64,000 bases of DNA, taken from assembly GCA_043769985.1 (NCBI GenBank), contig JAYVIV010000136.1, positions 5,802 through 69,801 of the forward strand. The letters are read 5' to 3'. The translations under genes and the position numbers were made by a program. This document shows, piece by piece, positions 1 to 64,000 of this stretch (positions are counted from its first letter, which is position 1; every line of letters begins with the position of its first letter). Below the pieces are notes generated by a model, which was not told where the DNA came from, did not search any database, and saw only the letters and a program-made list of their open reading frames with translations. Source of the stretch: Arcicella sp. GTDB taxonomy: Bacteria > Bacteroidota > Bacteroidia > Cytophagales > Spirosomataceae.

Positions 1-56
1 TTTCAAAATCAATCTTTTAGAGCCTTGTTATAATTCCGTAAAGCCCCGACAAGGTA

Positions 57-704
57 ATGAACTATTTTTTAACTTTTCTAAGCATGGAGCATAACAAAAA
101 ATCTCATTGGGAGAATGTTTTTTCTACCAAAAATCTTACAGACGTAAGTTGGTATCAAGAAGTCCCAAATACTTCTTTGGCATTTATTCGCTCTTTAAAT
201 TTACCCAAAACGTCCCATATAATTGATGTGGGTGGGGGAGATAGTTATTTGGTAGATTATCTTTTGAAAGATGGTTTTGAACATATCACGGTTCTGGATA
301 TTTCGGAAAAAGCTCTTGAAAAAGCGAAAGAAAGATTAGGAGAATCTGCCAATAAAATCAAGTGGATTGTTTCAGATATAACTGACTATCAGAATAATAC
401 GAAACAATACGACGTTTGGCATGATCGTGCAGCATTTCATTTTTTAGTAGAAAATAAACAGATTGAAACCTATCTTTCCATTGCCAAAGAAAACATCAAA
501 AATGAAGGTTTTTTGAGTGTTGGAACGTTTTCGGAGCAAGGTCCTACTAAATGTAGTGGTTTAGAAATCAAACAATATTCAGAAGAATCCATGAGTGATA
601 AATTCAAGGAAAATTTTGAAAAAATAAGGTGTATTAATGAAAATCATGTGACACCATTTAAGACGGTACAAAATTTTACTTTTTGTACTTTTCAAAGAAA
701 GTAA
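57..704 (+). CDS. Class I SAM-dependent methyltransferase
   Basis: Motif IIDVGGGDS, DISEKAL, DVWHDRAAFHF. True start may be the Met at 84. Confidence 0.8.
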   Translation: MNYFLTFLSMEHNKKSHWENVFSTKNLTDVSWYQEVPNTSLAFIRSLNLPKTSHIIDVGGGDSYLVDYLLKDGFEHITVLDISEKALEKAKERLGESANKIKWIVSDITDYQNNTKQYDVWHDRAAFHFLVENKQIETYLSIAKENIKNEGFLSVGTFSEQGPTKCSGLEIKQYSEESMSDKFKENFEKIRCINENHVTPFKTVQNFTFCTFQRK

Positions 705-787
705 TAGATACAATTAAAAGAAATGAATGTATTTGGCAGAAAGATTATTCAATCCTTCTATCATTCATTCATTCTATCATTAAGTTT

Positions 788-2215
788 ATGAAAGTAGAAC
801 AAATTTACACGGGCTGTTTGGCTCAGGGGGCATATTATATTGAGTCTGATGGAGAAGTTGCCATCATTGACCCATTGCGTGAAGTGAATTCGTATATCGA
901 AAAAGCCAAGCGAAATAATGCTACGATAAAGTACATTTTCGAGACTCATTTTCACGCTGATTTTGTGTCTGGGCATTTGGAATTATCCCACAAAACGAAC
1001 GCTCCAATCATCTATGGACCAAAGGCAAATCCTAAGTTTGAAGCAGTGATTGCCACTGATAATCAGGAGTTTAAGTTGGGAAATGTAACGATAAAAGTAT
1101 TACATACCCCTGGACATACGATGGAATCAAGTTGTTTTTTGTTGTTTGATGAGAACGGAAAAGCGACAAATCTTTTTTCGGGAGATACGCTTTTTATTGG
1201 TGACGTTGGTCGCCCAGATTTGGCACAAAATGGCTTGATGACGATGGAGGATTTGGCAGGGCATTTGTACGATTCTTTGCAAACCAAAATTATGCCTTTG
1301 GCGGATGATATCGTGGTCTATCCAGCACATGGGGCGGGTTCGGCTTGTGGAAAGAATATGTCGAAGGAAACTTCTGATACTTTGGGGCATCAGAAGCAAG
1401 TAAATTATGCGTTGCAACCACAAACGAAAGAGCAATTTATCGTTGCTGTTACGGAAGGTTTAACTCCACCGCCATTCTATTTTCCGAAGAATGTACAATT
1501 AAATAAGACTGGTAGTCAGGATGTTGAGAATGTAATGGAAAGAGGATTGACTTCACTCTCCCCTGATGAATTTGAGGATTTGGCTAATACGATTGACACT
1601 TTAGTGATTGATACCCGCAAGCCAGAAATATTTAGGGTAGGCTTTATTCCTCGGTCAATTTTTATTGGTATTGATGGTGATTTTGCCCCTTGGGTGGGTA
1701 CACTCGTAAGGGATATTCAGCAAGAAATCTTGATTGTGGCTGATGAAGGACGTGAGGAAGAAGTCATAAAACGCCTTGCAAGAGTGGGTTATGACAATGT
1801 TTTGGGTTATTTGAAAGGTGGTTTTGAGGCTTGGAAAATGGCAGGGAAAGAGATTGATGAAGTTGAGTCAATTACTGCTGATGAGTTTGCGGATATTTAT
1901 ATAGTGAACCAAAAGCGAATAGCCAACAGCGAACATCAAACATCGAAAACCGAAAATCAAATCAAAATAAAAGACGTAAGAAAAAGCACCGAATTTGAGA
2001 CTGGACACATCAAAGAAGCTGAGAATATTCCCTTAGCACAAATTTCTGAATTGATGGACGAGTTTGATAAAGAGGAGACCAATTACGTTCATTGTGCAGG
2101 GGGCTATCGTTCAATGGTTGCGTCAAGTATCTTAAAATCAAGGGGTTATGACAATATAGTAGATATTCAAGGAGGTTTTGGAGCGATTGCTGCTACTGGG
2201 ATTTTAACCCAGTAA
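788..2215 (+). CDS. MBL-fold metallo-hydrolase fused to rhodanese domains (ETHE1/CstB-like)
   Basis: ETHFHADF, HTPGHT, GDTLFIGDVGRPDL, C-terminal HCAGGYRS. Start moved from 683 to 788 (MKVEQIYTGCLAQ) because the upstream extension runs through a repeat. Confidence 0.88.
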   Translation: MKVEQIYTGCLAQGAYYIESDGEVAIIDPLREVNSYIEKAKRNNATIKYIFETHFHADFVSGHLELSHKTNAPIIYGPKANPKFEAVIATDNQEFKLGNVTIKVLHTPGHTMESSCFLLFDENGKATNLFSGDTLFIGDVGRPDLAQNGLMTMEDLAGHLYDSLQTKIMPLADDIVVYPAHGAGSACGKNMSKETSDTLGHQKQVNYALQPQTKEQFIVAVTEGLTPPPFYFPKNVQLNKTGSQDVENVMERGLTSLSPDEFEDLANTIDTLVIDTRKPEIFRVGFIPRSIFIGIDGDFAPWVGTLVRDIQQEILIVADEGREEEVIKRLARVGYDNVLGYLKGGFEAWKMAGKEIDEVESITADEFADIYIVNQKRIANSEHQTSKTENQIKIKDVRKSTEFETGHIKEAENIPLAQISELMDEFDKEETNYVHCAGGYRSMVASSILKSRGYDNIVDIQGGFGAIAATGILTQ

Positions 2216-3070
2216 CAACAAAATAAAAAATAGATTCAAGCAAACAGAACCAAGCATATTTAACCGCATTGTGTGGTGAAAATCGGCTTGGTTTTCGTTT
2301 TTAAGCACTTTCAAAAACCATAAATTAAAGTAAATTAATACGGGAGACATCACTAAAAGGTAAACGGCAAAAGCGGGAAAATGATAGATTTGAACGCCTT
2401 GAAAATAGAAGAAAAATTCAATCGTAACAAGCAGAAAAATGCTCGCTGTGAATACGAAAGTCCCTTTAATTCCCAACAATCTACTCATCGTCATATCGCC
2501 TCTACGGGCATCTTCTTCGTGCTGATAAATCTGGGTCATGGGATAGAATCCTAAGAGATTTAGACTACTTAAAATGGCTGGAAAAAGATATTTATTTTGC
2601 AAAATTTCGCTCAATGAAATCTTATCAACGGCTTGAATAACAGTTAAATACGTGAATGCTCCTTGAAAAATACCCACCGTTAGCCAACTAATAATTGGGT
2701 ATTTTTTTAACCGTATTTTATCGTTGGAATATGCTTTTGAAATGGAACTATAAATAATTAAAGCCACGCTTAAAATCCAACCTCCCAGGAAGTATGCTAC
2801 GACGATTGCCACAATATCCAAAATCCATGAAACATAGAATAGTTCAATATTGACAGGGGGAGGGTTTTCAAGCCCACCGATAGGACCTTCATCTTTATCA
2901 AAATAGCTATTATAGGCATTTGAGGCAGGATAAATCAGTAAATGCAATATTACAAAAAGCCCTGCCGTAATGACCCAATCAGGATTTTGAGATTGACTAA
3001 CCGCAAACCAGAAAACTGGCATCAGGAATAATGAAAAGGGTATGCGTAGATGGAGGATAATGTTCTTCAT
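2204..3070 (-). CDS. UbiA family prenyltransferase
   Basis: Multi-pass hydrophobic protein with NSYFDKDEG and QIYQHEEDARRGD Asp-rich motifs. Confidence 0.8.
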   Translation of the reverse strand: MKNIILHLRIPFSLFLMPVFWFAVSQSQNPDWVITAGLFVILHLLIYPASNAYNSYFDKDEGPIGGLENPPPVNIELFYVSWILDIVAIVVAYFLGGWILSVALIIYSSISKAYSNDKIRLKKYPIISWLTVGIFQGAFTYLTVIQAVDKISLSEILQNKYLFPAILSSLNLLGFYPMTQIYQHEEDARRGDMTMSRLLGIKGTFVFTASIFLLVTIEFFFYFQGVQIYHFPAFAVYLLVMSPVLIYFNLWFLKVLKNENQADFHHTMRLNMLGSVCLNLFFILLLLG

Positions 3071-3094
3071 TTTGTTAAATTAGGGTTGGTTATT

Positions 3095-3220
3095 TTGTCT
3101 GGGCGACCCCGTCTGAATTAGGATTCATTGGATTATAGGATTTTTAAGATTATTGACTTCAATAATTTCGACAAATTAATCTAAAAAATCCATTAATCTG
3201 ACGAATCCAAATTCAGACAG
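3095..3220. repeat. Inverted-repeat element family A (TCTGAATTTGGATTC...GAATCCAAATTCAGA), copy 1
   Basis: Imperfect terminal inverted repeats; overlaps the helicase stop codon. Confidence 0.85.
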
Positions 3221-6200
3221 GTTTCTTCCAAAAATTACGACTAAAAATTCTTTCAAATTTCCACCCTTTCGCTCGTAAACCCGCAGGAATGTAGGCGAAT
3301 GTTTCCTTCGGAGAAAGGTGTTCGTAATATAAATCATCATCCGTTAAGATTAATGATTCATAGTTTTTACTGTTTTTTACAGTTATGTCTGCAAATGGTA
3401 ACTCTTTGATATACGAGCCATGGTCAGACTGTGCGCCCCAGTGTTCCCCACCGACCACTCCATTAATTAATTGCTCCTTCAATAACCACTCTGCCTGATA
3501 ATTTTCTGAGCGGTGGGCTTGTGGTTTATAATTTCCTTCTGATACTTTTAGGGCATATTCCAAATAGCTTTTCAGTAATCTTGGACCTTCATTTTGTGCT
3601 TCTTCCACTCGTAATTGATTCGGCAAAATACTACTGATAATATATATTTTTTCTCTGGCACGGGTAATGGCCACATTCAAGCGATTTTCACCTCCTTGTC
3701 CATTCAAAGAACCAAATTGCATTGCCATTTTGCCTTTTGCATCGGGAGCATATCCGATGGAAAAGATGATAATATCTCGTTCATCGCCTTGCACATTTTC
3801 TATGTTTTTTACGAACAGCCCCCTAACCCCCGAAGGGGGAACTTGCTCGTCCGATTTGGACGTTAATTTTGTGTCGAAAGTTCCCCCTTCGGGGGTTAGG
3901 GGGCTGAGTAAATCTTGAATCAAACCTTGTTGTTTGAAGTTAAAAGTAACAATTCCGATTGATTTTTCGGGAGATGTTTGATGAATATTTTTCACTAAAT
4001 CAATGACCCTTTCTGCCTCAATTTGATTGGTGCTATTTTCCCAAATTCCATCCACTTTAAAATACTGAATAGCGGGTTTTTGAAGATTAATCTCTTGAAA
4101 ATCAGGCAATAACGATAAAGTATTTTTATAAAAATATTGATTAGAAAAATCAATTAGGTCTAAAGATTTGCTTCGATAATGACCTCGCAGTTGCGTTTGC
4201 GGTAAATATTGACAAGCTAAATCCAAGAGCGAATCTACTTCTAATTCAGGGTTGTCATCCGCATCGTTTTCAAACCTAACTCTGTACAAATCACTGGGTT
4301 GCAATTGTTTGGAATCACCCGCAATGACCACTTGCTTACCCCTGTATAATGCAGGAATACCTTGTTCAGCAAAACATTGTGAGGCTTCATCGAAAATGAC
4401 CAAATCGAAAATACCCGAAGCGTCGGTAGCCCCCTGCCCCCCTTCAAGGGGGCAAAGTGGAAAAATCGCAGAAACTGTTTCGGGAGAAGCCAACCAACAG
4501 GGAACAAGTTTAAACAATTCTTCCGAATATTCAGTAATTAATTTCCGAACTGACCACAATTTACGTTTTTTACCAACTTGATGCTTCAAATCACGATAAG
4601 TTATGGTATTTTGAAGTCGATTTTTTTCTAAATTTTGATACGTTAATTCTCGGAGTTTCAACAATAAAATCTCTTGACTTAGGGTTTGTTTTTTCTGAAC
4701 TGAATCCTGCAAATCAATTTCTAACTGATTCATTTTCAAAGAACTAACGCTTCTTAGAATTGGATATTTTTCTTCAATATTTTCAATCCAAGCTAATTTT
4801 AAACTGTTCATAAAATGGTCGGTGGGGACACTGACCATTACGGACAGAAGTCTTTTTTCAGGTAAAAACAATTCAATCATCGACCATTCTGTACGACTAA
4901 AAGATGCCCTCAATGAATCAGATTCTTGCATTAAATCGAAGTTTTCTTTTAGGTAAGAATTAATGTTTGATAAATCTCCCGTGGCTTGTCTGGGCGACCC
5001 CGTGTTCACAAGTCCACACGCAAGAATATCTATTTGATTTTTAGATAAATAATTATTCCAAACTGCCTGAATATCAATTAATTGCTGTGATTGTTGAATT
5101 AAGAAATTGATTTGTTTTTGGAAATCGTTCCATGTTGTTGTTCCCGTTGTTGTCTGTGTCTTCACAGACAACCCCATAGTCGTCTGTGAAGACACAGACA
5201 ACAACGGGTATGACGGCAATATTTTCGTCAACGGTTTCCATATTTTATTCGCTTTTTCGGCTTGATATAATTGTTGAAAATTACGTTCAAACCAACGATA
5301 TCCTTTACGTAGCCATATTGGATCTTCATTCCTATCCAATTCGCCAAATAAAAATCCCCATTCATTCCACCATTTTTCTAAGCCAATACGATTTTGGATT
5401 CTTTGTTGTAATTTCTGTAAATCTTCCAACGAAAGACTTAAGCCATTCGCCCTCGTAACATTCTGAATATTAGCTTTTTGATTTGAAAAAAAACGCCAAA
5501 CTAATCCACCAATAACATTCGACTTTGTGTCAATTGCTTCGTTTAACTTTGACAGAAAAGGTAATAAATGGGAACTTGGTAAGGTAATTTCAATCCCTTG
5601 ACCGGCAAAAAATTGAGCCACTTGTGCTTCTAATTCACCAATTTTTGTAGTATTGAGTTTAATCTTTTCTTGAATATTTCTACTAAAAACCTGATAAATT
5701 TTCTCATTTCCAATTAATGATAACAAATTCTGAAAACGTTCTTTTTCCCCTGAAATCTTTTCCAATTCTTGAAAATTTAAGATGTTTTTCAGAATTTCTG
5801 ATGATTCATTTTCAAGGTTTTGTACAAAATCGTGTACTTCTTGAACAACTTTCAAAATCTGTGAAATTTCTGAATATTGACGGTTTTGAAAAGAGAGGCG
5901 AGATTGCCAAAAAGAAGCCTCTGTGACTTGTCTGGGGGATTCCGTGTTCACCAATCCACTTTTTAATTTATTTTCATAAACGCAATATCTTTCAAATTTC
6001 TTCGAAAAATCATTTATCTCATTGAATTTGAAGTGTTTATAATCTTCTTTCAAATTCAAAAAAGGTTGATTTGGCGAACTTGTTAAGTATAATTCTTTTA
6101 CGGAAACACCGCATACTGAAACATCAAAAAGGGCATCTTTGAACTCTTGTAAAGTATCAGAAATTTTATCAATTTGACGGCTTTCTTGGGTAAAATTTCG

Positions 6201-7502
6201 TTCCAAAAAAATTGCATCAAGGCTCTGATTTTTCTTTTGATAATCTTCGATTTGTTCAATTTGATTCAAAATCTGAGCGTACAAAGTTTTACGGTCATTC
6301 TTGAAGTCATGTACATTGCCTACAAACGGTCGCATTCCTGCTCGTGTGAGGCGTTCCTGCACAACATCGAGGGCGGCTCGTTTTTGAGAAACGACCAAAA
6401 CTTTTTTACCACGAGCCGTAAAATCCGCAATAAGATTACAAATTAATTGAGATTTCCCCGTCCCAGGCGGTCCTTGAACTACCATCGAAGCTCCCGCTTT
6501 TATTTGTTGCAAAGCCAATTCTTGAGAAGCATCAACGGCAAAAGGGGTTAGGAGGTTTTCTTCACGGGGTTTAGGGATTGGGGGATTTAGGGGTTGGGGA
6601 TTGGGGAAAAGGGACTCTAATCCCTCTTTCTCAAATTTTCTATCAATATTTTCTAAGTTTTCTACGCTGTCTTCCGTCTTCTTTTCTCCTTTTTCCTTAC
6701 TGCTTTCCTCCAATAACTCCTCATAATCAGGCACTAAAAATGATCCTGCCTGTGGAAAAATTCCTAAGACTGCTTGGGGGTATAATTTTAATTCTCCATT
6801 GTTTTCAGAAAGGTCTAAATCTGATTTTAATTGTTTCTCAAAATGTTGTAACCCATTGACAAAAATCTCTTTATTGAAATCAATTTTTAAAGAAGAATCT
6901 TTCAAAAATTCGTATAATTGTGTTCTAAATTCAAGCGAATCTTTTGAAAAATCTTCAAAACTATGTTCTAAAAATTCATCCGAAATTTGGAGTTGATTGA
7001 AGTGTGAATAAGCTAAAAGGAAACTACGATTGAGAATAGCCCCCTGACCCCCAGAGGGGGAAGTAAAAACGTACTCGGAAACTCCCCCTCTGGGGGTTAG
7101 GGTGGCTATCGTTACAGGAAAAAATAATAAAGGACAACGCACAACCGTTCCGTCCGAAAACTTGCCTTTAATGATGGGATAACCCACATATAAATCTTCC
7201 GAACCACGTTCCTCTTCAATAAATTTTTCAGTCCTTGAAATCTTGCGTAAATACTTACTTACTTGATTTACTCGCTCATATCGTGGGTCGTGAATTTCAC
7301 AAAGAGAAATAGCATTTTTTTGAGCGATTAATTGCTCTATGATGTTAAATGAAGGTTTATTTTGTAAAAAATCAAGCTCGTGAATATCTAAAAACTGTTC
7401 AGCAGAGAGGTTTAATAACAACAAAGATTTATTCCTTGAGGTTAGATTGGTTAGTCTTTTTTGATATGATTTTAGGATTTTTTGTAATTTATTCTCTTGC
7501 AT
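3213..7502 (-). CDS. DUF4011 / superfamily-1 (UPF1/Dna2-like) helicase carrying multiple in-frame repeat insertions
   Basis: QGPPGTGKS, FDEASQ, GDSKQLQP, HYRS, ENVQGDERD, RLNVAITRAR. ORF is open from 7538; likely start MQENKL at 7502. Confidence 0.85.
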   Translation of the reverse strand: MQENKLQKILKSYQKRLTNLTSRNKSLLLLNLSAEQFLDIHELDFLQNKPSFNIIEQLIAQKNAISLCEIHDPRYERVNQVSKYLRKISRTEKFIEEERGSEDLYVGYPIIKGKFSDGTVVRCPLLFFPVTIATLTPRGGVSEYVFTSPSGGQGAILNRSFLLAYSHFNQLQISDEFLEHSFEDFSKDSLEFRTQLYEFLKDSSLKIDFNKEIFVNGLQHFEKQLKSDLDLSENNGELKLYPQAVLGIFPQAGSFLVPDYEELLEESSKEKGEKKTEDSVENLENIDRKFEKEGLESLFPNPQPLNPPIPKPREENLLTPFAVDASQELALQQIKAGASMVVQGPPGTGKSQLICNLIADFTARGKKVLVVSQKRAALDVVQERLTRAGMRPFVGNVHDFKNDRKTLYAQILNQIEQIEDYQKKNQSLDAIFLERNFTQESRQIDKISDTLQEFKDALFDVSVCGVSVKELYLTSSPNQPFLNLKEDYKHFKFNEINDFSKKFERYCVYENKLKSGLVNTESPRQVTEASFWQSRLSFQNRQYSEISQILKVVQEVHDFVQNLENESSEILKNILNFQELEKISGEKERFQNLLSLIGNEKIYQVFSRNIQEKIKLNTTKIGELEAQVAQFFAGQGIEITLPSSHLLPFLSKLNEAIDTKSNVIGGLVWRFFSNQKANIQNVTRANGLSLSLEDLQKLQQRIQNRIGLEKWWNEWGFLFGELDRNEDPIWLRKGYRWFERNFQQLYQAEKANKIWKPLTKILPSYPLLSVSSQTTMGLSVKTQTTTGTTTWNDFQKQINFLIQQSQQLIDIQAVWNNYLSKNQIDILACGLVNTGSPRQATGDLSNINSYLKENFDLMQESDSLRASFSRTEWSMIELFLPEKRLLSVMVSVPTDHFMNSLKLAWIENIEEKYPILRSVSSLKMNQLEIDLQDSVQKKQTLSQEILLLKLRELTYQNLEKNRLQNTITYRDLKHQVGKKRKLWSVRKLITEYSEELFKLVPCWLASPETVSAIFPLCPLEGGQGATDASGIFDLVIFDEASQCFAEQGIPALYRGKQVVIAGDSKQLQPSDLYRVRFENDADDNPELEVDSLLDLACQYLPQTQLRGHYRSKSLDLIDFSNQYFYKNTLSLLPDFQEINLQKPAIQYFKVDGIWENSTNQIEAERVIDLVKNIHQTSPEKSIGIVTFNFKQQGLIQDLLSPLTPEGGTFDTKLTSKSDEQVPPSGVRGLFVKNIENVQGDERDIIIFSIGYAPDAKGKMAMQFGSLNGQGGENRLNVAITRAREKIYIISSILPNQLRVEEAQNEGPRLLKSYLEYALKVSEGNYKPQAHRSENYQAEWLLKEQLINGVVGGEHWGAQSDHGSYIKELPFADITVKNSKNYESLILTDDDLYYEHLSPKETFAYIPAGLRAKGWKFERIFSRNFWKKPV
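3816..3906. repeat. C/G-rich inverted-repeat element (family B) inside the helicase CDS
   Basis: 28-bp perfect IR CAGCCCCCTAACCCCCGAAGGGGGAACT with a 35-bp spacer. Confidence 0.9.
5143..5208. repeat. REP-doublet-like element (family C, GTG-RRGA-CAC hairpin) inside the helicase CDS
   Basis: 27-bp perfect IR CCCGTTGTTGTCTGTGTCTTCACAGAC with a 12-bp spacer. Confidence 0.9.
7039..7106. repeat. Family B element inside the helicase CDS
   Basis: GCCCCCTGACCCCCAGAGGGGGAAGT...ACTCCCCCTCTGGGGGTTAGGGTGGC. Confidence 0.85.
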
Positions 7503-7642
7503 TTTTTTTGTTAATATCTGCGAAAGTAATAACAGCAAAGTCGCTATGACGCTAAGATAAGTATGACTATGGTAATTATTTCATTCACTTAAATTTTTTA
7601 AAATCTTAGCATCCTTGTAGCTTTGTAGTATCACAATTTATT

Positions 7643-9076
7643 TCACAAGCCTAAACTCTTATTTACATACCACTGAATTTCGTCGTTATCACCATAATAT
7701 AGCCAATTCCAAGCAATTACGGCACTTTCTACTGAGAAATAAAAGATTGTCAGTACCGCAAAAAGCGTTAAATTTAAAGCTAAATATTTCAATAAATCAG
7801 GCTTATCCCTCTTAATAAAACTTAATCCCGTTGCCAGTAATAAAACGATTGGATAAAAAACGTGTGCTAATAATCTTGTGTGCATGAAAGCCCAGTCGTT
7901 ATACTTTATCAACCCCGTAAACATAATAGCAAAACTTCCCAAAAGCAAAATTAAACAAGTGGCTCGAAAAATTTTTTCCCAAAAAATTATAGTTCCATAT
8001 TGTTGCCTCCAAGTAAAAAACAACAACATAAATCCTTGTCTAATTAATAAAGCTAATCCAATGATAATCAGCATTGTAGGCAATATTCCTAAGATAAAAA
8101 AGATACTTCCAATATATCGAAAACCTGAATAGTTTCCGAATGTTAAATTATTTTCAAAATATTGGTGTTTATACCAAAAAGTTCCGTACATCAACAAAGG
8201 TGCTGAATGAATACTTGGATTTCGAGAGGATAAATTGGGGTCTTTGATAAGCGTGAAAATATTAATATTGTAATAACTCTGAGGTCCAATGTAAAAAATG
8301 GCATTGCTCGCCAGTGGAAAAATATCAAGATTATGCACAAAAATTTTATGTTGCTGCCATCTATAATTTTCTACGAATTTATAGGTGCCTGAAAACCCAA
8401 TTATCGCTCCACACAAAATCATCGTAGAGGTCATTTTCCAGAATGGCTTTCGGAAGTTTACTAAGAAAATTATTAACAAAACTACTGGTATAAAAGGAAT
8501 AAAAGTAGATTTCGTTAAAAGAGCTAACCCTGCTGATAGTGAGAGAATTACAACATTTTTTAGCGTCTGGTCTCTCAAATATTTAATGAGATTATAAAAA
8601 AACCACGTCCCCATCAAGACAGAAAGTGTATCGTTTGAAACGAATAATGAATAGATGAGATATGTTCCCAAAAAGGTGGCTAAAAGGAAACTTAAATTCC
8701 GAATCTCCACATCTTTAATCGTCATTTTTACTAATTTTGACATTAACCACAAGTTCAAACAAGACGTGATTAACCCATAAAATTCAACCATTTTCAATCC
8801 TCCAATTACATAAAAAGGAAGAGATGTCAAATAGTATAAGGGAGGATGACAGGCTAAAAAAAGTTCATTTGTACGGGGCAAACGATGGTTTTTAATTATG
8901 AAATCCAATACTTCATAGTGTGCATCAGCACCTTGAGGATTCATGACAATAAATACTAAGACCCGAAGTATAATTCCAAGCCAAAGGATTTTATTCAGTG
9001 AAGTCTCTTTACTGAAAAAGTTAGCTATTTCATTAAGCATTTTTGATATTTTTAGATTAAAGACGCTCAAATTCAA
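7643..9076 (-). CDS. Polytopic membrane glycosyltransferase (GT-C, ArnT/PMT-like)
   Basis: Many TM segments, DAHY...HPPLYY, NDTLS, LALLTKST; divergent from a GT2 gene. Confidence 0.6.
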   Translation of the reverse strand: MNLSVFNLKISKMLNEIANFFSKETSLNKILWLGIILRVLVFIVMNPQGADAHYEVLDFIIKNHRLPRTNELFLACHPPLYYLTSLPFYVIGGLKMVEFYGLITSCLNLWLMSKLVKMTIKDVEIRNLSFLLATFLGTYLIYSLFVSNDTLSVLMGTWFFYNLIKYLRDQTLKNVVILSLSAGLALLTKSTFIPFIPVVLLIIFLVNFRKPFWKMTSTMILCGAIIGFSGTYKFVENYRWQQHKIFVHNLDIFPLASNAIFYIGPQSYYNINIFTLIKDPNLSSRNPSIHSAPLLMYGTFWYKHQYFENNLTFGNYSGFRYIGSIFFILGILPTMLIIIGLALLIRQGFMLLFFTWRQQYGTIIFWEKIFRATCLILLLGSFAIMFTGLIKYNDWAFMHTRLLAHVFYPIVLLLATGLSFIKRDKPDLLKYLALNLTLFAVLTIFYFSVESAVIAWNWLYYGDNDEIQWYVNKSLGL

Positions 9077-9180
9077 TGGAATTCAGAATCTTTTCGTTAG
9101 GAAACTACTCTGGTATTCATTTTGTAAAGAACTTTGTATGAATTACCTTAAATAAAACCTTTAAAAAATCCGTTCCATAG

Positions 9181-9915
9181 ATGTATAAAAACAAAAAAGT
9201 TATCGTTGTAATGCCTGCGTATAAGGCTGCCCTCACGCTCGAAAAGACTTATCGAGAAATTCCATTCGACCTTGTTGATGATGTAATTTTGGTTGACGAC
9301 CATAGTCCCGACAACACTTCTGAGGTTGCTAAATCTCTGGGAATCAAGCATATTATTCGTCACGATAAAAATAAAGGCTACGGCGGAAATCAGAAAACTT
9401 GTTATACCAAAGCCCTTGAATTGGGTGCTGATATTGTAATTATGGTTCATCCCGATTATCAATATACTCCCCTCCTATTGCCCGCCATGATTACGATTAT
9501 TGGCAATGAGCTTTATCCAGTTGTTTTTGGTTCAAGAATTTTAGGAAAAGGAGCTTTGAAAGGTGGAATGCCCATGTATAAATATATCGCAAACCGTTTT
9601 TTAACGCTTTTTCAAAATATTATGCTATCCCAAAAACTCTCTGAATATCACACAGGCTACCGAGCATTTTCAAGAGAAGTTTTAGAAAAAGTACCGTTTC
9701 ATAAATGTGATGATGATTTTGTGTTCGATAATGAAATGATTGCCCAAATTTTTTGGCAAGGCTTTGAAATTGGGGAAGTTACGTGTCCGACCAAATATTT
9801 TGATGAAGCATCTTCCATCAATTTTGCCCGTAGTTCAAAGTATGGTTTAGGTGTTTTGCGTGTTTCGATGCGTTATCGTTTGGCGAAATGGGGAATTAGC
9901 TGGAGATTGTTATAG
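9181..9915 (+). CDS. Glycosyltransferase family 2 (DPM1-like)
   Basis: VVMPAY, VDDHSPD, GYGGNQK, HPDYQY, FVFDNEM. Confidence 0.9.
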   Translation: MYKNKKVIVVMPAYKAALTLEKTYREIPFDLVDDVILVDDHSPDNTSEVAKSLGIKHIIRHDKNKGYGGNQKTCYTKALELGADIVIMVHPDYQYTPLLLPAMITIIGNELYPVVFGSRILGKGALKGGMPMYKYIANRFLTLFQNIMLSQKLSEYHTGYRAFSREVLEKVPFHKCDDDFVFDNEMIAQIFWQGFEIGEVTCPTKYFDEASSINFARSSKYGLGVLRVSMRYRLAKWGISWRLL

Positions 9916-10050
9916 AGGTTTTTGTAATTAATTTTCAATATTCAATGTTCAATTAGAAATGTTCAAGTCTTTCAGTGTAATCACTTGAACATTCGTCATT
10001 GAAATTTGAACACGGAACGCCGCCCGATTGAAAATTAAACCTTTTTTAAC

Positions 10051-10695
10051 ATGAAAACAGCCATCATTATTGGTGCTACTGGCTTGGTCGGAAGCACACT
10101 TGTAACGCAAATTTGCGAGAATCCCAACTATTCAAAAGTGGTTTTATTATTACGTAAACCCTTGAATATCAGTCACTCAAAATTAATTCAAGAAGTTATT
10201 GATTTTGATAATATAGATGCTTTAAAGGTTGTGGCAGATGATTTATTTTGTGCGATGGGAACAACTTTGGCGAAGGCTGGTTCAAAAGAAGCACAGTATA
10301 AAATTGATTGCACTTATCCTTTCGAAATTGGAAAAATTGCCAAAGCAAATGGCGTAAAGCAATTCATTTTAGTTTCGTCAGTTGGGGCAGACTTTGACTC
10401 TTCCAATTTTTATTTACGAACAAAAGGAGATTTGGAAAAAAAGATACAATCACTTGGTTTTCAGAATTTTGTGAGCGTTCGTCCATCTATGCTTTTGGGA
10501 GATAGAGAAGAGTCTCGTTTGGGTGAAAAAATTGGAAAAGTATTTTCAAATCTTCTTTCGCCTTTGCTGTTTGGAAGCCTTCGGAAATATCATGGAATTG
10601 AAGCCTCTGACGTTGCCAAATCTATGCAACGATTTGCTAATCAAGGACTTAGCGGCGTGAAATACGTAGAATATGATGAGATAATGGGTACTTGA
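10051..10695 (+). CDS. NAD(P)-binding Rossmann protein (TIP30/YraR-like)
   Basis: IIGATGLVG, CAMGTTLAKAGS, SSVGAD, YLRTKG, RPSMLLG. Confidence 0.78.
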   Translation: MKTAIIIGATGLVGSTLVTQICENPNYSKVVLLLRKPLNISHSKLIQEVIDFDNIDALKVVADDLFCAMGTTLAKAGSKEAQYKIDCTYPFEIGKIAKANGVKQFILVSSVGADFDSSNFYLRTKGDLEKKIQSLGFQNFVSVRPSMLLGDREESRLGEKIGKVFSNLLSPLLFGSLRKYHGIEASDVAKSMQRFANQGLSGVKYVEYDEIMGT

Positions 10696-10762
10696 TAATC
10701 AATAAGCAAGCAAAACTTGTTTATCAATATGAATGTTATTACTTTTGAAAAAACAATATACA

Positions 10763-10936
10763 ATGGACAAAGTAAATAGATATTATGAATTAGAAACTAA
10801 ACCCGTTATTGGTGCAGCGGGTGGTGCTTCTCTCGGCGGGATATTTGGAGGAACAGGAATTATTGTAGGTGGACTTTTAGGTTTTTTCACTGTTCTGGGA
10901 ATAGTGTTGTATCTCTTTTTTTACAAGAAAAACTAA
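10763..10936 (+). CDS. Small glycine-rich membrane protein, hypothetical
   Basis: GAAGGASLGGIFGGTGIIVGGLLG glycine-zipper-like stretch followed by one TM helix. Confidence 0.4.
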   Translation: MDKVNRYYELETKPVIGAAGGASLGGIFGGTGIIVGGLLGFFTVLGIVLYLFFYKKN

Positions 10937-10941
10937 TTTTC

Positions 10942-11250
10942 ATGTCCTACACACAAATTTCTTATTTGTTGGGTTTTATTATCGTTTCCATTTATATAAT
11001 TTTATCGTATTGGAAAAAATCAATTCCTCAACTGCCTGATGCCATTATTCTTTTGCTTGCCACAACTTCTATTCCACCCTGTGTTCGAGTAATTTATATT
11101 TTCTTTAATTATGATGGAAATTCAATCAAAGAAATTGGCAATAACGAACAATTTTATATCATTGTTGGAGCTTTCTCCGTTATTTGGCTTTCAATTAATG
11201 AAATTTATCGAAAATTTAAAGAAAAAATATCTCCTCAAAATATCATTTAA
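10942..11250 (+). CDS. Hypothetical small membrane protein
   Basis: 102-aa AT-rich ORF with about three hydrophobic segments. Confidence 0.45.
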   Translation: MSYTQISYLLGFIIVSIYIILSYWKKSIPQLPDAIILLLATTSIPPCVRVIYIFFNYDGNSIKEIGNNEQFYIIVGAFSVIWLSINEIYRKFKEKISPQNII

Positions 11251-11314
11251 CAAAATTAAAAGACCTATCAAATGACCAAAATCTGATGGGTCTTTTTAGT
11301 ATACTTTTTAAAAT

Positions 11315-13159
11315 ATGACCCCAATCGAAACCTTTCAATCCAGAAAAGAAAATTTCCAAACCCTTACTGATCAATTCCAAAAACAGTATAATCAATGGGC
11401 AATCTTTAGAGCAATTTTGTTTTTAATAATTGCCTTGATTAGTTATTTAACTTATCAGTATTCAAGCGGTGATTATGTAATTCCAGTTGTAATTATTGGT
11501 ATTTCAATATTTCTATTTTCAGTAAATAAACACTTGAAAATCAAATATTTACGTGATAAAAATAAAATTTTATCTATGATTAATGAAGATGAAATTAAGC
11601 GTTTGGATAATGTTTTTACCAGAGCAGAAACAGGCGAACAATTTGCTGAAACGAATCATTTTTATGCTTCTGATTTAGATATTTTCGGGAAACAATCGCT
11701 CTTCAAACTGCTCAATCGCACGCATACTTATACGGGAGGGGCTACTTTGGCAAATTGGTTGAAATTTCCCTCTCAGAAAGCTGAAATTCTCAGTCGGCAA
11801 GAATCTATTGAAGAATTATCCGCTAAAATTGATTTCAGACAAGATTTAGAAGCCTCCGCCATGTTGATTGAAGAAGTTGCTGAACCTACGCAAAAACTAA
11901 TTTCTTGGAGTGAAGAGCCTGAAAATGAGACGATTAAAAAGCCAATTTTTCAATACGGGAAGTTCCTGCCATACCTCACCGTTTCCTTGATTTTGGCTTG
12001 GGCTTTTGGGTATATTCCTATCGGTTATCCACTGTTAATGTTGATTTTTCATGGGTTTATTCTGAAACAGATTTATGATACCGTTAGCCATGCCCTCGAA
12101 CAAACCATTCGCCTTTCTGCCACTTTGAAAGCATACGCTAATCTATCGGAACTAATTGTTAATGAGACATTTACGCATCAAAAACTTAGAGATTTACAAA
12201 CCGAACTTTCAGAGGCAAGTCCTGCGATTAGAGGTTTAGAAGACATTTTGAATAAGTTAGGAAACCGAGCCAACCCGATTTTTGCTTTAATTGCAGGTGT
12301 GCCTTTGTTGTGGGATATTCAATTTTTTATCAAATTAGAAACCTGGAAAAAAAAGCATCAAAAAAATCTTCCTAAATGGTTATGTGCCATTGCTGAATTT
12401 GAAACCTTAAACAGTTTTGCGGGACTAAAATTCGCCAATCCAGAATTTGTAAAACCTGAGATTTCAGAAGATTCTATTTTACTAAAAACCAAAGGATTAG
12501 CCCATCCAATGATTCGTAGAACGAAACGAATTGCTAATAACATCCAGCTCGTTGGCGAAGGGAAAACTATCATAATTACAGGCTCAAATATGTCGGGCAA
12601 AAGTACCTTTCAGCGGACGGTTGCGGTGAATATTGTGTTGGCTTTGGCGGGTTCAGTCGTGTGTGCAGAGGCGTTTGCGTGTTCATGTATGCAAGTGTTT
12701 ACGAGTATGCGTACGCAAGATTCTTTGGAGGAAGATACATCGTCATTTTATGCAGAATTGAAGCGATTAAAGACGTTGATTTTGGCGGTTAATAGTGGGC
12801 AATCTATGGAAACCCCACCCAAGTCGAATGCGACCCCAGCCGCCCTCAAAGGGAGGGCTTTTCTACCCATTTTTTACTTTTTAGATGAGATTTTGAAGGG
12901 GACAAATTCCAAAGACCGTCATGAAGGGGCGAAGGCTTTGATGTTACAATTACACCGAACAACGGCATCTGGTTTTATCTCAACGCATGATGTAGAATTG
13001 GGTGATGAGTTTGCTCATCAAGGCTTTGTGGAGAATTATAGCTTCTCTTCGGAGGTTGTGAATGATGATTTAGTGTTTGATTATAAACTACGTTCGGGCG
13101 TTTGCCATAGTTTTAATGCGAGTATGCTGATGAAAGGGATTGGGATTGAGATGGGGTAA
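11315..13159 (+). CDS. MutS-family ATPase (domain V with N-terminal TM helices; not the mismatch-repair MutS1)
   Basis: ITGSNMSGKSTF, SMRTQDSL, SSFYAEL, LDEILKGTNS, STHD. Confidence 0.85.
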   Translation: MTPIETFQSRKENFQTLTDQFQKQYNQWAIFRAILFLIIALISYLTYQYSSGDYVIPVVIIGISIFLFSVNKHLKIKYLRDKNKILSMINEDEIKRLDNVFTRAETGEQFAETNHFYASDLDIFGKQSLFKLLNRTHTYTGGATLANWLKFPSQKAEILSRQESIEELSAKIDFRQDLEASAMLIEEVAEPTQKLISWSEEPENETIKKPIFQYGKFLPYLTVSLILAWAFGYIPIGYPLLMLIFHGFILKQIYDTVSHALEQTIRLSATLKAYANLSELIVNETFTHQKLRDLQTELSEASPAIRGLEDILNKLGNRANPIFALIAGVPLLWDIQFFIKLETWKKKHQKNLPKWLCAIAEFETLNSFAGLKFANPEFVKPEISEDSILLKTKGLAHPMIRRTKRIANNIQLVGEGKTIIITGSNMSGKSTFQRTVAVNIVLALAGSVVCAEAFACSCMQVFTSMRTQDSLEEDTSSFYAELKRLKTLILAVNSGQSMETPPKSNATPAALKGRAFLPIFYFLDEILKGTNSKDRHEGAKALMLQLHRTTASGFISTHDVELGDEFAHQGFVENYSFSSEVVNDDLVFDYKLRSGVCHSFNASMLMKGIGIEMG

Positions 13160-13171
13160 AATGGCTGTCAG

Positions 13172-13266
13172 AATCAGTCTGAATTGGGATTCGTCAGATT
13201 AAAGGATTTTTCGTCAAACATTAATCCTTAAAATCCATTAATCCCACGAATCCCAATTCAGACAGG
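13172..13266. repeat. Family A element, copy 2
   Basis: GTCTGAATTGGGATTCGT...ACGAATCCCAATTCAGAC between convergent genes. Confidence 0.85.
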
Positions 13267-13282
13267 GTTACTTAGTAAAGTT

Positions 13283-16200
13283 CTACTCCTTCGTCACCTT
13301 CTTAGCCACAATTCCCTCATTGGTCATAATCTGCAAAACGTAATTCCCTCTGGACAGATTATGAATGTTCAAGGTCATTGCATTTGACTTATCTCCTTGC
13401 TTTTCAAGCACTTGACTACCTGACATGGCATTAAGTTTTACGGATTCAATTCTTAAATTCTTAGGAACAACAATCCTTATTTCATCACTCGTTGGATTAG
13501 GTGAAACCGTTATGCTTGCTTCCAGCGTGGGTTCTGATGAAAGAGGTTTTGTTAAGGCTACATCTTGACGAGCGTCTGATTGGACACTCGCACAACCATC
13601 CATCGTTACTACTTGTACATTAAACTTCAAGCCCGAAACAACTTGAATGACTTGCGAACCTCTTAATGATTCCAAAATTGCATTATCACGATACCAAACA
13701 TTGCCCGTTGCCGAACTTGATGTGTATTCCCAGAAGTCCCCGTTATTATCCGTCTTTTTCACCACTGAAATGGTTGGTTTTAGGGGATTTACGCAAAAAG
13801 AATCAGCTCTGGCTACATTATAAAAACTACTATTCCCATCTTGAAAAGCATTCACTTTCACTCGCCCAGCCGTACCTGTGAGGGTAATACGTCTGTTTGA
13901 AATATTGGCGGGTCCATAAACAATTGATAGCCCAACTGCCAAACTTGAACTTGCCGAAACCGTTACATCAAAAGCGGGGTCACCAACTAATTTATCAGGA
14001 ATTTTGGTCATACTAATCGTCTGATTCTGTTTCGTTGGTAAAGCACGAGTTCCCACCGTGTACCAAACCGCATAGGCAGACTGACCAATCAAATATTTTT
14101 GAGAATTTTTGATACTTTTAATTCTACTTTTCTCCATCGTGATTTGATAGGTATTCAGAATATTTTTTGCGTCTAAATAATTATACAAGAGCAAATCATC
14201 AGTTCTGGAATATTCTGGATAGCCCAACGTATTGTTCTCATAGATATAATCCAATCCATCGGTACGTTCAGTATTTACCCCAATTATATAGTTCAAGTCA
14301 TCCTGTTCTATGAAGAAATCGAAGGCAATTATGTTGGTCGAATTCTTTGAAAAAGATGGGTTTCCAATATTTTCTCCTTCGTCCAAGCTGGTAAATAATT
14401 TATCAATTTGTCCAGTACCATAATCATTTTTAGAGGCATTCCAAACGTTGATAAAACCAACATCCCAAAACTCAGATTCTCCTCCTGTGGCATTCTTTAT
14501 CGTATTGAAAGCATCATAAACAAGGTTTTCACTCTGATGATCCCATTCTATGGCATCAGCATTTTGAACCTGGCCAGTGTTTACGCCTTGTGTATAAGTT
14601 GGATTATAAAGTGTATAAACTCTGCTCGTTCCCGCCGATAAATTAAAGACTGCAATTTGTTTATCCGTTGTGGCAACATTAGTCCCCAATGTTCGTAATG
14701 CCGCTAATTTCTTCCCATCTTTTGATACCGCTGCGTTTCGCCAAACTCCCGAAGAAGACACATTTTCAACCTTTGGCGTTCCTACTAAATTGACTCTTTT
14801 AATGAAACCATCGGCAGGCACAAAATACGCAAAAGTTCCATCATCAGGCACTGTTGGCTTGTGTTCAATCACAATATTCTTTGCTAATTCAACAAAACTG
14901 TTTGCATCTGCTTCCCCTTTCGTACTTGACTTGTAGAGTGTTTTTGTAACTGGGTCATAACTCAACAACCCTTCTGTTCCGATATTCACAGGTACGTCTG
15001 CTTTTGGTGCTGGTGGAATTGGAGTTGTTGGATTAGAAGGGGTTGGCGTAGGTGCATTTCCATCCGTAATTCCAACGGCATCAAAAGCTGCTTTAGCAGC
15101 ATTTATATCCGCATCTGTCACCCCTGCTGAGGCTTTTAAATCTGTGGCAGATTGAATAACGGCACGACGTAAATCCAAGAACTTAGAGGTACGAGTTAAG
15201 TAGAACGCCAAAGCACGATAATAGATTTTTTCAGCCTTCGTTAAGTTCATTCCACTTGCAGTTGCAAAACGATAAAAAGCGTTATTTGGCACGCCAGAGT
15301 TGATATGCACACCATAATTATCTTCCGAGCCTGAATAATATTGGTTCATGTTAGTGGGCTGATAACCATTGTCATTCAGACTTCTACCACCGTTATTTGG
15401 ATTCGACAAATCCCTTAATGCACCCGTTGGATAAAAACGAGCCACCACCACATCTTCTCCTAATTTCCATAAATCATTGCCCGTTTTAGCTTCAACCAAT
15501 GCCCCAAAACAATCTGCTAAGGATTCATTAATTGCCCCTGATTGTCCTTTATATTCCAAATTAGCCGTTTTTTCAATAACACCGTGAGTCATTTCGTGTC
15601 CTGCCACATCCAAACCACCAGCTAAGGGTTTAAAAGCCGTTCCACCGTTTCCGTAGCCCATATATTCTCCATTCCAAAAAGCATTATCAAATCCTTTACC
15701 ATTTTCGTCGGTGATATTGATGATAGAGATAATCGTTCCGTCACTACCATTCAAAGACTTACGACCATGTTTTTTCTCGTAATAATCGTATGCTAATCCT
15801 GCATTGTAATGGGCGGAAATAGCAGTTGCATTATTCCAACTGTTATTGGTTGAAGAGACTTGTTTTATTGTTAAATCTTCACTCACTTTTGAATTGGTCG
15901 CATCAATCGTCCATATAACTCGTTGTGGGTCATCGGCTTTCACCACTTTATTACCCCTGATGAACATTCCTCTCGAAGCATCTATCAAATTATAAGAACT
16001 TCCCGACTGATAAGTATTGATGGTTCTGTTGAATCCATTGAGGTCTCTTGCAGTAGCTGTTGCCACGCCGTCAAGGGTACAAGTGTAGTTATATTTATCT
16101 AAGATTTCGCCCGAATTTGCATCAATAACATATACCCATCTTTCTAAAAAATTTGGACGCACAGTCACGTGATATGCCAAACGCTCGCCATCCGATTTTT

Positions 16201-16927
16201 CATTTTGATGATAAATAATGAGTTCCGTCTTGGGCTTTTCGTATTTCAATATCGTCATTTCAGTTGCCGTCATAGGTTTTGTGATGGAAGTTTTACTAAC
16301 ATCAGAAATGGCCAATACCCCAACGTTATCTCCTGTTAATGAAGGCTTTACGTTTTCTATCTGAGGTGTTGGATAAAAATGTCCGTTCAATAATGAAACT
16401 TCTTCTTTGTCTTTTTTATGCAAAATCATTTCACCCCCATATACAGGCACACCTTTATACATCTGTTTCATCCGTAAGTGAGTCGTTTTGATTTCGTCCG
16501 TTTCGCTGTTTGAAATATTCAATTCAGCCTCTGGATTGACGAGTTTTAAATAAGGCTTCACGGCTTCCAAATAATTGTAGGCTGAAGCCGCCACCCCTGA
16601 CATTCGAGCGTTACGGACAGAGCTTTTTTTGATGCTTGCGATATTGGTTGGAATTCCCTCAATCATCGAAGGCATTCCGTTTTCATCCATTGTAACTTTC
16701 AAACCATCCTTTTTAGAAATCAGATTCATATAAGTCTGATTATCAGTAGGTTTTGTCAAATATTTTGGACGAGCAATGGTATTTTGAAACGCTGAGTTAT
16801 CCACAATGTTATCCACATTTTCTTGGGGGATAGACACATCAGAACGCTTGACGGTTTTGAATTTATTTTGTGTAAATCCAATCATGGAAATACATAAAAG
16901 GGAGGAAATAAGGAATAGTTTTTTCAT
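13283..16927 (-). CDS. Secreted M4 (thermolysin-like) metallopeptidase with propeller/Ig domains and T9SS C-terminal sorting domain
   Basis: NAFWNG, HEMTH, GAINESLAD, GVHINSG; FTP/PepSY-like prodomain; C-terminal VSPNP...KKVTKE. Confidence 0.9.
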   Translation of the reverse strand: MKKLFLISSLLCISMIGFTQNKFKTVKRSDVSIPQENVDNIVDNSAFQNTIARPKYLTKPTDNQTYMNLISKKDGLKVTMDENGMPSMIEGIPTNIASIKKSSVRNARMSGVAASAYNYLEAVKPYLKLVNPEAELNISNSETDEIKTTHLRMKQMYKGVPVYGGEMILHKKDKEEVSLLNGHFYPTPQIENVKPSLTGDNVGVLAISDVSKTSITKPMTATEMTILKYEKPKTELIIYHQNEKSDGERLAYHVTVRPNFLERWVYVIDANSGEILDKYNYTCTLDGVATATARDLNGFNRTINTYQSGSSYNLIDASRGMFIRGNKVVKADDPQRVIWTIDATNSKVSEDLTIKQVSSTNNSWNNATAISAHYNAGLAYDYYEKKHGRKSLNGSDGTIISIINITDENGKGFDNAFWNGEYMGYGNGGTAFKPLAGGLDVAGHEMTHGVIEKTANLEYKGQSGAINESLADCFGALVEAKTGNDLWKLGEDVVVARFYPTGALRDLSNPNNGGRSLNDNGYQPTNMNQYYSGSEDNYGVHINSGVPNNAFYRFATASGMNLTKAEKIYYRALAFYLTRTSKFLDLRRAVIQSATDLKASAGVTDADINAAKAAFDAVGITDGNAPTPTPSNPTTPIPPAPKADVPVNIGTEGLLSYDPVTKTLYKSSTKGEADANSFVELAKNIVIEHKPTVPDDGTFAYFVPADGFIKRVNLVGTPKVENVSSSGVWRNAAVSKDGKKLAALRTLGTNVATTDKQIAVFNLSAGTSRVYTLYNPTYTQGVNTGQVQNADAIEWDHQSENLVYDAFNTIKNATGGESEFWDVGFINVWNASKNDYGTGQIDKLFTSLDEGENIGNPSFSKNSTNIIAFDFFIEQDDLNYIIGVNTERTDGLDYIYENNTLGYPEYSRTDDLLLYNYLDAKNILNTYQITMEKSRIKSIKNSQKYLIGQSAYAVWYTVGTRALPTKQNQTISMTKIPDKLVGDPAFDVTVSASSSLAVGLSIVYGPANISNRRITLTGTAGRVKVNAFQDGNSSFYNVARADSFCVNPLKPTISVVKKTDNNGDFWEYTSSSATGNVWYRDNAILESLRGSQVIQVVSGLKFNVQVVTMDGCASVQSDARQDVALTKPLSSEPTLEASITVSPNPTSDEIRIVVPKNLRIESVKLNAMSGSQVLEKQGDKSNAMTLNIHNLSRGNYVLQIMTNEGIVAKKVTKE

Positions 16928-17038
16928 TAGAAATTTATTTTAAACCGCTAAGACACCAAGTCGCTAAGTCAAATAGTGTATCTATCTTAGTGTCTCCGTG
17001 TCTTAGCAGTAATTAGCAATCTTTTTTATTTTTGAATC

Positions 17039-17437
17039 CTACTTCATCAACGCCATAAATGTATCATAAAAAATCTTAACTGAGTCAACAGGCAGCTTTT
17101 TATCTCCCCATTGAACTTTATGAGCAAACTTTTTTCGTTCCGAAAACTGAACCGTATAAGACATATTGCCAGATTCGCCCGAAGGTTTTTCATTCAACTT
17201 CAAAGCCTCAATTTGCTTAAAAAAGTCCTTAGTTTTCGATTTTGAAATGGTTTTTACCACCATAGCCGAATCTTCGTTACTGGCTTTATGAAGCAGTTGC
17301 CCATCAGCTTTGAGTGTATATTCGTGCCATACGCCCGTAACACCTCCACCCGAAGCCACCGTAATTTGCTGATTTTCAGGAACAGATTTACAACTAAAAA
17401 TGAATGTTGCGAGCAAGAAAGTAATGTATTTTTTCAT
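17039..17437 (-). CDS. Hypothetical lipoprotein
   Basis: MKKYITFLLATFIFSC lipobox, then SGGGVTG. Confidence 0.65.
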   Translation of the reverse strand: MKKYITFLLATFIFSCKSVPENQQITVASGGGVTGVWHEYTLKADGQLLHKASNEDSAMVVKTISKSKTKDFFKQIEALKLNEKPSGESGNMSYTVQFSERKKFAHKVQWGDKKLPVDSVKIFYDTFMALMK

Positions 17438-17600
17438 AATGGTAAGATGTTGTAACCGCAAAGACGGAAGGACACAAAATAGTGCTTCTTACGTCTTTGT
17501 AGCAAGTTTATTAATAGTAAACGTTTTTTGTGCCTTCCCGTTTTGCAGTAAAATTAATTAATTGTAAATTTTTGCGTCTTCCCGTCCTTGCGGTTAAACA

Positions 17601-18782
17601 TTACAAACCCAACTCACTAACCGCCAACCATGACATCAATCCCGCTCCGATTTCCAAGGCACTTTCATCAATATCAAACGTTGGGGTATGCACGCCCGAA
17701 ATAATTCCTCTTGCCTCATTACGAGTTCCTAACCGATAAAAACATGAATCGACGTGGTGCGTATAATAGGCAAAATCCTCAGCGGCCAGCCAAATATCTA
17801 AATCAAGTACATTGTCCTGACCCATAAATTCAATGGCTGCCCCTTTCATTCTGCGAGTCAATTCTGGTTCATTTTTCAAGAATGGATAACCTTTCTGAAT
17901 AAAAACCTCACAAACGCCACCCATTGATTCAGCGATGCCTTCCGCCATTTTTTTGATACGAGCCAACGCATCGGCACGCCATTCTTCGTCCATTGCACGG
18001 AAAGTTCCTTCTACATACACCTCATTCGGAATCACGTTGGTAGCACCGTTGGCAATCACTTTTCCAAAACTCAACACCGAAGGATAACGTGGATTACGAT
18101 TTCGACTGATAATTTGTTGTAAAGCCACAATAATATGCGAAGTAATCAACACTGGGTCGATGCCTAATTCGGGCATGGCACCGTGTCCGCCTTTGCCTTT
18201 TACGGTAAAATAAATTTCATCGGCACTTGCCATATACATTCCTTCACGGAAACCAATTTTACCAACTGGAATATTCGGAGCAACGTGCTGACCCAACATT
18301 TTATGGGGCGTTGGGTTCAACAGAGCACCTTCCGCAATCATGACAGACGCACCACCAGGGGCTTTTTCCTCGGCAGGTTGGAAAACCAATTTCACCGTTC
18401 CCTCAAATTCATGCCGTAAGTTATATAAAATCTTGGACACACCCAACAACGAAGCCGTGTGAACATCATGTCCACAAGCGTGCATAACTCCTTGATTAAG
18501 AGACTTATACGGCACATCGTTCGCCTCCACAATTGGCAAGGCATCCATATCCGCCCGCAAAGCCACCACTTTTGAAGCTGGATTTCTGCCTTCAATCGTG
18601 GCAACCAAACCCGTATTGGCAATGGACGTTGGCGTAATTCCAATTTCTTTCAAACGTTCGGCAACGTATTTCTGGGTATTGTATTCCTGATAAGACAACT
18701 CAGGATTTTGATGTAAATGTCTGCGGTTAGCCACAAATTCGCCTGCATGGGCGTTGGCTAATTGTTTTATTTTTTCTTTCAT
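17601..18782 (-). CDS. M20D family amidohydrolase
   Basis: RRHLHQNPELS, LRADMDALP, MHACGHDVH, FQPAEE, AEDF. Confidence 0.92.
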   Translation of the reverse strand: MKEKIKQLANAHAGEFVANRRHLHQNPELSYQEYNTQKYVAERLKEIGITPTSIANTGLVATIEGRNPASKVVALRADMDALPIVEANDVPYKSLNQGVMHACGHDVHTASLLGVSKILYNLRHEFEGTVKLVFQPAEEKAPGGASVMIAEGALLNPTPHKMLGQHVAPNIPVGKIGFREGMYMASADEIYFTVKGKGGHGAMPELGIDPVLITSHIIVALQQIISRNRNPRYPSVLSFGKVIANGATNVIPNEVYVEGTFRAMDEEWRADALARIKKMAEGIAESMGGVCEVFIQKGYPFLKNEPELTRRMKGAAIEFMGQDNVLDLDIWLAAEDFAYYTHHVDSCFYRLGTRNEARGIISGVHTPTFDIDESALEIGAGLMSWLAVSELGL

Positions 18783-18812
18783 TTATTGGTTAAAAAACAA
18801 TACAGAGAGGTT

Positions 18813-19115
18813 CTATACTACTGGCAAATACACAAGCTTCCCCTCACTAAAATACTTTACCTTTGTACCATTATCTAATGTTTTAGCTATCATTTTCGCT
18901 AAAAATATTCCTTTTTTATCAAGCTCATCTATTATTTGACTGGATTTTTTTCTTTCAATATCTTCCATTAAAATAATTGGCAAGTATTGTTTGTGCCAAC
19001 CTTTGATGTCTTCTAATAAATTTGATGAAAGATTTAATTCGTCTATATCAAAATCAAAGGTAAACTCATTCTTTAAAAATGAATTCACATTAGCAGAAAG
19101 TATTAAGTACATCAT
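18813..19115 (-). CDS. Hypothetical AT-rich orphan protein
   Basis: 100-aa ORF with no recognised motif. Confidence 0.5.
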   Translation of the reverse strand: MMYLILSANVNSFLKNEFTFDFDIDELNLSSNLLEDIKGWHKQYLPIILMEDIERKKSSQIIDELDKKGIFLAKMIAKTLDNGTKVKYFSEGKLVYLPVV

Positions 19116-19153
19116 TAGACTTGAAATGAATATGGTTACATTACTAAATTTTT

Positions 19154-19499
19154 CTAAGCCATCATAGCCCCCAAAATACTCTCTCTTTTTTGAGATGAAA
19201 TATTCAGATTTTGAAGACTTATTTCTGTTTTATTTCTTGTTTCTATTTTATCAAAAAGTCGTTGGAGTTTCACCCAAAGTTCGGCTTCAATACCTAATAC
19301 TTCTTCTAATTTGATGGCTAATTCAATGCTTATTTTCTTCTTTTCTTTTAATAAACCATTTAAGAAAGGTTGGCTAATGGATAATTTATCCGCTAAATCG
19401 GTTTGTTTAAGCCCCCCTTTCTTTGATTTCGTTACGCAATAATTCACCTGAGTGCATTACCACAGACGGAATGTGATTTTGGTTTAATCTTCTTTTCAT
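19154..19499 (-). pseudogene. higA: HigA-family (XRE-HTH) antitoxin split by a +1 frameshift; no higB toxin adjacent
   Basis: MKRRLNQNHIPSVVMHSGELLRNEIKERG in one frame, then LKQTDLADKL...AELWVKLQ in another; break at the C6 run 19412-19417. Confidence 0.75.
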
Positions 19500-19529
19500 G
19501 TTGGTAGAATTTGAATGTCCATTAAAATT

Positions 19530-19626
19530 GTCTGAATTTGGATTCGTCAGATTAAGGGATTTGTGGATTTTTCGTCGAATTGTAATCCAAAAAATCCATT
19601 AATCCTACGAATCCAAGTTCAGACAA
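19530..19626. repeat. Family A element, copy 3
   Basis: GTCTGAATTTGGATTCGTCAGATT...ACGAATCCAAGTTCAGAC between xisI and higA. Confidence 0.85.
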
Positions 19627-19633
19627 CAGCAAT

Positions 19634-19972
19634 TTACGCCATAGCAAACCCCGACAATTCCCTCATATAAGGTGCATGAAAACCCAACACAAGGTCTTCT
19701 TTCGGAACGCCAGCGTCTAATAATAATTGAGCTACGGGTATATCTGTAATATCATGTTGTACCCAAATTTTATCATTTCGTATATCAAAATGAAAAACGC
19801 AATAATGCACCCTTTTACGGTTTTCAAAACCCACTCGCACTAACTGATAGCTATCTCTGAACGTATCCACAATTATCTCATTTTCTACGTCTGGGAGATT
19901 TACAGGCGTTATTTTAGCGTACTTCTCTAAAATATTTGTGATAATATTTCGGTAATTTTCTACTTTATCCAT
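19634..19972 (-). CDS. xisI: XisI family protein
   Basis: DSYQLVRVGF, HFDIRNDKIWVQHD, GVPKEDLVLGFHAP. Confidence 0.9.
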   Translation of the reverse strand: MDKVENYRNIITNILEKYAKITPVNLPDVENEIIVDTFRDSYQLVRVGFENRKRVHYCVFHFDIRNDKIWVQHDITDIPVAQLLLDAGVPKEDLVLGFHAPYMRELSGFAMA

Positions 19973-20373
19973 TTTACAACAGTGTTTAAGTCTGGATTAA
20001 CAACAATAATTTTCATGTTTATTTCTTTGATAACCATCTGAGGAAAAGGTAGTTCAAAAACCTCTTCATACACGTTATCGGTTATGCCCACGTACAAAAT
20101 CCTTTCGGGTTCTTTCGTTTTCAAGGCAATTCGATAATCAATAAATTGTCCAACGGCTAAGTGAAAATCATATACTTTTGAAAGACCCGCAAATGTTTTT
20201 ACCTCAATCGCTATTTTCTCTCCTTCTCTCTCGGCAGCTACCAAATTTTCAGCTCCTAAATCTATCTCCATTTCAAAACCCCCAACTTTCACAGGATATG
20301 GGTCGTGGGTTATCTTCCAACCATCGTTAATGAGGGCATTCTTTACAATATTGTGGATTAGGTCTCTTGCCAT
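19960..20373 (-). CDS. xisH: XisH family protein (PD-(D/E)xK fold)
   Basis: MARDLIHNIVKNALINDGWKITHDP, IDLGAE, IAIEVKTF, AVGQF. Confidence 0.9.
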   Translation of the reverse strand: MARDLIHNIVKNALINDGWKITHDPYPVKVGGFEMEIDLGAENLVAAEREGEKIAIEVKTFAGLSKVYDFHLAVGQFIDYRIALKTKEPERILYVGITDNVYEEVFELPFPQMVIKEINMKIIVVNPDLNTVVKWIK

Positions 20374-20396
20374 TATAAATTTGGATTTATTTTTCC

Positions 20397-21884
20397 CTAC
20401 AAATTTAACCACAATTTCAGATTCTCGTTCTTCCCATCCATTATTTCCAAATGAATCTTTCCTTCCTCATTCCACTGCATTTGCAAACCAAAAGCATCCA
20501 ACAACTCGTTGACCATGCTTTCGAGAGGCATATTTCCGTGGATGCAGCCTTTGAAATATTGGGATAATGAACGCCCATAAACTTCTTCACAAACTCGCTG
20601 ATAATCCGTTATCGAATAACCTACGCCCATTTTTCCGAAGCGTTCCCACATCGTTTTCATGACGGTCTCTAAGGATTTTTGATGTCCAAAACGCAAGCGA
20701 ATCATTAAATCCAAAATCAACGCAACAACCGCCCCTTTCTGATAAATTGAAACTCTACGGTGCGGAATGGCTTGCGAATATCCATCCAACCATAAATCAA
20801 AAGAAGATTCTACCAACGACTGAAAAGCCTTGCCATCTTGCTCAAAATGACGTTTCAAGACGGTTTCTAATTCCTTTAAATATTGTTCTTGCGTAAAAAC
20901 ATCCGACTGTACCAAAAATAAATCTCCATAATAAGTCGTAACACCTTCCGCTACAAAACCCGTTGAAAAGTAGTTTTCCTTCGTAAAATCATAAGGCATC
21001 ATCTCAACGGGACGAATTTTACAGATATTCCAAGCATGATACAATTCGTGTGAAGAAACGCCCAAAAGGTCATTATACAATCCATCGCCTTCAGAATCTG
21101 GTCCTAAGACAATCATTGTAGAATTCCGATGTTCTACGCCATGATAGAAGGAAGTCGGTAGAATCCAGTTGATAAAATGGTAATCTTTTTCTGGAAAATC
21201 ACCCATTACTTGAATTTGTTTCTCCGTAAATGCTTGAAAATCAATGAGTAATTTCGTCCAATTGGGCGTATGATTTCCCAAAAACCAAACGTGGAAATCA
21301 ACATTTTCCACTTGGTAGCTTTGATGTTGGAGGTACGGACTGGCGAGAAGAGGGGAATCGACTAAAGCCCCCCAACCCCCAGAGGGTGAGTCAAAAACTA
21401 CATTCAACCTTCCATCCTTGAAAGTACCAAAATTGGACTCGAAAGCTCCCCCTCTGGGGGCGGGGGGGGCTTCTACTTCCAACGCACAAGCCTCATCTAT
21501 ACGCCCTTGTACATAAGGCAAACAGTTTACGAAATTAACGTACATTACCGATTCATCCACGAACGAACTTCCTGCATTTTGGACATTAGCAAAATAAGTG
21601 AATTTGATAACAATCTCCTGTAAATCATTTGTTTGAATTAGCCAACGGTCTTTGGTGAGTTTGTGAAACAAGACCTCCCCCCCCAGCCCCCTCTCCGATA
21701 GAGAGGGGGGGTAAAACACCTCAAATAGTTGAATATTTTTGGCAAAATTTTGGAGTTCATAACGCCCAGGTCGCCACGCAGGGAGTTGCAGTTCGATGCT
21801 GTCGGACTGAATGTTATCAATCACCATTTCTATATTGAGGAAATGGCTTTGAGGGTTTTGGGAAGATATTTTGTATTTTATCAT
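20397..21884 (-). CDS. M61 family (glycyl aminopeptidase-like) metallopeptidase with two in-frame repeat inserts
   Basis: LPAWRPGRY, GVEHRNS, SHELYHAWN, EGVTTYYG. Confidence 0.88.
   Translation of the reverse strand: MIKYKISSQNPQSHFLNIEMVIDNIQSDSIELQLPAWRPGRYELQNFAKNIQLFEVFYPPSLSERGLGGEVLFHKLTKDRWLIQTNDLQEIVIKFTYFANVQNAGSSFVDESVMYVNFVNCLPYVQGRIDEACALEVEAPPAPRGGAFESNFGTFKDGRLNVVFDSPSGGWGALVDSPLLASPYLQHQSYQVENVDFHVWFLGNHTPNWTKLLIDFQAFTEKQIQVMGDFPEKDYHFINWILPTSFYHGVEHRNSTMIVLGPDSEGDGLYNDLLGVSSHELYHAWNICKIRPVEMMPYDFTKENYFSTGFVAEGVTTYYGDLFLVQSDVFTQEQYLKELETVLKRHFEQDGKAFQSLVESSFDLWLDGYSQAIPHRRVSIYQKGAVVALILDLMIRLRFGHQKSLETVMKTMWERFGKMGVGYSITDYQRVCEEVYGRSLSQYFKGCIHGNMPLESMVNELLDAFGLQMQWNEEGKIHLEIMDGKNENLKLWLNL
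21365..21472. repeat. Family B element inside the M61 peptidase CDS
   Basis: AAGCCCCCCAACCCCCAGAGGG...CCCCCTCTGGGGGCGGGGGGGGCTT. Confidence 0.85.
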
Positions 21885-21897
21885 AAGATTCTATGGC

Positions 21898-21967
21898 ACA
21901 CGGATTGAACGGATTAGACACGGATTTACAGATTTTTAAATCCGTGTCTAATCCGTTCAATCCGTGT
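21898..21967. repeat. Nonamer-periodic (CACGGATT) inverted element
   Basis: 30-bp perfect IR with a 10-bp spacer. Confidence 0.9.
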
Positions 21968-22057
21968 TCTATTTCTGCGAACAACCAAATTACTCATAAT
22001 CAATCATATAAAAACCAAAACTTTTAAAAAAGAGTTGGGGAATAATAATAAGTTCCT

Positions 22058-22065
22058 TACCTTTG
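22058..22065 (+). promoter_or_regulatory. Bacteroidota -7 promoter box TAnnTTTG upstream of rpmH
   Basis: TACCTTTG about 45 nt before the rpmH ATG. Confidence 0.65.
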
Positions 22066-22109
22066 CAGTCCTGTTTTAAGAACGCAACAAGATTTCAAAG
22101 ATACAAGTC

Positions 22110-22265
22110 ATGAAAAGAACATTTCAACCATCGGTAAAGAAAAGAAAGAATAAGCACGGTTTCCGTGAGAGAATGTCAACTCCAAACGGTCGTCGTACAT
22201 TAGCGGCTCGTCGTGCAAGAGGAAGACACAAATTGACTGTTTCTGACGAGAAGAGAGGTAAGTAA
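22110..22265 (+). CDS. rpmH: 50S ribosomal protein L34 (absent from the ORF track)
   Basis: Hand translation: [51 protein letters not shown]; directly upstream of rnpA. Confidence 0.97.
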
Positions 22266-22340
22266 TTCAGTGAATAGTTAATAATTAATAGAGAATAGTT
22301 AGTTCAACTATTACTTATTATCTTTTAATTATTAATTAAC

Positions 22341-22805
22341 GTGAAATTTACTTTTAAGAAGTCCGAAAGACTCAATTCCAAAAAAGTTATAGAACAACTC
22401 TTTGATAAAAAGGGTAGAGAAACAAACCAATCGGTTTTTCTCTACCCTTTTCGTGTTTCTTATTTAGGTGTTAGGGGTTTGGATTTAGGGGCGGCAGCCG
22501 TTGCTGTTAGTGAATCAGAGTCCGACACCCTAACCCCTAATCCCCAATACCCAACAGCAACGGCTGCCGTCCCTAATCCCCAAATTCTCATTTCCGTTTC
22601 CAAACGATTCTTCAAACACGCCGTTGATAGAAATCTCATCAAGCGTCGTACCCGTGAGACATACCGCCTGAATAAGCACCTTTTGCTACAAAAACCATCC
22701 TCCCAAATTCCAGCTTACATTGCTTTTGTGTATATTGCAAAGACAATCGAAGATTACGCCAAAATAGAAAAATCCATGAAGGCGATTTTTCAGAAAATGG
22801 TTTAG
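22341..22805 (+). CDS. rnpA: Ribonuclease P protein component with an internal repeat-derived insertion
   Basis: FTFKKSERL, SVSKRFFKHAVDRNLIKRRTRETYRL (RNR motif); follows rpmH; GTG start. Confidence 0.92.
   Translation: MKFTFKKSERLNSKKVIEQLFDKKGRETNQSVFLYPFRVSYLGVRGLDLGAAAVAVSESESDTLTPNPQYPTATAAVPNPQILISVSKRFFKHAVDRNLIKRRTRETYRLNKHLLLQKPSSQIPAYIAFVYIAKTIEDYAKIEKSMKAIFQKMV
22465..22586. repeat. Composite inverted repeat inside rnpA
   Basis: 17-bp perfect IR (22492-22508 / 22553-22569) embedded in TTAGGGG/CCCCTAA heptamers. Confidence 0.85.
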
Positions 22806-22866
22806 TTTTTGTTTGAAATATCGTATTTGATTTTGCGTTAAATGTATTGATATAATACTTGAAAAC

Positions 22867-23151
22867 ATGGAAAATATAAAGCAACGACTCTATAAAGTCA
22901 ATATCACGAAAGACCCCGAACAAGGATATTTTGTGGCAGAAGTGCCTACATTAAGCCCTTGTATTACTTACGGCGAAACCTTTGAGGAAGCCATAGAAAT
23001 GGTAAAAGAAGCCATTGAGGCAGTTGTGGAATCGAGATTAGAGAATGGTTATCCCGTGCCTGATGATAATGCAGAACTCGAAAAGAAATCAACAACAACC
23101 CATACTGTCCTAAATATCAACACTTTACCCTATCAATACGCCACAGCTTAA
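22867..23151 (+). CDS. hicB: HicB family antitoxin
   Basis: GYFVAEVPTLSPCITYGETFEEAIEMVKEAI. Confidence 0.88.
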   Translation: MENIKQRLYKVNITKDPEQGYFVAEVPTLSPCITYGETFEEAIEMVKEAIEAVVESRLENGYPVPDDNAELEKKSTTTHTVLNINTLPYQYATA

Positions 23152-23354
23152 TGGGATATTCACCAAAAGAAATTATCAAAGTGATAGAAGAAAATGGTTG
23201 GTATCTTGACAGAATTAGAGGCAGCCACCACGTTTATAAAAATGATGAATTACAAAAATCTGTACCTATCCCCATTCACGGAAAGAAGGATTTGGGGAAA
23301 GGATTGTTTTATAAAATATTGAAACAATGTGATATTGATAGAGAGGAGATTTAG
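23151..23354 (+). CDS. hicA: HicA family mRNA interferase toxin
   Basis: IRGSHHVYK, VPIPIHGKKDLGKG; overlaps the hicB stop. Confidence 0.9.
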   Translation: MGYSPKEIIKVIEENGWYLDRIRGSHHVYKNDELQKSVPIPIHGKKDLGKGLFYKILKQCDIDREEI

Positions 23355-23382
23355 GATTGATTAACTTTAAAAACACAATAAA

Positions 23383-23586
23383 ATGGAAACCGCAACTATA
23401 CAAAGAGGTATCAGTTATGTTACCAATAATTTTGGTGAAAAAACCGCTATGATGTTTGATTTAAAAAATGAAGCCATAAAGGAATTAATGGAAGATTTAT
23501 TAGATACGCTCTCGGCTGCGGAGAGAATCAATGACCCCGTTGTTCCATTTAGTGAAGTGCGTGCAAGAATTAAAGCCAAACTATAA
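23383..23586 (+). CDS. Putative antitoxin
   Basis: 67 aa, YVTNNFGEKTAMMFDL, ends VPFSEVRARI; upstream of a RelE-like gene. Confidence 0.65.
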   Translation: METATIQRGISYVTNNFGEKTAMMFDLKNEAIKELMEDLLDTLSAAERINDPVVPFSEVRARIKAKL

Positions 23587-23595
23587 ACTCGGAAA

Positions 23596-23868
23596 ATGTA
23601 CGAAATAGTAATTAGCGAAAAGGCAGACAAAGAACTTGATAAACTACCAGCCAAAGTGGCGGATAAAATCTTGGATAAAATTGAGATTTTAGCAATTGAC
23701 CCAAGACCTCGCAAGCATAAGAAACTAACCAATTTTCATGTAGCAAATGTAACAGGTGACCTTTACAGAATTAGGATAGGAGATTACAGAGCAATTTACA
23801 CCATTGAAGATGACATTTTAAGGATTTTGGTTGTGAAAATTGCTCATCGGAAAGAGGTTTATGAGTGA
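23596..23868 (+). CDS. RelE/ParE family toxin
   Basis: MYEIVISEKADKEL, DPRP, YRIRIGDYRAIYTIED, VKIAHRKEVY. Confidence 0.9.
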   Translation: MYEIVISEKADKELDKLPAKVADKILDKIEILAIDPRPRKHKKLTNFHVANVTGDLYRIRIGDYRAIYTIEDDILRILVVKIAHRKEVYE

Positions 23869-23950
23869 TATAGACATATTAAAAAAGTTTAAGTATTTGA
23901 TTATCAGTAAATTATGATCAAAAATTAATTGGTGAATTGCTTACGCAAGA

Positions 23951-24040
23951 GTGGTCGGTGAGGACACACGACCATGGGACGGAGAGTTACCAGCCGAGGA
24001 AAAAAACACATGACCACGGGACGGAGAGTTACCAGCCGAG
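23951..24040. repeat. Family C hairpin followed by a 29-bp direct repeat (two copies)
   Basis: GACCA(T/C)GGGACGGAGAGTTACCAGCCGAG at 23970 and 24012. Confidence 0.85.
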
Positions 24041-24050
24041 TAAATAGAAA

Positions 24051-24692
24051 ATGCAAAATTTTAAAGAACTTAAAATAGAATTTGGAGAACATATCAATAA
24101 GATTTTTCCATTTGAAAATAAAAAACTAAAAATATCTCGTGACGGAGGAGAAGTTTTTTGCAAAACAGATTTTGGTTTATTTTGCTTTTTCTTTGCTGCA
24201 TCAGACTGGGGAAATGAATATGAAATTAGTTTTGGGGCAACAATTGGTTTCAGAGATGTTTTTACATTGTATCAAAAATTTCAAAAAATAAAACTTGGTA
24301 GTTCTTATTCTCATTTAGTTTATAACATGAAAGAACTTGATACTATATCTATGAGAGACTATTTTGTTAGAGAAAGTACAGATATTGAAGCTATTAAAAA
24401 TGAGGTGGCATTATTTTATAAAAAAGTATTATCAGATTTTTTTTCAAAGTTCTCTTCAAATAATGACTTACATAAACATCTTAATTCTAATCCTACAATT
24501 GAATGTTTATGGGCAGAAAACGTTTCGGGGAGGTATATAGATGGAATTATTATAGCAAAGATTGTTGGCGAGAATTATCATGAGTTATCAGAAAAATATA
24601 AAGATTATCAAAAAAAGAAATGGAATTATAAAAACGATGAACCTCGATTAGTTGAGATTGATGAATTAGTTGAATTTTTGGATAGAAATTAG
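24051..24692 (+). CDS. Hypothetical AT-rich orphan protein
   Basis: 213-aa ORF with no recognised motif. Confidence 0.55.
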   Translation: MQNFKELKIEFGEHINKIFPFENKKLKISRDGGEVFCKTDFGLFCFFFAASDWGNEYEISFGATIGFRDVFTLYQKFQKIKLGSSYSHLVYNMKELDTISMRDYFVRESTDIEAIKNEVALFYKKVLSDFFSKFSSNNDLHKHLNSNPTIECLWAENVSGRYIDGIIIAKIVGENYHELSEKYKDYQKKKWNYKNDEPRLVEIDELVEFLDRN

Positions 24693-24803
24693 CTTCTTAA
24701 TCAGTGACACTTGTTGTGTTTTATAATTTCCTTCCAAATTTCCAACCTATAAACCAACAATAACAAATTAATAATTCAAAAAATAAGACTTAAAGTAAAT
24801 AAA

Positions 24804-26471
24804 ATGAACATAAAAAAATATACTAAAACCCTAATAATCAGTGGAATAACGATTATGGGACTATCGTTTGCTTCCTTCTCTGACCCAGGCGAGCGATTCT
24901 TTGATATTGCTAAAAACTTGGATATTTATGCCACGCTTTTCAAGGAATTGAATCGCTATTACGTGGACGAAATCAATCCAAATAAGACGGTTAAGACTTC
25001 GATTGATGCGATGTTGAAATCGTTTGACCCTTACACCGTCTATTATGCCGAGGACGATATTGAGGATTATATGACCATGACAACAGGCAAATACAACGGT
25101 ATCGGCATCGTGACGGGTAACCGCAACGGACGTATCATGGTGATGCTGATTGATGAAGGTACACCCGCCGAAAAATCGGGCTTGAAAATTGGTGATGAAA
25201 TTGTGAAAGTAGATGGCGTTGATTTGAAATCTAAAAAAGGAATCGACCCCGGCAAATTGATAAAGGGACAAACGGGTACATCCGTAAAATTGACCGTAAA
25301 ACGCTACGGAACGGATAAATTGGAAGATATTTCCGTTACTCGTGATGTAGTGAAAATGAAAAATGTTCCTTACTACGGCATGATTAATGACGAAGTGGGC
25401 TACATTGATTTGAAGGATTTTACGGGTACTGCCTCCAAAGAAGTGCGTCAGGCTTTTACGGAATTGAAGGGCAAAGGCATGAAAAAATTGGTGCTTGACC
25501 TTCGTGAAAATCCAGGTGGATTATTGAATATGGCGGTGGATATTTGTAATGTTTTCTTGCCCAAAGAATCTGAAATTGTTTCGACCAAAGGAAAGGTTCA
25601 AGAATGGAATAAAACCTACACGGGACTCAATCCTGCGATGGATACGGAAATGCCAATTAGCGTTTTGACCAATTCGAGAAGTGCTTCGGCGGCGGAAATT
25701 GTGTCGGGCGTAATTCAGGATTATGACCGTGGCGTGTTGATTGGACAACGTACTTATGGCAAGGGTTTAGTGCAAGTTACTCGTGATTTGACGTATAATA
25801 CCAAATTGAAAGTTACCACCGCAAAATATTACATTCCGAGTGGACGTTGCATCCAAGCGATTGACTATGCACACCGTAATCCAGACGGTAGCGTTGGAAA
25901 ATTACCAGACTCTTTGAAACGTCCTTTCAAGACTAAAAAGAGTGGAAGAACGGTTTATGATGGTGGAGGAGTTTTGCCAGACATTGAAATCGAAAAACCA
26001 TTGCCAGCGGCTATAACGATGTCATTATCAAATAAATACGTTTTGTTTGACTATGCCATCAAGTATCATTTCGACCATCCAACCATTAAATCTGCGAAGG
26101 ATTTTGAATTGTCGGCAACGGAATATCAGGACTTTGTGAAATGGGCAGTTACGCAAGAATTTGATTATACAACGCAAGCTGAAAGAGACTTAAATACCTT
26201 GGAAGCTTCGGCAAAAAAGGAGCGTTATTTTGATGTAGTTTCGGAACAATTGAAGTCCCTTCGTTCAAAATTATCGCACAGTAAGGAGCAAGACATGATG
26301 AAGTTTAAGGACGAAATTAAGACGGCTTTGGAGCAAGAAATCATCGTACATTATTATCTCCAAAAAGGCACTCGGGAGCAATCATTCGCCAAAGACCCTG
26401 AAATTCAGTCGGCTTTAAAATTGTTTTCGGATATGAATCGTTATCAGGCGATTTTGAAAGGGTCGAAATAA
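24804..26471 (+). CDS. S41 family carboxyl-terminal processing protease (PDZ)
   Basis: DPYT, GIG, LDLRENPGGLL, SASAAEIVSG, GQRTYGKGLVQ. Confidence 0.92.
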   Translation: MNIKKYTKTLIISGITIMGLSFASFSDPGERFFDIAKNLDIYATLFKELNRYYVDEINPNKTVKTSIDAMLKSFDPYTVYYAEDDIEDYMTMTTGKYNGIGIVTGNRNGRIMVMLIDEGTPAEKSGLKIGDEIVKVDGVDLKSKKGIDPGKLIKGQTGTSVKLTVKRYGTDKLEDISVTRDVVKMKNVPYYGMINDEVGYIDLKDFTGTASKEVRQAFTELKGKGMKKLVLDLRENPGGLLNMAVDICNVFLPKESEIVSTKGKVQEWNKTYTGLNPAMDTEMPISVLTNSRSASAAEIVSGVIQDYDRGVLIGQRTYGKGLVQVTRDLTYNTKLKVTTAKYYIPSGRCIQAIDYAHRNPDGSVGKLPDSLKRPFKTKKSGRTVYDGGGVLPDIEIEKPLPAAITMSLSNKYVLFDYAIKYHFDHPTIKSAKDFELSATEYQDFVKWAVTQEFDYTTQAERDLNTLEASAKKERYFDVVSEQLKSLRSKLSHSKEQDMMKFKDEIKTALEQEIIVHYYLQKGTREQSFAKDPEIQSALKLFSDMNRYQAILKGSK

Positions 26472-26628
26472 GGTTGATGGAACGCAGATGACGCAGATGC
26501 CTTCGGCAACGCAGATTTAAGAAGATTTTTTTACTTCGTAAATTGTATTTCAAAAAATAGCAACTAAGAAATTGGTCGCTATTTTTTGTTTAAGGGGTTT
26601 GGGGTTAATTTTGTGAGAATAAGTTTCT

Positions 26629-26730
26629 GTCTGAATTTGGATTCGTCAGATTAGAGGATTTTTTGGATTAAATCATTGAGCAGATAATAATCCAAAAAAT
26701 CCATTAATCTGACGAATCCAAATTCAGATA
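26629..26730. repeat. Family A element, copy 4
   Basis: TCTGAATTTGGATTCGTCAGATTA...TAATCTGACGAATCCAAATTCAGA. Confidence 0.85.
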
Positions 26731-26783
26731 AAAAAACGAACAAACAAAACTCCACACTCAAGACTCAAAATTCCAAACTCAAA

Positions 26784-27473
26784 ATGTCCTTAATCCTCAG
26801 CATAGATACCTCCACAAAAGTATGTTCCGTTGCCTTGCATCAAGACGGTAAATTACTGGCTGTCAACGAATTATATACTGAAAAATCTCATTCTGGAATG
26901 CTCACGACACTTTGCGAAAATGTGGTGAAGTATGCGGGTTTTTCGTTGAACGCTGTAGATGCTTTTGCCGTTGCGAAAGGTCCTGGTTCATATACGGGTT
27001 TACGTATTGGTGTTTCCACTGCCAAGGGTTTTTGCTTTGCTTTGGATAAACCTTTGATTGCTGTAAATACGCTCGAAGCAATGGCGTTTCAAGTCAAAGG
27101 TTTTTATGATGAAACCTATTTACTTTGTCCGATGATTGATGCTCGAAGAATGGAAGTTTATTGCCAAGTTCTTGATCATCAAATGAATGTAATTTCCGAA
27201 ACGGAGGCAAAGATTATTGATGAATTATCTTTTTCTGAGTTATTAAACGAAAAGAAGATTGTATTTTTTGGCGATGGTGCGGCAAAATGTCAAGCAGAAA
27301 TTACCCATAAAAATGCTGTTTTCTTAAATACAGAGATTCATCCTTCTGCCAAAACGGTTGGATTATTGGCAACCAATTCTTTTGAAAAATCGTTATTTGA
27401 AAACGTAGTAACTTTCGAGCCTTTTTATTTGAAAGACTTTGTGGGAACACAGGCTAAGAAGGTGCAGAATTAA
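26784..27473 (+). CDS. tsaB: tRNA t6A biosynthesis protein TsaB
   Basis: LSIDTST, GPGSYTGLRIG, IDARRMEVY, FEPFYLK. Confidence 0.95.
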   Translation: MSLILSIDTSTKVCSVALHQDGKLLAVNELYTEKSHSGMLTTLCENVVKYAGFSLNAVDAFAVAKGPGSYTGLRIGVSTAKGFCFALDKPLIAVNTLEAMAFQVKGFYDETYLLCPMIDARRMEVYCQVLDHQMNVISETEAKIIDELSFSELLNEKKIVFFGDGAAKCQAEITHKNAVFLNTEIHPSAKTVGLLATNSFEKSLFENVVTFEPFYLKDFVGTQAKKVQN

Positions 27474-27523
27474 GATAAATAATTTGTGTTATTTTTTGTA
27501 ATATTGAATAAAAAATTAGCATC

Positions 27524-27754
27524 ATGCAAATATCCTTAAATGTCAATTTATCACTATCTTTTCATCAATTGGTAGAATTAGCACGACAACTTCCCAAGAA
27601 GGAACGGGTTGAACTTGCTTCAATTTTAATAGATGATGAACCTTCAAAAGAACAAATTTTGCAAGGATTAAAAGAAGCTATTGAAGAAGTAAACTTAGCT
27701 AAAAAAGGAAAAATAAAACTTAAATCTGCCCGAGAATTTATAAATGAGTTATAA
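27524..27754 (+). CDS. Putative antitoxin
   Basis: 76 aa, overlaps the downstream toxin; C-terminus LKEAIEEV...GKIKLKSAREFINEL. Confidence 0.7.
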   Translation: MQISLNVNLSLSFHQLVELARQLPKKERVELASILIDDEPSKEQILQGLKEAIEEVNLAKKGKIKLKSAREFINEL

Positions 27755-28073
27755 TATTTCACTATCGGATAGATTCCAAAAAGAAGCAAAACGACTCTCT
27801 AAAAGATATACTTCCTTTAAATCGGATTTAATAAAGTTAATCGAAGATTTGGAAGAAAACCCAACTCAAGGCGTTAATTTAGGAAAATCATGCTATAAAG
27901 TTCGACTTAAAATTGACTCTAAGAAAAAAGGGAAATCTGGCGGAGCAAGAGTTATTACTTATGTTCATATTGTTGAAGAGGACGTCTATTTATTAACTGT
28001 TTATGACAAATCAGATAGAGATAGTCTTGAAAAGGGAGAGCTTGAAGAATTATTAGAAGCTATTGAAGCTTAA
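27744..28073 (+). CDS. RelE/HigB-2-like toxin
   Basis: FQKEAKRLSKRY, CYKVRL, KGKSGGARVITY, YLLTVYDKS. Confidence 0.85.
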   Translation: MSYNISLSDRFQKEAKRLSKRYTSFKSDLIKLIEDLEENPTQGVNLGKSCYKVRLKIDSKKKGKSGGARVITYVHIVEEDVYLLTVYDKSDRDSLEKGELEELLEAIEA

Positions 28074-28077
28074 AAAA

Positions 28078-28590
28078 ATGGAAAAAGAGTTAATTATTAA
28101 TAAAGTAATCAATAGCGGACTCGTTACTTTTGACTTGGAAGACCTTTACGACCAAGGCGAAAGAGTGGTTTATGACCTCAAAGACAATCTATTTATGGGT
28201 ATGATTTTGAAGGAAAAAGATTTTAGAGAATTCCTCAAAAACCATGATTGGAGTCCGTACACAGGGAAAAATGTTGCCATTATCTGTTCGGAAGATGTTA
28301 TTATTCCCACGTGGGCATACATGCTTTTGACCTTGAAATTACAGCCTTTTGCTAATGCGGTCGTTTTGGGAAGTTTAGAGGAATTAGAAAATAAACTGTT
28401 TTATGATGCCCTTCATAAGGTCAATCCGTCAGCATATCAGGGAGCGAGAGTTGTTGTGAAAGGCTGTTCAAAAGTACCTGTGCCTGCGGCGGCTTATGTA
28501 GAAATCACTCGAATTTTGCAGCCTTATGTGCAGTCTTTAATGTTTGGAGAACCTTGCAGTACAGTTCCTTTGTACAAGAAAAAAGCATAA
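28078..28590 (+). CDS. DUF2480 family protein
   Basis: IINKVINSGLVTFDLED, LKEKDFRE, IIPTWAYML, SLMFGEPCSTVPLYK. Confidence 0.85.
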   Translation: MEKELIINKVINSGLVTFDLEDLYDQGERVVYDLKDNLFMGMILKEKDFREFLKNHDWSPYTGKNVAIICSEDVIIPTWAYMLLTLKLQPFANAVVLGSLEELENKLFYDALHKVNPSAYQGARVVVKGCSKVPVPAAAYVEITRILQPYVQSLMFGEPCSTVPLYKKKA

Positions 28591-28602
28591 TCTATTTTAC
28601 AC

Positions 28603-28640
28603 AAAAAAGCCGTCTCATTTGTTGTTGGGACGGCTTTTTT
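28603..28640. terminator. Bidirectional intrinsic terminator
   Basis: AAAAAAGCCGTCTCA-loop-TGGGACGGCTTTTTT between convergent genes. Confidence 0.75.
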
Positions 28641-28862
28641 AGTTTATCCAATCGAAAGAAACTTTATCAAATTCTGGATTTATACTTTCGTTTAATCTAT
28701 GATTATTGACATTTTTACGATTCACATTTCGTTTGTTCTGAAAATCTCTCCAACTGTTTTGTTGAAAAATTGCTCGGTGTTGTTTCATGTTTTTGATGTA
28801 AAATTACTACCAACATAACAACACATGATAAACGGATTGTTATTAAAATGTAAAGAAAATCT

Positions 28863-31781
28863 TTAATCCTTCTTCACCACCTTCCCAAGCAATTTTCCAC
28901 CATTTTCCATTATAATTGATAACAAAAATACGCCATTTTGGAACGTTGAAACATCAAAATCAAAACGATTTAATCCTTGATTTAAGTAAATATTTTCAGT
29001 CTTTAAAACCTGTCCGTTAAGGTTTACAAACCTGAAAGTACTTGACTGGTCTGCCGTGGAGTAAACTTCAACCTTGAATTTGCCATCATTCGGATTGGGA
29101 TAAAGCGTTATTTCTTTGTCGAAATCATTCTGATTGATGCACAAATCTGATTCTTGGCATATTTGTTTTTCTTGACAACTCAACACAAACGTTTCAGATT
29201 CTGCCAATGGAGTAATTGTATTGCCATATCTTACCGTCAATCTTCTTGATTTCCCGTCCTTATACAACGCATACGCACTGGCAGGAATATCAAAACAAAA
29301 GGCTTTGTAAAATAGTCTTTCAGTTCCCAACGTATTAACTAAATCAAAGCGATAACCTCGATTAGCTTGCGTAGAGCCTATTTTTTGCTTATCTAAATAA
29401 AAATCTACCGTTAAAATATCATCGTAATTATCAGCATTAAACGCCCAGCCTTTCACAGAACAACAGTTGGCTTTTTCAACTAATCCACGGTAAGACAAAA
29501 ATGCTACTGGACCTTTTATTGGGTCAATTATAATTGGATTGTTACTGCAATCTGTACACTTCTCCCCTACTCCTTTTTGGGTAATGAAAATGGTTTTTGT
29601 AATGCCTTCGCCCGTGACTGTAACTTTTCCAGTACGAGTATCTTTTTCGGAAGAAGCCACTATTTTTAATCGAAACGTTTTATCGAAAGAACCTGTATCT
29701 GCACTGACAGTCAACCAATTAGCTGATTTATCTACTTTCCATTTCAGATTTGAACTTACTGAAACTTCATATTCTGCCCCCGTCGGAAAAACGTTAGCCA
29801 ATGAATCGGGCGAAATACCTAATCTAAACTTAACCCCACAAATTCCCGAACCACTACCCGAACAACGTAAGGTTTTTTCAGCTTCAGTTAAAGGTTCTAA
29901 AACTTTATTTGTTCCGCCAAATCTTACTGAAACCTTGTGTCGAAGACTACTTTTAAACCAAGCTGAATCTGGCAAAACATATCTGAAAGAACGAAAATAG
30001 GCTTTTGAACCTTGGTAAGTCGTTACCAAATCTGGGCGATTTCCCAAATTTGCTTGAGTCGTTCCAATTTTAATATCATCTACGTAAATATCCACAGTAA
30101 GGATACTTTCAACGTTTTTAGTATCCAAAGCCCAACCCGTAATTTCTTGACAATCAACACTTTCCACGCCTCCACGATAAGATTCAATGGCATTGGGCAA
30201 GGTTTGTAATTTTTGACAATCACTATTATACGTATCCTTAAAATTAGGAATTGAACCACAAGTTGAATAGTCAGTCAAGGGTTGATTATAGCGAATATCA
30301 GTCGTGTATTCTTCGTTCAAAAACATTCGCACGGGTTTGTTTCCATTGCCGTCAAATACACTTCGCCAATTTTTATAGAGTTTACAATTATTAGCTACAT
30401 TGGTTCGGTCTGATGTATTGCAGCCATCATTCGTGAGCATATCATCAACGCTGTAAAGTGCTGAACCACAGGTTTCAATGGGTTTCATAATGCCATTTGT
30501 GCCTTTTATGTATTTATTTACGACTTCCACGAGCATTTTTCTTTGAGCACCATCATCTAAATCATAATTGAAAGCACTCATCAATTTTGCCCCGTGCGTA
30601 TAACATTCTTCAAATTGGTCTTGGGTTGCGTAAGGTCCTTCGGCTTCATTCATAATCCACTTATCGGGCAAATTGGTTCGGCACATATCTGTAACCATTC
30701 GGTGGTCCGTTTGAGGTCCATTGTTTACTTTTATGCCGTCCGTTCCCTCGCCAATGTCCTTAAATCCATAATTACCGATGCGGGTTTCCAACAAAGAACC
30801 GTAGTCATTTACGACCTTAATTCTCGCATCGATTCCCTTCACGGTTTTCACAAAATTCATCGAAAAATTCTTTAATGAATTATGCCTAAATTGATACCAG
30901 TCTTGGGTGTGTTTTCCGTTGGTAATAAAGACTCCGTACGAAAATGAGCCAGCTGGTGCAGTAGGTTCAATTGCATCAAAACCATTAAAATCCTTCCCTC
31001 GATTCCCCCACGCCAATTGCAATTTCTTGAAATCATTTTTGTATTTTTCCTTCAAAAACTCCCTAAAACCTTGAATCGCAACTGGCGAATAATCAAAAAG
31101 AGCATTGAAACCACCGTCTGAACCTTTTGTAGTTTTATACGGAAATCCAAATTCTTGCTCAGGCGTTGTGACCACGCTCATGTAAAGCAACTCATTTTTA
31201 TCCAATAAATATTTATACCGATTAGTCACTAAACGTACAAAATTTTGAGTACGTTCTTGAAAGGGTTTTGAAGCAAAACTATAATTAAGAACGTGCCCAC
31301 AATCATCTATTAAATCACAATCTTTATATCCCGTAGCCTGTTGTTGAAGTCGTTTATTTTTACCCGAAACATCGTATCCAACCATTCTGTCTGCATTTGA
31401 AAGCCCATCGCAGGATGCAATCGTATTGTCCTCTGGACCACCAATAACTTTCGTGTTGCACCAGGTGTACATACACACACGTAAACAAATTTTCATTCCT
31501 TTGCTTCTTGCGGCTTGAATTTGTAGGTCATATTGCTCCCAAGGATTAGCAGCATTAACTTTAAATTGATAAATCACATCCCATCGAACGGTAATTATCA
31601 CCGCATTCATCCCAATATCAGCAGCTTTTTGGATTTGTTCGAGTTGATTATCTCTGTAATTCACATTCACCAACGATAAAGCCATGTACCGTTGATTATC
31701 TTGAGCATGTATAGAAAAAGCCGTCGAGAATATGATACAGAGTGTCGAGAATATAAGGGAGTAAGTAAAATGTCTTTGCAT
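28863..31781 (-). CDS. T9SS-secreted putative glycoside hydrolase (TIM barrel, two Ig-like repeats, BACON domain, CTD)
   Basis: Signal peptide, WYQFR, NEAEG, duplicated GWA...TVD.Y.D...IG.TQAN module, SNLKWKV BACON-like stretch, LYPNPNDG CTD. Confidence 0.6.
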   Translation of the reverse strand: MQRHFTYSLIFSTLCIIFSTAFSIHAQDNQRYMALSLVNVNYRDNQLEQIQKAADIGMNAVIITVRWDVIYQFKVNAANPWEQYDLQIQAARSKGMKICLRVCMYTWCNTKVIGGPEDNTIASCDGLSNADRMVGYDVSGKNKRLQQQATGYKDCDLIDDCGHVLNYSFASKPFQERTQNFVRLVTNRYKYLLDKNELLYMSVVTTPEQEFGFPYKTTKGSDGGFNALFDYSPVAIQGFREFLKEKYKNDFKKLQLAWGNRGKDFNGFDAIEPTAPAGSFSYGVFITNGKHTQDWYQFRHNSLKNFSMNFVKTVKGIDARIKVVNDYGSLLETRIGNYGFKDIGEGTDGIKVNNGPQTDHRMVTDMCRTNLPDKWIMNEAEGPYATQDQFEECYTHGAKLMSAFNYDLDDGAQRKMLVEVVNKYIKGTNGIMKPIETCGSALYSVDDMLTNDGCNTSDRTNVANNCKLYKNWRSVFDGNGNKPVRMFLNEEYTTDIRYNQPLTDYSTCGSIPNFKDTYNSDCQKLQTLPNAIESYRGGVESVDCQEITGWALDTKNVESILTVDIYVDDIKIGTTQANLGNRPDLVTTYQGSKAYFRSFRYVLPDSAWFKSSLRHKVSVRFGGTNKVLEPLTEAEKTLRCSGSGSGICGVKFRLGISPDSLANVFPTGAEYEVSVSSNLKWKVDKSANWLTVSADTGSFDKTFRLKIVASSEKDTRTGKVTVTGEGITKTIFITQKGVGEKCTDCSNNPIIIDPIKGPVAFLSYRGLVEKANCCSVKGWAFNADNYDDILTVDFYLDKQKIGSTQANRGYRFDLVNTLGTERLFYKAFCFDIPASAYALYKDGKSRRLTVRYGNTITPLAESETFVLSCQEKQICQESDLCINQNDFDKEITLYPNPNDGKFKVEVYSTADQSSTFRFVNLNGQVLKTENIYLNQGLNRFDFDVSTFQNGVFLLSIIMENGGKLLGKVVKKD

Positions 31782-31869
31782 AAGCGGGAATAGGTTTTTA
31801 ATTTCAACGAAAAATTTACGAAGAAGTTATGAAATACTTATCGAAAATGAGTAAAACAATTCATTTCGT

Positions 31870-31877
31870 TACCTTTG
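31870..31877 (+). promoter_or_regulatory. Bacteroidota -7 promoter box upstream of GH3
   Basis: TACCTTTG about 55 nt before the ATG. Confidence 0.55.
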
Positions 31878-31930
31878 CATTAATAATAATATCAGGATTC
31901 CTGATAAACTAAAACCAACAAAATTATCCA

Positions 31931-34246
31931 ATGAAAAAATTACTGTTGTTGTGCCTTGTATGCTTGTATATATTACCCGCTAACGCTCAGAAAAAATGGT
32001 CAGAAACGCAAGTTGATGGCAATAATATTATCAAAAATAAAGGTGGACAAACCTTGGGTTACTCCCCAAAATCTGGTATTAAAATACTAACATTTAATGG
32101 ATTAGCTTTCAAAGATTTGAATAAAAATGGCAAATTAGACAAATATGAAGATTGGCGTTTACCCGTTGATGTCCGAGCCAAAGATTTAGCTTCAAAATTG
32201 AGTATTGAACAAATTGCAGGCTTGATGCTTTATTCTTCGCATCAGTCGCTTCCTGCCCGTTCGGGAGGATATTTTGCAGGGACTTATAACGGAAAACCTT
32301 TCAAAGAAGGCGAAACAGACCCTTCGGATTTAACCGACCAACAAAAGACATTTCTGAAAGATGACAACCTTCGTCATGTTTTATTGACAACCGTAAAAAC
32401 ACCCGAAATTGCGGCCCAATGGAACAATAAATTACAAGCTTTCTGCGAAAGTGTGGGTATGGGAATTCCTGCCAATAACAGCACTGACCCACGACATGGC
32501 ACAAAAGCACGTGCAGAATTCGATGCGGCAGCGGGTGGAGAGATTTCAATGTGGCCAAGTTCTCTGGGAATGGCAGCAACTTTTGAGCCTTCATTAGTGG
32601 AAAAATTTGGAAAAGTTGCAGCGGCAGAATACCGTGCTTTGGGTATCACAACTGCCCTTTCGCCGCAAGTAGATATTGCCACAGAACCTCGTTGGGGACG
32701 TTTTAATGGCACTTTCGGTGAAAGCCCTCAGCTTTCAGCGGCAATGGCACAAGCATATTGCAATGGTTTTCAGACTTCATTAGGAAAGAATGAAATCGCC
32801 AACGGTTGGGGTTTCGGAAGCGTCAATGCAATGGTGAAACATTGGCCTGGCGGTGGTGCGGGTGAGGCTGGGCGTGATGCACATTATGCCAACGGAAAGT
32901 TTGCAGTTTATCCAGGCAATAATTTTGATGCTCATTTAATTCCTTTCATTAACGGAGCGTTCAAATTGAAGGGTAAAACTTCGATGGCTTCTGCCGTGAT
33001 GCCTTATTATACAATTTCGTGGAATCAAGATAAAAAGAACGGGGAGAACGTTGCCAACAATTATAACAAATTCATTATCAACGACTTACTCAGAACAAAA
33101 TACGGTTATGATGGCGTAGTGTGTACGGATTGGCTCGTAACGGGAGACCACAAAGCAATGGACAATTTCGTAGATGGGAAATCTTGGGGCGTTGAAAGTC
33201 TCACAATTGCTGAACGTCATTACAAAGTTTTGATGGCGGGTGTTGATCAATTTGGTGGAAATAATGATGCAAAACCCGTTTTAGAAGCCTATCAAATGGG
33301 TATCAAAGAAATGGGAGAAGCTAAAATGCGAGCAAGAATGGAGCAATCGGCAGTTCGTTTGTTGCGTAATATTTTCAGAGTGGGCGTTTTTGAAAACCCG
33401 TATTTGGAAGTAGCTTCAACTAAGAAAATAGTCGGCAATCCTGCTTATATGAAAGATGGTTATGAGGCTCAGTTAAAGTCGGTTGTGTTGTTGAAAAACC
33501 AAAATAATACCTTGCCAATTGTCAAAACAAAAACGGTTTATGTACCAAAACGTTTTACGCCAGCAAGTCGTAATTTCTTGGGAATGGAAACGCCCGCTTC
33601 GACAGATTATCCAATAAATATGGCTATTGTTAAAAAATATTTTAACGTTACCGATAATCCAAATGAAGCAGATTTTGCCTTAGTTTTCATCCAAAATCCA
33701 AGTGCTACAATTGGTTATGACAAAGAGGATTTGAAGAATGGTGGAAACGGATACATACCCATAAGCCTTCAATACGGTGATTACACCGCAACTGATGCCC
33801 GTGAAACAAGTATTGCAGGAGGCGACCCAATGGAAAAATCAGCGAATCGTTCTTATAAAAATAAAGTAGCGAAAACTTCCAATATTACGGATTTGAAATT
33901 GGTTTTAGATACGAAAGAAGCCATGAAGGGCAAGCCAGTAATTGTGTCTGTAAATACGATTAATCCCATGATTTTCTCGGAATTCGAGAAAGAATCAACA
34001 GCAATTTTGTTGAGTTTTGGCGTACAAGATCAAGCACTTTTAGAAACGATTGCGGGTAAATCGGAGCCGTCGGCTTTATTACCTATGCAAATGCCCGCCA
34101 ATATGTCAATCGTAGAAAAACAAGCCGAAGATTTACCTTACGATATGGAATGTCATAAAGATTCGGAGGGACATATTTATGATTTTGGTTTTGGGATGAA
34201 TTGGAAAGGGGTGATTAAGGATATGAGGGTTACGAAGTTTAAATAA
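31931..34246 (+). CDS. Glycoside hydrolase family 3 (beta-glucosidase/xylosidase)
   Basis: STDPRH, ALSPQVD, KHWPGGG, VMPYY, VCTDW, SVVLLKN. Confidence 0.92.
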   Translation: MKKLLLLCLVCLYILPANAQKKWSETQVDGNNIIKNKGGQTLGYSPKSGIKILTFNGLAFKDLNKNGKLDKYEDWRLPVDVRAKDLASKLSIEQIAGLMLYSSHQSLPARSGGYFAGTYNGKPFKEGETDPSDLTDQQKTFLKDDNLRHVLLTTVKTPEIAAQWNNKLQAFCESVGMGIPANNSTDPRHGTKARAEFDAAAGGEISMWPSSLGMAATFEPSLVEKFGKVAAAEYRALGITTALSPQVDIATEPRWGRFNGTFGESPQLSAAMAQAYCNGFQTSLGKNEIANGWGFGSVNAMVKHWPGGGAGEAGRDAHYANGKFAVYPGNNFDAHLIPFINGAFKLKGKTSMASAVMPYYTISWNQDKKNGENVANNYNKFIINDLLRTKYGYDGVVCTDWLVTGDHKAMDNFVDGKSWGVESLTIAERHYKVLMAGVDQFGGNNDAKPVLEAYQMGIKEMGEAKMRARMEQSAVRLLRNIFRVGVFENPYLEVASTKKIVGNPAYMKDGYEAQLKSVVLLKNQNNTLPIVKTKTVYVPKRFTPASRNFLGMETPASTDYPINMAIVKKYFNVTDNPNEADFALVFIQNPSATIGYDKEDLKNGGNGYIPISLQYGDYTATDARETSIAGGDPMEKSANRSYKNKVAKTSNITDLKLVLDTKEAMKGKPVIVSVNTINPMIFSEFEKESTAILLSFGVQDQALLETIAGKSEPSALLPMQMPANMSIVEKQAEDLPYDMECHKDSEGHIYDFGFGMNWKGVIKDMRVTKFK

Positions 34247-34290
34247 ATTCAAATTTCATTTTTCATTACATTTTTCAGATTTGTACAAAA

Positions 34291-34405
34291 TCCCGTAGGG
34301 ATGACCGATATATTAGCAACCGGTTTCAACCCGTTGAAAGTGAGATAATTGATTTCTGCCAACGGGTTAAAACCCGTTACTAATATGTCGGTCGTTCCTA
34401 CGGGA
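34291..34405. repeat. 115-bp REPIN-like inverted element (CCCGTAGGGATG...GTTCCTACGGG)
   Basis: 46-bp imperfect arms between the GH3 and esterase genes. Confidence 0.85.
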
Positions 34406-34461
34406 CTAATATAGTTGGTTAAAACAAATACATTCCTACTTATAAACTAAAAAAACAAACC

Positions 34462-36069
34462 ATGAAAAAAACATCATTTCTCCTACTAACAACAGCTTTT
34501 TGCTGTTTACAGAAACCCATCTTCGCCCAAATACAATCTGGCGAAAACGTGGCAGTTACCAATACCGAATCAGGTAAAGTTCGTGGATATATTCACAATG
34601 CCATCTTCACGTACAAGGGTATTCCGTACGCAGAGGCAAAGCGTTTTATGTCTCCCGAAAAACCAAAACCTTGGTCTATTGTGCGTCCTTCATTGGTTTA
34701 CGGACCCGTTGCTCCCCTACTCGACCCAACCACAAGCGTACAGGATGAGGGCGAATTCATTTTTCATCACGATTGGGGATTCACCAACGAAGATTGTATG
34801 CGTTTGAACGTTTGGACTCCCAATATCAACGATGGCAAAAAACGCCCTGTCATGTTCTGGATTCACGGTGGCGGATTTGTGGCAGGTTCTTCACAAGAAT
34901 TACCTGCGTATGATGGTGAAAGTTTGGCAAAGAAAGGGGATGTTGTGGTCGTATCCATAAATCACCGTTTGAATATTTTGGGGTATTTAGATTTATCGGC
35001 TTATGGTGAAAAATACAAACAATCTGCCAATTTGAGCATTTTAGACATGAAAGTAGCTTTGGAATGGGTGAAAGCAAATATCGAAAACTTTGGCGGTGAC
35101 CCAAACAATATCACGATTTTTGGACAATCGGGTGGTGGTGCAAAGGTGAATACTTTAATGGCAATGCCGTCTGCAAAAGGACTTTTTCATAAGGCAATCA
35201 ATCAAAGTGGCTCGTTCAGAGCTGCCATGTTAGAGAAAATTGATACGCAATTAATTGCTTCCGAAGTTTTGAAAGCCCTTGATTTACAACCAACTCAAAT
35301 AGACGAAATTCAGAAAATACCTTTTGAAAAATTGAGTATGGCAGGTAAAAAAGCCCTCAAAATTGTTGCCAATAAAATGAAAGCCGAAGGAAAACCTATG
35401 ATCGGTTTTGGATTAAGTTGGGGACCAAGTCGTGATGGAGAAGTTTTACCTTATCAATTATTCTCAAACGAAGCTTTTGAAATGTCTAAAAACATTCCCC
35501 TATTAATTGGTACTACAAAAAATGAGTTTACACCCTTTGCGGGTATGGCAACATTTAATAGCACGCAAGAACAAGCAATGGAAATTCTTAAAAAGAAGTA
35601 TAATACAAAAACAGATGTCTATTTAGAAGCCGTCGAGAAGGCGTATCCTAATCATACAAAACCATCTGATTTATTGGATATTGATTTTTCATTCAGACCA
35701 GGAGCAGTTGTTCAAGCAAACCAAAAATCAGCTTTGAGTGGTGGTGCGGCAACTTATATGTACTTATTCACGTGGCAATCACCTGTTTTGGATGGTAAAT
35801 TTAAGGCGGTTCATTGCATGGAATTACCTTTCGTTTTCAACAATATCACTCGTTGCGAAGAAATGACTGGCGGTGGAAAAGAGGCTTACGTTTTAGCCGA
35901 TAAGATGAGTCAATCATGGATAAATTTTGCCAAGACGGGCAACCCAAGTCATGCGGGATTACCAAAATGGGAAGCGTATAATGCAACTAAAGGCACAACG
36001 ATGTTTTTTGATAATACTTGTGAAGTAAAATACAATCACGATGCAGCATTGTTGGAATTTGGAAAGTAA
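34462..36069 (+). CDS. Type B carboxylesterase/lipase
   Basis: YKGIPYA, EDCMRLNVWTP, WIHGGG, FGQSGGG, HCMEL. Confidence 0.92.
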   Translation: MKKTSFLLLTTAFCCLQKPIFAQIQSGENVAVTNTESGKVRGYIHNAIFTYKGIPYAEAKRFMSPEKPKPWSIVRPSLVYGPVAPLLDPTTSVQDEGEFIFHHDWGFTNEDCMRLNVWTPNINDGKKRPVMFWIHGGGFVAGSSQELPAYDGESLAKKGDVVVVSINHRLNILGYLDLSAYGEKYKQSANLSILDMKVALEWVKANIENFGGDPNNITIFGQSGGGAKVNTLMAMPSAKGLFHKAINQSGSFRAAMLEKIDTQLIASEVLKALDLQPTQIDEIQKIPFEKLSMAGKKALKIVANKMKAEGKPMIGFGLSWGPSRDGEVLPYQLFSNEAFEMSKNIPLLIGTTKNEFTPFAGMATFNSTQEQAMEILKKKYNTKTDVYLEAVEKAYPNHTKPSDLLDIDFSFRPGAVVQANQKSALSGGAATYMYLFTWQSPVLDGKFKAVHCMELPFVFNNITRCEEMTGGGKEAYVLADKMSQSWINFAKTGNPSHAGLPKWEAYNATKGTTMFFDNTCEVKYNHDAALLEFGK

Positions 36070-36086
36070 AATGAATTACATTTAAA

Positions 36087-36128
36087 ACAAAAATACTCGC
36101 TCAAAATTTGAGCGAGTATTTTTTGTTT
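36087..36128. terminator. Bidirectional intrinsic terminator
   Basis: AAAAATACTCGCTCAAA-A-TTTGAGCGAGTATTTTTT between convergent esterase and rpmA. Confidence 0.75.
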
Positions 36129-36184
36129 TTATTATGAGTGATTCACTCATTTTACACTACCACTATGTTTAAAACATAAATGAA

Positions 36185-36604
36185 TTAGATTGAATCTTCT
36201 GAAGTATCTTCTTTCTTAGCTTTTTTTACTTTTTTCACTGGAGCTTCTTCAACAGCCTCAGCTACTGGAGCAACAACCTCAGCAACTACTGGAGCTGGAG
36301 CAACTTCCGCTTTTGCTTCTTTGACAGGAGCATCAACAATTACAGCACCACCCAAAGGAAGGATTTCAACGTATGAACGTCCTTTAAACCCTTTTTTGAA
36401 ATGAACTGTTCCATCAACTAAGGCGAACAATGTATGATCTTTTCCAAGACCAACACCAACACCTGGGTTGTGGGCAGTACCTCTCTGACGTACTAAAATA
36501 TTGCCTGCAATTGCTGGCTGACCTCCGAATATTTTTACACCGAGGCGTTTACTATGTGATTCACGGCCGTTCTTAGAACTACCCGCACCTTTCTTATGTG
36601 CCAT
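36185..36604 (-). CDS. rpmA: 50S ribosomal protein L27 with long C-terminal extension
   Basis: [24 protein letters not shown]...GKDHTLFAL. Confidence 0.97.
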
Positions 36605-36722
36605 TTCTTAGTAAGATTTTTATCAGCTATAAATTTCAAGTAGCAAGTAATAAGTAGTAAGTGATAAGTCTTAAAAACTCATTGCACTAAGTAACTCATA
36701 ACTCATAACTCATAACTTATAA

Positions 36723-37034
36723 CTATAATGTGATTCCTTCGATTAATACTTTTGTAAAATTTTGACGGTGTCCGTTTTGCTTTTGATAGCCTTTACGACG
36801 TTTCTTTTTGAAAACCAGAACCTTCTCTCCACGAACGTGAGCTAAAATTTTACCTGATACTGTTGCACCTGCTACGGTTGGGAGACCTACTTGAATGTCC
36901 CCGTCATTATCGACAAGAAGAACCTTATCGAAAACCAGTGCAGCGCCTTCCTCGCCCGCCAAACGGTGGGTGTAGAGGAAACGGTCTTTCTCAACTTTAA
37001 ATTGCTGACCAGCGATTTCTACGATTGCGTACAT
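36723..37034 (-). CDS. rplU: 50S ribosomal protein L21
   Basis: MYAIVEIAGQQFKVE, KKKRRKGY, GHRQ; start trimmed from 37073. Confidence 0.97.
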   Translation of the reverse strand: MYAIVEIAGQQFKVEKDRFLYTHRLAGEEGAALVFDKVLLVDNDGDIQVGLPTVAGATVSGKILAHVRGEKVLVFKKKRRKGYQKQNGHRQNFTKVLIEGITL

Positions 37035-37070
37035 TTGAAAATGTTTAAATATGAATTTTAAATTGGGTTG

Positions 37071-37078
37071 CAAAGGTA
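37071..37078 (-). promoter_or_regulatory. Bacteroidota -7 promoter box for rplU-rpmA
   Basis: CAAAGGTA on the + strand reads TACCTTTG on the - strand. Confidence 0.65.
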
Positions 37079-37344
37079 CGGGTTTTGTTTTGAAATCTGA
37101 AAAGAAAGCATTACTTTTATTTAAGAGTTTAAGTATTTTATATATCCATAACGCATTGTTTGATAATGAGTTAGGAGAATAAAGTGAAAATAAAATCGTT
37201 TTGAGGCAGTAAGAAGTTTTTAGTTTGCAATAGGCAGTTAAAAAATATCTCTTATTTGTTTTATTTTATTTACTGCTAACAGAATACTAAATTTTACTGC
37301 CAACTCATTACCAGATTTATTTCTAAATTCTAAAACAAACTCCA

Positions 37345-37860
37345 ATGTTTCTCAAACGAAGTGCTTTAATATTTATAATTGGGCTTTATTTGTCTGTATT
37401 TCAAGCATTTAGCCAATCAGGAAGTGTGCGTGTGATTAAATTTGAGGATTTGCAGAAGCAAATAAATAAGGTTTCGGACACGACTTTGGTAGTACATTTT
37501 TGGGCAACTTGGTGTAAGCCTTGCATTGAAGAATTACCGAATTATGAAAAACTGAGTCAGGAATTTATTAAGAAGAAAATTCGTTTTGTATTAGTAAGCA
37601 TGGATTTCCCGAAAGACTTGAAGGATAAAGTTGAGCCTTTCATCGCAAAAAATAATATAAATTCGGAAGTGGTTTTATTGGACGAACCCGATTATAATGC
37701 TTGGATTGATGAAATTGATAAAGATTGGTCAGGAACAATTCCTGCCACTTTAATGGTGAACTTAACGATGAGAAAACGAATTTTCTTTGAAGGGCAAGCC
37801 AAGATGGATAAGTTTTTGGAAGAATTAAAGGAAATGACTCCTGCGGTGGGAGCTAATTAG
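37345..37860 (+). CDS. TlpA-like thioredoxin-fold protein
   Basis: FWATWCKPC, WSGTIPAT. Confidence 0.85.
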   Translation: MFLKRSALIFIIGLYLSVFQAFSQSGSVRVIKFEDLQKQINKVSDTTLVVHFWATWCKPCIEELPNYEKLSQEFIKKKIRFVLVSMDFPKDLKDKVEPFIAKNNINSEVVLLDEPDYNAWIDEIDKDWSGTIPATLMVNLTMRKRIFFEGQAKMDKFLEELKEMTPAVGAN

Positions 37861-37934
37861 TTGTGATTTAGTGAATTGTGATTGGTGATTAAATTCTCCA
37901 CGCAATTTTTAAATCACAACTCACTAAATCACAA
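37861..37934. repeat. Inverted heptamer array (TTGTGAT / ATCACAA)
   Basis: 23-bp arms, 22/23 complementary. Confidence 0.8.
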
Positions 37935-37957
37935 ATTGTAAAAATTTAATAATTAAA

Positions 37958-38611
37958 ATGAAAAAGGTCATGAAAAAAATATACATTTTGAGTTCTGTGG
38001 GCGTATTGCTAATGGGACTTACGGTTATATTTGCTTTTAAGAATAGTGCTGATGTAATCGTAGATAAAGGTTATGCCATTGGCGACGTCGTCAATGATTT
38101 CAAACTTAGAAGTACGTCAGGTGGCGTTACTTCCATGGCTGAAAATCGTTCTGCTAAGGGATATGTCATTGTTTTTACGTGTAATCACTGTCCATTTTCA
38201 AAGGCTTATGAGAGTAGAATCATGGCCTTGGATAAAAAATATGCTTCACAGGGTTATCCAGTTTTAGCGATAAATCCCAACGACCCTGCGGCTTATGAAG
38301 AAGATACTTTCGAGAATATGCAAGCTGTTGCGAAGTCAAAAGGTTATACTTTTGAATATTTACAAGATGAAACACAATCAGTTGCTCGTGCATTTGGGGC
38401 TGCCCGCACGCCTTCTGCCTACGTAGTGAAGCGTGAAGGAGACAAGTTTATCATGCAGTATATCGGTGGAATTGATGATAATACGCAAGATGCCAATGGT
38501 GTAACAAAACGTTATATTGAAGACGCTGTAAATAGCCTTTTAGCAGGCAAGCCCGTAGTCGTAAACCTCACAAAATCAGTGGGTTGTGCGATTAAATGGA
38601 AGGGGGTTTGA
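37958..38611 (+). CDS. Thioredoxin/peroxiredoxin-like (AhpC-TSA) protein
   Basis: FTCNHCPF, INPND, ARTP, GCAIKW. Confidence 0.85.
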   Translation: MKKVMKKIYILSSVGVLLMGLTVIFAFKNSADVIVDKGYAIGDVVNDFKLRSTSGGVTSMAENRSAKGYVIVFTCNHCPFSKAYESRIMALDKKYASQGYPVLAINPNDPAAYEEDTFENMQAVAKSKGYTFEYLQDETQSVARAFGAARTPSAYVVKREGDKFIMQYIGGIDDNTQDANGVTKRYIEDAVNSLLAGKPVVVNLTKSVGCAIKWKGV

Positions 38612-38631
38612 GTTTGAGACTATAATCGTAA

Positions 38632-38735
38632 AAAGTTAGACCACGGACAACTCAGATTAAACAGATTTACACGGATTATTTTTAATTTTATCCGTGTAAA
38701 TCTGTTTAATCCCTAAAATCCGTGGTCTATTTTCG
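38632..38735. repeat. GACCACGGA...TCCGTGGTC inverted element, copy 1
   Basis: Inner 22-bp perfect IR; termini identical to the copy at 49617. Confidence 0.85.
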
Positions 38736-38770
38736 TCTTGCGATAAACCTTTTATCATTTTAATCCGTTT

Positions 38771-39580
38771 TCATATTCTCTGTCGATTTGCACAAAAATA
38801 CGTCGTCCTCCCTCCTACTTTACTAATACTAATTTTCTCTCCGCATTCTGCACATTTATCTGCCCTAATGTCCTGCAAACCTGCCCGTCCCCAACCTCTT
38901 GCGTGTATGAGAAAACTCTCTGGAAAATCATCGTAATTTGCTTGTGAATCTATGGCAGTTTGAATGACAAATTGCATGGACTTATGAATTTCCGTTATCT
39001 CCTTTTCAGACAATTGATTGGCTTTTTTCTCTGGATGAACCTTGGCTTGATATAGCACTTCATCCACAATCCAATTGCCAATTCCTGCAACCGTTGATTG
39101 ATCTAACAAAACTGATTTTATGGGTGCATTCTTCTTATTAAGGGTTTTTGATAATTCCTCCACCGTGATTTCTAAGGCATCTTTATTGATTTTTTTGCGA
39201 GACAGATATTCTTCAATGTCTTCCACAATCCCGATTCGCTCAAATTTTCTTGGACATAAAAAACCTAATCTAAAACCGTTGGTAAATTTGAAAATGATTC
39301 TTGCAAAACGGGGTGTATCTTCATCGTCTTTGAAATAAACCAAATCGCCCGTCATGCCAAAATGAAGATGCAGCCAATAAGGAGCATCCAATTGAGCAAA
39401 CAGGTTTTTACCCACTCTTTTTGTACCAATAAATTGATGATTTTTTAATTGCTGATTCAGCGTATCGTAGTCAGTAGTTAGCAATTTTGTATCCTCCACA
39501 TAAACATCGCTAATGGGTTGATAAAGGCTGGTTTCTTCAAAATAACGACGATAGGTTTCTACTTCGGGGAGTTCGGGCAT
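38771..39580 (-). CDS. Fpg/Nei family DNA glycosylase
   Basis: MPELPEVE, RVGKNL, HFGMTG, LLDQSTVAGIGNW..DEVL, GGRTTYFC. Confidence 0.9.
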   Translation of the reverse strand: MPELPEVETYRRYFEETSLYQPISDVYVEDTKLLTTDYDTLNQQLKNHQFIGTKRVGKNLFAQLDAPYWLHLHFGMTGDLVYFKDDEDTPRFARIIFKFTNGFRLGFLCPRKFERIGIVEDIEEYLSRKKINKDALEITVEELSKTLNKKNAPIKSVLLDQSTVAGIGNWIVDEVLYQAKVHPEKKANQLSEKEITEIHKSMQFVIQTAIDSQANYDDFPESFLIHARGWGRAGLQDIRADKCAECGEKISISKVGGRTTYFCANRQRI

Positions 39581-39657
39581 GAGGTTGAGGGTTTAAGGTA
39601 GAACTGGTTTTTGGAGGGATTTGTTTGGTGATACGAACTTATTTACTAATTCACCCA

Positions 39658-39991
39658 TTAGTAAAAATCATCTCTGACTTCCTTAATCAGTTTTTTAATA
39701 TCACTATCTTTAGTATTCGAAATTTCTGATTTATCGTAAATACTGACAAGATAGACTTCTTTTGTTCTGTGATAACATAGGTAATTATCCTTGCACCACC
39801 ACTTTTACCACTATTTTTACTTTCAATAGCAAGCCTAACTTTATAGGTACTATTGCCTAAATCTGTTCCCTGATTAGGATTTTCAGATAATAATTCTTCA
39901 AATTCAATCAGTTCACTGACCAGTGATTTGTATTTCTTTTTGAGCTTTTTAACTTGGCGTAAAATCTCGGTGTAGGAATAACGTCAAACAT
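39658..39991 (-). pseudogene. RelE/HigB-2-like toxin with two single-base frameshifts
   Basis: Reconstructed MFDVIPTPRF/LRQVKKLKKKYKSL...TYKVRLAIESKNSGKSGGARIITY.../EVYLVSIYDKSE; 334 nt, two short of 336. Confidence 0.8.
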
Positions 39992-40199
39992 TAAGAGCTT
40001 CTTTTAAAGATATTTTCCTCAATTTCCCCTGCTGCATCTGTTTAATTTCACTGAATGATGCCTTCAAGTCTCTTTTTACTTTTAAAAGTTGCTCATATCT
40101 ATTGAACTTTTCTTGAAGTGAGTCCCAATCTTCTACTGGCATTTGGACTAATTTTCGTCCTGTGGTGTCTGTAATGTATTGAATATGTGATGTTTGCAT
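39984..40199 (-). CDS. Putative antitoxin of the broken RelE
   Basis: IQYITDTTGRKLVQMP; C-terminus SFSEIKQMQQGKLRKISLKEAL; overlaps the toxin start. Confidence 0.7.
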   Translation of the reverse strand: MQTSHIQYITDTTGRKLVQMPVEDWDSLQEKFNRYEQLLKVKRDLKASFSEIKQMQQGKLRKISLKEALNV

Positions 40200-40231
40200 T
40201 TTCTTATTTATTGATTAATAATTATTTCCTA

Positions 40232-40651
40232 TCACTTCGGAAATAAACCCATATTCTGTAAATATTCACGCTCTTCTAATCTTTCTTCGTCGTTGATTCT
40301 CAGCATTTTAACCGTTACTTCTCCAATATCAGTAATGCCTAAAATCATATTGCCAATAATTTGAAAATGTTCCAACCAATTGTCAATACGTGGATTATAA
40401 AAACGGGTTAGTATGCCTTTTTCAGTCACTGAACCAATATAAGTGCCTTTAAATCTGTTACATGGTAAACACGAAAAAGCCAAATTGGTATCATTATTCT
40501 TCCCGCCATGTTTGATACTAATAATATGGTCTATTTCACAACCAATATAAGTATCTTCTTCATGAATCAAACAATATTCACAATGACTATTTGCTCTTTT
40601 TTCAACTAATCGACGGGTACTTTCTGAAATATAATCACTACGACTGGGCAT
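40232..40651 (-). CDS. HNH endonuclease
   Basis: CEYC, EIDHIIS..HGG, NLAFSCLPCNRFKG, FYNPR. Confidence 0.88.
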   Translation of the reverse strand: MPSRSDYISESTRRLVEKRANSHCEYCLIHEEDTYIGCEIDHIISIKHGGKNNDTNLAFSCLPCNRFKGTYIGSVTEKGILTRFYNPRIDNWLEHFQIIGNMILGITDIGEVTVKMLRINDEERLEEREYLQNMGLFPK

Positions 40652-40868
40652 ATTTTTTCGCTCGTGCTTTGGTTAAACGCATAAGATGTTCAAGTCTCAA
40701 ATAATCGTCTAATTCTGTCTTTTCGGAGGAAGTAGCAACGCCTTCTTTTTCGAGATGTAATAATTCTCGAACCCGTAGTTTAGTTGATTCTGATGCTTTG
40801 AAAAGAGAAATTCCTCTTGGAGTTGTTCCGCTTGCCAAAAAATCTATAATTTCTTCGTAGGCTTTCAT
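40638..40868 (-). CDS. Small protein coupled to the HNH gene (antitoxin-like)
   Basis: 76 aa, MKAYEEIIDFLASG...ELDDYLRLEHLMRL; overlaps the HNH start. Confidence 0.65.
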   Translation of the reverse strand: MKAYEEIIDFLASGTTPRGISLFKASESTKLRVRELLHLEKEGVATSSEKTELDDYLRLEHLMRLTKARAKKYAQS

Positions 40869-40906
40869 TTTATAAATGTTATTTGTTTTTCAAAAATAAC
40901 CAATTC

Positions 40907-42814
40907 CTAACGCAAAAACAACCCCGCCATTTCCTCCAAAGACACAATTTTCATCGTGGATTCTCCACTTGGGGTGTAGCTTGGATTGGAGGATGCAAAA
41001 AGTTGTTCAACCAACATATTCATCTCCAAAATCGTGAGGCTATGATTGCCAAAACGCCCTGCCGAACGTTTTGCCATCGAACGGGCTACGTTTTCAGATT
41101 TATCCAAATGCAAATTGGCTTCGTTTTGCTTGAATTGCTCCAAAATTCCTTCAATCATTGCCTGTTCATTTTCTTCGGGCGAATCGGCGGGAATGCCATT
41201 TATTACGAAAGTATCATGTCCTGTAACACTCAACACAAAACCCAAATTGCGGATTTCGTCTTGAATTTCAACTACTAAATGAAAATCTGCGGGGGTGAGT
41301 CGCACCGTAGTCGGGAAGAGTAATTGCTGTGATGCTCCGTTGTGTTTTTGAAGATGTTGCGAGAATTTTTCGTACAAAATCCGTTCATAAGCCGCCCGTT
41401 GGTCAATCAACAACATTCCAGATTTTACCTGAGAAATGATATACTGGTTATGAATCTGAAACGTGGTTGCTTCAGAATCTTGATTGCCTCTTTGTGGACG
41501 GTTTTGTAAGAAATCATTTGCTTTACTTTTTAAAGTAAATGGCTCATCATCAATACCTTTTTGATTAAATGTCAACGATTCTTGACGACTTCCAATCCGT
41601 TCAAAAGCACTTACATCACGGTCTAATCCTTCGTATAATTTATTCCAATTGGTCAGATTTGTACGCTCACGAGCGGGTACTTCTGGGCGTGGATATGAAC
41701 TTGCTCCTCCTCCACTATTGAACGCATCGGCACTTTCCTTTTTCGTTTGAAAGGGTGAATTTCCGAAATTGAAAATGTTGTTGGTATAATTTACGTCCGT
41801 CTCAAAATCCAAAGAAGGTGTAAGATTATGCTGGCTCATTGCCTTTCTGACGGCCGCTTGCACAATGGCATAAACGGTGCGTTCATCATCAAATTTTATT
41901 TCCGTTTTGGTTGGATGAACGTTTATATCAATGTGAATGGGGTCAATTTCAATGAAAAGCACATAAAACGGATGCGTTCCTTCGGGAATTAATCCCTCGA
42001 AAGACGACATCACGGCATGATTCAAATAACCATTTTTGATGTAGCGATTATTGGCAAAAAAGAACTGCTCTCCACGAGTTTTTTTAGAAAATTCGGGCTT
42101 ACCTACGTATCCACGCACACTCACGAAAGAAGTTTCTTCTTCACAAGAGGCCAATTGTTCTCGATAATTTTTACCAAATAAATCCACAATTCTTCGGCTC
42201 AATTTCCCTGCGGGCAGATTATAGATTTCTGAATCGTTGTGATGAAGCGAAAACGTAATTTCTGAATTAGACAAAGCTACTCGCTGAAATTCATCAAGGA
42301 TGTGACGCATCTCTACGGGATTGGATTTCAAGAAGTTACGTCTGGCGGGAACATTATAAAATAGATTTTTTACTTGAATACTCGTACCTTTTTCAGTTGC
42401 AATGGCTTCTTGGGCTTTCACTTCTGAGGCTTCCATTTTAATCAAAATTCCTAATTCATCCGTACTTCTACGAGTTCGCATTTCGACTTGGGCAACGGCG
42501 GCAATGGATGCCATCGCTTCGCCTCTGAAACCCATCGTACGGATTTTAAAAAGGTCTTCGGAAGTACGAATTTTTGAGGTTGCATGGCGTTCAAAACACA
42601 TTCTGGCGTCGGTTTCAGACATTCCTAAACCATCATCAATCACTTGAATCAACGTTTTGCCAGCTTCACGGACGATTAATTGAATGGTTGTTGCCCCTGC
42701 ATCAATCGAATTTTCTAACAACTCCTTCACCACCGAGGCAGGACGCTGAACTACCTCACCAGCCGCAATTTGGTTGGCAATAGAATCAGGAAGAAGTTGG
42801 ATAATGTCTAACAT
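40907..42814 (-). CDS. mutL: DNA mismatch repair protein MutL
   Basis: IAAGEVVQRPASVVKELLENSIDAG, TMGFRGEA, DINVHPTKTE, DQRAAYERILYE. Confidence 0.97.
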   Translation of the reverse strand: MLDIIQLLPDSIANQIAAGEVVQRPASVVKELLENSIDAGATTIQLIVREAGKTLIQVIDDGLGMSETDARMCFERHATSKIRTSEDLFKIRTMGFRGEAMASIAAVAQVEMRTRRSTDELGILIKMEASEVKAQEAIATEKGTSIQVKNLFYNVPARRNFLKSNPVEMRHILDEFQRVALSNSEITFSLHHNDSEIYNLPAGKLSRRIVDLFGKNYREQLASCEEETSFVSVRGYVGKPEFSKKTRGEQFFFANNRYIKNGYLNHAVMSSFEGLIPEGTHPFYVLFIEIDPIHIDINVHPTKTEIKFDDERTVYAIVQAAVRKAMSQHNLTPSLDFETDVNYTNNIFNFGNSPFQTKKESADAFNSGGGASSYPRPEVPARERTNLTNWNKLYEGLDRDVSAFERIGSRQESLTFNQKGIDDEPFTLKSKANDFLQNRPQRGNQDSEATTFQIHNQYIISQVKSGMLLIDQRAAYERILYEKFSQHLQKHNGASQQLLFPTTVRLTPADFHLVVEIQDEIRNLGFVLSVTGHDTFVINGIPADSPEENEQAMIEGILEQFKQNEANLHLDKSENVARSMAKRSAGRFGNHSLTILEMNMLVEQLFASSNPSYTPSGESTMKIVSLEEMAGLFLR

Positions 42815-43037
42815 TGTTTGATAGTGAATAATTAACAGAGAATAGATAATAGTTGATTAACGGAACATTCTTCCGACAAATAACCATTAATTATTCTCTA
42901 TTAATGGTTAATTAAAATCTTTCCTCTAAGTTCGTGATAAATCATACCATTGACAATTAAAACGGTAAGTTTGATGTTGATAAAACGTGGATAAGTTTGT
43001 AACGTTTTGACTTTCAATTTCTTACGAACTAAAAAAC

Positions 43038-43073
43038 AAAACGCTGACTGAATTTGAGTTCAGTCAGCGTTTT
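43038..43073. terminator. Intrinsic terminator hairpin
   Basis: AAAACGCTGACTGAA-TTTGAG-TTCAGTCAGCGTTTT. Confidence 0.65.
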
Positions 43074-43094
43074 GGATATAAATGATTGTTAATT

Positions 43095-43244
43095 CTAAGC
43101 CACTTGACGGCTTCGACGTTTTGCCATTTGTGAAGACTTCAATTGTTGAGCCTCTTTCTTTTTTTCTTCAATATCAAAAATACGATAGGCTTCTTTGATT
43201 CCTTCGTCAATAATGTCTAAAATATCTCTATTTTTCTTTTCCAT
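43095..43244 (-). CDS. Small ORF overlapping the zeta-like gene
   Basis: Hand translation, 49 aa MEKKNRDILDIIDEGIKEAYRIF...; overlaps the upstream stop. Confidence 0.4.
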   Translation of the reverse strand: MEKKNRDILDIIDEGIKEAYRIFDIEEKKKEAQQLKSSQMAKRRSRQVA

Positions 43245-43815
43245 AAGATTGTAGTTTTAACCAAATTTCTTCGTTTTCAATAATAACACTTTTGTCTTCT
43301 TCATTCTTTGCAATCAGTTGTGGATTTCTGAAATTATAGTCAGAATTATCATAAACAGACCAACGATTAACCACAGGAATAAATAAATCTACTAAGTTCC
43401 TTATCCCTCCTTCATAACGTCTTTTCACGTCTTCGTCGGGTATAAAATGTCCTCCTTCCCTCACTCTTTTAGCTACTCTTCTGAGTGCCATATCATAAGA
43501 TTCAAGCCAAAAATACATCAATACAACTTCATAACCAAGAGATTGAGCTTTTTTAGTTAATCCTACATAACTCTTTGTGGCTAAGGTAGTTTCAATAGCA
43601 AAACTGGATTTTTCAGACAATAAAATGTCCACCCTTTCCAACATAATTCTACCCGCTTGAAAGGAAACCGATTCTGGAAAATCGGGATTGAGTTTTGCTG
43701 CAATAATATCAGCATTTACAAATTCTATTCCACCCAAGAATTTGGGTAAAAGAATTTTGGCAGTAGTGGTTTTTCCTGCACCATTACAACCCGCAAGAAT
43801 AAAAAGTTGTGGCAT
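43228..43815 (-). CDS. Zeta toxin-like P-loop kinase (AAA_33/Zeta)
   Basis: ILAGCNGAGKTT, FVNADII, FAIETTL, RVREGGH, YDNS. Confidence 0.85.
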   Translation of the reverse strand: MPQLFILAGCNGAGKTTTAKILLPKFLGGIEFVNADIIAAKLNPDFPESVSFQAGRIMLERVDILLSEKSSFAIETTLATKSYVGLTKKAQSLGYEVVLMYFWLESYDMALRRVAKRVREGGHFIPDEDVKRRYEGGIRNLVDLFIPVVNRWSVYDNSDYNFRNPQLIAKNEEDKSVIIENEEIWLKLQSYGKEK

Positions 43816-44024
43816 TATAGTTGATTTAAAAGGAGAGAATTTTAGCAAATGTAACAAAAACAGTTTTAAACTCCATCCACCAAACTAATTTCGTAAATTT
43901 GCTGTTTAAGCGTTGAGTACGAAGTATTGAGTATTAAGTCCCAAGCCTTCATAACGTGTAAGTTTTCTTAATACTTAGTACATAATACTTAATACAACAA
44001 GTTAATACTTAATACAAAATTCCA

Positions 44025-44615
44025 ATGTTGAAGCCCCACATACTCATTTATACCGAATCAACGCCCAATCCTAATTCAATGAAGTTTGTCTTGAACTTTG
44101 AATTAGTGCCTGATGGTTCGTCTTTTGATTACGCAACACCCTCTGATGCACTCGTAGAAGGCAAAAATTCACCTTTGGCTGTTGCATTATTCGGTTTTGA
44201 TTTCGTTCAGCGAGTATTTATTTCTTCTAATTTTATCACCGTTACCAAAGACGATGAAACCAAATGGGAAGATGAATTATTCGGAACGAAGCAATTTTTG
44301 AAGCAATTTTTTGAAGATAAAAAAGACGTTTTCACTAAAACTACCATTGCAGCTTACGAGTCGGCAGGAGGGGAGCAAGATTCTGAAACCGTTATCAAAA
44401 TCAAAGCGGTTTTGGATCAATACGTGCGTCCAGCGGTGGAATCTGATGGTGGAGCAATCAATTTTCATTCGTATCATGATGGCGTTGTGAAGGTGCTTTT
44501 GCAAGGTTCGTGTTCGGGCTGTCCATCTTCAACGATTACCTTAAAACAAGGTATTGAAAATCTTTTAACTCGTATGGTTCCAGAAGTTACAGAGGTGTTG
44601 GCGGAAGGCGTTTAG
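44025..44615 (+). CDS. NifU/Nfu family Fe-S scaffold/carrier
   Basis: TPNPNSMKF, VRPAVESDGG, GSCSGCPSS. Confidence 0.92.
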   Translation: MLKPHILIYTESTPNPNSMKFVLNFELVPDGSSFDYATPSDALVEGKNSPLAVALFGFDFVQRVFISSNFITVTKDDETKWEDELFGTKQFLKQFFEDKKDVFTKTTIAAYESAGGEQDSETVIKIKAVLDQYVRPAVESDGGAINFHSYHDGVVKVLLQGSCSGCPSSTITLKQGIENLLTRMVPEVTEVLAEGV

Positions 44616-44640
44616 TTGATTTTAAAAGTATTTATTTCAT

Positions 44641-44682
44641 AACAAAAGGGTATCAGAATTTATTTTCTGATACCCTTTTGTT
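44641..44682. terminator. Terminator hairpin after nfu
   Basis: AACAAAAGGGTATCAGAA-loop-TTCTGATACCCTTTTGTT. Confidence 0.7.
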
Positions 44683-44774
44683 ATCATAAATAACTGATTT
44701 CCAGTATAATATTTGAATAATGACAAAACTTTCCCTTGATTCAAAACATTTTAAAACATACATTTGTTAAATAT

Positions 44775-44790
44775 TTTAGGTAACTCTAAA
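44775..44790. promoter_or_regulatory. Candidate DtxR/MntR-type operator
   Basis: TTTAG-GTAACT-CTAAA palindrome 38 nt upstream of the TonB receptor. Confidence 0.4.
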
Positions 44791-44827
44791 TTTTATTTAA
44801 GTCTGTCAAAAATTAAAATCAAGACAC

Positions 44828-47098
44828 ATGAAAACAATTAAACACACTCGAAATCTAATTTATGCTATTTTATTGATATTCAGTTCATTACCAATTTTTT
44901 CGCAAGGATTGAAAGGAAAAATAATTAGTGAAGGAAAAGCCGCTGAATTTGTGAATATCACCGTTCCTTCGCTCAAAAATATCGGTTCGCAAGCAGATAG
45001 AGAAGGAAATTTTTTATTAGAAAATCTTCCTCTTGGAAAGCAAATTATTCAAATCTCTGGCGTTGGATTTAAGACAACTCAACGTACTGTGCAGATTCAG
45101 AACGATAAAATTTCCACGGTTAGTTTTGAAATCGAACCCGACCAAACGGCTCTAAATGAGGTAGTTGTGAGTGGAACAATGAAAGAAACGATGGTAAATT
45201 TATCCTCTACGCCTATTGAAATTTATACCCCCACATTTTTCAAGAAAAACCCAACGCCAAGTCTTTTTGAAGCCATGACAATGGTTAATGGCGTTCGTCC
45301 GCAGTTGAATTGTAGCGTTTGCAACACGGGCGATATTCACATCAATGGCATGGAAGGAGCATACACGATGATTACAATCGACGGAATGCCCATCGTGTCG
45401 GCACTTTCTACGGTCTATGGACTTTCTGGAATTCCGAATTCGATGGTGGAAAGAATTGAGGTTGTAAAAGGTCCAGCCTCAACGCTTTATGGTTCAGAAG
45501 CGGTTGGCGGATTGATAAATGTGATTACAAAAAATCCTATAAAAGCTCCTCTCGTTTCATTGGATTTGAATTCAACGTCTTATGGAGAATATACGCTTGA
45601 CGGGGCTGTGAAGGCGAAAATTGGAAAAGCGAACACGATGTTAAGTGCCAATTATTTCAATTTCCAGAATAGATTCGATAAAAATAATGACGGTTTTACG
45701 GATATAACTTTACAAAATAGAATTTCCATTTTCAATAAATGGTCGTTTGAAAGAAAGCAAAATCAGACGTTTACGCTGGCGGGTAGATACGTGTATGAAG
45801 ACCGTTTTGGAGGCGAGCTTGGTTGGCAAAAAGAGGATAGCGGAGGAGATAAAATTTATGGTGAAAACATTTTAACAAAACGCTGGGAACTCATCAGTAA
45901 TTATCAGTTACCCATTGATAATCAGCAAATTAACCTTCAAATATCCTATAATAATCATGACCAAAACTCTGTTTATGGACAGCAACCCTACATTGCCAAA
46001 CAAGAAATTGCTTTCGGACAGTTACTTTGGGATAAGAAATTAGGCAAAAATCATGATGCTCTTTTTGGAATGGCTTTGCGTTATACTTTTTATGACGATA
46101 ATAACACTTTAACCCAAGATGAAAACGATTCGACCGTAAATAAGCCAAGTAGAACGTTTTTACCAGGAATATTTGCCCAAGATGAGGTTAAATTGAATAG
46201 TAGAAATACAGTTTTATTAGGTCTTAGATATGACTATAATTCAATTCACGGAGGTATTTTTTCGCCCCGAGTTAATTGGAAATATAATTCAAAGAAATCG
46301 GATATTATTAGGTTAAGTTTTGGAACGGGTTATCGAGTGGTTAATTTGTTTTCGGAAGATGAAACGGTTTATACGGGATCAAGAAAAGTGGAAGTTGTGG
46401 CAAATTTGAACCCAGAAAAATCTTGGAATACAAATCTTAATTATCAAAAAACAATTACCCATTCCAAAGGATTTTTATCACTTGAAGGCAGCCTTTTTTA
46501 CACTTATTTCAGTAATAAAGTAGTGGCAGATTACGATACAGACCCACAGAAGGTGATTTTCGATAATTTGAAAGGCTACGGAGAATTATTGGGTGCAAGT
46601 TTAAACTTAGATTTCAACTTCACGAATGGCCTAAAATTTATGCTTGGCGGAACATATACCGACATTTACAGAATAGAAAATGATTCAAAAATTCGTCAAA
46701 AGAAAACGCCTATTTTTACCACAAATTATGCCATATCATACACGCATCCAAAGTCTCAAATCATGCTTGATTTTACTGGAAATGTTTATGGTTCAATGGA
46801 TTTACCGCTAATTGCAGATGACATTCGTTCTGCACAATCGCCTGTTTTTAATCTCTCGAATCTTCAAATTTCGAGACGATTCAATAATGGATTACAGATT
46901 TATGCAGGATTGAAAAACTTGTTTAATTTCTTTCCAGAACAAAAGATAGTTTATCAAGCCAAAGAGCTGCGTTCAGAGCAAATAAAAACGTCAGCTTTGA
47001 GTACTTTGCCGCAGGGATATTATTTCAATACAGATGCCAGTTTCGCTCCAATACAAGGAATTAGAGGCTTTTTGGGTGTTCGTTGGAATTTATTTTGA
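44828..47098 (+). CDS. TonB-dependent receptor (CarboxypepD_reg-like N-terminus, CxxC in plug)
   Basis: EVVVSGT, RPQLNCSVCNTG, ERIEVVKGPASTLYG, terminal aromatic beta-strand. Confidence 0.9.
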   Translation: MKTIKHTRNLIYAILLIFSSLPIFSQGLKGKIISEGKAAEFVNITVPSLKNIGSQADREGNFLLENLPLGKQIIQISGVGFKTTQRTVQIQNDKISTVSFEIEPDQTALNEVVVSGTMKETMVNLSSTPIEIYTPTFFKKNPTPSLFEAMTMVNGVRPQLNCSVCNTGDIHINGMEGAYTMITIDGMPIVSALSTVYGLSGIPNSMVERIEVVKGPASTLYGSEAVGGLINVITKNPIKAPLVSLDLNSTSYGEYTLDGAVKAKIGKANTMLSANYFNFQNRFDKNNDGFTDITLQNRISIFNKWSFERKQNQTFTLAGRYVYEDRFGGELGWQKEDSGGDKIYGENILTKRWELISNYQLPIDNQQINLQISYNNHDQNSVYGQQPYIAKQEIAFGQLLWDKKLGKNHDALFGMALRYTFYDDNNTLTQDENDSTVNKPSRTFLPGIFAQDEVKLNSRNTVLLGLRYDYNSIHGGIFSPRVNWKYNSKKSDIIRLSFGTGYRVVNLFSEDETVYTGSRKVEVVANLNPEKSWNTNLNYQKTITHSKGFLSLEGSLFYTYFSNKVVADYDTDPQKVIFDNLKGYGELLGASLNLDFNFTNGLKFMLGGTYTDIYRIENDSKIRQKKTPIFTTNYAISYTHPKSQIMLDFTGNVYGSMDLPLIADDIRSAQSPVFNLSNLQISRRFNNGLQIYAGLKNLFNFFPEQKIVYQAKELRSEQIKTSALSTLPQGYYFNTDASFAPIQGIRGFLGVRWNLF

Positions 47099-47110
47099 GG
47101 TTTCTGAAGA

Positions 47111-47144
47111 AACTTCCCGAAAGTTTTAGAACTTTCGGGAAGTT
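47111..47144. repeat. Perfect 15-bp-stem palindrome between the two TonB receptor genes
   Basis: AACTTCCCGAAAGTT-TTAG-AACTTTCGGGAAGTT. Confidence 0.8.
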
Positions 47145-47170
47145 AAAAAAACAGACTCAGTACTTTTCTT

Positions 47171-49579
47171 ATGTACAAAAATATAATCCTTCCAATTTTA
47201 TTAATAATCCTTCCATTATCAAACATTTACGCACAAAACAACGTCACAATTTCAGGAATTATGAAAGATAAAGTAGCAAAAACGGCTTTGCCTTTTGTGA
47301 ACATTATCCTCAAAACTGAAAAAGATAGTGTCTTTGTAAGTGGCTCAGTAAGCAACGAAGAAGGGCGTTTTTCACTACCCAATATCAAGTCAGGCAATTA
47401 TATTTTAGAAACCTCTTTTGTGGGATATTCTACGAAAAAGCAAGCTCTTTTTGTGGGAAATCTTACGCAATTTTTAGATGTTAATACCATCGAATTAGAA
47501 GAAAATTCTACGACTTTGAATGAAATTATAGTTACTGGAAGACAGGAAGAAATCAGCGAGAAAATGGACAAAAAAACGTTTTCTCTTAAAGATAATATCA
47601 GTCAAAGTGGTGGTTCTGTTTTACAGGCAATGCAAAATCTACCAAGTGTTACAGTCCAAGACGGGAAAGTGCAACTACGTGGTAATGATAAGGTTACGGT
47701 GCTGATTGATGGAAAACAAACGGCTCTTACGGGCTTCGGCAATCAGTCGGGATTAGATAATATTCCTTCCTCTGCGATTGATAAAATTGAAATAATTAAT
47801 AACCCCTCCGCTAAATATGATGCTAACGGAAATGCTGGAATTATCAATATTATTTACAAGAAAAACAAAAAAGAAGGCTTCAATGGTAAGGCAGGTTTCA
47901 CGACAGGTTTTGGCTCGCTTTGGGAACGAAAAAGCAATTTACCTAACATCAGACCCCAATATACTTTTACGCCCAAAATTAACCCCAGTTTATCGCTCAA
48001 TTATCGCAAAAACAAGGTAAATACTTTTTTTCAAGGTGATTATTTATATACTGAAACGCTCAATAAAAATGAATTTGTTACCCGAATTTATGATGATGGC
48101 GATGTGATAAATTCACAATTAAAACGTAACCGAGATACGCATTTCACGACTTTCAAAACGGGCATTGATTGGAATATTGACGAACAAAATACGCTCACCA
48201 TTTCGGGATTATTCGGTAGTGAAAAAATAATTGATAACGGAGACCAACCATTTTTTAATAAAAGTTTATCAGAAAGAAGAAGACTATGGCAGTTTTTGGA
48301 AGATGAATTGAAAACTACCGTCATGGCAACTGCTACCTATCAACATAAATTTAAGGAGGCGGGGCGTTTGTTGAATATTGGATTTAATTACACCTTTCAC
48401 CGAGAAGATGAGAAGTATTTTTACGATAATATTTTGCCAAATTCAGTTGGAACAGATGCTTTCAAATTACTTTCAGACGAACAGGTTTATGATTTGAATG
48501 TGGACTACATAAAACCACTAAAATATGGCAGAATTGAAACGGGTTTGAAGCTCCGCAAAAGAGATATTCCGACCAATATGTTGTTCATTCCTGGCAAAAA
48601 TTCTGTGATAGATGCCAATGCGGGAGGCGAAGCTACTTACAAAGAATTGATACCTGCGGTGTATGGAAATTACGTTTTTGAAAACAAGAAATGGGAGGCA
48701 GAAGTGGGTCTGAGAGTCGAATACGTTGATTTACGGTATGAAGTTAATCCAAATCATCCCACCTATAAAAGTGATGGCTATGATTATACACAACCATTTC
48801 CAAACCTAAGATTTGCTTATAAATTGAATGATAATAACAAAATTTCCCTTTTCTACAATCGCAGAGTAGATAGACCGAATGAGGTGGATATTCGGATTTT
48901 TCCAAAGTATGATGATGCTGAAATTATTAAGGTTGGAAATCCCGCTTTGCGTCCACAGTTCACCAATTCGCTTGAATTAGGCTACAAAACCAATTGGTCG
49001 AAAGGTAGTTTTTATAATGCTTTTTACCACCGTTTTGCCGACGGAACTATCACCAGAATTTCGAGTACAGCACTTGGAAGTAACTTAATTTACGCTACTT
49101 TTCAGAATGTAAATAAGAGTTTCAACACAGGTCTTGAAATGGTTTTGGCTCAGGAAATTTCAAAGGCGTATTCATTCAATGTCAATCTGAATGCTTACAG
49201 AAATCAAATTGATGCTTTTACGGTTTTGAATAAATATCCTGTAAGTCTCTCATTTTCAGCTAATAAACAAGAGATTTTTTCTGGAAATATCAAACTCAAT
49301 AATACCTTTCATTTCTCAAAAAGTATAGATGCTCAATTAACCGCCATTTATTTAGCTCCCGATATTATTCCACAGGGCAAAATCAACACAAGATTTTCGT
49401 TGGATTTAGGTTTGAAAAAAGCCATTCAAAATGGAAAAGGCGAATTGTTTTTTAATGCTACCGATTTATTGAATACGATGATTATCAAACGTGAAATTCA
49501 AGGAGAAGGGTTTCGTTACACCAGCAACGATTATTATGAAACGCAGGTGGTGAGGCTTGGGTATGGGTATAAGTTTTGA
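47171..49579 (+). CDS. TonB-dependent receptor / outer-membrane beta-barrel family 3
   Basis: IDKIEIINNPSAKYDANG, GNPALRP, ends YKF. Confidence 0.88.
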   Translation: MYKNIILPILLIILPLSNIYAQNNVTISGIMKDKVAKTALPFVNIILKTEKDSVFVSGSVSNEEGRFSLPNIKSGNYILETSFVGYSTKKQALFVGNLTQFLDVNTIELEENSTTLNEIIVTGRQEEISEKMDKKTFSLKDNISQSGGSVLQAMQNLPSVTVQDGKVQLRGNDKVTVLIDGKQTALTGFGNQSGLDNIPSSAIDKIEIINNPSAKYDANGNAGIINIIYKKNKKEGFNGKAGFTTGFGSLWERKSNLPNIRPQYTFTPKINPSLSLNYRKNKVNTFFQGDYLYTETLNKNEFVTRIYDDGDVINSQLKRNRDTHFTTFKTGIDWNIDEQNTLTISGLFGSEKIIDNGDQPFFNKSLSERRRLWQFLEDELKTTVMATATYQHKFKEAGRLLNIGFNYTFHREDEKYFYDNILPNSVGTDAFKLLSDEQVYDLNVDYIKPLKYGRIETGLKLRKRDIPTNMLFIPGKNSVIDANAGGEATYKELIPAVYGNYVFENKKWEAEVGLRVEYVDLRYEVNPNHPTYKSDGYDYTQPFPNLRFAYKLNDNNKISLFYNRRVDRPNEVDIRIFPKYDDAEIIKVGNPALRPQFTNSLELGYKTNWSKGSFYNAFYHRFADGTITRISSTALGSNLIYATFQNVNKSFNTGLEMVLAQEISKAYSFNVNLNAYRNQIDAFTVLNKYPVSLSFSANKQEIFSGNIKLNNTFHFSKSIDAQLTAIYLAPDIIPQGKINTRFSLDLGLKKAIQNGKGELFFNATDLLNTMIIKREIQGEGFRYTSNDYYETQVVRLGYGYKF

Positions 49580-49616
49580 AATTTTGAAGGAACGATAGAC
49601 TACTTATGGGACGACG

Positions 49617-49718
49617 AAAGTTAGACCACGGATAAAACAGATTTTACTGATTTACACAGATTTTTTACATTTAATCCGTGTAAATCAGTCTAATCCGCAC
49701 AATCCGTGGTCTATTTTC
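49617..49718. repeat. GACCACGGA...TCCGTGGTC inverted element, copy 2
   Basis: AAAGTTAGACCACGGA and AATCCGTGGTCTATTTTC shared with the copy at 38632. Confidence 0.85.
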
Positions 49719-49798
49719 ATCTACGACAAACAGTTTTTTAAACCATTCCCCTCATCCATAGTCAAAGAAGTGTTTAACGGAATAAAACACATCACAAC

Positions 49799-51004
49799 AT
49801 GGCATCCAGACGTGAATTTATACAAAAATCAGCCCTCGCTACGGTAGGTACAATGCTGATTCCCAACTTCTTAAAGGGATTTGAACAACAAGCTTTTGCT
49901 TTACAACAAGCACAAAGCCAAGGAAAAATATTGGTAATGGTTCAACTTTCAGGTGGAAATGATGGCTTAAATACTGTCATTCCATTCCGAAATGACATCT
50001 ATTATCGTGAACGTCCAAGTATAAGCTACAAGACTGATAAAGTTTTGAAATTGAATGATGAAATTGGGCTAAATCCAGCCTTAGAGTCAATCAGAGGACT
50101 TTATGATAATGGTTCGATGCAAATTATTAACAACGTAGGCTACCCAAATCCTGACCGTTCACACTTTCGTTCGATGGATATTTGGCAAACGGGTAGTAGT
50201 TCGGATGAATATTTGAAGAGTGGTTGGTTAGGACGATATTTAGATGCCCAATGTTCGGGAAAATGCGAACCGCACGCTGCCATTGAAGTGGATGATTCGT
50301 TGAGTTTGGCACTCAAAGGCTCGAAAGTGAAAGGTATGGCGGTGCAAAATCCTGCTCAATTATACCGACAAACTAAAAATCCATTCCTCGAAAAACTCGC
50401 CAAAGTCAATCACGAAGAATTTGATAACGTAAATTATCTCTACAAAACGCTTTCAGAAACCATTTCTTCGGCAGATTATATTTACGAAAAATCGAAGGTT
50501 TATCAATCAAAAGCCACTTATCCACAATCGGATTTGGGTAAAAGAATGAAAACCATTTCGGAATTAATCAACTCGGGTGTGCAAACACAGGTATATTACG
50601 TATCGCACGGGAGTTTTGATACGCACGTCAATCAGGTAAATCAGCAAGAACGTTTATTGAAACAATATGCCGAAGCCATGCGTGTTTTTATGGACGACAT
50701 GAAAGCCAACGGACGAACGGAAGATGTGATGGTGATGACGTTCTCTGAGTTTGGCAGAAGAGTAAAACAAAACGCCTCAAACGGCACAGACCACGGCACG
50801 GCAAACAATGTTTTTTTGATGGGAGGGAAGTTAAAAACCGACTCAAACCTCATGCAAGCCCCTGATTTACAGAATCTTGACGAAGGAGATTTAAAATATA
50901 AAGTAGATTTCAGAAGTATTTATTCAACTATCTTGGATAAATGGTTACAGACGGATTCAGTGGCGATTTTGGGGAAAAGATTTGGGGGTTTGGGGTTTGT
51001 GTAG
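49799..51004 (+). CDS. DUF1501 family protein with Tat signal
   Basis: SRREF, QLSGGNDGLNT, SHFRSMDIW, GSFDTH, SEFGRR, GTDHG. Confidence 0.88.
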   Translation: MASRREFIQKSALATVGTMLIPNFLKGFEQQAFALQQAQSQGKILVMVQLSGGNDGLNTVIPFRNDIYYRERPSISYKTDKVLKLNDEIGLNPALESIRGLYDNGSMQIINNVGYPNPDRSHFRSMDIWQTGSSSDEYLKSGWLGRYLDAQCSGKCEPHAAIEVDDSLSLALKGSKVKGMAVQNPAQLYRQTKNPFLEKLAKVNHEEFDNVNYLYKTLSETISSADYIYEKSKVYQSKATYPQSDLGKRMKTISELINSGVQTQVYYVSHGSFDTHVNQVNQQERLLKQYAEAMRVFMDDMKANGRTEDVMVMTFSEFGRRVKQNASNGTDHGTANNVFLMGGKLKTDSNLMQAPDLQNLDEGDLKYKVDFRSIYSTILDKWLQTDSVAILGKRFGGLGFV

Positions 51005-51040
51005 ATTGTTTTTGTAAATTTGTAAAAACAGATTTACAAA

Positions 51041-51712
51041 ATGGCTACTGTATCTTCAAATATCCCAAAATATAATTTTGAGCGTTGCGACAAGACTTTT
51101 GTCGAAACAACTTTTGGTATTTCAAGGGTTGAAAATCTGTCCGTTCTTACGGATTGGATAAACTCGAAAAATGTTGAAACGGTCAATGATTTTGAAGAAA
51201 AAATATTAGAAATTGCTCGCAAAAAAGCCAGTCTTAGAATCAATGATTGGAATGAAGAAACTTTGAAATTGAGCTTTATCTCAACGATTTTGAATCTTGC
51301 AGAATTTGACGGAAAAAATTATAGTGCCTTTGCTGATGAGAAATTAGAAGCGAATTTTGGGCACCTCATCCTCACGGGAAAAATAGATTGGTTTGTAGCA
51401 AAAGGACTTTATAAACCTCAAACTCCTTATCTGTTTTTTCATGAATACAAACGAACCAAACAATCCTCCTCAGACCCCGATGGGCAATTATTGGCAGAAA
51501 TGGTTGCTGCCCGATTCATAAATAAACAACCAGAAGACACCATGTATGGTATTGTGGTTTGGGGTAAAGAGTGGTATTTTATGACTTTAAAGAATGATGA
51601 ATACGCAATCAGTAAATCTTTGGACAGTACCGTGAAAGAGGATTTATTTGATATATATAAAATTTTGAAATCTTCTAAGGCTATTATTGAAGAGAGATTG
51701 TTGAAAGAATAG
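51041..51712 (+). CDS. Standalone restriction-endonuclease-like (HSDR_N-like / PD-(D/E)xK) hypothetical protein
   Basis: WNEETLK, GKIDW, HEYK, GQLLAEM, YGIVVWGKEWYF. Confidence 0.55.
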   Translation: MATVSSNIPKYNFERCDKTFVETTFGISRVENLSVLTDWINSKNVETVNDFEEKILEIARKKASLRINDWNEETLKLSFISTILNLAEFDGKNYSAFADEKLEANFGHLILTGKIDWFVAKGLYKPQTPYLFFHEYKRTKQSSSDPDGQLLAEMVAARFINKQPEDTMYGIVVWGKEWYFMTLKNDEYAISKSLDSTVKEDLFDIYKILKSSKAIIEERLLKE

Positions 51713-51783
51713 AATTCCCTTAAATCTTCTTAATTTCCCCACAAACGTATCAATCCTACGCATCAAGGTTTTAACTTTGTTGT

Positions 51784-53517
51784 ATGACAGAAAAACGCTG
51801 GATTTATAAACCCACTCCTCCCCAAAAACAGATTGATTCGTTAGTCGAAAAACTGAATGTTTCGACTGAAATCGCTACGCTTTTGGCTCAACGTCAGATT
51901 GCGAGTTTCGACGAAGCCAAAGATTTTTTTCGCCCTGAACTTTCGCAATTGCACGACCCATTCTTGATGAAAGACATGGATAAAGCCGTTGCCCGTTTGG
52001 AAGAAGCCATTTTCAAAGGCGAAAAAATCTTGGTTTATGGCGATTATGATGTTGATGGAACTACCTCGGTTGCCACGTTTTATGGATTTTTAAAGACCGT
52101 TATTTTTCAAAATAGAGAAGATTGTCCCTTAGAATTTTACATTCCCGACCGTTATACCGAAGGCTACGGCGTTTCGCAAAAAGGCATTGAATATGCGGCG
52201 GATAATGGTTTTGGCTTGATTGTGTGTTTAGACTGTGGCATAAAATCAAAAGATAAAGTGGCTTGGGCGAAGGCACATAACGTAGATTTCATCATCTGCG
52301 ACCATCACCGCCCAGACGATAACGACCTCCCAGATGCTGTGGCGGTGCTTGACCCAAAACGTGCCGATTGTACTTATCCTTTCGATGAATTGACGGGTTG
52401 TGGTGTTGGATTTAAATTATTGCAGGCATTTTGCACAAATCAAGGCATTTCCGACGACCTCCTCCTCCCTTATCTCGACTTGGTGGTTACGTCCATTTCT
52501 TGCGACATCGTTCCTATCGTAGGCGAAAACCGAACAATGGCATATTTTGGTTTGCAACAACTGAACACCAATCCAAGAACGGGTTTGAAAGCCTTGATGT
52601 CTGCGGCAAGTATTGCTGGTAAAATGGACATCACGAAAGTCGTTTTTGGGCTTGGACCACGCATCAATGCGGCGGGTAGAATCAAGCATGCTTATGACGC
52701 AGTGAATTTGTTACTGTCTGATAATGAGGAGGCTGCGTTTGATTTTGCGAAGATAATTACAAAACATAATACCGACCGCAAAGGATTTGATAGTACCATT
52801 ACCGAAGAAGTATTGGCGATGATTGAGGGTGATGAAATTCTCTTAAATGCCAAGAGTACCGTCCTTTTCAAGAATGATTGGAACAAAGGTGTAATTGGCA
52901 TTGTAGCGAGTCGTTGCATTGAAAAATATCATCGCCCGACCATTATTCTCACCGAATCGCAAGGACACGCTGCGGGTTCGGCTCGTTCTGTGCCAGGATT
53001 TGATGTGTATGAAGCCATTGAAGAATGTGAGGAACATCTAATTCAGTTTGGTGGACATACTTTTGCGGCGGGTTTGACCTTAGAAATCAGCGAGATAGAG
53101 AATTTTAAGCGTAAATTTGAAGAAGTGGTTTCTCGTAAAATTTTACCCGAACAACTTTCTCCCATGATTTCGGTAGATATGAATTTACCTTTAAGTCAAA
53201 TTACCGATAAATTTCACAGAATCATGTGCCAAATGTCACCATTTGGACCTCAAAATATGACTCCCGTTTTTGTTTCTGAAAACGTAATTTTACACGGTGT
53301 ACCTATAAAAATGAAAGAGAAACACTTGAAAATCAATGTGTTTCAAGAGGATTCAGCGGCTTTCACTTGCGTAGGTTTTGGCATGGTAGAAGATTTTTAC
53401 GAAGAACTATCCAAAGGAAAACCCTTTTCAATTTGTTATACCATAGAGATTAATGAATGGCAAGGGAAAAAGAGTTTTCAGTTGATGTTGAAGGATATTA
53501 AATTAGGGGTTGGGTGA
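51784..53517 (+). CDS. recJ: ssDNA exonuclease RecJ
   Basis: GDYDVDG, DCG, DHH, GPRINAAGR, GSARS, GGHTFAAG. Confidence 0.97.
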   Translation: MTEKRWIYKPTPPQKQIDSLVEKLNVSTEIATLLAQRQIASFDEAKDFFRPELSQLHDPFLMKDMDKAVARLEEAIFKGEKILVYGDYDVDGTTSVATFYGFLKTVIFQNREDCPLEFYIPDRYTEGYGVSQKGIEYAADNGFGLIVCLDCGIKSKDKVAWAKAHNVDFIICDHHRPDDNDLPDAVAVLDPKRADCTYPFDELTGCGVGFKLLQAFCTNQGISDDLLLPYLDLVVTSISCDIVPIVGENRTMAYFGLQQLNTNPRTGLKALMSAASIAGKMDITKVVFGLGPRINAAGRIKHAYDAVNLLLSDNEEAAFDFAKIITKHNTDRKGFDSTITEEVLAMIEGDEILLNAKSTVLFKNDWNKGVIGIVASRCIEKYHRPTIILTESQGHAAGSARSVPGFDVYEAIEECEEHLIQFGGHTFAAGLTLEISEIENFKRKFEEVVSRKILPEQLSPMISVDMNLPLSQITDKFHRIMCQMSPFGPQNMTPVFVSENVILHGVPIKMKEKHLKINVFQEDSAAFTCVGFGMVEDFYEELSKGKPFSICYTIEINEWQGKKSFQLMLKDIKLGVG

Positions 53518-53581
53518 TTGGGGTTAAGGGTTAGTAAAATTTTGATTATCAATAAGTTACCGATAAAATATTTTTAGAAAT

Positions 53582-54892
53582 ATGAAACAAAAAATCATCA
53601 TCAAAAATTTTGGTCCAATCAAGGACGTTGAAATGGAAATTGACGACTTTACGATTTTTATTGGTCCACAAACCAGTGGAAAAAGTACGATTGCAAAAAG
53701 TGTGTTTTTCTTTTTGTCTTTGAGGGATGATATGATGGTTTCATTACAAAAAGATTTTGATAATTATATTTTAAAAAATGAATTAGAGAGTTTTAGGCAA
53801 GTCATTAAGTCTAAATTTTACGAGTATTGGGGTGGAGCTAACATGGGTAGTGTTAGTAATTTTGAATTAAAATATTTCTACTCTGAAAAAATTTGGATAC
53901 AGTTAATATATGAGAGACCCTCCGAAGAACTTTTTATTGTAAATTTCAGTAAAGATTTCGTGAGTCAAATTCATACCATATCTCACTCCTTAAATATGAG
54001 TTCTCGTATCGTTCGTATTTTTTCGACATCCAAAGATTTAGCTCAAAAAGCATTGGAAAAAGACAAAGTATTAACGGAGCTAAATAATAGCTTAAATGAA
54101 ATTTTTGGTTTTGACAATGACTTATTATTTATTCCCGCAGGAAGAAGTATTATATCCACTTTATCAGAACAAATCCAAAATATTAATCCTAAAAGTTTAG
54201 ATTCGTTGACAAAATTATTTATTGAAAGGATAAATGCTTCAAAAGGATTTAAGGGTTCTAATGATTTAGAGTCATACAATCTTTACGGACATTTAGATAT
54301 GGAAAATGAAATGGTACTATTACTTAAAAATTTATCGGAATCAATTTTACAGGGTTCTTATTTTTATGATGAATTTGAAGATGGAGGTGATAAGATAAAG
54401 ATTAGTAATACAAACTATATTAGGCTTCTTTTTGCCTCATCAGGGCAGCAAGAAACCGTTTGGATTATTCAAATGGTACTTTTATTAATTCTCAATAAAC
54501 AAAAAGTATTCATCGTAATCGAAGAACCAGAAGCTCATTTATTTCCCAAAACTCAAAAAGATATTTTAAACCTAATCGTCTTATTATCAAATACTTCTGA
54601 TAATAAAATTTTCATTACCACGCATTCTCCCTACATATTAACTTCGCTTAATAATAACATTTATGCATATCAAGTAGGGCAACAACATGAGGAAAAAGTT
54701 GATAAAATTATTGATAAAAAATTGTGGATGAATCCCGATAAACTACAAGCCTATTTTGTGGGTGGAAAAGATAATCAAGGAAAAATAAGGAGTATTATCC
54801 ATCCAGAATTACAAATTATTCAAACTGAGGAGATTGACAGTGCTTCCAGTATTAATAATGAAGAATATGACTTACTTTTTGATTTAGACTGA
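53582..54892 (+). CDS. ABC-type ATPase (AAA_15/AAA_21, OLD/AbiEii-like)
   Basis: IKNFGPI, GPQTSGKS, SSGQQE, IEEPEAHLFP, ITTHSPY. Confidence 0.85.
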   Translation: MKQKIIIKNFGPIKDVEMEIDDFTIFIGPQTSGKSTIAKSVFFFLSLRDDMMVSLQKDFDNYILKNELESFRQVIKSKFYEYWGGANMGSVSNFELKYFYSEKIWIQLIYERPSEELFIVNFSKDFVSQIHTISHSLNMSSRIVRIFSTSKDLAQKALEKDKVLTELNNSLNEIFGFDNDLLFIPAGRSIISTLSEQIQNINPKSLDSLTKLFIERINASKGFKGSNDLESYNLYGHLDMENEMVLLLKNLSESILQGSYFYDEFEDGGDKIKISNTNYIRLLFASSGQQETVWIIQMVLLLILNKQKVFIVIEEPEAHLFPKTQKDILNLIVLLSNTSDNKIFITTHSPYILTSLNNNIYAYQVGQQHEEKVDKIIDKKLWMNPDKLQAYFVGGKDNQGKIRSIIHPELQIIQTEEIDSASSINNEEYDLLFDLD

Positions 54893-55374
54893 TGAAAAAC
54901 GAAATACCTAACTGCCATCCATTTGATAAAAAATGTGAAGAATTCTGCGACCATAGAACAAAAATAGTTTTGAGGGACAAAAAGGGTAAAAGTCAATTTT
55001 TGGTTAATAACCCTAATCGTTTTAAGGTTTGTTGCCTACTAATTGATGGATGTTTAATTGAAAGTCAAGAAGAAGAAAAAACGGATTTTTTACTACTGAA
55101 ATGCCCTAAAAAAGAAGAAGATGAGTCTTCAATTGCTTTTTTCGTAGAATTAAAAGGTTCAAATTTGATAAAAGCCGTGCGACAAATCAATAATTCCTTG
55201 AATATCCTTTTACCAAAATTGGAAGAATATTCAATTATCAATGGAAGAATTGTTACTACGAGAGTTGATAAAATTGACCTTGGACATACAGAGTATAAGG
55301 CTTTGATGAAAAGATTAAAAAACCTAAAAGGAACACTCGAACAAAAGAGTATTCAGATGGAGGAAAATATTTAA
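54892..55374 (+). CDS. Small PD-(D/E)xK-like protein translationally coupled to the ATPase
   Basis: TGATG stop/start overlap; IDGC...TDFLL...VELKG...AVRQI. Confidence 0.6.
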   Translation: MKNEIPNCHPFDKKCEEFCDHRTKIVLRDKKGKSQFLVNNPNRFKVCCLLIDGCLIESQEEEKTDFLLLKCPKKEEDESSIAFFVELKGSNLIKAVRQINNSLNILLPKLEEYSIINGRIVTTRVDKIDLGHTEYKALMKRLKNLKGTLEQKSIQMEENI

Positions 55375-55979
55375 TCACGAAACGTAGTAACAACTCTCTG
55401 CAAAACCCCAAGTAATTGCGGTAAATTATTGAGATAATATCGGTCAATATCAATGTAAATAATGTCGTTTTCGAGATAAAGGAAAATCCATTCGTAACCA
55501 TTGGTACAAGCTCCGTAAATATTGGTGTATGGAAGATTATATTTTTGGTTAAAATGCCTTGCTCCTATCATCTGAGCGGCATTTTGGGCTAAGGTTTTAG
55601 AGTTGTCAATATCACCTTTTTTAGCCTCACAAACATCAATTAATGGGGCTGTTAATTCAACAGAACCAGGGGCTTTGGCGAAAATAAAATCACATTCGCC
55701 GTTTAGACCTTTGGATTTTTCGCCATCAAGATTTTCACCCGAAAACAGTTCGATAAAATCTTTATTTAGGTTACGAATTTCTCTGAGAATCGGTAAAATA
55801 ATAGCTTCTGAAACGGCTTTTTCGGTAGTCAAAGGCATTCCTTTTGATAATTCGAGCAGGGAAACTAATAAATCAGAAGGCTCAACAGGGGTAGTAGGCG
55901 TAACAAATAAGCGTTTGGTCGTTTGATGAATACCAAAACTTTCTTTAATATCTGAAAATCGAAAATTTTTATACGACAT
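55371..55979 (-). CDS. Standalone HSDR_N-like / PD-(D/E)xK hypothetical protein (paralogue of 51041)
   Basis: [37 protein letters not shown]. Confidence 0.55.
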
Positions 55980-56070
55980 TGGATGTTTGTTTATTTTGTT
56001 ACACAAATTTAAGGCTTATGTTCTTACAAAAAACAAAAACTTTCAAAGCCAAACCAAGAACTTTAAATAC

Positions 56071-56802
56071 ATGATACTAAGAACAGAAAATTTAGTTAAA
56101 AAATACGGACAACGTATTGTCAATGACAACGTTAGCTATCAAGTGGCACAAGGCGAAATTGTGGGGCTTTTGGGACCGAATGGTGCTGGTAAAACCACGT
56201 CTTTCTACATGGCTACGGGCTTGGTGAAACCCAATTCTGGCAAGGTTTATTTGGATGATTTGGACGTTACGGACCTGCCAATGTATAAGCGTGCAAGGCT
56301 CGGAATCGGCTATTTGGCTCAGGAGGCATCGGTGTTTAGGTCTTTATCCGTAGAAGAAAATATTTTGGCGGTTTTGGAAATGACCAAACTCTCGAAGAAA
56401 GAGCAAAAGGAAAAAACCGAATCACTTTTAGAGGAATTTTCGTTGACGCACGTCCGTAAGAATTTGGGACAAGTTTTGTCGGGAGGAGAACGCCGCAGAA
56501 CTGAAATTGCCCGTGCTTTGGCAGTTGACCCAAAGTTTATTTTATTGGATGAACCCTTTGCGGGTGTTGACCCAATTGCAGTTGAGGAAATTCAAGGCAT
56601 CGTAGCAAAACTCAAATACCGCAACATCGGAATCTTGATTACCGACCACAATGTTGATGAAACCCTTTCCATCACCGACCGTGCCTATTTACTCTTTGAA
56701 GGCAAAATTCTAAAAGCAGGAACACCCCAAGAACTCGCTGACGATGAGCAAGTTAGACGTTTGTATTTGGGTAAACATTTTGAGTTGAAGAGGAAGATAT
56801 AG
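56071..56802 (+). CDS. lptB: LPS export ABC transporter ATPase LptB
   Basis: [42 protein letters not shown]. Confidence 0.95.
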
Positions 56803-56837
56803 GAAGAATTTATTATATTTGATTAAAAATTAGAAAC

Positions 56838-57071
56838 ATGACAAGAATCGTTTTAGATATTCCAAACAATAATGATGTGGAATTTTTACTTCCATTACTT
56901 CGCAGACTTGGGATAATAATCTCTAATGAATACCACGAATTAAGCGAATCAGAGGCTATTTATCATAAAAAAGTTATTGAAAAAGGTGGTAGAAATATAG
57001 AGAATTTTGAAAATTTTATGCAAGATTTTGAGTTAAGTCGTCAGGACAGACCTATGCCATTTAGAGACTGA
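56838..57071 (+). CDS. Putative antitoxin (VapB position)
   Basis: 77 aa, 5 nt upstream of a PIN gene. Confidence 0.6.
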   Translation: MTRIVLDIPNNNDVEFLLPLLRRLGIIISNEYHELSESEAIYHKKVIEKGGRNIENFENFMQDFELSRQDRPMPFRD

Positions 57072-57076
57072 TAAAC

Positions 57077-57448
57077 ATGAAAATTTTTGACAGTAACCTA
57101 ATCATTTATTCTTCTCAGGCAGAGTTTCAATTCTTAAAACCAATCATTAATCAGCCTAACAGTTTCGTATCTGAAATCACAAAATTAGAGGTTTTGGGGT
57201 ATCATCAGATCAATTTGATTGACAAAAACTATTTTGAAAGTCAATTTGCTGTGTTGAAGATAATTCCGATTGATAAAAGTGTGATTGATACCGCTATTGA
57301 TTTACGTCAAAAAAAGAAAATGTCAGTTGGAGACAGCATCATAGCTTCTACTGCTTTGCTTTATGATTATGAACTTTACACAAGGAATACTGGAGATTTT
57401 AGCTGGATTAAGGGTTTGAGAATTGTTAATCCATTTACTGATTTGTGA
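57077..57448 (+). CDS. vapC: PIN domain VapC toxin
   Basis: IFDSNLII, ITKLEVL, DSIIASTAL, LYTRNTGDF. Confidence 0.88.
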   Translation: MKIFDSNLIIYSSQAEFQFLKPIINQPNSFVSEITKLEVLGYHQINLIDKNYFESQFAVLKIIPIDKSVIDTAIDLRQKKKMSVGDSIIASTALLYDYELYTRNTGDFSWIKGLRIVNPFTDL

Positions 57449-57490
57449 ATTGAGTAAACTAATCATCCACACACCAATTTAAAGAATACC

Positions 57491-57892
57491 TTGAATAAAG
57501 ATAAAGTAACCCATAGTATTATGAAAACAGATGTAGAAATTTTAGATAAATTTGGTCAGATAGTCACAAGGGATGTTCATGATGAATTATTTTATTTTAT
57601 TTCAAGTGATTTAGGCGTTTTAGCTCAATCAGAAGGTGTCATGAACCTTTTTGCGAATATGTCTCAAATTCAAAAAAAAGAGTTAGAGAGTTACATTGAT
57701 GGATTACTGACAGACTCTATATTTCAATTTCTGAAAATATTTGATGAAAATAGTCAATTCAAATTAATATTTGAAGATGAAGACGGTAGAGTTAAAGATT
57801 TGAATAAGATTAGTGATATGCTTAAAGCTGAACCACTTATAGAAAATGGATGGATTCAAAGATTCAGTAAGTATAAAAGAGTGAATAAATAA
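57491..57892 (+). CDS. Hypothetical AT-rich protein, possible orphan immunity protein
   Basis: LDKFGQ..., FQFLKIFDEN, GWIQRFSKY; start uncertain (TTG or Met at 57521). Confidence 0.55.
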   Translation: MNKDKVTHSIMKTDVEILDKFGQIVTRDVHDELFYFISSDLGVLAQSEGVMNLFANMSQIQKKELESYIDGLLTDSIFQFLKIFDENSQFKLIFEDEDGRVKDLNKISDMLKAEPLIENGWIQRFSKYKRVNK

Positions 57893-57938
57893 TTTTACCT
57901 ATCCGCACGTTATTTCCCAACAAATCAGACAAATAACC

Positions 57939-58175
57939 ATGCAACAATTCCCATTATTCTCAACGGTTATTTTAACCAAATATTTCCCTCTATATCAGTT
58001 CACGAAGGGAGATGTCGCTACGGTTGTTGAATTCATCGAACCAAGCGAATATATTTTATAAGTATTTGATAACCAATGTGATACACTTGATGTAATTCCC
58101 GTTTTAGCCTCAGATATTACTTTACCAAAACCTCATGCAGTAGTCAATTATCGTGATTATGCGAGTGTTGCGTAA
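57939..58175 (+). pseudogene. DUF4926 protein with internal nonsense codon
   Basis: MQQFPLFSTVILTKYFP...KGDVATVVEF...YIL*VFDNQCDTLDVIPV; TAA at 58059-58061. Confidence 0.7.
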
Positions 58176-58183
58176 TCGTCCCC

Positions 58184-58873
58184 TTACCCCCGCATAACCT
58201 CCTGTAAAATCCCCAACGACTTCACTTCTGTAAGCGTATCCACGTGCAAACAATAAAACAAAATGATTGAATCTAATAACTGATTTCTGGAAAAACGGTC
58301 AATTTTGGGGGCTTTGTCGTATTGCGTATTCATCAACACATCCAATTGATTTTCAAGAACTTGTGTTAAAGTTGGCAAGTTATGAAGACTCAATTCATGT
58401 GAAATTTCGTGGGCATTTTCGGGTGAAAAACCTAAATAGGTTCCAAATTCTAAGAGAAATTGTAAGTGGAAATTTTCGTAGTTTTCAGTAACGCCATCGA
58501 GCCAAAGAATAGAATTATTGAGGAAGTGAAAAAGGGGCGTATTTCCATTTTCTTCTTGTAATGATTTACTTAAAATTTCAGTAATGAATAAAGCAATCGA
58601 AGACTTCTGAATGTTGAAAGGAATGGTTTGAAAAGGAGCATTACATTTCATCTCCGAAATCCGATGAATGTTCTTTCCGTCTTTATGATAAATCACTAAA
58701 TCTAATAACGTAAGTGGCTGAAAAAGAGCGATTTTGTTCTTTGATTTGGCACTTCTGACACCGTTTTCGATATATGTCTGAATCCCAAACTCTTCGGTAT
58801 AAATCTTCACAATCACCGAGGTTTCTCGATAACGAATATAATTAATAACTATGCCACGAGTTTTGAATAACAT
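58184..58873 (-). CDS. recO: DNA repair protein RecO
   Basis: KTRGIVI, YRETSVIVKIYTEEFG, FQPL, KSLGILQEV. Confidence 0.92.
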   Translation of the reverse strand: MLFKTRGIVINYIRYRETSVIVKIYTEEFGIQTYIENGVRSAKSKNKIALFQPLTLLDLVIYHKDGKNIHRISEMKCNAPFQTIPFNIQKSSIALFITEILSKSLQEENGNTPLFHFLNNSILWLDGVTENYENFHLQFLLEFGTYLGFSPENAHEISHELSLHNLPTLTQVLENQLDVLMNTQYDKAPKIDRFSRNQLLDSIILFYCLHVDTLTEVKSLGILQEVMRG

Positions 58874-58877
58874 TTTA

Positions 58878-59018
58878 TTTCGATGTTGGATGTTCGTTTT
58901 CCGATGTTTGGTTTTCGAGTATAATTAACATCAAACGTCAAAAAAACTATCTTCAATTTTTGCAGTTTATTTTCCGAGTAACGAACATCTAACATCGAAA
59001 ACCGAACCGAAGCGTCGG
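58878..59018. repeat. Inverted heptamer array (CGAACAT/AACATCG) between plsC-like and recO
   Basis: CGATGTTGGATGTTCG... arm and the ...CGAACATCTAACATCG arm. Confidence 0.8.
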
Positions 59019-59023
59019 ACGCA

Positions 59024-59827
59024 TCAAATTTCTCTCTTCCAAGTCCATTTTTCTACTGGAATATTTTGTTCGATTTTGTCTCTTAAAATCTCCATAATCT
59101 CTTCCACAGGCATTTCTGGGTCGAAGCGGATTGGTTCTTTGAAATTTACCGTTAATGTGGTATTCGCCTTTTTGAAGCGTAATCCTTTCTTATCAAACGC
59201 CCGCCTAAAACCATTTATTACTACGGGTACAACTATTGGATTATGGGTTTTTATTAAATGTGCCGTTCCTTTACGTAGTGGTGCATAAGGCGTTGTTGTG
59301 CCTTGCGGGAAACTTACCACCCAACCATAAGAAAGTCCTTTTCCCACTTTGTCATCCGCCGAAGAATCAACTGCCCTTTTCACATCTTTACCCTCCGCAC
59401 GCCATGAACGATTCACTAAAATTGCTCCTGCCTGAGAAAAAATCCTTGGAATCAATCCTCCTTCTTTCATTGTTTCGGAAGCTGCCACATAAAAAACCCT
59501 CGAACGTGGAGCCAACAAATAAATTGGAAAATTAACTGAATTCCTAAATCCCCATTTGATACTGAAAAAGATGTGATATAGGGCAATCACATCCATAAAA
59601 TAAGTCTGATGATTAGATAAAAACAACACTCCCGTGCGTGGAAGTCCTTCCAAATGCTCTGTTCCGCTGATTTGCGTTTTGTTAACGCCTCGCAATCGGG
59701 TATAAGTCAACACTCCCAAAATCATCACAATAGCTCTCTTCAAAAGCATCGAATTGCCGAAGGGATCCCGTTCAAAGATTCCAAAGACATCAGCCATGGA
59801 GAGCAATTTTTTTAATACTGAATTCAT
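59024..59827 (-). CDS. Lysophospholipid acyltransferase (PlsC family)
   Basis: SNHQTYFMD (HxxxxD), FPQGT, IVPV. Confidence 0.85.
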   Translation of the reverse strand: MNSVLKKLLSMADVFGIFERDPFGNSMLLKRAIVMILGVLTYTRLRGVNKTQISGTEHLEGLPRTGVLFLSNHQTYFMDVIALYHIFFSIKWGFRNSVNFPIYLLAPRSRVFYVAASETMKEGGLIPRIFSQAGAILVNRSWRAEGKDVKRAVDSSADDKVGKGLSYGWVVSFPQGTTTPYAPLRKGTAHLIKTHNPIVVPVVINGFRRAFDKKGLRFKKANTTLTVNFKEPIRFDPEMPVEEIMEILRDKIEQNIPVEKWTWKREI

Positions 59828-60035
59828 GTTTTACGCAATGAGTGAATGATATAATGAGCGAATGATTGAATATTTTCAGAAGTAAAGTTCCCTGCACTTC
59901 AATTTTCAGTTCAATCGTTTCTCAAAAATACTCACTCATTCTATCATTCTATCATTCTATCATTGTTTTTTCTATCATTCTATCATTGTTTTTTCGTAAT
60001 TTCATTCATTTCTTTCATTACAAAACCGTCTAAAA

Positions 60036-60686
60036 ATGAAAAAAAATACGCTTTTAATCTTATTTTCTTGCCTGATTTTTAAAGGATTAGCTCAAAAAAT
60101 CATTGACCGACCCATCATTTATGACTCTACTCGAAAAGCACTTTCCATTCAATATCTTAAAGAAAGACACGGCTTAGAACAATCTGAGCCTACACTTACA
60201 CCAAAAATGATTGTTTCTCATTGGACGGCAATTCCCACGCTCGAAGGTTCATTCAATGCTTTTAATTCCGTGATGTTGCCTTCGTATCGGAAGGAATTAA
60301 AGGGAGTAAGTCCACTTAATGTTTCGGTTCATTTTTTGGTTGATAGAGACGGAACGATATACCGATTGATGCCCGAAAATCTTATGGCTCGTCACGTCAT
60401 TGGACTCAATTGGTGTGCTTTGGGTATTGAAAACGTAGGAGATGGCAATAAATTTCCCTTAACCAAAGCCCAATTGAAAGCGAATATTTGGCTCGTGAAA
60501 TATCTGAAAAAGAAATATACTAACATTGAATATTTGATTGGACATCATGAATATACTTCATTTCAAAATACACTACTGTGGAAAGAATCTAACCCAAATT
60601 ACAGAACCGAAAAAGACGACCCTGGCATAGATTTTATGAATAAATTGAGAAAAGGAGTTAAGAAATTAAACTTGCAGGGTATTTAG
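60036..60686 (+). CDS. N-acetylmuramoyl-L-alanine amidase (Amidase_2)
   Basis: IVSHWT, VSVHFLVDRDG, ARH, GIEN, IGHHE, DDPG. Confidence 0.85.
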   Translation: MKKNTLLILFSCLIFKGLAQKIIDRPIIYDSTRKALSIQYLKERHGLEQSEPTLTPKMIVSHWTAIPTLEGSFNAFNSVMLPSYRKELKGVSPLNVSVHFLVDRDGTIYRLMPENLMARHVIGLNWCALGIENVGDGNKFPLTKAQLKANIWLVKYLKKKYTNIEYLIGHHEYTSFQNTLLWKESNPNYRTEKDDPGIDFMNKLRKGVKKLNLQGI

Positions 60687-60806
60687 GGGTTTAAGGATTA
60701 TAGGGTTTAGGAATCATCCTTATATTTTTCCTGTACTCCAAAAACAATTAATCAATCCCCTTTTCCTAAAACACATAATCCCTAAACCCCAAAACACCCA
60801 AAAAAT

Positions 60807-61742
60807 ATGAACGTATTAATCACAGGAGGCTCAGGTTTAGTTGGAACTCGCCTAACAGAAATATTAGTAGAAAGAGGTTTTACGGTATCGCATCTTACTC
60901 GAAAAGTGGAAGTGGCAGGTGGGGACACCAGCCACAGCGTAGGAGGGAAGCCCATAAAAACTTATCTCTGGGATATTAAAAAAGGAATTATTGACGAAAA
61001 AGCCCTCCTCCAAGCCGACTATTTGGTTCATTTGGCAGGGGCAGGAATTGCCGATGAGAACTGGTCGGAAGAAAGAAAAAAGGAAATTATTGAGAGTCGA
61101 ACAAAGTCTATAGATTTAATTGTCAGCAAGTTAAAGACAATACAACACAAAATCATCTCTTTTGCATCAGCTTCTGGGATTGGTTACTACGGAGCCGATA
61201 CTGGCAATGAACACATTTCTGAGCAACATAAACCAGGCAATGATTTTGTGGCTGATTGTTGTATTCAATGGGAAGCGGCGGCTGATAAAATTGAGGCTTT
61301 GGGCATTAGGACCGTTAAATTACGTACTGGCATCGTTTTGAGTGAAAAAGGTGGAGCTTTACCACGACTTACGCAACCTGTGCGTTGGGGTGTGGGTGCC
61401 GCTTTGGGAACGGGCAAACAATGGCAATCATGGATTCATTTAGATGATTTATGTGAACTATTCATTAAATCGCTGACTGACCAACAAATGACGGGAGCCT
61501 ATAATGCTGTTGCTCCGAATCCAGTAACAAATCATGAGTTAACCAGAATATCAGCCCAAGTGTTGAAACGCCCATTTTGGATGCCTAATGTGCCTGAATT
61601 TGCTTTAAAGTTAGTTTTTGGAGAAATGGCAAGTATCGTTTTAGGAGGGAATTATGTGTTAAATCAACGGATAAAATTAGAGACTGATTTTGATTATAAG
61701 TTTGTGGAGGTAAGGGCGGCTTTGACGGATTTATTGAGATGA
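60807..61742 (+). CDS. TIGR01777 family NAD-dependent epimerase
   Basis: ITGGSGLVG, HLAGAGI, ASGIGYYG, LRTGIVL, WIHLDD. Confidence 0.92.
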   Translation: MNVLITGGSGLVGTRLTEILVERGFTVSHLTRKVEVAGGDTSHSVGGKPIKTYLWDIKKGIIDEKALLQADYLVHLAGAGIADENWSEERKKEIIESRTKSIDLIVSKLKTIQHKIISFASASGIGYYGADTGNEHISEQHKPGNDFVADCCIQWEAAADKIEALGIRTVKLRTGIVLSEKGGALPRLTQPVRWGVGAALGTGKQWQSWIHLDDLCELFIKSLTDQQMTGAYNAVAPNPVTNHELTRISAQVLKRPFWMPNVPEFALKLVFGEMASIVLGGNYVLNQRIKLETDFDYKFVEVRAALTDLLR

Positions 61743-62072
61743 CTATAAATCCAAAGCCTTTATTCTTTTTAATATTTCCTTATCTTTCAATGTTGAATGC
61801 TCACTTTTATCATAAATTGCTAACAAATATGCAACTTCATCAATAATTTTAACGCAAGTTATTACCCTTGCTCCTCCACTTTTCCCTTTATTTTTTGATT
61901 CAATACTCATTCGTACTTTATAACAATCTTTACCCAAAGATTCTCCTTGAATTGGATTTTCTTGTAAGTCCAAAAGAAAGTTTATATAGTCCATTTTCAT
62001 TGAAACGTACTTTTTATTAAGTCGTTTCAATTCTTTTTCAAATTCGGGAGTCGAAATTATCTCAAAGTTCAT
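61743..62072 (-). CDS. RelE/HigB-2-like toxin
   Basis: FEKELKRLNKKY, CYKVRM, KGKSGGARVIT, YLLAIYDKSE. Confidence 0.85.
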   Translation of the reverse strand: MNFEIISTPEFEKELKRLNKKYVSMKMDYINFLLDLQENPIQGESLGKDCYKVRMSIESKNKGKSGGARVITCVKIIDEVAYLLAIYDKSEHSTLKDKEILKRIKALDL

Positions 62073-62274
62073 TAATCAAGTCAAAGGCATTTTTAAGTTT
62101 TAATTCTCCTTTTCTATATTTTTTAACGTCTTCTACACTCTTTTCTAATCCTGCCAAAAACGTTTTTTTCGTTGGTATTTCCTGTTCTAAAAAATCAACT
62201 TTTAACCTTTTTGCTAAATCAATAAAAAGACGATAATCAGTCATATTATTTGGTTGTATAGTGAGTGTTTTCAT
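62062..62274 (-). CDS. Putative antitoxin
   Basis: 70 aa; C-terminus LEKSVEDVKKYRKGELKLKNAFDLINEL; overlaps the toxin start. Confidence 0.7.
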   Translation of the reverse strand: MKTLTIQPNNMTDYRLFIDLAKRLKVDFLEQEIPTKKTFLAGLEKSVEDVKKYRKGELKLKNAFDLINEL

Positions 62275-62371
62275 TGCCTTATTTTGAATATTTTAAATAC
62301 TCTTCTCGCAAAAATCGGTGTTTGAGTATATTTTATTTATTTTTACAAATTAACTAAACAAATCTGAGATT

Positions 62372-62953
62372 TTGAAAAATATTTTAATCTACTGCGGTTC
62401 ATCGGCAGGTCATAACGAAGTTTATAAAAATACTGCTACGGAAATTGGCAAAACACTTGCTAATCAAGGACTTACCTTGGTTTATGGTGGAGGAAGTGTG
62501 GGCTTGATGGGAACGGTTGCCGATGCAATTTTGGCAAATGGTGGAGAAGCCATCGGGGTAATTCCATCATTTATGGAGCCTTGGGAAGTGCAACACAAAG
62601 GACTTACCGAATGTATCGTAACAGAATCCATGCACGCTCGTAAGCAATTAATGGCCGTAAAATCTGATGCAGTAATTGCCCTGCCAGGTGGTTGGGGAAC
62701 GTTGGATGAACTTTTTGAAATCCTGACTTGGCGACAATTAGGACTCCATAAAATGCCGATTGGAATTCTGAATACCAACGGTTTTTACGATGATTTACTG
62801 ATTATGCTTAAAAAAATGGTGTCCGAAGGTTTCGTGAAAGAAGCAAATCTTGAAATGTTAATTGTGGACGATAATATTGAATCTCTATTGGAAAAACTGC
62901 GTAATGATGTCTCTGAGGGGGAATTAGTGGGGAAGTGGATTGGGAGAGCGTAA
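62372..62953 (+). CDS. LOG family (TIGR00730) nucleotide-binding protein
   Basis: YCGSS, YGGGSVGLMG, MHARK, PGGWGTLDELFE. Confidence 0.92.
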   Translation: MKNILIYCGSSAGHNEVYKNTATEIGKTLANQGLTLVYGGGSVGLMGTVADAILANGGEAIGVIPSFMEPWEVQHKGLTECIVTESMHARKQLMAVKSDAVIALPGGWGTLDELFEILTWRQLGLHKMPIGILNTNGFYDDLLIMLKKMVSEGFVKEANLEMLIVDDNIESLLEKLRNDVSEGELVGKWIGRA

Positions 62954-62958
62954 ATCTT

Positions 62959-63088
62959 TTGTCTGGGCAACCCCGTCTGAATTTGGATTCATTGGATTAG
63001 GGGATTTCTTGGATTTTATGTCATAAGTTTTAATCCAAAAAATCCATAAATCTGACGAATCCAAATTCAGACGGGGTTGCCCAGACAA
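62959..63088. repeat. Family A element, copy 5, with a 32-bp perfect terminal inverted repeat
   Basis: 62959-62990 is the exact reverse complement of 63057-63088. Confidence 0.9.
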
Positions 63089-63166
63089 GAGAATATTAGC
63101 CCTTTTTCCACAACAATTTTAACCGCCATTTTACGTTTATTACAAAAAATAGCTATCATTTTCTCT

Positions 63167-64000
63167 ATGAAAACCACTCTCCAAATCCTTTGCACTGTTT
63201 CATTGCTCGCCGCCCAAAATTCAGTGCTTATAGCTCAAAATAAGCCTGAAAGTATTGGTTCTGCCGTCAATACTGAATATTCTGAACTCAATCCTGTGAT
63301 GTCACCCGATGGGAAAACGCTTTATTTTGGGCGTAAAAATCATCCGCAGAATAAATATGGTATAGCAGGCACTGACGGTATTAAAGGTTCACAAGATATT
63401 TGGTATTCTGAAAGCCTTATGGGTGCCTGGACGACTTCCAGACGAATGTCCGAAGCCCTCAATCGTGACCAATACAATACTATTTACAGCGTTTCACCCG
63501 ATGGACAAACCATTTTGATACAAGGAGCTTATGTGAACGGACAATACGAAACTCGTGGTTTTTCAATAGCTAAAAAGTCCGCTACGGGTTGGGAAATTCC
63601 GAAAAAGCTGGATATTCCCAAATATGAGAAATTGAGTCGTGGGATGAATGATTGTGGTTATCTTTCTAACGACGGTAAGGTACTTTTAATGGCTTTTTCC
63701 CAAAAGAAAAAGTCAGATGAAGACGATATTTATGCTTCTTTTTTAGAAAAAGATGGCTCATGGTCTGAACTCATAAATTTGGGCGACGATGTCAATACCG
63801 ATTTTACAGAAACAACCCCATTCTTAGCGGCAGACGGCAAAACGCTCTATTTTTCGAGTAATCGTGAGGGAGGAAAAGGTAGTAATGATATTTGGGTTTG
63901 CAAGCGAAAAGACGAAACTTGGATTCATTGGACAGAACCTACCAACATTGGTGAACCCATCAATACTGACCAATACGATGCCAGTTACACCATCTCGGCA
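63167..64000 (+). CDS. PD40/TolB-like beta-propeller protein (probably OmpA-associated), truncated by the window end
   Basis: Hand translation from the ATG at 63167: signal peptide, VNTEYSELNPVMSPDGKTLYF, TPFLAADGKTLYFSSNREGG. Confidence 0.8.
   Translation, partial: MKTTLQILCTVSLLAAQNSVLIAQNKPESIGSAVNTEYSELNPVMSPDGKTLYFGRKNHPQNKYGIAGTDGIKGSQDIWYSESLMGAWTTSRRMSEALNRDQYNTIYSVSPDGQTILIQGAYVNGQYETRGFSIAKKSATGWEIPKKLDIPKYEKLSRGMNDCGYLSNDGKVLLMAFSQKKKSDEDDIYASFLEKDGSWSELINLGDDVNTDFTETTPFLAADGKTLYFSSNREGGKGSNDIWVCKRKDETWIHWTEPTNIGEPINTDQYDASYTISA

Follow-up and report, generated by a model that had tools for sequence, protein, structure and literature searches.

A 66-nt segment within the gene for an MBL-fold hydrolase with two rhodanese domains is, in all likelihood, in-frame DNA of a heptamer repeat family whose sites are mostly intergenic. 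We consider it probable to a high degree that this DNA reached a linker of the enzyme in one seeding event, turned over in place, spread by recombination and persisted as a tolerated passenger. All positions refer to the window, i.e. the complete 64,000-nt stretch of DNA that was analysed, and the host is a freshwater Arcicella with a genome of 5.16 Mb in 302 contigs and a G+C content of 35.8%. The locus offers an internally controlled case of intergenic repeat DNA translated inside a conserved enzyme, and close relatives supply insert-free alleles as well as insert-bearing ones, the latter with 2–8 units.

A replaced linker segment in 7-nt register

Pfam assigned residues 14–178 of the 475-aa protein to Lactamase_B and recognized two rhodanese stretches, the best of them at residues 389–468. 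In total 8000 homologues were retrieved, and close relatives share 76–92% identity with the protein and belong to Arcicella according to their source names. An alignment of 36 homologues distinguished the common linker form, ...EFADIYRKDNHLTIKDVRK, from that in the Arcicella genome studied, ...EFADIYIVNQKRIANSEHQTSKTENQIKIKDVRK. In the DNA of 26 orthologous loci, the baseline allele reads TAC CGAAAAGACAATCATTTAACG ATAAAAGAC at the linker, and its 21 nt CGAAAAGACAATCATTTAACG (RKDNHLT) are replaced by 66 nt, which lengthens the gene by 45 nt and the protein by 15 aa. The latter value falls within the gap of 15–20 aa before the DVR motif that the earlier note, made from the sequence of the window, had predicted for orthologues. 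That note had also placed the insert in the second rhodanese domain; the segment does occupy the N-terminal edge of this domain, but it is not deep inside, as the insert covers residues 372–393 and residue 389 is the first in the Pfam match.

Table 1. Positions of the insert, its host gene and the intergenic array within the window
Feature	Position	Strand	Basis
MBL-fold hydrolase with two rhodanese domains, insert host, 475 aa	788..2215	+	ORF and translation
Lineage-specific replacement segment, 66 nt, residues I372-K393 (22 aa)	1901..1966	+	protein alignment and orthologous DNA
Heptamer array proper, 7 in-register units, single arm, sense orientation	1916..1964	+	right-anchored heptamer register
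25-mer CGAACATCAAACATCGAAAACCGAA	1930..1954	+	exact site
recO ORF, RecO_N/RecO_C	58184-58873	-	ORF and domains
Array arm reading CTCGAAAACCAAACATCGGAAAACGAACATCCAACATCGA on the minus strand	58878..58919	-	sequence and inverted-repeat pairs
Partner arm with the 24/25 match, 17 nt from the acyltransferase stop	58980..59007	+	sequence, inverted-repeat pairs
Acyltransferase gene, stop 59024-59026	59024-59827	-	ORF

The units of the array are, in order, CGAATAG, CCAACAG, CGAACAT, CAAACAT, CGAAAAC, CGAAAAT and CAAATCA, and Tandem Repeats Finder (TRF) reported a tandem-repeat row at 1910–1947 within the insert. The register is 7 nt rather than 3 nt, and the central units CGAACAT, CAAACAT, CGAAAAC and CGAAAAT rank first, second, sixth and third in frequency in the genome-wide family. 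In the allele of the genome studied, no two neighbouring units are identical. An inverted-repeat search over positions 1860–2010 found no inverted partner of the coding array, and the coding copy shows no stable fold (z = −0.23). The junctions of the alleles revealed neither a target-site duplication nor conserved termini, native nucleotides being replaced and not duplicated. There is no palindrome, and the number of units, which varies among alleles (2–8), does not fit an element of fixed length bounded by terminal inverted repeats. No start codon lies downstream of the coding array, which rules out an internal translation start after it.

In an AF2 model of moderate quality (mean pLDDT 75.7, pTM 0.67), residues 364–380 form a helix, followed by a coil at 381–392 (mean pLDDT ~53) and a strand at 393–396. 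According to this model, the insert would add length to the helix and to the linker at the N-terminal boundary of the rhodanese domain, and its predicted surface-loop position fits the fold. Arrays of CGAACAT, CGAAAAT and CGAAAAC are free of stop codons in every sense frame. Considering that three units of 7 nt equal seven codons, the peptide period is identical in all frames, each sense frame yielding one hydrophilic 7-residue period (EHRTSNI / ENRKSKI); with equivalent, stop-free frames, the total length alone must be a multiple of three. The array may thus be tolerated because the linker is a poorly ordered surface segment and the sense frames are open. Between loci L001 and L002, the insert peptide is identical at 15 of 22 residues, compared to 91% for the whole protein, and this faster divergence points to relaxed constraint. 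We infer that the insert is probably a passenger that contributes nothing of its own to the enzyme, its neutrality being judged from divergence only.

The heptamer family and the match at 58 kb

The genome contains 776 period-7 tandem arrays, as against 131 in a shuffled copy. A register-aware genome scan for CGAA[A/C]A[T/C] identified 94 family arms of at least 3 units. Within 200 nt, 19 inverted pairs occur in the order (ATGTTCG)n ... (CGAACAT)n and none in the opposite order; 58 of the 94 arms are unpaired, so that inverted pairing, though characteristic of the family, is not required of its members. Seventeen arms terminate between −8 and +3 nt from an ATG in sense orientation (flipped control, 2), counting only ATGs that open ORFs of ≥100 aa. 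Over all period-7 arrays, 32 of 409 lie within ORFs compared to 68% of random sites, an 8-fold depletion, and only three family arms are gene-internal, namely those in the MBL/rhodanese gene, in a 1210-aa protein on contig C100 and in a SAM methyltransferase on contig C103. TAACTGA-type arrays, of which the genome holds 19, are separate from the CGAACAT family. The possibility that the arms are the ends of gene cassettes found no support, as no inverted pair of the CGAACAT family encloses a small ORF and the sole far pair spans an ordinary 483-aa gene.

Counts of pattern matches ranged from 20 to 120 per genome in 13 genomes of the genus, and six other genomes of the genus had none. Sixteen other genera of the order gave 0–3 matches, not above the control in which the pattern was read backwards; one genome (G027) had 3 matches, and its backwards-read control 15 and 11. 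By these pattern counts, the CGAACAT family is restricted to one subclade of the genus.

Two further kinds of repeat were observed. Arrays of 8-nt units (ATTCAATC / TCATTCTA type) are present at 747–781 and 59936–60010; the first immediately precedes the ATG of the MBL/rhodanese gene (788) and the second that of an ORF beginning at 60036, so that a second repeat family likewise abuts start codons. An element of ~115 nt, with the ends TAAGTAGT ... ACTACTTA, occurs in 18 copies (e.g. C34:13213, C186:8488, C259:3982); it carries 2–3 CGAA-type heptamers near its 3' end, one CGAACAT unit being present or absent between copies, and could represent a MITE or encode a small RNA.

The recO spacer provides one example of arms adjoining a start codon. 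It extends over 150 nt from the recO start (58873) to the acyltransferase stop (59024) and houses an inverted array, the minus-strand arm of which terminates 4–6 nt upstream of the recO ATG (58873–58871). The arms at 58878–58898 and 58980–59000 are 95% complementary, and the whole spacer is predicted to fold into a hairpin of −28.5 kcal/mol (z = −4.35), with equal stability reached in 0 of 200 shuffles; the description of the second site as one arm of an intergenic inverted heptamer array, given in the earlier note, was therefore correct. The two copies differ in form, the intergenic copy at 58 kb being an inverted pair that folds and the coding copy a single arm that does not. A palindrome, GCGTCGGACGC, at 59012–59022 separates the array arm from the acyltransferase stop, and on contig C233 a family array is flanked by the same motif.

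The match that had linked the two places, 24 of 25 nt between CGAACATCAAACATCGAAAACCGAA and CGAACATCTAACATCGAAAACCGAA at 58982–59006 (+), was reproduced; the corresponding peptide in the MBL/rhodanese ORF is RIANSEHQTSKTENQ. Besides 58982–59006, the window has no site within 3 mismatches of the 25-mer, and none of 100 dinucleotide-preserving shuffles gave such a match. A chance resemblance owing to low complexity, which the earlier note had considered, is contradicted by these shuffles and by the 7-nt register. The register and the use of the commonest units of the family indicate that one kind of DNA makes up both the coding insert and the intergenic arrays, as the note had proposed.

Across the genome, the 25-mer has 6 matches at ≤1 mismatch and 118 at ≤5. 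Better partners of the insert were found on other contigs: C162 (34/38 and 27/29), C105 (33/38), C180 (30/33) and C157 (29/32). When the units of the family were shuffled among arms, a match with at most one mismatch arose somewhere in 62% of trials (P = 0.62). Because a near-match is to be expected among family members, the 24/25 identity is silent about the donor; it proves membership of the family and not a donor relation. The copy at 58 kb was thus rejected as the donor, as five other arms match the insert equally well or better. The number of matches with at most one mismatch, 4 as compared to a mean of 0.92 with shuffled unit order (P = 0.011), suggests that blocks of several units have been copied between loci.

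History of the site and competing explanations

Among homologues of at least 76% identity, 58 of 72 have the short linker and 14 carry some insert at exactly the MBL/rhodanese site, and 40 of 40 scorable homologues at greater distance have the short linker. The peptide is therefore not a common property of the orthologues; its presence in them was one of the conditions that the earlier note had named as speaking against its reading. As the short linker is found in all outgroup genera, gain of the insert is the parsimonious direction. Species representatives of the genus with an insert are G000, G005 and G015 only. An identical variant is present in the independent assemblies G005, P0002 and P0004, and thus is no assembly artefact.

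Close relatives have at least 10 different insert forms at the linker. At the DNA level, eight insert-bearing alleles fall into three states: array only (L021), hairpin only (L022, with the short hairpin GTTGTCTGTGGGGACACAGACAAC and the native NHL(M/T) codons retained) and hairpin plus array (L010 and L023–L026). The hairpin GTTGTCTGTGGGGACACAGACAAC, with a GTG-GGGA-CAC head and the peptide VVCGDTDN, occupies the linker in L022, L025 and L023, once as a doublet. In the genome studied, 0 of 31 GTG-GGGA-CAC hairpins lie within 80 nt of a family arm. This rules out a composite element of hairpin and array and implies that two separate families made independent use of one permissive site. A longer form of the hairpin seen in relatives, VVGGEHWDAQSDNG, resembles VVGGEHWGAQSDHG in the helicase ORF of the window (3213–7538).

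All array-bearing alleles have the right junction C[G/A]AATCA|AAATAAAAGAC in common. On a protein tree with the insert masked, 3–5 changes of state are required. The genes L010 (from G015) and L021, which stand outside the main clade, are mosaic and resemble that clade only in their 3' parts, over 200–600 nt around the insert, indicating homologous recombination between species. Despite the 3–5 changes on the tree, the common right junction and the mosaic alleles disfavour independent recurrent insertion. Recombination would account for these changes of state, with support in two alleles (L010 and L021).

The common right junction in alleles of variable unit number, together with the mosaic alleles, argues for a single seeding followed by turnover and recombination. 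One ancestral seeding event would have placed family DNA at a codon of the linker, where the native heptamer CGAAAAG, at this one site, may have provided microhomology. The array would then have turned over in place through gain and loss of units and point changes, with selection retaining only lengths in multiples of three, and the insert allele would have moved between species via homologous recombination. No frameshifted allele was seen among the alleles, which were retrieved as full-length proteins and thus form a biased sample.

Alternatively, replication slippage starting from the native CGAAAAG...AATCAT could have generated the array de novo without any outside DNA, with a genome-wide mutational or repair bias writing alike heptamers everywhere and hence producing the likeness to the intergenic arrays. 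In the baseline allele of the insert-carrying clade, CGAAAAG (codons Arg-Lys, 6/7 of a family unit) lies exactly at the left junction, where the insert-free sister clade has AAACGT; the unit number varies among alleles, the gene-specific unit CGAATAG stands twice in tandem in L002, and the methyltransferase site on C103, with heptamer families differing per species, suggests turnover in place. However, a single near-unit is not a tandem repeat and hence offers slippage no starting substrate, multi-unit blocks of the insert match other loci at 34/38 with a unit order common beyond random draw, and no known process writes CGAACAT specifically, so that we regard this origin as unlikely. The probability that we are dealing with a mere likeness of A-rich low-complexity coding DNA, or with an ancestral segment lost elsewhere, is close to negligible: a genome of 36% G+C and a low-complexity peptide would make it conceivable, but the idea was tested and rejected on the shuffles (0/100), the 7-nt register and the outgroup genera, all of which have the short linker and make gain parsimonious.

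The persistence of the array could also have a functional cause, the insert serving as a hypervariable enzyme loop under selection or, in the nucleic acid, as an RNA or ssDNA site for a presumed factor that acts on start-codon arrays. The diversity of forms at the linker, the CGAA core in all alleles and the 17/94 arms near an ATG (2 in the flipped control), which make a leader function of the family possible, fit this explanation; yet most relatives do well without the insert, the sequence inside it evolves more quickly than the protein, the array in this gene is not followed by a start codon, and the depletion of arrays in ORFs is what one expects if they are mostly harmful there. We find a function of the insert highly improbable. 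The profile in which the CGAA core is retained in all alleles is partly circular, as units were picked by pattern, and this retention could reflect continuing constraint or conversion instead of free drift.

A broader scheme, which we put forward as a speculation and consider rather doubtful, is that arrays are kept uniform by an active process recognizing the CGAA core, for example conversion among the arrays or the action of a factor able to bind or write units of 7 nt. The A-rich mRNA arm would act as a leader abutting start codons in a lineage without Shine–Dalgarno sites, and the process would repeatedly rework permissive loops, such as the rhodanese linker and the C103 methyltransferase, with hypervariable peptide loops as a by-product.

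Known repeat systems and other coding sites

Repeat DNA inserted in frame in unrelated housekeeping genes is described for the Rickettsia palindromic elements (RPEs; Ogata et al. 2000, 2002), which, as summarized in PMC10969869, are palindromic, have a fixed length of ~150 bp and specify a conserved peptide. The Arcicella insert is alike in that intergenic repeat DNA is read in frame at a position compatible with the fold and is missing from orthologues (+45 nt here), and it differs in being a variable 7-nt tandem array (2–8 units), a single non-folding arm without defined termini. The RPEs are the closest analogue in effect. Coding repeats of the Rickettsia type are known for fixed palindromic elements; the material here is a family of tandem heptamers of the TAACTGA/STRR kind.

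Cyanobacterial STRR heptamers are related to the TAACTGA repeats, and to our knowledge the origin and function of heptamer arrays of this kind are still unexplained. TAACTGA direct repeats are reported in Beggiatoaceae, Cyanobacteria and five Bacteroidetes (MacGregor 2015, PMC4679880); they are mostly intergenic, forward, positioned a few nucleotides from start codons, variable in length by 7-nt steps and rare in ORFs (PMC4679880). The CGAACAT family shares with them the tandem arrangement, the mostly intergenic location and the adjoining of start codons in sense orientation (17/94). It differs from the TAACTGA/STRR repeats in its unit, CGAACAT and variants, and in forming inverted pairs that all have one polarity (19 versus 0). 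For the coding copy, a lineage-specific in-frame insertion is demonstrated, whereas the passages of PMC4679880 consulted contain no such report. Of the known systems compared, the TAACTGA/STRR repeats are the most similar to the CGAACAT family in sequence organization and intergenic placement. Searches of the literature found no published work on Arcicella repeats, and those on STRR returned unrelated papers only.

Simple-sequence contingency loci are phase-variable repeat tracts inside ORFs. The array resembles them in having, within an ORF, a unit that is not a multiple of three, so that adding or removing a single unit would cause a frameshift; it differs in that its units are imperfect and that only in-frame alleles were seen among full-length proteins, which are a biased sample. 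The finding joins two puzzles, the nature of heptamer arrays and the gain of new loops by proteins. It also carries a warning for annotation, as low-complexity segments of Arcicella proteins may derive from repeat DNA instead of being native.

The SAM methyltransferase on contig C103 (16374–17099, locus L027) contains a full inverted heptamer array in frame, giving the peptides MFDVRSSMFDV / QTTKIENRKSKIEI directly before the motif DLGCGGGD. At the same codon position, relatives have other heptamer families (CCCCAAT, CAATCAC, AACTCAA and AAAATCA), and the occurrence of different families in different species suggests a second permissive site with fast turnover in place. On contig C100, four family units at 1356–1383 read HQIPNIENRKT inside the 1210-aa protein, which has further low-complexity and Gly/Pro-rich segments.

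What the first reader, a model, noticed from the sequence alone, without database searches (positions are those of the whole stretch)
3213..7502. One helicase gene carries about nine in-frame palindromic or repeat insertions from several families
Seen in sequence: discrete repeats at 7039-7106 (family B; TLTPRGGVSEYVFTSPSGGQGA), 6566-6606 (G-rich heptamers; PNPQPLNPPIPKP), 5921-5960 and 4978-5016 (GLVNTESPRQVT / GLVNTGSPRQAT), 5143-5208 (27-bp perfect IR; LSVSSQTTMGLSVKTQTTTG), 4815-4838 (VMVSVPTDH), 4415-4455 (CPLEGGQGATDAS), 3816-3906 (28-bp perfect IR; SPLTPEGG...VPPSGVRG) and 3418-3460 (VVGGEHWGAQSDHG). The frame stays open for over 1400 codons, and the helicase motifs I, II, III and VI that I can read are intact. 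Established: in-frame palindrome insertion into genes is known for Rickettsia palindromic elements. Inference: several unrelated repeat families have invaded this gene repeatedly, selection kept only the frame-preserving events, and DNA hairpins became new peptide loops. This is the best candidate for an undescribed system in the window.
Basis: partly seen in the sequence, partly recalled or inferred. Interest (0 to 1): 0.88.

Follow-up and report, generated by a model that had tools for sequence, protein, structure and literature searches.

The report
Helicase gene riddled with translated hairpin repeats
A large helicase gene in a freshwater Arcicella bacterium has had about eight of its surface loops overwritten by short selfish DNA hairpins that stay in frame, and some of these hairpins are the end pieces of a small nuclease-carrying element that lives inside housekeeping genes.

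Summary

Eight are lineage-specific against 23 orthologues. Segment B is not an indel. A, E, F and H are strong hairpins. G is a single repeat arm. C and D are two copies of a piece of an intergenic repeat. I is a hairpin with a second piece nested inside it.

The gene is under purifying selection (dN/dS 0.12-0.16). The eight inserts covered by the usable model lie in low-confidence loops. It is the most GC-island-rich gene in the genome (5 islands, 0.41 expected). Sibling species carry different repeat families in the same loops, often replacing native residues.

The family of A, H and G has 90 doublets; 54 lie in genes, 41 of those in one reading frame, with no target-site duplications. Its arms also bracket DUF559 (Vsr-like) endonuclease modules that sit in frame in metH, and related arms do the same in ileS. 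The short hairpins therefore look like gene-less miniatures of that cassette.

In-frame palindromes are a known kind (Rickettsia RPEs, intragenic REPs). The density, the reuse of the same loops and the DUF559 partner are new.

Translation and mobility are inferred.

The parts
3213..7538 (-). SF1 (Upf1-like) helicase gene with DUF4011, AAA_11 and AAA_12. It is 1441 codons from TTG; the likely start is the ATG at 7502 (1429 aa).
   Evidence: dN/dS 0.12-0.16.
7037..7108 (-). Insert A: a Fam1 hairpin doublet (arms CCCCCAGAGGGGG / CCCCCTCTGGGGG). The peptide TLTPRGGVSEYVFTSPSGGQGA replaces the conserved native QKDAQIWQLQTRDES.
6566..6606 (-). Segment B: a C-rich heptamer tract (CCCCAAT-like) encoding PNPQPLNPPIPKP. 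It has the same length as in the orthologues, so it is not an indel.
5921..5960 (-). Insert C: a 40-nt unit about 75% identical to D, encoding GLVNTESPRQVT. It lies in the most variable loop, where at least six sibling species carry different elements.
5143..5208 (-). Insert E: two inverted copies of the 24-bp hairpin GTTGTCTGTG-NNNN-CACAGACAAC, read as LLSVSSQTT / LSVKTQTTT.
4978..5016 (-). Insert D: a 39-nt unit whose core TTGTCTGGGCGACCCCGT is the end motif of a 40-copy, mostly intergenic repeat. Peptide GLVNTGSPRQAT.
4815..4838 (-). Insert F: a clean 24-nt hairpin insertion, ATGGTCAGTGTCCCCACCGACCAT (MVSVPTDH). It is present in four species scattered over the clade and absent from the sister species.
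4414..4455 (-). Insert G: a single extended Fam1 arm (CCCGAAGCGTCGGTAGCCCCC...), peptide CPLEGGQGATDASG, 8 residues upstream of motif II.
3816..3906 (-). Insert H: a Fam1 doublet with a 29-bp perfect stem. The peptide SPLTPEGGTFDTKLTSKSDEQVPPSGVRGL replaces the native 11-residue loop.
3418..3460 (-). Insert I: a C-type hairpin shared with the sister species (VVSVDTDH there), plus a nested piece ACTGGGGCGCACAGTC of a 19-copy intergenic repeat.
3095..3220 (.). An intergenic inverted-repeat element of about 125 bp with the same end motif as D. Its right end supplies the last two codons and the TGA stop of the helicase.

Best explanation
The gene is a functional, conserved helicase. Its permissive surface loops have been colonised again and again by short, GC-rich, self-complementary selfish repeats from at least four dispersed families.

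Shown:
- The segments are lineage-specific.
- They match dispersed genomic copies.
- They keep the frame.
- Those covered by the usable model lie between secondary-structure elements.
- Sibling species carry different elements in the same loops.
- The gene stays under purifying selection.

Inferred:
- Copies land widely, and selection keeps only those that are stop-free, frame-preserving and located in loops.
- The survivors are translated as Pro/Gly/Ser-rich excursions.
- Later arrivals insert into or overwrite earlier ones, which would explain the loss of native loop residues and the nested structures.

For the largest family (Fam1: inserts A, H and G), the arms are the same terminal inverted repeats that bracket DUF559 (Vsr-like PD-(D/E)xK) endonuclease modules. 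These modules lack their own start and stop codons and sit in frame in metH. A related family does the same in ileS. The short doublets are therefore most likely gene-less miniature derivatives of that cassette.

I infer, without a test, that the DUF559 nuclease nicks or cuts at the arm structures or at target sites, and that spread occurs by repair-mediated copying. This would fit the absence of target-site duplications and the replacement-type junctions. The drivers of the 24-bp hairpins (E, F, I) and of the C/D unit are unknown.
For: Lineage-specific segments:
- The tree puts G000 as sister to G001, which lacks A, C, D, F, G and H.
- Different families occupy the same loops. Site A has Fam1 in G000 and G007 with unrelated spacers, and Fam2 in L014. 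Site C has at least six different states.

Dispersed copies:
- Fam1 has 90 doublets, 54 in genes and 36 intergenic.
- 41 of the 54 genic copies are in one frame. A stop-codon filter applied to intergenic-like copies predicts 11:26:16.5 and the observed split is 8:41:5, chi-square p = 2e-4.
- Arm-to-arm length is divisible by 3 in 37/54 genic against 10/36 intergenic copies.
- Target-site duplications do not exceed the control.
- Copy number differs sharply between genomes: 49 exact pattern matches in G000, against 0-11 in 19 other same-genus genomes and near zero in about 140 other Spirosomaceae.

State of the gene:
- dN/dS is 0.12-0.16.
- In the AF2 model of residues 300-1441, all eight inserts in that range overlap segments with pLDDT < 50 between helices or strands.
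- The helicase has the most GC islands of any gene, 5 against 0.41 expected.

DUF559 link:
- Only the terminal 40-60 nt of the cassettes are multicopy.
- Homologues elsewhere in Bacteroidota show the same arm peptides at the same metH site.

Assembly: identical DNA over 10,290 nt in another assembly.
Against:
- No DUF559-bearing copy occurs in any of the 24 helicase sequences. The link therefore rests on shared arms elsewhere in the genome.
- DUF559 could instead be cargo, or a homing gene that targets the space between arms, rather than the enzyme that moves them.
- Fam2 doublets are mostly intergenic (11/57 genic). Coding tolerance is thus family-specific.
- The AF2 models are mediocre: mean pLDDT 61.9 for residues 300-1441 and 51.4 for the N-terminal part. 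Inserts absent from the alignment would score low in any case.
- The patchy distribution across species could reflect recombination between species rather than repeated insertion.
Confidence: 0.75

Rival explanations
1. The hairpins are REP/REPIN-type elements moved as single-stranded hairpins by a Y1 (HUH) transposase of the RAYT or IS200 type. On this reading DUF559 is unrelated cargo.
For: - The inverted doublet architecture with no target-site duplications fits HUH chemistry.
- The genome encodes six Y1_Tnp hits. Three of them are flanked by their own palindromic repeats.
- The 24-bp hairpins E, F and I have no other candidate driver.
Against: - None of the six Y1 genes is flanked by Fam1 or Fam2 arms.
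- Three of the four DUF559 modules in the genome sit exactly between such arms, each arm family with its own DUF559 variant.
Confidence: 0.15
2. The loop turnover is adaptive for the host. The helicase resembles anti-phage helicases (ProA, Hhe, PDC-S37), and repeat-driven loop diversification helps it escape phage inhibitors.
For: - Below-cut-off matches to ProA, Hhe and PDC-S37.
- The gene with the most GC islands in the genome.
- Different elements in the same loops of sibling species.
Against: - The gene is single-copy and present in 28 of 31 related genomes, like a core gene.
- The same repeats also sit in many other genes; Fam1 alone is in 52 genes.
- There is no sign of positive selection (dN/dS 0.12-0.16).
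Confidence: 0.07
3. The inserts are not part of the mature product. They are removed or bypassed at the RNA or protein level.
For: Very stable mRNA hairpins, down to -69 kcal/mol, would hinder ribosomes.
Against: - Removal would not need frame preservation, yet genic copies are enriched for lengths divisible by 3, for a single frame and for the absence of stops.
- The arms are far too short for intein splicing blocks. Pfam finds only DUF559 and MTES_1575 in the full cassettes.
Confidence: 0.04
4. The pattern is an assembly or binning artefact of a metagenome-assembled genome.
For: The genome is a 302-contig MAG, and reads could not be examined.
Against: - The exact protein is on three contigs of different lengths. 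A 190-kb ENA contig is identical over 10,290 nt.
- Independent MAGs of sibling species show the same classes of insert in intact ORFs.
- Only 3 of 604 contig ends carry Fam1 arms.
Confidence: 0.02

Closest known systems
Rickettsia palindromic elements (RPEs; Ogata et al. 2000 and 2002, as summarised in PMC10969869)
   Same: - Short palindromic repeats of several families are inserted in frame in unrelated genes.
- Each family has a preferred reading frame and a conserved peptide.
- The insertions are compatible with protein folding.
   Different: - The host is a free-living bacterium of a different phylum, with unrelated sequences.
- The elements are shorter (24-95 bp against about 100-150 bp).
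- Up to eight or nine lie in one gene.
- The same loops are re-hit in sibling species.
- Native residues are replaced.
- A nuclease-bearing full-length form exists.
Intragenic GTAG/CGTC REPs and REPIN doublets (Di Nocera et al. 2013, PMC3733652; Bertels and Rainey 2011, PMC3116915)
   Same: - Inverted doublets that encode 20-30 residues inside ORFs.
- Double insertions in one gene.
- A noted excess in DNA-repair and helicase genes.
- No target-site duplications.
   Different: - No RAYT gene is flanked by these arms.
- The GTAG/CGTC tag definitions are not met.
- 60% of Fam1 doublets are genic, whereas REPs are mainly extragenic.
BoxC / PIT / intrastrand triplex motif repeats (PMC4666352)
   Same: Fam1, Fam2 and Fam3 arms share the three-block layout of pyrimidine block, N3-6, purine block, N3, purine block. 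The TTA second loop is also shared.
   Different: - The E. coli consensus has no exact match here.
- The E. coli copies are strictly intergenic and were not linked to any mobile gene.
Vsr-like homing endonucleases in fractured genes with split inteins (Dassa et al. 2009, PMC2677866), and inteins in general
   Same: A small Vsr-fold nuclease gene sits inside conserved housekeeping genes at recurrent sites.
   Different: There are no intein or intron parts. The cassette appears to stay in the host protein, joined by linkers that the arms encode. It also has many gene-less miniature derivatives.

Membership tests
Rickettsia palindromic elements (RPE) | Palindromic repeat inserted in frame in protein-coding genes, with a family-specific reading frame | tested here: met
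   54 of 90 Fam1 doublets are genic, and 41 of those are in one frame. The E-type hairpins all read LSVxxQTT.
Rickettsia palindromic elements (RPE) | Sequence membership in RPE-1 to RPE-10 of Rickettsia | not tested
   No RPE sequences were fetched. The host phylum differs, so I claim only that it works like an RPE.
REPIN / REP-RAYT system | Two REP units in inverted orientation that form one long hairpin | tested here: met
REPIN / REP-RAYT system | A cognate RAYT (Y1 transposase) gene flanked by the same REPs | tested here: not met
   There are six Y1_Tnp hits. Three are flanked by other repeats and none by Fam1 or Fam2 arms.
REPIN / REP-RAYT system | Predominantly extragenic location | tested here: not met
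   60% of Fam1 doublets and 73% of Fam1 arms are genic.
MITE (transposase-dependent miniature element) | Terminal inverted repeats shared with a longer coding element | tested here: met
   The cassettes in metH, ileS and the ORF on C100 share only their terminal 40-60 nt with the many short copies. The coding element carries DUF559, not a transposase.
MITE (transposase-dependent miniature element) | Target-site duplications | tested here: not met
   85 of 90 copies have no direct repeat of 2 nt or more at the palindrome ends. This is no higher than in the offset control.
BoxC / PIT / triplex motif repeats | Three-block layout: Y-block, N3-6, R-block, N3, R-block | tested here: met
   C5-N3-G5-N3-G5 occurs 153 times against 0 in the shuffle. 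Fam2 and Fam3 analogues occur 26 and 21 times.
BoxC / PIT / triplex motif repeats | E. coli TMECO consensus CCCTCNCCC N3-6 GGGNGAGGG N3 GGGNGAGGG | tested here: not met
   0 exact matches, and 3 with up to 3 substitutions.
Intein | Hint/splicing domain flanking the endonuclease | tested here: not met
   The full cassettes hit only DUF559 and MTES_1575 in Pfam. The arms encode about 10 residues each.
Anti-phage helicases ProA / Hhe (NCBIfam equivalogs) | Score above the curated cut-off | tested here: not met
   ProA scores 517 bits against a cut-off of 1500. Hhe scores 337 against 2000.

The most novel reading that the evidence does not exclude
Bacteroidota carry a so far undescribed class of selfish element, a 'non-splicing intein'. 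It is a DUF559 (Vsr-like) endonuclease module without its own start or stop codon, bracketed by GC-rich three-block hairpin arms that encode flexible Pro/Gly linkers. It lives in frame inside housekeeping genes at recurrent sites. It also sheds gene-less miniature doublets and single arms. In lineages such as this Arcicella, these miniatures have multiplied and keep rewriting protein surface loops; this helicase is the most heavily rewritten gene in the genome.
Probability: 0.45. Interest if true: 0.85.

Novelty: new variant of a known kind. Interest (0 to 1): 0.72.

Why it matters
In-frame selfish palindromes have been treated as a Rickettsia oddity, with scattered intragenic REPs elsewhere. 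Three things stand out here.

- A free-living Bacteroidota lineage shows the process at high density, and the elements differ between sibling species.
- Selection channels insertions into the same few permissive loops, which yields a natural map of where a large helicase tolerates insertions.
- There is a concrete candidate partner enzyme, DUF559. Its function is unknown, and the proposed role can be tested biochemically.

If the partner is confirmed, this would give a role to a very common domain of unknown function. It would also give an origin to BoxC-like three-block repeats, and show a route by which mobile DNA creates new protein loops.

Tried and rejected
- Greedy assembly of frequent 12-mers was swamped by AT-rich low complexity.
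- An 11-mer repeat mask was too permissive. Its hits were 82% genic, about the coding fraction. The looser GC-island threshold (15/20) was no better than chance.
- I searched for long elements bounded by Fam1 arms 300-6000 nt apart. This found only neighbouring independent copies. The DUF559 cassettes came to light later, from reading host proteins.
- No RAYT association was found for Fam1 or Fam2.
- No target-site duplications were found.
- A stop-codon filter explains only part of the frame bias.
- The N-terminal AF2 model is too poor to place insert A firmly (mean pLDDT 51).
- Two DUF559-bearing loci in other organisms have frame breaks, so they say nothing about translation.
- Reads, RNA and a DUF559 census in relatives could therefore not be done.
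- Literature searches for DUF559 as a mobile element, or for such repeats in Cytophagales or Arcicella, found nothing.

Full report
**What is there**

Window 3213-7538 (-) is a single open frame of 1441 codons. A likely ATG start at 7502 gives a 1429-aa protein, and that protein is on record in public collections. Pfam finds DUF4011, AAA_11 and AAA_12, which marks an Upf1-like SF1 helicase. The closest solved relatives by sequence are IGHMBP2 and Sen1. NCBIfam and PADLOC give long matches, below their cut-offs, to the anti-phage helicases ProA, Hhe and PDC-S37. The last 115 residues give a weak match to the Vsr/DUF559-like fold REase_MTES_1575 (E = 0.004).

Record titles of orthologous loci place the genome in Arcicella (Spirosomaceae, Cytophagales). 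The genome is a 5.16-Mb, 302-contig MAG with 35.8% G+C.

**Checking the nine segments**

All nine are at the stated coordinates with the stated peptides. I aligned the protein and its codons first with 8 and then with 23 orthologues.

- A, C, D, E, F, G, H and I all fall in alignment gaps or in stretches that cannot be aligned.
- B has the same length as in the nearest species. It is a degenerate C-rich heptamer tract, not an indel.

Folding the mRNA sense strand shows the following.

- A, E, H and F are strong hairpins (z = -8.6, -14.5, -12 and -4.2).
- G is marginal (z = -2).
- B, C, D and I fold no better than shuffles.

**What each segment is**

- **A and H** are doublets of one family, here called Fam1. 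Each has the form AGCCCCC-(TAA|CCG)-CCCCC-GA(A/T)-GGGGG ... spacer ... mirror image.
- **G** is a single extended Fam1 arm. Its core CGAAGCGTCGGTxGCCC has 16 copies, 13 of them genic.
- **E** is two inverted copies of the 24-bp hairpin GTTGTCTGTG-NNNN-CACAGACAAC. Its genic copies elsewhere all read LSVxxQTT.
- **F** is a clean 24-nt insertion of a related hairpin.
- **I** is the same kind of hairpin, shared with the sister species. It also carries a nested 15-nt piece of a 19-copy intergenic repeat.
- **C and D** are about 75% identical copies of a unit whose core TTGTCTGGGCGACCCCGT is the end motif of a 40-copy, mainly intergenic element. A full copy of that element abuts the gene and supplies its last two codons and stop codon.

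**Not chance, not an artefact, not a dead gene**

- The genome holds 240 perfect GC-rich hairpins against 17 in a local shuffle.
- It holds 153 Fam1 arms against 0 in the shuffle.
- The exact protein is on three contigs of different lengths. A 190-kb ENA contig is identical over 10,290 nt.
- dN/dS against five relatives is 0.12-0.16, the same as between relatives that lack these inserts.
- All helicase motifs are invariant.
- By a strict GC-island measure (at least 18 of 24 bases G or C), the helicase has 5 islands where 0.41 are expected. That is the highest count of any gene in the genome.

**Where the inserts sit in the protein**

An AlphaFold2 model of residues 300-1441 reached mean pLDDT 61.9 and pTM 0.37. 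It places B, C, E, D, F, G, H and I in segments with pLDDT below 50 that lie between helices or strands. Because the inserts are absent from the alignment, low confidence is expected there. The useful point is that they fall between secondary-structure elements. The N-terminal model is poor (pLDDT 51). It only suggests that A lies at a beta-hairpin tip.

**Recurrence and replacement**

A maximum-likelihood tree puts this genome as sister to G001, inside a seven-species clade. G001 lacks A, C, D, F, G and H. The same loops are filled by other elements in other species.

- **Site A:** G007 has a Fam1 doublet with an unrelated spacer, and L014 has a Fam2 element.
- **Site C:** at least six different occupants.
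- **Site H:** Fam1-like in G007, and a hairpin plus a Fam2 arm in L014.
- **Site F:** the 24-nt hairpin is present in four scattered species and absent from their sister species.

Several events remove native residues. A replaces the genus-wide conserved QKDAQIWQLQTRDES. H replaces the whole 11-residue native loop. This fits repeated arrival into a small set of permissive loops, or into elements already resident there. Recombination between species cannot be excluded.

**Genome-wide behaviour of Fam1**

- There are 90 doublets, 54 in genes and 36 intergenic, spread over 52 genes.
- Arm-to-arm length is divisible by 3 in 37/54 genic against 10/36 intergenic copies (Fisher p = 2e-4).
- 41/54 genic copies use one frame, reading P[PL][AT]P[DE]GG ... 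PPSG[AV][GR]G.
- A pure stop-codon filter applied to intergenic-like copies predicts 11:26:16.5. The observed split is 8:41:5 (p = 2e-4). Some selection at the peptide level, or a preference in insertion phase, is therefore needed.
- Target-site duplications do not exceed the control.
- The family differs sharply in copy number between genomes: 49 exact pattern matches here, 11 in each of two relatives, 0-4 in the rest of the genus, and almost none in about 140 other Spirosomaceae genomes.

**The partner**

I read the host proteins of multi-hit genes. Methionine synthase carries Fam1 arms around a 130-residue module with no start or stop codon of its own. Isoleucyl-tRNA synthetase carries Fam2 arms around a similar module. 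Both modules are DUF559, a Vsr-like PD-(D/E)xK nuclease domain (E = 6e-37 and 4e-36).

- The genome has four DUF559 copies. Three are in frame in large ORFs and sit exactly between such arms.
- Only the terminal 40-60 nt of these cassettes are multicopy. This is the relation expected between an autonomous element and its miniatures.
- A database search with the metH module found 777 homologues. Many are fused to fragments of MetH, MetRS, IleRS or IspG.
- Wherever the called protein runs past the nuclease core, Pro/Gly-rich arm-like peptides appear, followed by host sequence. The same metH site (...IEEEK | cassette | ILMATVKGDVHDIGKNIV) recurs at least four times.
- The arrangement also occurs in a complete Flavobacterium genome and in a metagenomic ileS, although both have frame breaks.

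**Comparison with known systems**

- In-frame palindromes are established for Rickettsia RPEs (PMC10969869).
- Intragenic GTAG/CGTC REPs, often as doublets encoding 20-30 residues and notably in repair and helicase genes, are also published (PMC3733652).
- The arms share the three-block layout of BoxC/PIT/triplex-motif repeats (PMC4666352), but not their consensus.
- No Y1 transposase gene in this genome is flanked by these arms.
- Vsr-like homing endonucleases are known, but in the company of split inteins (PMC2677866).
- I found no paper that describes DUF559 cassettes with hairpin arms living in frame.
- Earlier notes of this scan report the same cassette type in other genomes. They are unchecked AI notes and were read after I had found the link here. 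I count them as agreement, not as evidence.

**Verdict**

- There are eight inserts, not nine.
- Many are replacements rather than clean insertions.
- The kind is already known.

The new features are the density in one gene, the reuse of the same loops across sibling species, and the DUF559 cassette as the probable parent of one family. Translation, mobility and the enzyme's role remain inferences.

Noticed in passing
G000 C192:6837-7303 (metH), outside the window: A DUF559 endonuclease module without its own start or stop sits in frame in the linker before the B12-binding domain of methionine synthase, bracketed by Fam1 arms. The same site is occupied in other Bacteroidota.
   Followed up: partly
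G000 C11:about 8040-8540 (ileS) and C100:1665-2258 (1211-aa ORF); free-standing copy at C14:8244-8558: Two more DUF559 modules lie in frame in large ORFs and are bracketed by Fam2 arms (CCTCACCCCC..CCCCTCTCC..GGAGAGGGG). A fourth copy is a free-standing 144-aa ORF with a Fam2-like arm on one side only.
   Followed up: partly
G000 C192 (metH reactivation domain): Two inverted single Fam1 arms (SPLTPRGGT and PPLGAGGAS) flank about 65 residues of native MetH sequence. Arms can therefore occur singly or bracket host DNA.
   Followed up: no
G000 C116:1820-2021 (721-aa paralogous SF1 helicase): Seven E-type 18-26-bp hairpins lie within about 200 nt, inside another helicase gene. All are read in the LSVxxQTT frame.
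   Followed up: no
window 3095-3220: An inverted-repeat element of about 125 bp abuts the helicase. Its terminal repeat provides the last two codons (PV) and the TGA stop.
   Followed up: partly
G000 C84:26000-26925, C128:2160-3000, C68:15630-15715: Three Y1 transposase (RAYT-like) genes are each flanked by their own palindromic repeats: AACAGGTTGGAAACCTGTT (about 35 copies), CGTCACTCGCCAGAGGCAAGCGA (about 12) and TACTGTAGCTCGAAATAG (about 18). These are REPtron-like units separate from Fam1 and Fam2.
   Followed up: no
G000, genome-wide k-mer counts: Two repeats of about 37 and 30 nt look like CRISPR repeats: GTTTCAATCCATTTATGCCCAAAGCAGGCGTTGGAAG with about 165 copies, and CTTTTAATCGTACCGTGAAGGAATTGAAAT with about 116. 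This suggests very large arrays.
   Followed up: no
window 3216-3560 (-): The C-terminal 115 residues of the helicase give a weak match to REase_MTES_1575 (E = 0.004, below cut-off). The cassette nucleases hit the same family, so the helicase may itself end in a Vsr/DUF559-like nuclease domain.
   Followed up: partly
L045 (Flavobacterium davisii CP067378, metH region): metH carries two DUF559 modules and several frame changes. This is either a long-read indel artefact or a pseudogene.
   Followed up: no

Follow-up and report, generated by a model that had tools for sequence, protein, structure and literature searches.

GC-rich hairpin repeats read in frame as predicted Pro/Gly loops in Arcicella proteins, and a candidate DUF559 nuclease enclosed by the same arms

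Rickettsia palindromic elements (RPEs) are short palindromic repeats inserted in frame into many unrelated housekeeping genes and translated as extra peptide segments, with other copies lying between genes; neither a target-site duplication nor a transposase is known for them, and such repeats have been regarded as a peculiarity of Rickettsia (PMC10969869). Similar behavior is observed here on a larger scale in Arcicella, a free-living freshwater genus of Bacteroidota rather than an obligate intracellular alphaproteobacterium. The repeats, termed family B, are GC-rich double hairpins in a 36% GC genome, encode Pro/Gly linkers, and are shorter than RPEs (53-183 bp between arm ends). In addition, a nuclease-bearing full-length form exists in Arcicella, whereas none is known for RPEs. 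The different phylum and base composition make homology between the two unlikely.

REPIN-RAYT systems comprise inverted doublets of arms that are themselves small palindromes, with variable spacers, singlets as remnants, no target-site duplication, and long vertical persistence with a species-specific consensus. Family B shares this architecture: 74 doublets were identified, each arm holds a CCCCC-GAW-GGGGG hairpin, and spacers diverge (about 60% identity) while arms are conserved. However, more than half of the copies are intragenic and in frame rather than extragenic, no RAYT is flanked by these arms, and the associated gene encodes a PD-(D/E)xK-fold DUF559 domain instead of a Y1/HUH enzyme.

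Vsr-like (EDxHD) homing endonucleases such as I-Bth0305I, and the free-standing endonucleases of fractured genes (PMC3239194, PMC2677866), occur at fixed positions in conserved genes with clean presence or absence among relatives, as the DUF559 domain does here; a survey of PD-(D/E)XK nucleases places VSR, DUF559, and DUF2726 in one clade, which lists a group I intron homing endonuclease (PMC3424549). The Arcicella domain, in contrast, has no intron or intein around it and no start or stop codon of its own, is read through as part of the host protein, and is bounded by dispersed hairpin repeats that also exist about 100 times without the nuclease. The ShiLan-type unspliced insertion in actinophage DNA methylases (PMC11855218) likewise has a homing-like distribution and is neither intron nor intein, but its nuclease is an HNH enzyme encoded out of frame with its own GTG and TAA, whereas the DUF559 frame is the host frame; ShiLan has no hairpin-arm family, and no non-autonomous derivatives are described for it. 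Mobile GC clusters and double-hairpin elements of AT-rich fungal mitochondrial genomes, including translational-bypass byp elements, are short GC-rich hairpins that spread in an AT-rich genome and land inside coding sequences. Genic copies in Arcicella, however, are stop-free with lengths biased modulo 3, consistent with a net insertion that preserves the frame, which points to ordinary translation rather than ribosomal bypass.

The window analyzed is a 64,000-nt stretch of a 5.16-Mb Arcicella metagenome-assembled genome (here G000; other G numbers denote the genomes compared, and C numbers denote contigs). A preliminary description had reported that these C/G-rich elements occur only inside coding sequences of this window, in three genes, and this observation is confirmed for the window itself. 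The sequence CCCCCTAACCCCC, with up to one mismatch, occurs 5 times, against 0.02 expected from shuffles, and an inverted-repeat scan recovers three head-to-head pairs that fold as single-stranded DNA into long hairpins. The three doublets and at least two single arms lie in frame in a helicase and an M61 peptidase, and neither an nhmmer profile of the arm nor a regular expression finds an intergenic copy in the 64 kb. Some qualifications apply. The helicase single arm matches the regular expression but not the profile, and the peptidase single arm belongs to a sister type, B2 (CCCCC-AG-CCCCCTCTCC-loop-GAGAGGGGG), with 85 arms in the genome. The segment in the third gene, a MutS-like ORF, is only a degenerate look-alike, possibly a decayed arm, which gave no profile hit and a weak fold and could not be shown to belong to the family. 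An Rfam search of the window returned no known RNA family.

Table 1. Positions and in-frame readings of the repeats and associated genes (window coordinates unless a contig is given)
Feature	Position	Strand	Arms and sequence	In-frame reading or host	Fold z
Family-B doublet 1	3816..3906	-	3816-3844 / 3878-3906, 29 nt, 100% complementary (CAGCCCCCTAACCCCCGAAGGGGGAACTT); 33-nt spacer	SPLTPEGGTFDTKLTSKSDEQVPPSGVRGL in the helicase	-12.1
Helicase single arm	4412..4455 (regular-expression match 4429-4455)	-	GCCCCCTGCCCCCCTTCAAGGGGGC plus nested mini-hairpin CCCGAAGCGTCGGTAGC, encoding ATDAS	CPLEGGQGATDASG, just before the helicase DEAS (Walker B) motif	
Family-B doublet 2	7036..7106	-	7042-7061 / 7083-7102, 95% complementary; short spacer	TLTPRGGVSEYVFTSPSGGQG near the helicase N-terminus	-7.1
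Family-B doublet 3	21365..21472	-	21368-21390 / 21446-21468, 87% complementary; 55-nt spacer	APPAPRGGAFESNFGTFKDGRLNVVFDSPSGGWGA in the M61 peptidase	-5.4
B2 single arm	21673..21712	-	CCCCCCCC-AG-CCCCCTCTCC-GATA-GAGAGGGGGGG	PPSLSERGLGGEV in the M61 peptidase	
Degenerate C/G-rich segment	12812..12860	+	TPPKSNATPAALKGRAF	MutS-like ORF	-1.5
Superfamily-1 helicase (AAA_11/AAA_12, DUF4011), 1441 aa	3213..7538	-		TLTPRGGVSEYVFTSPSGGQG, LCPLEGGQGATDASG and SPLTPEGGTFDTKLTSKSDEQVPPSGVRGL	
M61 family metallopeptidase, 495 aa	20397..21884	-		PPSLSERGLGGEV and APPAPRGGAFES...SPSGGWGA	
DUF559 with family-B arms	C192:6842-7299			MetH	
RAYT-like gene	C253:70280-70624		Flanked by a different repeat (CAGGTGCAGAGCACC...)		
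IS200/IS605 tnpA	C78:53817-54179			Next to tnpB	

Genome-wide, the family comprises about 190-200 arms (186 by regular expression and 202 profile hits), grouped as 74 doublets and 38 singles, while the same pattern read backwards, used as a control, gives 0. Only 55-60% of these lie in frame inside long ORFs (41 of 74 doublets and 23 of 38 singles), against 63-68% of random positions by the same criterion; the family therefore does not avoid genes but is not restricted to them, and a preference for coding sequence is not supported. Hosts include HemC, AlaRS, a ClpB-like protein, Mfd, UvrA, RecF, MetH, the M61 peptidase, and the helicase. Genic doublet lengths fall in a 28/11/2 distribution over the residues modulo 3, whereas non-genic ones are spread evenly (12/11/10), which indicates selection on translation rather than frame preservation as an intrinsic property of the element. 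Consistently, 84% of genic left arms and 83% of right arms use the phase that the nuclease cassette uses. Within the genus, counts per genome are 126, 42, 38, and 13 in the four richest, 1-6 in eight others, and 0 in the remaining thirteen, including eight of the nine genomes that are at least 99% complete.

Comparison of orthologous sites indicates that the copies are lineage-specific insertions. At doublet 1, the site is short and arm-free in G001, G002, G004, G014, G012, G024, and G006, while G007 has a diverged B copy. At the helicase single arm, G020 has the arm without the ATDAS nest and ten other Arcicella genomes have neither. At doublet 3, nine of ten genus orthologues carry no GC-rich arm and have LPKEYKIACG...NNYYE (G002 has a small GC-rich hairpin at a nearby position in the loop); the net difference is +30 nt against the shortest arm-free orthologues, so native codons are overwritten. 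The empty site of the B2 arm in relatives is TTTTCTTCTCAAGAAGAGGTG, a net difference of +24 nt. Orthologues of AlaRS and UvrA also lack the inserts. In an AlphaFold model of the M61 peptidase, which is of only moderate quality (mean pLDDT 75) and proves little, the inserts fall between beta-strands at mean pLDDT of about 55-71 per 10-residue block.

The preliminary description had interpreted the copies as REPIN-like, non-autonomous elements whose Pro/Gly-rich products are tolerated as loops, with a mobilizing enzyme (RAYT/TnpA-Y1 or other) outside the window. This interpretation is supported in part: the dispersed, non-autonomous, palindromic character, the Pro/Gly-rich readings, and the location of the candidate enzyme outside the window hold, whereas RAYT/Y1 as the mobilizer is not supported. 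Of six PF01797 hits in G000, none lies next to B arms; the flanks of the two strong Y1 genes carry none, the one RAYT-like gene being flanked by an unrelated REP and the other being an IS200/IS605 (Table 1). Moreover, Y1 genes occur in arm-free isolates, while none was found in G007, which has 42 arms. A REPIN proper mobilized in trans by a RAYT is therefore considered very unlikely, despite the similar architecture and the presence of PF01797 genes. A classical MITE of a DDE transposon fits no better: inverted ends are present, but AG...CT is invariant at the ends and the flanking positions are complementary (TAG/CTA, AAG/CTT, CAG/CTG) rather than direct, no target-site duplication (including TA) was found, native bases are overwritten, and no arm pair 0.2-6 kb apart encloses a transposase.

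The only long form encloses DUF559, the alternative partner that had been named for checking beforehand. On contig C192, profile-grade B arms flank an intact DUF559 (Vsr-like PD-(D/E)xK) domain with no start or stop codon of its own, inside a 1439-codon open frame between the two B12-binding domains of methionine synthase (MetH). The match to PF04480 has E = 1.3e-36, with values of 1.3e-36 to 2.9e-36 and 124-127 bits against a cut-off of 20.6 among the hits examined. The closest solved structure is 3HRL, an endonuclease-like protein (E = 7.5e-19), and the conserved DUF559 positions (ADF, E-I/V-DG, H) are kept in all five aligned copies. Pfam finds only DUF559, plus a weak related REase model, between the host domains and no Hint/intein domain; no Rfam intron was found in the window, a scan that did not include C192. 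The insert is present only in G000 and G007, and the net difference is exactly 426 nt in all ten full-length arm-free orthologues aligned. Between G000 and G007, dN/dS is 0.12 over 119 codons at dS of about 1.6, indicating purifying selection on the nuclease, while the arms are 22/24 and 26/31 identical. G007 has a second B-armed cassette between the two CoA-transferase halves, at the very junction where G000 has a compact doublet. Compact doublets match the cassette for about 20 nt inside each arm (BLAST hits to the MetH query run from positions 774-823 and 344-408). Arm type also tracks nuclease clade: the three B-armed nucleases are 60-69% identical to each other but 37-42% identical to the B2-armed ones, B2 arms being the type that flanks the DUF559 domains at C11 and C100. 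In the genus, at least 12 DUF559 hits lie in open frames of 546-1439 codons.

Taken together, the favored explanation, held with moderate confidence, is that family B is the non-autonomous, MITE-like form of a small selfish cassette that behaves like RPEs. In this view, two inverted arms, (W)AG-CCCCC-YNR-CCCCC-GAW-GGGGG-ARYT, each holding its own 5-bp hairpin, enclose an open frame of about 125 codons for the DUF559 nuclease, which would be made as an inserted domain of the host protein with the arms as flexible linkers, (S/A)P(P/L)(T/A)PEGG on one side and APPSGAGG on the other. The compact doublets and single arms would keep only the arms and about 20 nt of subterminal sequence and persist wherever a stop-free segment whose length is a multiple of three is tolerated, namely surface loops, inter-domain linkers, protein termini, and gene junctions. 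It is postulated that the nuclease, as the likely mobilizing enzyme, cuts at or near the hairpin arms or at target sites and that copies are then laid down by break repair or gene conversion, which would account for the lack of target-site duplication, the overwriting of a few native codons, the joint change of the two arms of a doublet, and the near identity of arms while spacers and synonymous sites are saturated. The repeat family, its insertions relative to orthologues, and the arm-flanked DUF559 frame are seen directly in the sequences, whereas nuclease activity, its target or cleavage of empty alleles, and mobilization are inferred from association and co-variation alone, and translation of the inserts is inferred from frame conservation.

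Certain observations fit this model less readily. G000 has only one B-armed DUF559 for about 190 arms, and in G004 (38 arms; 77% complete assembly) only a free-standing 132-codon DUF559 frame was found. Of 33 non-genic doublets, 12 bracket a whole gene junction with unique AT-rich spacers, in which blastn and blastx detected no DUF559 remnant beyond subterminal motifs; in two loci these spacers look homologous to native intergenic DNA of arm-free relatives, which simple unit insertion does not predict. Furthermore, the same loops and junctions carry palindromes of other families in other species, as the RecF loop does in all 18 genomes examined, so part of the pattern could reflect turnover at old palindrome sites rather than new insertion. 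It is possible, although less likely, that the arms spread on their own by template switching at stalled forks, hairpin-directed repair, or gene conversion among dispersed palindromes, with DUF559 genes as a separate selfish layer that homes into existing doublets using the arms as homology. In favor of this alternative, 50 of 74 doublets have matched loop types against about 38% expected, orthologous doublets differ between species in loop type on both arms, a nested mini-hairpin is present on one arm in G015 and symmetrically on both arms in G023, and most Arcicella genomes have palindromes of other families at the same sites; the doublet and cassette at the CoA-transferase junction fit homing as well as deletion. 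However, near-identical arms at about 100 unrelated loci, with widely differing copy numbers among congeners, need a copying process between loci and not only within one palindrome, and both the co-variation of arm type with nuclease clade and the maintenance of the nuclease frame under purifying selection in the arms' reading phase argue against a mere passenger.

A more far-reaching reading, which remains tentative, is that DUF559 nucleases with GC-rich double-hairpin arms are a distinct class of bacterial selfish element, without expression signals of its own, transcribed and translated as an unspliced domain of an essential host protein, whose terminal repeats serve both as DNA recognition or repair structures and as Pro/Gly protein linkers, and which seeds hundreds of translated, RPE-like miniature copies. 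If true, this would give a function to the large DUF559 family and a testable enzyme-based mechanism for in-frame palindromic repeats, a question left open since the RPEs were described; one small protein and a 25-nt hairpin are enough for a first assay. What is new in the present setting is a candidate enzyme physically attached to the repeat. A literature search on DUF559 found no title or abstract describing it as part of a mobile element, and a search on Arcicella repeats found nothing relevant.

Host-selected functions, such as terminators, mRNA stabilizers, invertible segments, or useful protein linkers, appear very unlikely. More than half of the copies sit inside unrelated housekeeping genes, where a terminator would be harmful, close relatives do without the inserts, and no Rfam family matches in the window. 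After in silico inversion, 25 of 41 genic doublets stay open in the host frame, the same as the control frames (27, 23), giving no sign of two-orientation coding, and spacers of 22-46 nt are too short for recombinase synapsis. Flank identities rank the relatives differently from locus to locus. Nevertheless, in 8 gene junctions the arm's GCC CCC TAA supplies the upstream stop codon, the GC hairpin followed by A/T-rich sequence resembles a terminator, and one doublet fuses the two CoA-transferase subunits into one frame. Such inserts lengthen proteins, fuse neighboring genes, replace stop codons, and shift start codons, with consequences for annotation and protein evolution.

The motif CCCCCTAACCCCC, allowing up to 1 mismatch, occurs five times in the window (C136:5802-69801), against 0.02 expected, and a scan for inverted repeats returns three pairs of arms that, as single strands, fold into long hairpins with strongly negative z-scores. 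All three doublets lie in frame within two ORFs, a superfamily-1 helicase and an M61 peptidase, and the encoded peptides are SPLTPEGG...VPPSGVRGL, TLTPRGG...SPSGGQG and APPAPRGG...SPSGGWGA, together with the single arms CPLEGGQG and PPSLSERGLGGEV. Neither a profile of the arm nor a regular expression finds an intergenic copy in the 64 kb, and no Rfam family matches anywhere in the window. The preliminary description, which reported these C/G-rich elements only inside coding sequences, is therefore correct for this window, although one of the segments it listed, in a third gene, is only a weak look-alike.

Coordinates of the repeats, host genes and associated loci (window positions unless a contig, C, is named; G000 is the genome under study, G007 another Arcicella genome, and L numbers are retrieved loci)
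Position	Strand	Feature	Details
3213-7538	-	Superfamily-1 helicase ORF	1441 aa
3816-3906		Family-B doublet in the helicase	Arms 3816-3844 / 3878-3906; 29 nt, 100% complementary; fold z = -12.1
4412-4428		Mini-hairpin CGACCGACGCTTCGG	15 nt; peptide ATDAS; 45 copies in G000
4429-4455		Single arm in the helicase	
5143-5208		Inverted repeat of another family in the helicase ORF	30 nt, 97% complementary, 6 nt apart
7042-7061 / 7083-7102		Arms of a family-B doublet	95% complementary; fold z = -7.1
12812-12860		Weak look-alike	
20397-21884	-	M61 peptidase ORF	495 aa
21368-21390 / 21446-21468		Arms of a family-B doublet	87% complementary; fold z = -5.4
~21400-21440		Columns aligned to loci L003 and L007	Different perfect palindrome in these two relatives
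21673-21712		Single arm of sister type B2	
13177-13263, 19528-19626, 26624-26734, 21893-21972, 49622-49713, 62955-63092		Intergenic palindromes of other families	GATTCGTCAGATTA-type and ACGGATT-type arms
G000 C192:6842-7299		B-armed DUF559 cassette in methionine synthase	Arms 416 nt apart
G000 C78:53817-54179		IS200/IS605 tnpA	Beside a tnpB
G000 C253:70280-70624		RAYT-like Y1 gene	Flanked by AACAGGTGCAGAGCACCGAAATATT
G000 C94:~360-450		Compact doublet at the CoA-transferase junction	
G007 C557 (L216:~800-1300)		DUF559 cassette at the CoA-transferase junction	
G000 C65:12009-12083; loci L068, L071, L077, L078, L095-L107		In-frame palindromic insert in RecF	
G000 C42:2988, C44:13340, C49:32860, C50:8950, C110:2167, C196:6323, C209:7058, C299:16424		Gene junctions in which the arm supplies the upstream stop codon	GCC CCC TAA; protein ends ...AP*
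G000 C50:7359, C81:46283, C209:3217		Gene junctions with the left arm in frame at the C-terminus	

In the whole assembly (5.16 Mb, 302 contigs, 35.8% GC), a regular expression for the arm finds 186 arms and an nhmmer profile finds 202, which group into 74 head-to-head doublets and 38 singles. The repeating unit is (W)AG-CCCCC-YNR-CCCCC-GAW-GGGGG-ARYT, followed by a spacer and then the inverted arm. The terminal AG and CT are invariant in 70-74 of 74 doublets, and the next position outward is complementary rather than a direct repeat, so there is no target-site duplication. Short spacers (22-58 nt) share motifs such as AGCTTTCGAGTCCGA and TCGGACTCGAAAGCT, and their lengths step by 12 nt. When a copy was called genic if a stop-free frame of at least 150 codons spans it with at least 40 codons on each side, 41 of 74 doublets and 23 of 38 singles were genic, compared with 63% of random 80-nt windows and 68% of random 21-nt windows. 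The family thus neither avoids nor prefers genes, and its confinement to coding sequence is a sampling effect of one window.

The genic copies nevertheless bear the mark of translation, as inferred from their reading frames. The distance between the two arm loops, taken mod 3, is distributed 28/11/2 among genic doublets and 12/11/10 among non-genic ones, while 42 of 50 genic left arms are read as P-(D/E/K/R)-G-G and 40 of 48 genic right arms are read as PP(S/L)GxxG. Hosts confirmed by Pfam include porphobilinogen deaminase, AlaRS, a ClpB-type AAA+ protein, Mfd and MetH (methionine synthase), and UvrA and RecF are recognized from their sequence.

Loci retrieved with the M61 peptidase are recorded as Arcicella species and MAGs (Cytophagales/Spirosomataceae). 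Among 25 Arcicella genomes, the arm pattern (forward plus reverse) occurs 126 times in G000, 42 times in G007, 38 times in G004 and 13 times in G015, 1-6 times in eight others, and not at all in the remaining thirteen, including eight of the nine >=99%-complete genomes. The cultured isolate A. aurantiaca DSM 22214 is one example without B arms. The reversed pattern, used as a control, gives 0 everywhere.

Comparison with orthologous sites indicates that the copies are insertions. In the M61 peptidase, nine of the ten genus orthologues compared carry no GC-rich arm in the loop of the doublet (G002 has a small hairpin of another kind there), and eight lack any arm at the single-arm site. The window differs by +24 nt and +30 nt from the shortest arm-free forms, and a few native codons are overwritten rather than simply displaced. 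Two relatives (L003 and L007) carry a different perfect palindrome, ACGTAGGCAGGGTT-caaa-ACCCTGCCTACGT (peptide NVGRVQNPAYVQ), in the same loop where the window has the B doublet. In the helicase, the 100% complementary doublet and the single arm are absent from most congeners; G007 shares a diverged doublet, and G020 shares the single arm without its nested ATDAS mini-hairpin. This mini-hairpin nests inside arms of several families, on one arm in RecF of G015 and symmetrically on both arms in RecF of G023. AlaRS, UvrA and HemC show the same picture, in that the insert is shared with one relative (G007, G020 and G015, respectively) and, at AlaRS and UvrA, is absent from the other relatives compared. 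Neither outcome that had been set beforehand as refuting the preliminary interpretation was found, namely copies that are mostly intergenic genome-wide with no frame bias, or orthologous genes that contain the same segments ancestrally.

With respect to the mobilizing enzyme, no pair of arms 0.2-6 kb apart encloses a transposase, and the Y1/HUH candidates fail. One is an IS200/IS605 tnpA beside a tnpB; the other is a RAYT-like gene flanked on both sides by several copies of an unrelated REP, which represents a separate REPIN-like system in the same genome; and G007 has 42 arms and no Y1 hit. Examination of arm pairs with unusually long spacers instead revealed a locus on C192 at which a left B arm (CCCCCCAACCCCCGAAGGGGG) and a right B arm (CCCCCTTCGGGGGCGGGGGGGG) enclose an intact DUF559 domain (PF04480, E = 1.3e-36). 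This segment lies within a 1439-codon open frame, between the B12-binding_2 and B12-binding domains of methionine synthase, and the domain has no start or stop codon of its own. It matches the solved 'endonuclease-like protein' 3HRL (E = 7.5e-19) and keeps the conserved ADF / E(I/V)DG / H positions.

Across the genus, only G000 and G007 carry this insert. All ten full-length arm-free orthologues that were aligned are exactly 426 nt shorter, the BLAST coordinates give the same difference for every other genome checked that had both flanks listed, and a 16-residue linker occupies the site in them. The MetH site is empty, for example, in G022 and G001. Between G000 and G007, the nuclease frame has dN/dS = 0.12 at dS about 1.6, compared with dN/dS = 0.02 for the flanking MetH codons, whereas the arms are 22/24 and 26/31 identical although synonymous sites are saturated. 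Two further DUF559 domains of G000 lie in frame in long ORFs, one on C11 in a class I aminoacyl-tRNA synthetase and one on C100 in a 1210-codon frame, and both are flanked by the sister arm type B2. A fourth copy (C14) is free-standing with decayed arms. In the genus, at least 12 DUF559 hits lie in open frames of 546-1439 codons.

Three observations connect the cassette with the compact doublets. First, BLAST with the MetH cassette hits compact doublets over the arms plus about 20 nt of subterminal sequence on each side. Second, G007 has a second B-armed DUF559 cassette that joins the two CoA-transferase halves into one open frame, and at the same junction G000 has a compact doublet that likewise bridges the two subunits (...EQRTT-APPKGGINDTKLESKSDEKAPPSGAGGA-IARRI...). 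Third, the three B-armed nucleases are 60-69% identical to one another and 37-42% identical to the B2-armed ones, so arm type follows nuclease clade. The doublets are therefore read here as the non-autonomous form of the cassette, although these data do not distinguish whether a given doublet arose by internal deletion or whether the nuclease frame homed into an existing doublet.

The best-supported account is a DUF559-nuclease cassette with hairpin arms and its miniature derivatives. Mobilization by the nuclease is inferred from physical linkage, co-variation, purifying selection and presence/absence rather than demonstrated. The interpretation offered in the preliminary description is partly supported: it is right in kind, in proposing a non-autonomous, tolerated repeat whose enzyme lies elsewhere, but neither a RAYT as that enzyme nor a preference for coding sequence was borne out.

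In function, the family is closest to the Rickettsia palindromic elements, which a 2024 review still treats as the exceptional case of in-frame MITE-like repeats, with no enzyme (PMC10969869). In architecture it is closest to REPINs, but the defining RAYT association fails. The nuclease belongs to the clade listed as VSR/DUF559/DUF2726 in the PD-(D/E)XK survey, together with a group I intron homing endonuclease (PMC3424549). Vsr-like homing endonucleases are established (PMC3239194, PMC2677866), but those sit in introns or are free-standing. An unspliced, in-frame-open homing insertion has been described in phage methylases (ShiLan, PMC11855218); its HNH gene, however, is out of frame and it has no repeat family. 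A full-text literature search for DUF559 returned 25 papers, none of whose titles or abstracts describes a mobile cassette, and a search on Arcicella repeats found nothing.

Some findings do not fit a simple insertion model. Orthologous doublets keep their arms (80-96% identity) while spacers fall to about 60%, and the loop type differs between species on both arms at once; within the genome, 50 of 74 doublets have matched loops, against about 38% expected, which points to arm-to-arm correction. In addition, twelve of 33 non-genic doublets bracket an entire gene junction. In eight junctions the arm supplies the stop codon of the upstream gene, in three others the left arm is read in frame at the C-terminus, and the right arm lies at or within the first codons of the next gene, which starts within or just after it. 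The AT-rich spacers of these doublets are unique, show no DUF559 remnant, and at two loci align with native intergenic DNA of arm-free relatives.

Other Arcicella species carry palindromes of other families at the same places. These facts together suggest break-repair or conversion processes acting on long-lived palindrome sites, and they form the basis of the main rival to the cassette account. In RecF, all 18 Arcicella genomes examined have an in-frame palindromic insert at the same position, in the loop between YMMIEGxF and LITISLQRGQKK. The arms belong to at least five different families, comprising TTCGATG, GAGTTGTG, GATTTCC and GGGATTGG heptamer arms, family B in G000, and a decayed B-like copy in G021 and G014. 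Within the window, six intergenic palindromes of other families have the same arm-spacer-inverted-arm layout, and a further inverted repeat of another family lies inside the same helicase ORF that hosts family-B copies.

Follow-up and report, generated by a model that had tools for sequence, protein, structure and literature searches.

Spacers by the hundred in the genome of a freshwater Arcicella (assembly completeness 94%) are occupied by long hairpins of 7-base or 8–11-base repeats, and these periodic inverted-arm spacers are probably gene-less forms of small foldback cassettes, which fall into two parallel families. In the first family the full form would carry a four-helix-bundle gene (PF05635/TIGR02436, '23S rRNA intervening-sequence protein', Avd-like) between arms of tandem 7-mers, sometimes 8-mers. 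In the second it would carry a GxxExxY gene of the PD-(D/E)xK nuclease fold (PF13366) between GC-richer arms with boxes phased every 8–11 nt. We examined a stretch of 64,000 nt (the window; Table 1), together with the remainder of the genome and other Arcicella genomes.

Periodic hairpins in Arcicella spacers

Inverted repeats and periodicity, the two genome-wide scans proposed with the original prediction, both exceeded shuffles. Inverted repeats of at least 30 bp were present in 17.5% of 2,941 spacers and in 0.4% of shuffles, and those of at least 20 bp in 32% and 4.5%, respectively. Arm autocorrelation at lag 7 was 0.358, compared with 0.304 for shuffled arms; the genome-wide maxima fell at 7 and 14, followed by 8, with no excess at lag 9, and the arms originally described as 9-mers have true periods of 8 or 9–11. 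Strict tandem tracts of period 7 numbered 107, and those of every other period at most 11. Loose period-7 arrays numbered 851, against 131 in local shuffles, and 698 of them were intergenic. The hairpin elements lay close to the neighbouring ORFs (median distances 7 and 11 nt), occasionally within genes and in frame, and most had short loops (median 8 nt). Long inverted repeats were found in 23.6% of convergent, 17.3% of tandem and 12% of divergent spacers.

Within the window, the common architecture of periodic inverted arms that had been predicted for 17 loci was recovered at 15, with 20–46 matched pairs in the hairpins and RNA folds mostly between -17 and -56 kcal/mol. The exceptions were 26478-26530, which has direct repeats only, and 36640-36725, which pairs solely as RNA, via G-U, on the minus (sense) strand (-23.5 versus -7.4 kcal/mol on the plus strand). 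Genome-wide, period 7 dominates; assignment to a 7-mer type failed for 59835-60015 and 720-782, which have period 8; the proposed relationship between these two loci was borne out.

Table 1. Periodic elements in the window. Scan span, interval returned by the inverted-repeat scan with 20–46 matched pairs; folds are in kcal/mol.
Position	Strand	Element	Scan span	Setting and measurements	Matches and orthologous sites
720-782	.	short relative of the period-8 family		TRF period 8/16; folds -13 to -17	
3108-3221	.	gene-less hairpin, C103 GxxExxY-flanking family		41-50 pairs	BLAST match from both C103 flanks
9934-10012	.	heptamer hairpin (TTCAATR / TGTTCAA)	9941-10010	19 nt past glycosyltransferase gene, 39 nt ahead of next gene; fold -21.6; arm 33 nt, 26 pairs, lag-7 identity 0.45	sister copies at C35:53909 and C68:29604
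13177-13263, 19528-19626, 26624-26734, 62959-63088		further C103-family copies		41-50 pairs each	
16942-17012	.	period 8-9 GC-richer hairpin (AACCGCTAAGAC...)	16944-17010	fold -28.4; lag-8 identity 0.52	motif resembles arms at GxxExxY gene C284:1578; no match in flank search from cargo genes
17453-17596	.	hairpin of the 16942-17012 type	17453-17596	90-nt loop; fold -42.6	BLAST match from left flank of GxxExxY gene C284:1578
21898-21967	.	near-perfect hairpin, 3 phased ACGGATT boxes per arm	21898-21967	C49 GxxExxY arm family; fold -56.1	matched by both C49 flanks
22267-22340	.	heptamer hairpin (AATAGTT)		occupies rpmH-rnpA spacer exactly (rpmH, small ORF 22111-22266); fold -17.3	
26478-26530	+	direct ACGCAGAT repeats, 3 copies		no inverted element; no reverse-complement ACGCAGAT copy found nearby	
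36640-36725	-	G-type array (AAGTARY), then (TAACTCA)5		rplU-rpmA spacer; TRF score 60	76-81% identity in G001 and G005; G002 and G014 have a replacement
37205-37305	.	heptamer-type hairpin (GGCAGTA)		divergent rplU/thioredoxin spacer; fold -26.4	hairpin in G000 and G001 (diverged sequence); none in G005, G002 and G014
37861-37934	.	heptamer hairpin (TTGTGAT)	37861-37934	begins at stop codon of first thioredoxin-like gene; fold -29.5	unrelated replacement sequence in G002 and G014
38632-38735	.	long TAGACCACGGA... family hairpin	38637-38729	convergent spacer ahead of fpg; fold -50.9	nearest copy 87% identical
42820-42910	.	heptamer-type hairpin (AATAGAT / AATAATT)		adjoins mutL start; folds -22.0 (plus strand) and -30.1 (minus strand)	inside unbroken 88% match to G005; G003 match ends at hairpin edge
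43911-44015	.	heptamer hairpin (GTATTAA)	43896-44003	C172 four-helix-bundle cassette arm family; lag-7 identity 0.54	BLAST match from both C172 flanks; unrelated short spacer in G003 (36 nt vs 118 between flanking matches), no target duplication
49617-49718	.	second TAGACCACGGA... family copy	49622-49713	fold -47.0	nearest copy 90%; missing in G003 (14 nt vs 155 nt), no target duplication
58878-59018	.	heptamer hairpin (GATGTTC / AACATCG)	58878-59000	81-nt loop; fold -43.2; lag-7 identity 0.71	G003 matches break off and resume within few bases of both hairpin ends
59835-60015	.	period-8 hairpin (AATGAGTG / AATGATAG)	59836-59965	divergent spacer; lag-8 identity 0.53, 46 pairs	unrelated spacer in G001 and G005 (62-64 nt vs 168 in G000)
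60685-60800	.	heptamer/octamer hairpin (GGGGTTTA)	60677-60799	49-nt loop; fold -28.5; 31 pairs	different 93-nt sequence in G003

The original prediction held that period and inverted geometry are kept while the primary sequence is free. The first part stood; the second did not, in that the motifs are related, polar and co-diverging with the cargo protein, and the loci differ from one another only in part. Genome-wide, the arm motifs form about a dozen related families with a TAACNNN-like C-rich strand. The G-rich arm lay 5′ and the C-rich arm 3′ in 91 pairs, on either strand, and the order was reversed in one; the same polarity was observed in convergent spacers (43 versus 1) and, for one motif family, in 151 Cytophagales genomes (32 matches G-first versus 3). 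Right upstream of start codons the C-type strand was in the sense orientation in 90 cases versus 20. The pairing advantage of an arm's own partner over the best foreign arm from its family was slight, own partners ranking first in 109 of 203 hairpins, and no bias of G-U over A-C was found. We found no copy of any heptamer hairpin elsewhere in the genome at 90% identity or above and thus no sign of recent copying in the 7-mer class; nearest copies were 85–91% identical for the GxxExxY-type hairpins of the window and always below 90% for the heptamer families.

Association with four-helix-bundle and GxxExxY genes

Periodic inverted arms flank all five PF05635 four-helix-bundle genes and all five PF13366 GxxExxY genes in the genome, and in a comparison with 1,610 small genes of other kinds, the flanks of these 10 had higher inverted-repeat scores (p = 2e-5). 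These figures support the original proposal, in which the hairpins represent such cassettes in empty form, as do the matches between window hairpins and cargo arms and the parallel between period classes and cargo classes. Three window hairpins match cargo arms in sequence: 43911-44015 those of the C172 four-helix-bundle gene, 21898-21967 those of the C49 GxxExxY gene and 17453-17596 those of the C284 GxxExxY gene. Genome-wide, 51 gene-less hairpins matched four-helix-bundle flanks, 41 of them with period 7 (lag-7 peak 0.59–0.68), and 145 matched GxxExxY flanks, only one with period 7 and the peaks at 8 or 9–11; among these 51 and 145, no hairpin was found to match the flanks of both cargo classes. 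The flanking repeats of four of the five PF13366 genes have 10–135 dispersed copies: the C103 flanks gave BLAST matches at about 135 places, and the C49 flanks gave 67–93 matches, with 59 catalogued hairpins and a period peak at 9–11.

No ORF was found inside the window hairpins; the only PF05635 ORFs between arms in this genome belong to five full cassettes outside the window. For most heptamer families (GGTTATT, GATGTTC, GGGGTTA, TGAGCTT), the 94%-complete assembly contains no cognate four-helix-bundle gene. Given the short median loop and the presence of only five PF05635 matches genome-wide, cargo deletion is at most a possible origin of the hairpins.

Each cargo-protein subfamily is paired with its own arm motif. 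We suggest that the small protein would recognise the phased boxes in the arms that flank its gene, by analogy with RAYT–REP and Ssn–NTS. Hairpins would be left by cargo loss between the arms or by arms copied independently, and the unit number of the arrays would then shift through slippage. Derivation may run either way, with cargo deleted from a cassette or a gene inserted into a hairpin. Stems of 25–45 bp in transcripts could be cut by RNase III, as happens in the 28-bp stem of the intervening sequence in Coxiella 23S rRNA, and such cutting would uncouple adjacent cistrons.

Turnover among Arcicella species

Four-helix-bundle genes occur in 21 of 21 Arcicella genomes, several with internal stop codons, and gene-spanning heptamer arms were present at 19 of 25 such loci from other Arcicella genomes. 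Arms with the motif of 58878-59018 flank four-helix-bundle genes in G007, G008, G011 and G016, and arms with the GTGATTG motif, similar to 37861-37934, flank them in G006, G017 and G018. Placed on the protein tree, the arm motif required 12 changes (minimum 10; shuffled mean 19.3), and 0 of 200 shuffles were as low; four-helix-bundle protein identity was 83% within the same arm motif and 43% between different motifs. This co-divergence could be explained by plain vertical co-inheritance.

Elements are gained, lost and swapped wholesale among Arcicella species. As the cassette proposal had anticipated, orthologous spacers in related species carried a full cassette, a gene-less hairpin built on its motif, or a plain, short spacer; a single spacer may hold a full or pseudogenised cassette, a same-motif bare hairpin, an other-motif hairpin or nothing. 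The site of a full AGCGAAT cassette in G000 is a gene-less AGCGATT hairpin in G014, and between leuC and leuD, G000 carries a GxxExxY gene and G005 a pseudogene of the four-helix-bundle class. The hairpins are neither unchanged ordinary terminators nor detached from cargo genes: their presence varies, and the cargo genes are flanked. In three empty/filled comparisons the hairpin substituted for the spacer and was not added to it, and no target-site duplication was found, in species ~80–90% identical, between which short duplications may have been erased; such replacement without duplication does not fit membership among MITEs.

As a correction to the original prediction, sequence conservation was observed at some hairpins. 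For 37861-37934, identity to G001 and G005 is 97.3%, compared with 85–91% for the flanking coding sequence and 69–77% for third codon positions. The rpmH-rnpA spacer carries a periodic hairpin, of the AATAGTT or TTTGAAA type, in 14 of 14 Arcicella genomes compared. The higher conservation of some hairpins relative to synonymous sites suggests a host function.

Alternative explanations and known systems

The hairpins might instead be primary and the genes lodgers, with arrays formed in place by replication slippage, turned into palindromes by intrastrand template switching and selfish genes inserted later, so that four-helix-bundle, GxxExxY and toxin–antitoxin genes use hairpins or spacers as safe landing sites. 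We consider this unlikely, although several observations agree with it: the perfect direct arrays (ATCAGTT)17 and (AGGTATG)13 in the genome indicate active slippage, near-identical copies of heptamer hairpins are missing, as are cognate genes for most motif families, the same spacers in other species contain YefM/YoeB-type or RelE-type pairs that lack periodic arms, and the leuC-leuD spacer takes different cargo classes. However, the strict G-first polarity and common TAACNNN core are unexpected for random local palindromes, the arm periods and families of the two cargo classes do not overlap, the arm motif tracks the protein tree, and turnover between species, in which an element is either 97% identical or unrelated, is all-or-none rather than gradual drift. 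Selection for host regulation, with the elements acting as stems for RNase III processing or mRNA stabilisation, or as binding arrays for a host protein, and the cassette link being only historical, is an improbable account. It would explain the conservation of 37861-37934 in three species, the constant presence of a hairpin between rpmH and rnpA, the confinement of pairing at 36640-36725 to the sense strand through G-U and the placing of the G-poor arm towards the next start codon, natural leaders being G-poor (9.6% G). Yet an overall sense-strand folding advantage and a G-U versus A-C bias are both absent, close relatives have the same spacer bare or otherwise filled, polarity is equally strict in convergent spacers without a start codon, and elements occur inside coding sequences too.

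That the hairpins are ordinary Rho-independent terminators, merely long, is very improbable, and we rejected it. Long inverted repeats are indeed most frequent in convergent spacers, and the spacer upstream of fpg has canonical terminators (short GC hairpins with a T-run) in G001 and G002 and long hairpins in G000, G005 and G014, those of the latter two being GGTTATT heptamer hairpins. But the 10 nt past the 3′ arm contain 2.98 T against a background of 3.2, with six or more T in only 6.9%, stems reach 25–45 bp, sense-strand folding is no better (49 versus 60, p = 0.43), hairpins lie in divergent spacers and within the rpmH-rnpA and rplU-rpmA operons, and normal T-run terminators occur elsewhere in the window (for example 36089-36123 and 43037-43074). 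Hardly any probability attaches to REP/REPIN elements mobilised by RAYT (Y1) transposases: several Y1 transposase-like genes are present and the doublet-hairpin layout is REPIN-like, but the RAYT-like genes at C253, C128, C84 and C171 are bordered by distinct palindromes of their own (such as GGTGCAGAGCACC), and none is flanked by the heptamer or 8–11-mer arms that flank four-helix-bundle and GxxExxY genes.

Set among known systems, gene-less foldback cassettes, the reading we prefer, have a eukaryotic counterpart in foldback (FB) transposons, which have long inverted arms of short tandem subrepeats, vary in arm length and are mostly gene-less. The Arcicella elements share these three properties, whereas FB elements are eukaryotic and much larger, with target duplications and different proteins. 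A second known system is the ORF-containing intervening sequence of 23S rRNA in Coxiella burnetii and Leptospira, likewise a long inverted-repeat stem around an S23p/PF05635 ORF, with tandem heptamers of strain-variable copy number in the 5′ arm; its ORF is often decaying and the element is considered selfish (PMC4990558). In Coxiella, the stem is 28 bp, the heptamers are GACAGAT and RNase III cleaves in the stem (PMC4990558). Unlike these, the Arcicella elements lie between or inside protein-coding genes rather than in helix 25 or 45, number hundreds per genome, the great majority without a gene, and include a second class with GxxExxY cargo.

REP/REPIN elements and their RAYTs also comprise one small gene flanked by its own dispersed palindromic repeat family, with gene-less copies far outnumbering the gene, hairpin doublets and a repeat family that differs per paralogue (PMC3733652). 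In Arcicella, however, the flanked genes are PF05635 and PF13366 rather than Y1 transposases, the arms are phased short units, and the RAYT-like genes have separate palindromes. Ssn GIY-YIG nucleases and the NTS provide another small nuclease gene amid a dispersed repeat (PMC11893778). By analogy, the logic of the GxxExxY class is likely Ssn-like, with a nuclease gene surrounded by the repeat that the nuclease recognises; the fold of this putative nuclease is PD-(D/E)xK and not GIY-YIG, and the Arcicella arms, in contrast to NTS, consist of phased boxes in inverted arrays.

Heptamer tandem repeats have been described as cyanobacterial STRR and as TAACTGA in Beggiatoaceae, Cyanobacteria and a few Bacteroidetes; they are described as direct repeats apart from a single inverted instance, and are tied to no gene family (PMC4679880). 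Period 7, intergenic location and related motifs are shared with Arcicella, where most arrays make up the opposing arms of polar hairpins associated with PF05635 cassettes. It is conceivable, if doubtful, that STRR, TAACTGA, the heptamer repeats of Bacteroidota and 23S intervening sequences form one unrecognised polar foldback class. Its autonomous form would then encode an Avd-like four-helix-bundle protein, and a sister class would encode GxxExxY nucleases. Every subfamily of these proteins would recognise a phased 7-mer code of its own, and the G-rich-first order, which holds without a nearby start codon, would be inherent to element copying or tolerance. The gene-less copies, by the hundreds, would be non-autonomous passengers reshaping operon transcripts via RNase III. 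The Arcicella genome itself contains TAACTGA arrays, and its arrays have the STRR-type feature of tandem 7-nt units mainly in spacers.

Periodic hairpins and their polarity

The window covers positions 5802-69801 of contig C136. The source assembly comprises 5.16 Mb in 302 contigs with a G+C content of ~36%, and its closest relatives belong to Arcicella (Spirosomataceae, Cytophagales), some as metagenome-assembled genomes (MAGs) and others as cultures, A. aquatica LMG 21963 and A. rosea DSM 21163 among them. Genes were taken as non-overlapping ORFs of at least 70 aa; because these crude calls miss small genes such as rpmH, spacer classes are approximate, and one apparently divergent spacer becomes an operon spacer once rpmH (22111-22266) is recognised. 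Inverted repeats of at least 20 bp were present in 32% of the 2,941 spacers (4.5% in shuffles) and those of at least 30 bp in 17.5% (0.4% in shuffles). The original prediction had named a series of spacers in the window as inverted-arm hairpins built from 7-mers or 9-mers; most of them fold into long imperfect hairpins (-17 to -56 kcal/mol), and an inverted-repeat scan independent of the folds recovered the named hairpins with 20-46 matched pairs. One locus, 26478-26530, proved to contain only three direct ACGCAGAT copies and is not an inverted element. At 36640-36725 a G-type array precedes (TAACTCA)5, and the two pair only by G-U and only on the minus (sense) strand (-23.5 kcal/mol vs -7.4 on the plus strand).

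Autocorrelation of the hairpin arms peaked at lags 7 (0.358 vs 0.304), 14 and 8, with no peak at lag 9 genome-wide. Strict tandem tracts of period 7 numbered 107, against at most 11 for every other period, and loose period-7 arrays 851, against 131 in local shuffles; the periodic-hairpin pattern is well beyond chance. The period labels needed correction: the elements at 59835-60015 and 720-782, called 7-mers, have a period of 8, and the 9-mer class is indeed separate from the 7-mers but has a period of 8 or 9-11. Gene-less hairpins amount to ~200 of period 7 and ~145 of period 8-11, and typically fill the whole spacer, with medians of 7 and 11 nt to the adjacent ORFs. The genome also carries long perfect direct arrays in which a heptamer is repeated 10-17 times; some lie at contig ends. 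Heptamer arrays probably break the assembly, so that hairpin and array counts are lower bounds; for annotation, many assembly breaks are probably due to these elements.

Although the arms had been described as different in sequence, and several motifs do occur, genome-wide they form about a dozen related families (AGGTATG, GGTTATT, GATGTTC, GGGGTTA, AAGTATT, TGAGCTT, TTGTGAT, CAGTTAT and others). The C-rich strand of most is TAACNNN-like and includes TAACTGA, a heptamer repeat described by MacGregor (PMC4679880). A hairpin's own arm was its best partner in just 109 of 203 cases, by a small margin; we therefore dropped tight co-variation of the two arms and attribute their complementarity mostly to shared family membership.

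Among heptamer array pairs within 150 nt, the G-rich array came first 91 times and the C-rich array once, an order that holds on either strand because reverse complementation leaves it unchanged. Across 151 Cytophagales genomes, one motif family was G-first 32 times, in 12 genomes, and reversed 3 times. In consequence, the arm turned towards the next start codon is always the G-poor one, and solo arrays upstream of starts likewise carried the C-type in sense orientation (90 vs 20), matching MacGregor's TAACTGA rule. Such placement agrees with the G-poor natural leaders: the 30 nt before starts in hairpin-free spacers contained A 0.415, C 0.165, G 0.096 and T 0.324, a G-depleted, A-rich composition in keeping with the Shine-Dalgarno-poor translation initiation of Bacteroidota. 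Selection acting on individual downstream leaders was nevertheless rejected as the only cause, since the order was equally strict in convergent spacers (43 vs 1) and tandem spacers (99 vs 5). Polarity belongs to the element itself and is not selected at each site.

Association with two classes of cargo gene

This polar periodic foldback architecture is common to the complete cassettes and the gene-less copies, which number in the hundreds. As the original prediction had proposed, the arms flank four-helix-bundle (PF05635) and GxxExxY (PF13366) genes: the genome has five of each, and periodic inverted arms bound 10 of 10, forming either a single pair that spans the gene or a complete hairpin on each side of it. 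For inverted repeats in their flanks, the ten genes scored well above 1,610 other small genes (p = 2e-5), and equally high scores came otherwise only from RAYT-like transposases with their own, different palindromes. A scan for distant inverted arrays yielded 16 pairs, one of which is a true cassette: on contig C69, AGGTATG arms enclose a 119-aa ORF encoding a TIGR02436/PF05635 four-helix-bundle protein. The array pair on contig C22 was rejected as a cassette; there ruvA lies between two hairpins instead.

A flank search matched cargo arms to gene-less places across the genome, including hairpins in the window (Table). Hairpins matching four-helix-bundle flanks had period 7 in 41 of 51 cases, with one family of period 8; those matching GxxExxY flanks had period 7 in only 1 of 145, the rest peaking at 8 or 9-11. 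The hairpin sets of the two cargo classes did not overlap. The 7-mer and 9-mer types originally distinguished thus correspond to the two cargo classes. Most heptamer families have no cognate gene in the source assembly.

PF05635 genes were present in 21 of 21 Arcicella genomes (1-13 each, several with internal stop codons), and gene-spanning heptamer arms at 19 of 25 loci of the other Arcicella genomes. The cultured A. aquatica LMG 21963, A. rosea DSM 21163 and Arcicella sp. LKC2W all carry four-helix-bundle genes of the family, with heptamer arms where inspected. Cargo arm motifs in other genomes include GATGTTC and TGAGCTT, both gene-less in the source genome, and GTGATTG, which is similar to the gene-less TTGTGAT. 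The four-helix-bundle protein tree tracked arm motif, with 12 label changes (minimum 10, shuffled mean 19.3, 0 of 200 shuffles as low), and protein identity was 83% for same-motif pairs and 43% for different-motif pairs. This co-divergence agrees with recognition of its own arms by each protein; simple co-inheritance would give the same.

Turnover at orthologous spacers

The elements, in their two cargo-specific classes, are gained, lost and replaced at fixed gene boundaries. When the flanking genes of nine cargo loci were used as probes in ten related genomes, presence varied, with up to three states per spacer: plain (short, exceeding the joined flanks by about 40-60 nt), intermediate (90-140 nt at cargo-locus spacers) and full (a 520-720-nt insert with the four-helix-bundle gene intact or pseudogenised). 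At the locus on contig C33, a full AGCGAAT-armed cassette in the source genome is represented by a gene-less AGCGATT hairpin in one relative (G014) and a GGTTATT-type hairpin in another (G002); a gene-less TGAGCTA hairpin stands at the C69 locus in G001; and between leuC and leuD the source genome carries a GxxExxY gene, G005 a four-helix-bundle pseudogene.

The gene-less hairpins of the window behaved similarly. The one at 37205-37305 was present in 2 of 5 species, and the spacer before fpg had four different fillings among five species. The hairpins at 43911-44015 and 49617-49718 were absent from G003, and that at 59835-60015 from G001 and G005; in these three empty/filled comparisons the hairpin replaces the spacer, and no target-site duplications were found. 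In G001 and G005 the hairpin at 37861-37934 showed 97.3% identity, against 69-77% at adjoining third codon positions; unrelated sequence took its place in G002 and G014. Change between species is all-or-none. At one site, the RnpA gene of every Arcicella contains an in-frame insert that varies between species, in several of them a heptamer hairpin; for annotation, the elements explain both spacer turnover between species and in-frame insertions within essential genes, rnpA being one.

In other Arcicella, toxin-antitoxin pairs (YefM/YoeB-like, RelE/ParE-like and one decayed copy) occupy spacers where the source genome has four-helix-bundle cassettes; no periodic arms were found around these pairs. 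Because such arm-less pairs occupy them elsewhere, cassette spacers may simply be permissive landing sites shared by small selfish modules. Three further gene-content differences are listed in the Table.

Table. Locations of hairpin families, inserts and other features in the source genome (G000; C, contigs) and compared Arcicella genomes (other G numbers)
Feature	Location	Detail
Perfect direct heptamer arrays	C253:1-94; C15:18021-18140; C169:12393-12486	Examples
C103 GxxExxY arms	Five copies in window	~135 gene-less places genome-wide
C49 GxxExxY arms	Window 21898-21967	67-93 gene-less places
Two C284 GxxExxY arm families	Window 17453-17596 (first family)	10-18 gene-less places
Four of the four-helix-bundle arm families	Window 43911-44015	7-19 gene-less places
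rnpA insert	Window 22465-22586	GGGGTTA-type heptamer hairpin in G000, G015, G016, G004 (G004: GGATTT-type); AAGTTGA-type hairpin in G001, G005, G003; AAGTCGT-type in G008, G012; non-repetitive sequence in G006, G009, G010, G013, G018
Toxin-antitoxin locus L078	G012:C19:112026-112634
Toxin-antitoxin locus L079	G015:C254:6192-6783
Toxin-antitoxin locus L080	G016:C7:24692-25264
Toxin-antitoxin locus L081	G015:C184:1566-2139
Second of two tandem large genes	Window 47171-49579	Lacking in G001
Zeta-toxin-like / AAA gene	Window 43228-43857	Lacking in G005
Site after nfuA-like gene	Window ~44620-44735	1.67-kb insert in G003
Canonical stem + T-run terminators	Window 36089-36123; 43037-43074
RAYT-like Y1 transposase genes	C253:70154-70636; C128:2309-2842; C84:26143-26781; C171:1812-2327	Between own non-heptamer palindromes, e.g. 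GGTGCAGAGCACC
IS200/IS605 TnpA-TnpB pair	C78:53811-55516	One in genome
Reverse transcriptase	C105:43556-48308 (with its four-gene cluster)	Single in genome

Origin and relation to known systems

The hairpins could be read as intrinsic terminators, canonical examples of which occur in the same window; we rejected this reading on T-run counts and strand symmetry. The 10 nt past the 3' arm contained 2.98 T (background 3.2), the sense strand had no folding advantage (49 vs 60, p = 0.43), and its mismatches gave no sign of RNA-level selection, G-U-type and A-C-type being equal (753 vs 769). Hairpins also occur in divergent spacers and within the rpmH-rnpA and rplU-rpmA operons. Involvement of RAYT was likewise rejected: the RAYT-like genes are bounded by different palindromes of their own. 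The genome thus has a classical REP/RAYT layer alongside its periodic hairpins. Synthesis of the arms by a reverse transcriptase or in a telomerase-like manner gained no support, though the case against it is incomplete; the genome's single reverse transcriptase heads a four-gene defence-like cluster and has no link to the hairpins.

Among described elements, the intervening sequences of 23S rRNA that carry an ORF come closest; the one in Coxiella combines an S23p ORF with a 28-bp stem and tandem GACAGAT heptamers (PMC4990558). Stem, heptamers and cargo are common to both, but the elements described here differ in location and most are without an ORF. They may work similarly to REP/RAYT and Ssn/NTS, although the defining gene of each system is missing from them. 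By analogy with these two systems (PMC3733652, PMC11893778), we suggest that each small protein would read the phased boxes in the arms of its own cassette, and that gene-less hairpins would arise through cargo loss or through copying of the arms alone, with the unit number of arrays varying by slippage. In RNA, the stems could be RNase III substrates, as in the Coxiella intervening sequence. None of the few papers on PF05635 or GxxExxY proteins retrieved by full-text search connects them with dispersed periodic hairpins. Both are very large protein families, and the elements would give a common testable handle on three old puzzles: the function of these families, the origin of bacterial heptamer repeats and the nature of rRNA intervening sequences. 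With hundreds of gene-less hairpins, few cargo genes and a strict polarity rule, the source genome offers a rich system.

Heptamer hairpins had no copy of at least 90% identity elsewhere in the genome; copies within non-periodic families reached 95-99% identity. A backwards-read control pattern (CAATRRHCAAT...ATTGDYYATTG) matched 19 and 7 times in two other Cytophagales genomes (G039 and G161), which points to another palindromic heptamer family there. A very small GC-rich element, GCGGAACGCCGCCCG, was seen within heptamer arms or next to them: in the window (~10012-10030), in the right arm of the C69 cassette and in the left arm of the rpmH-rnpA hairpin of G001, placed as if inserting into heptamer arms.
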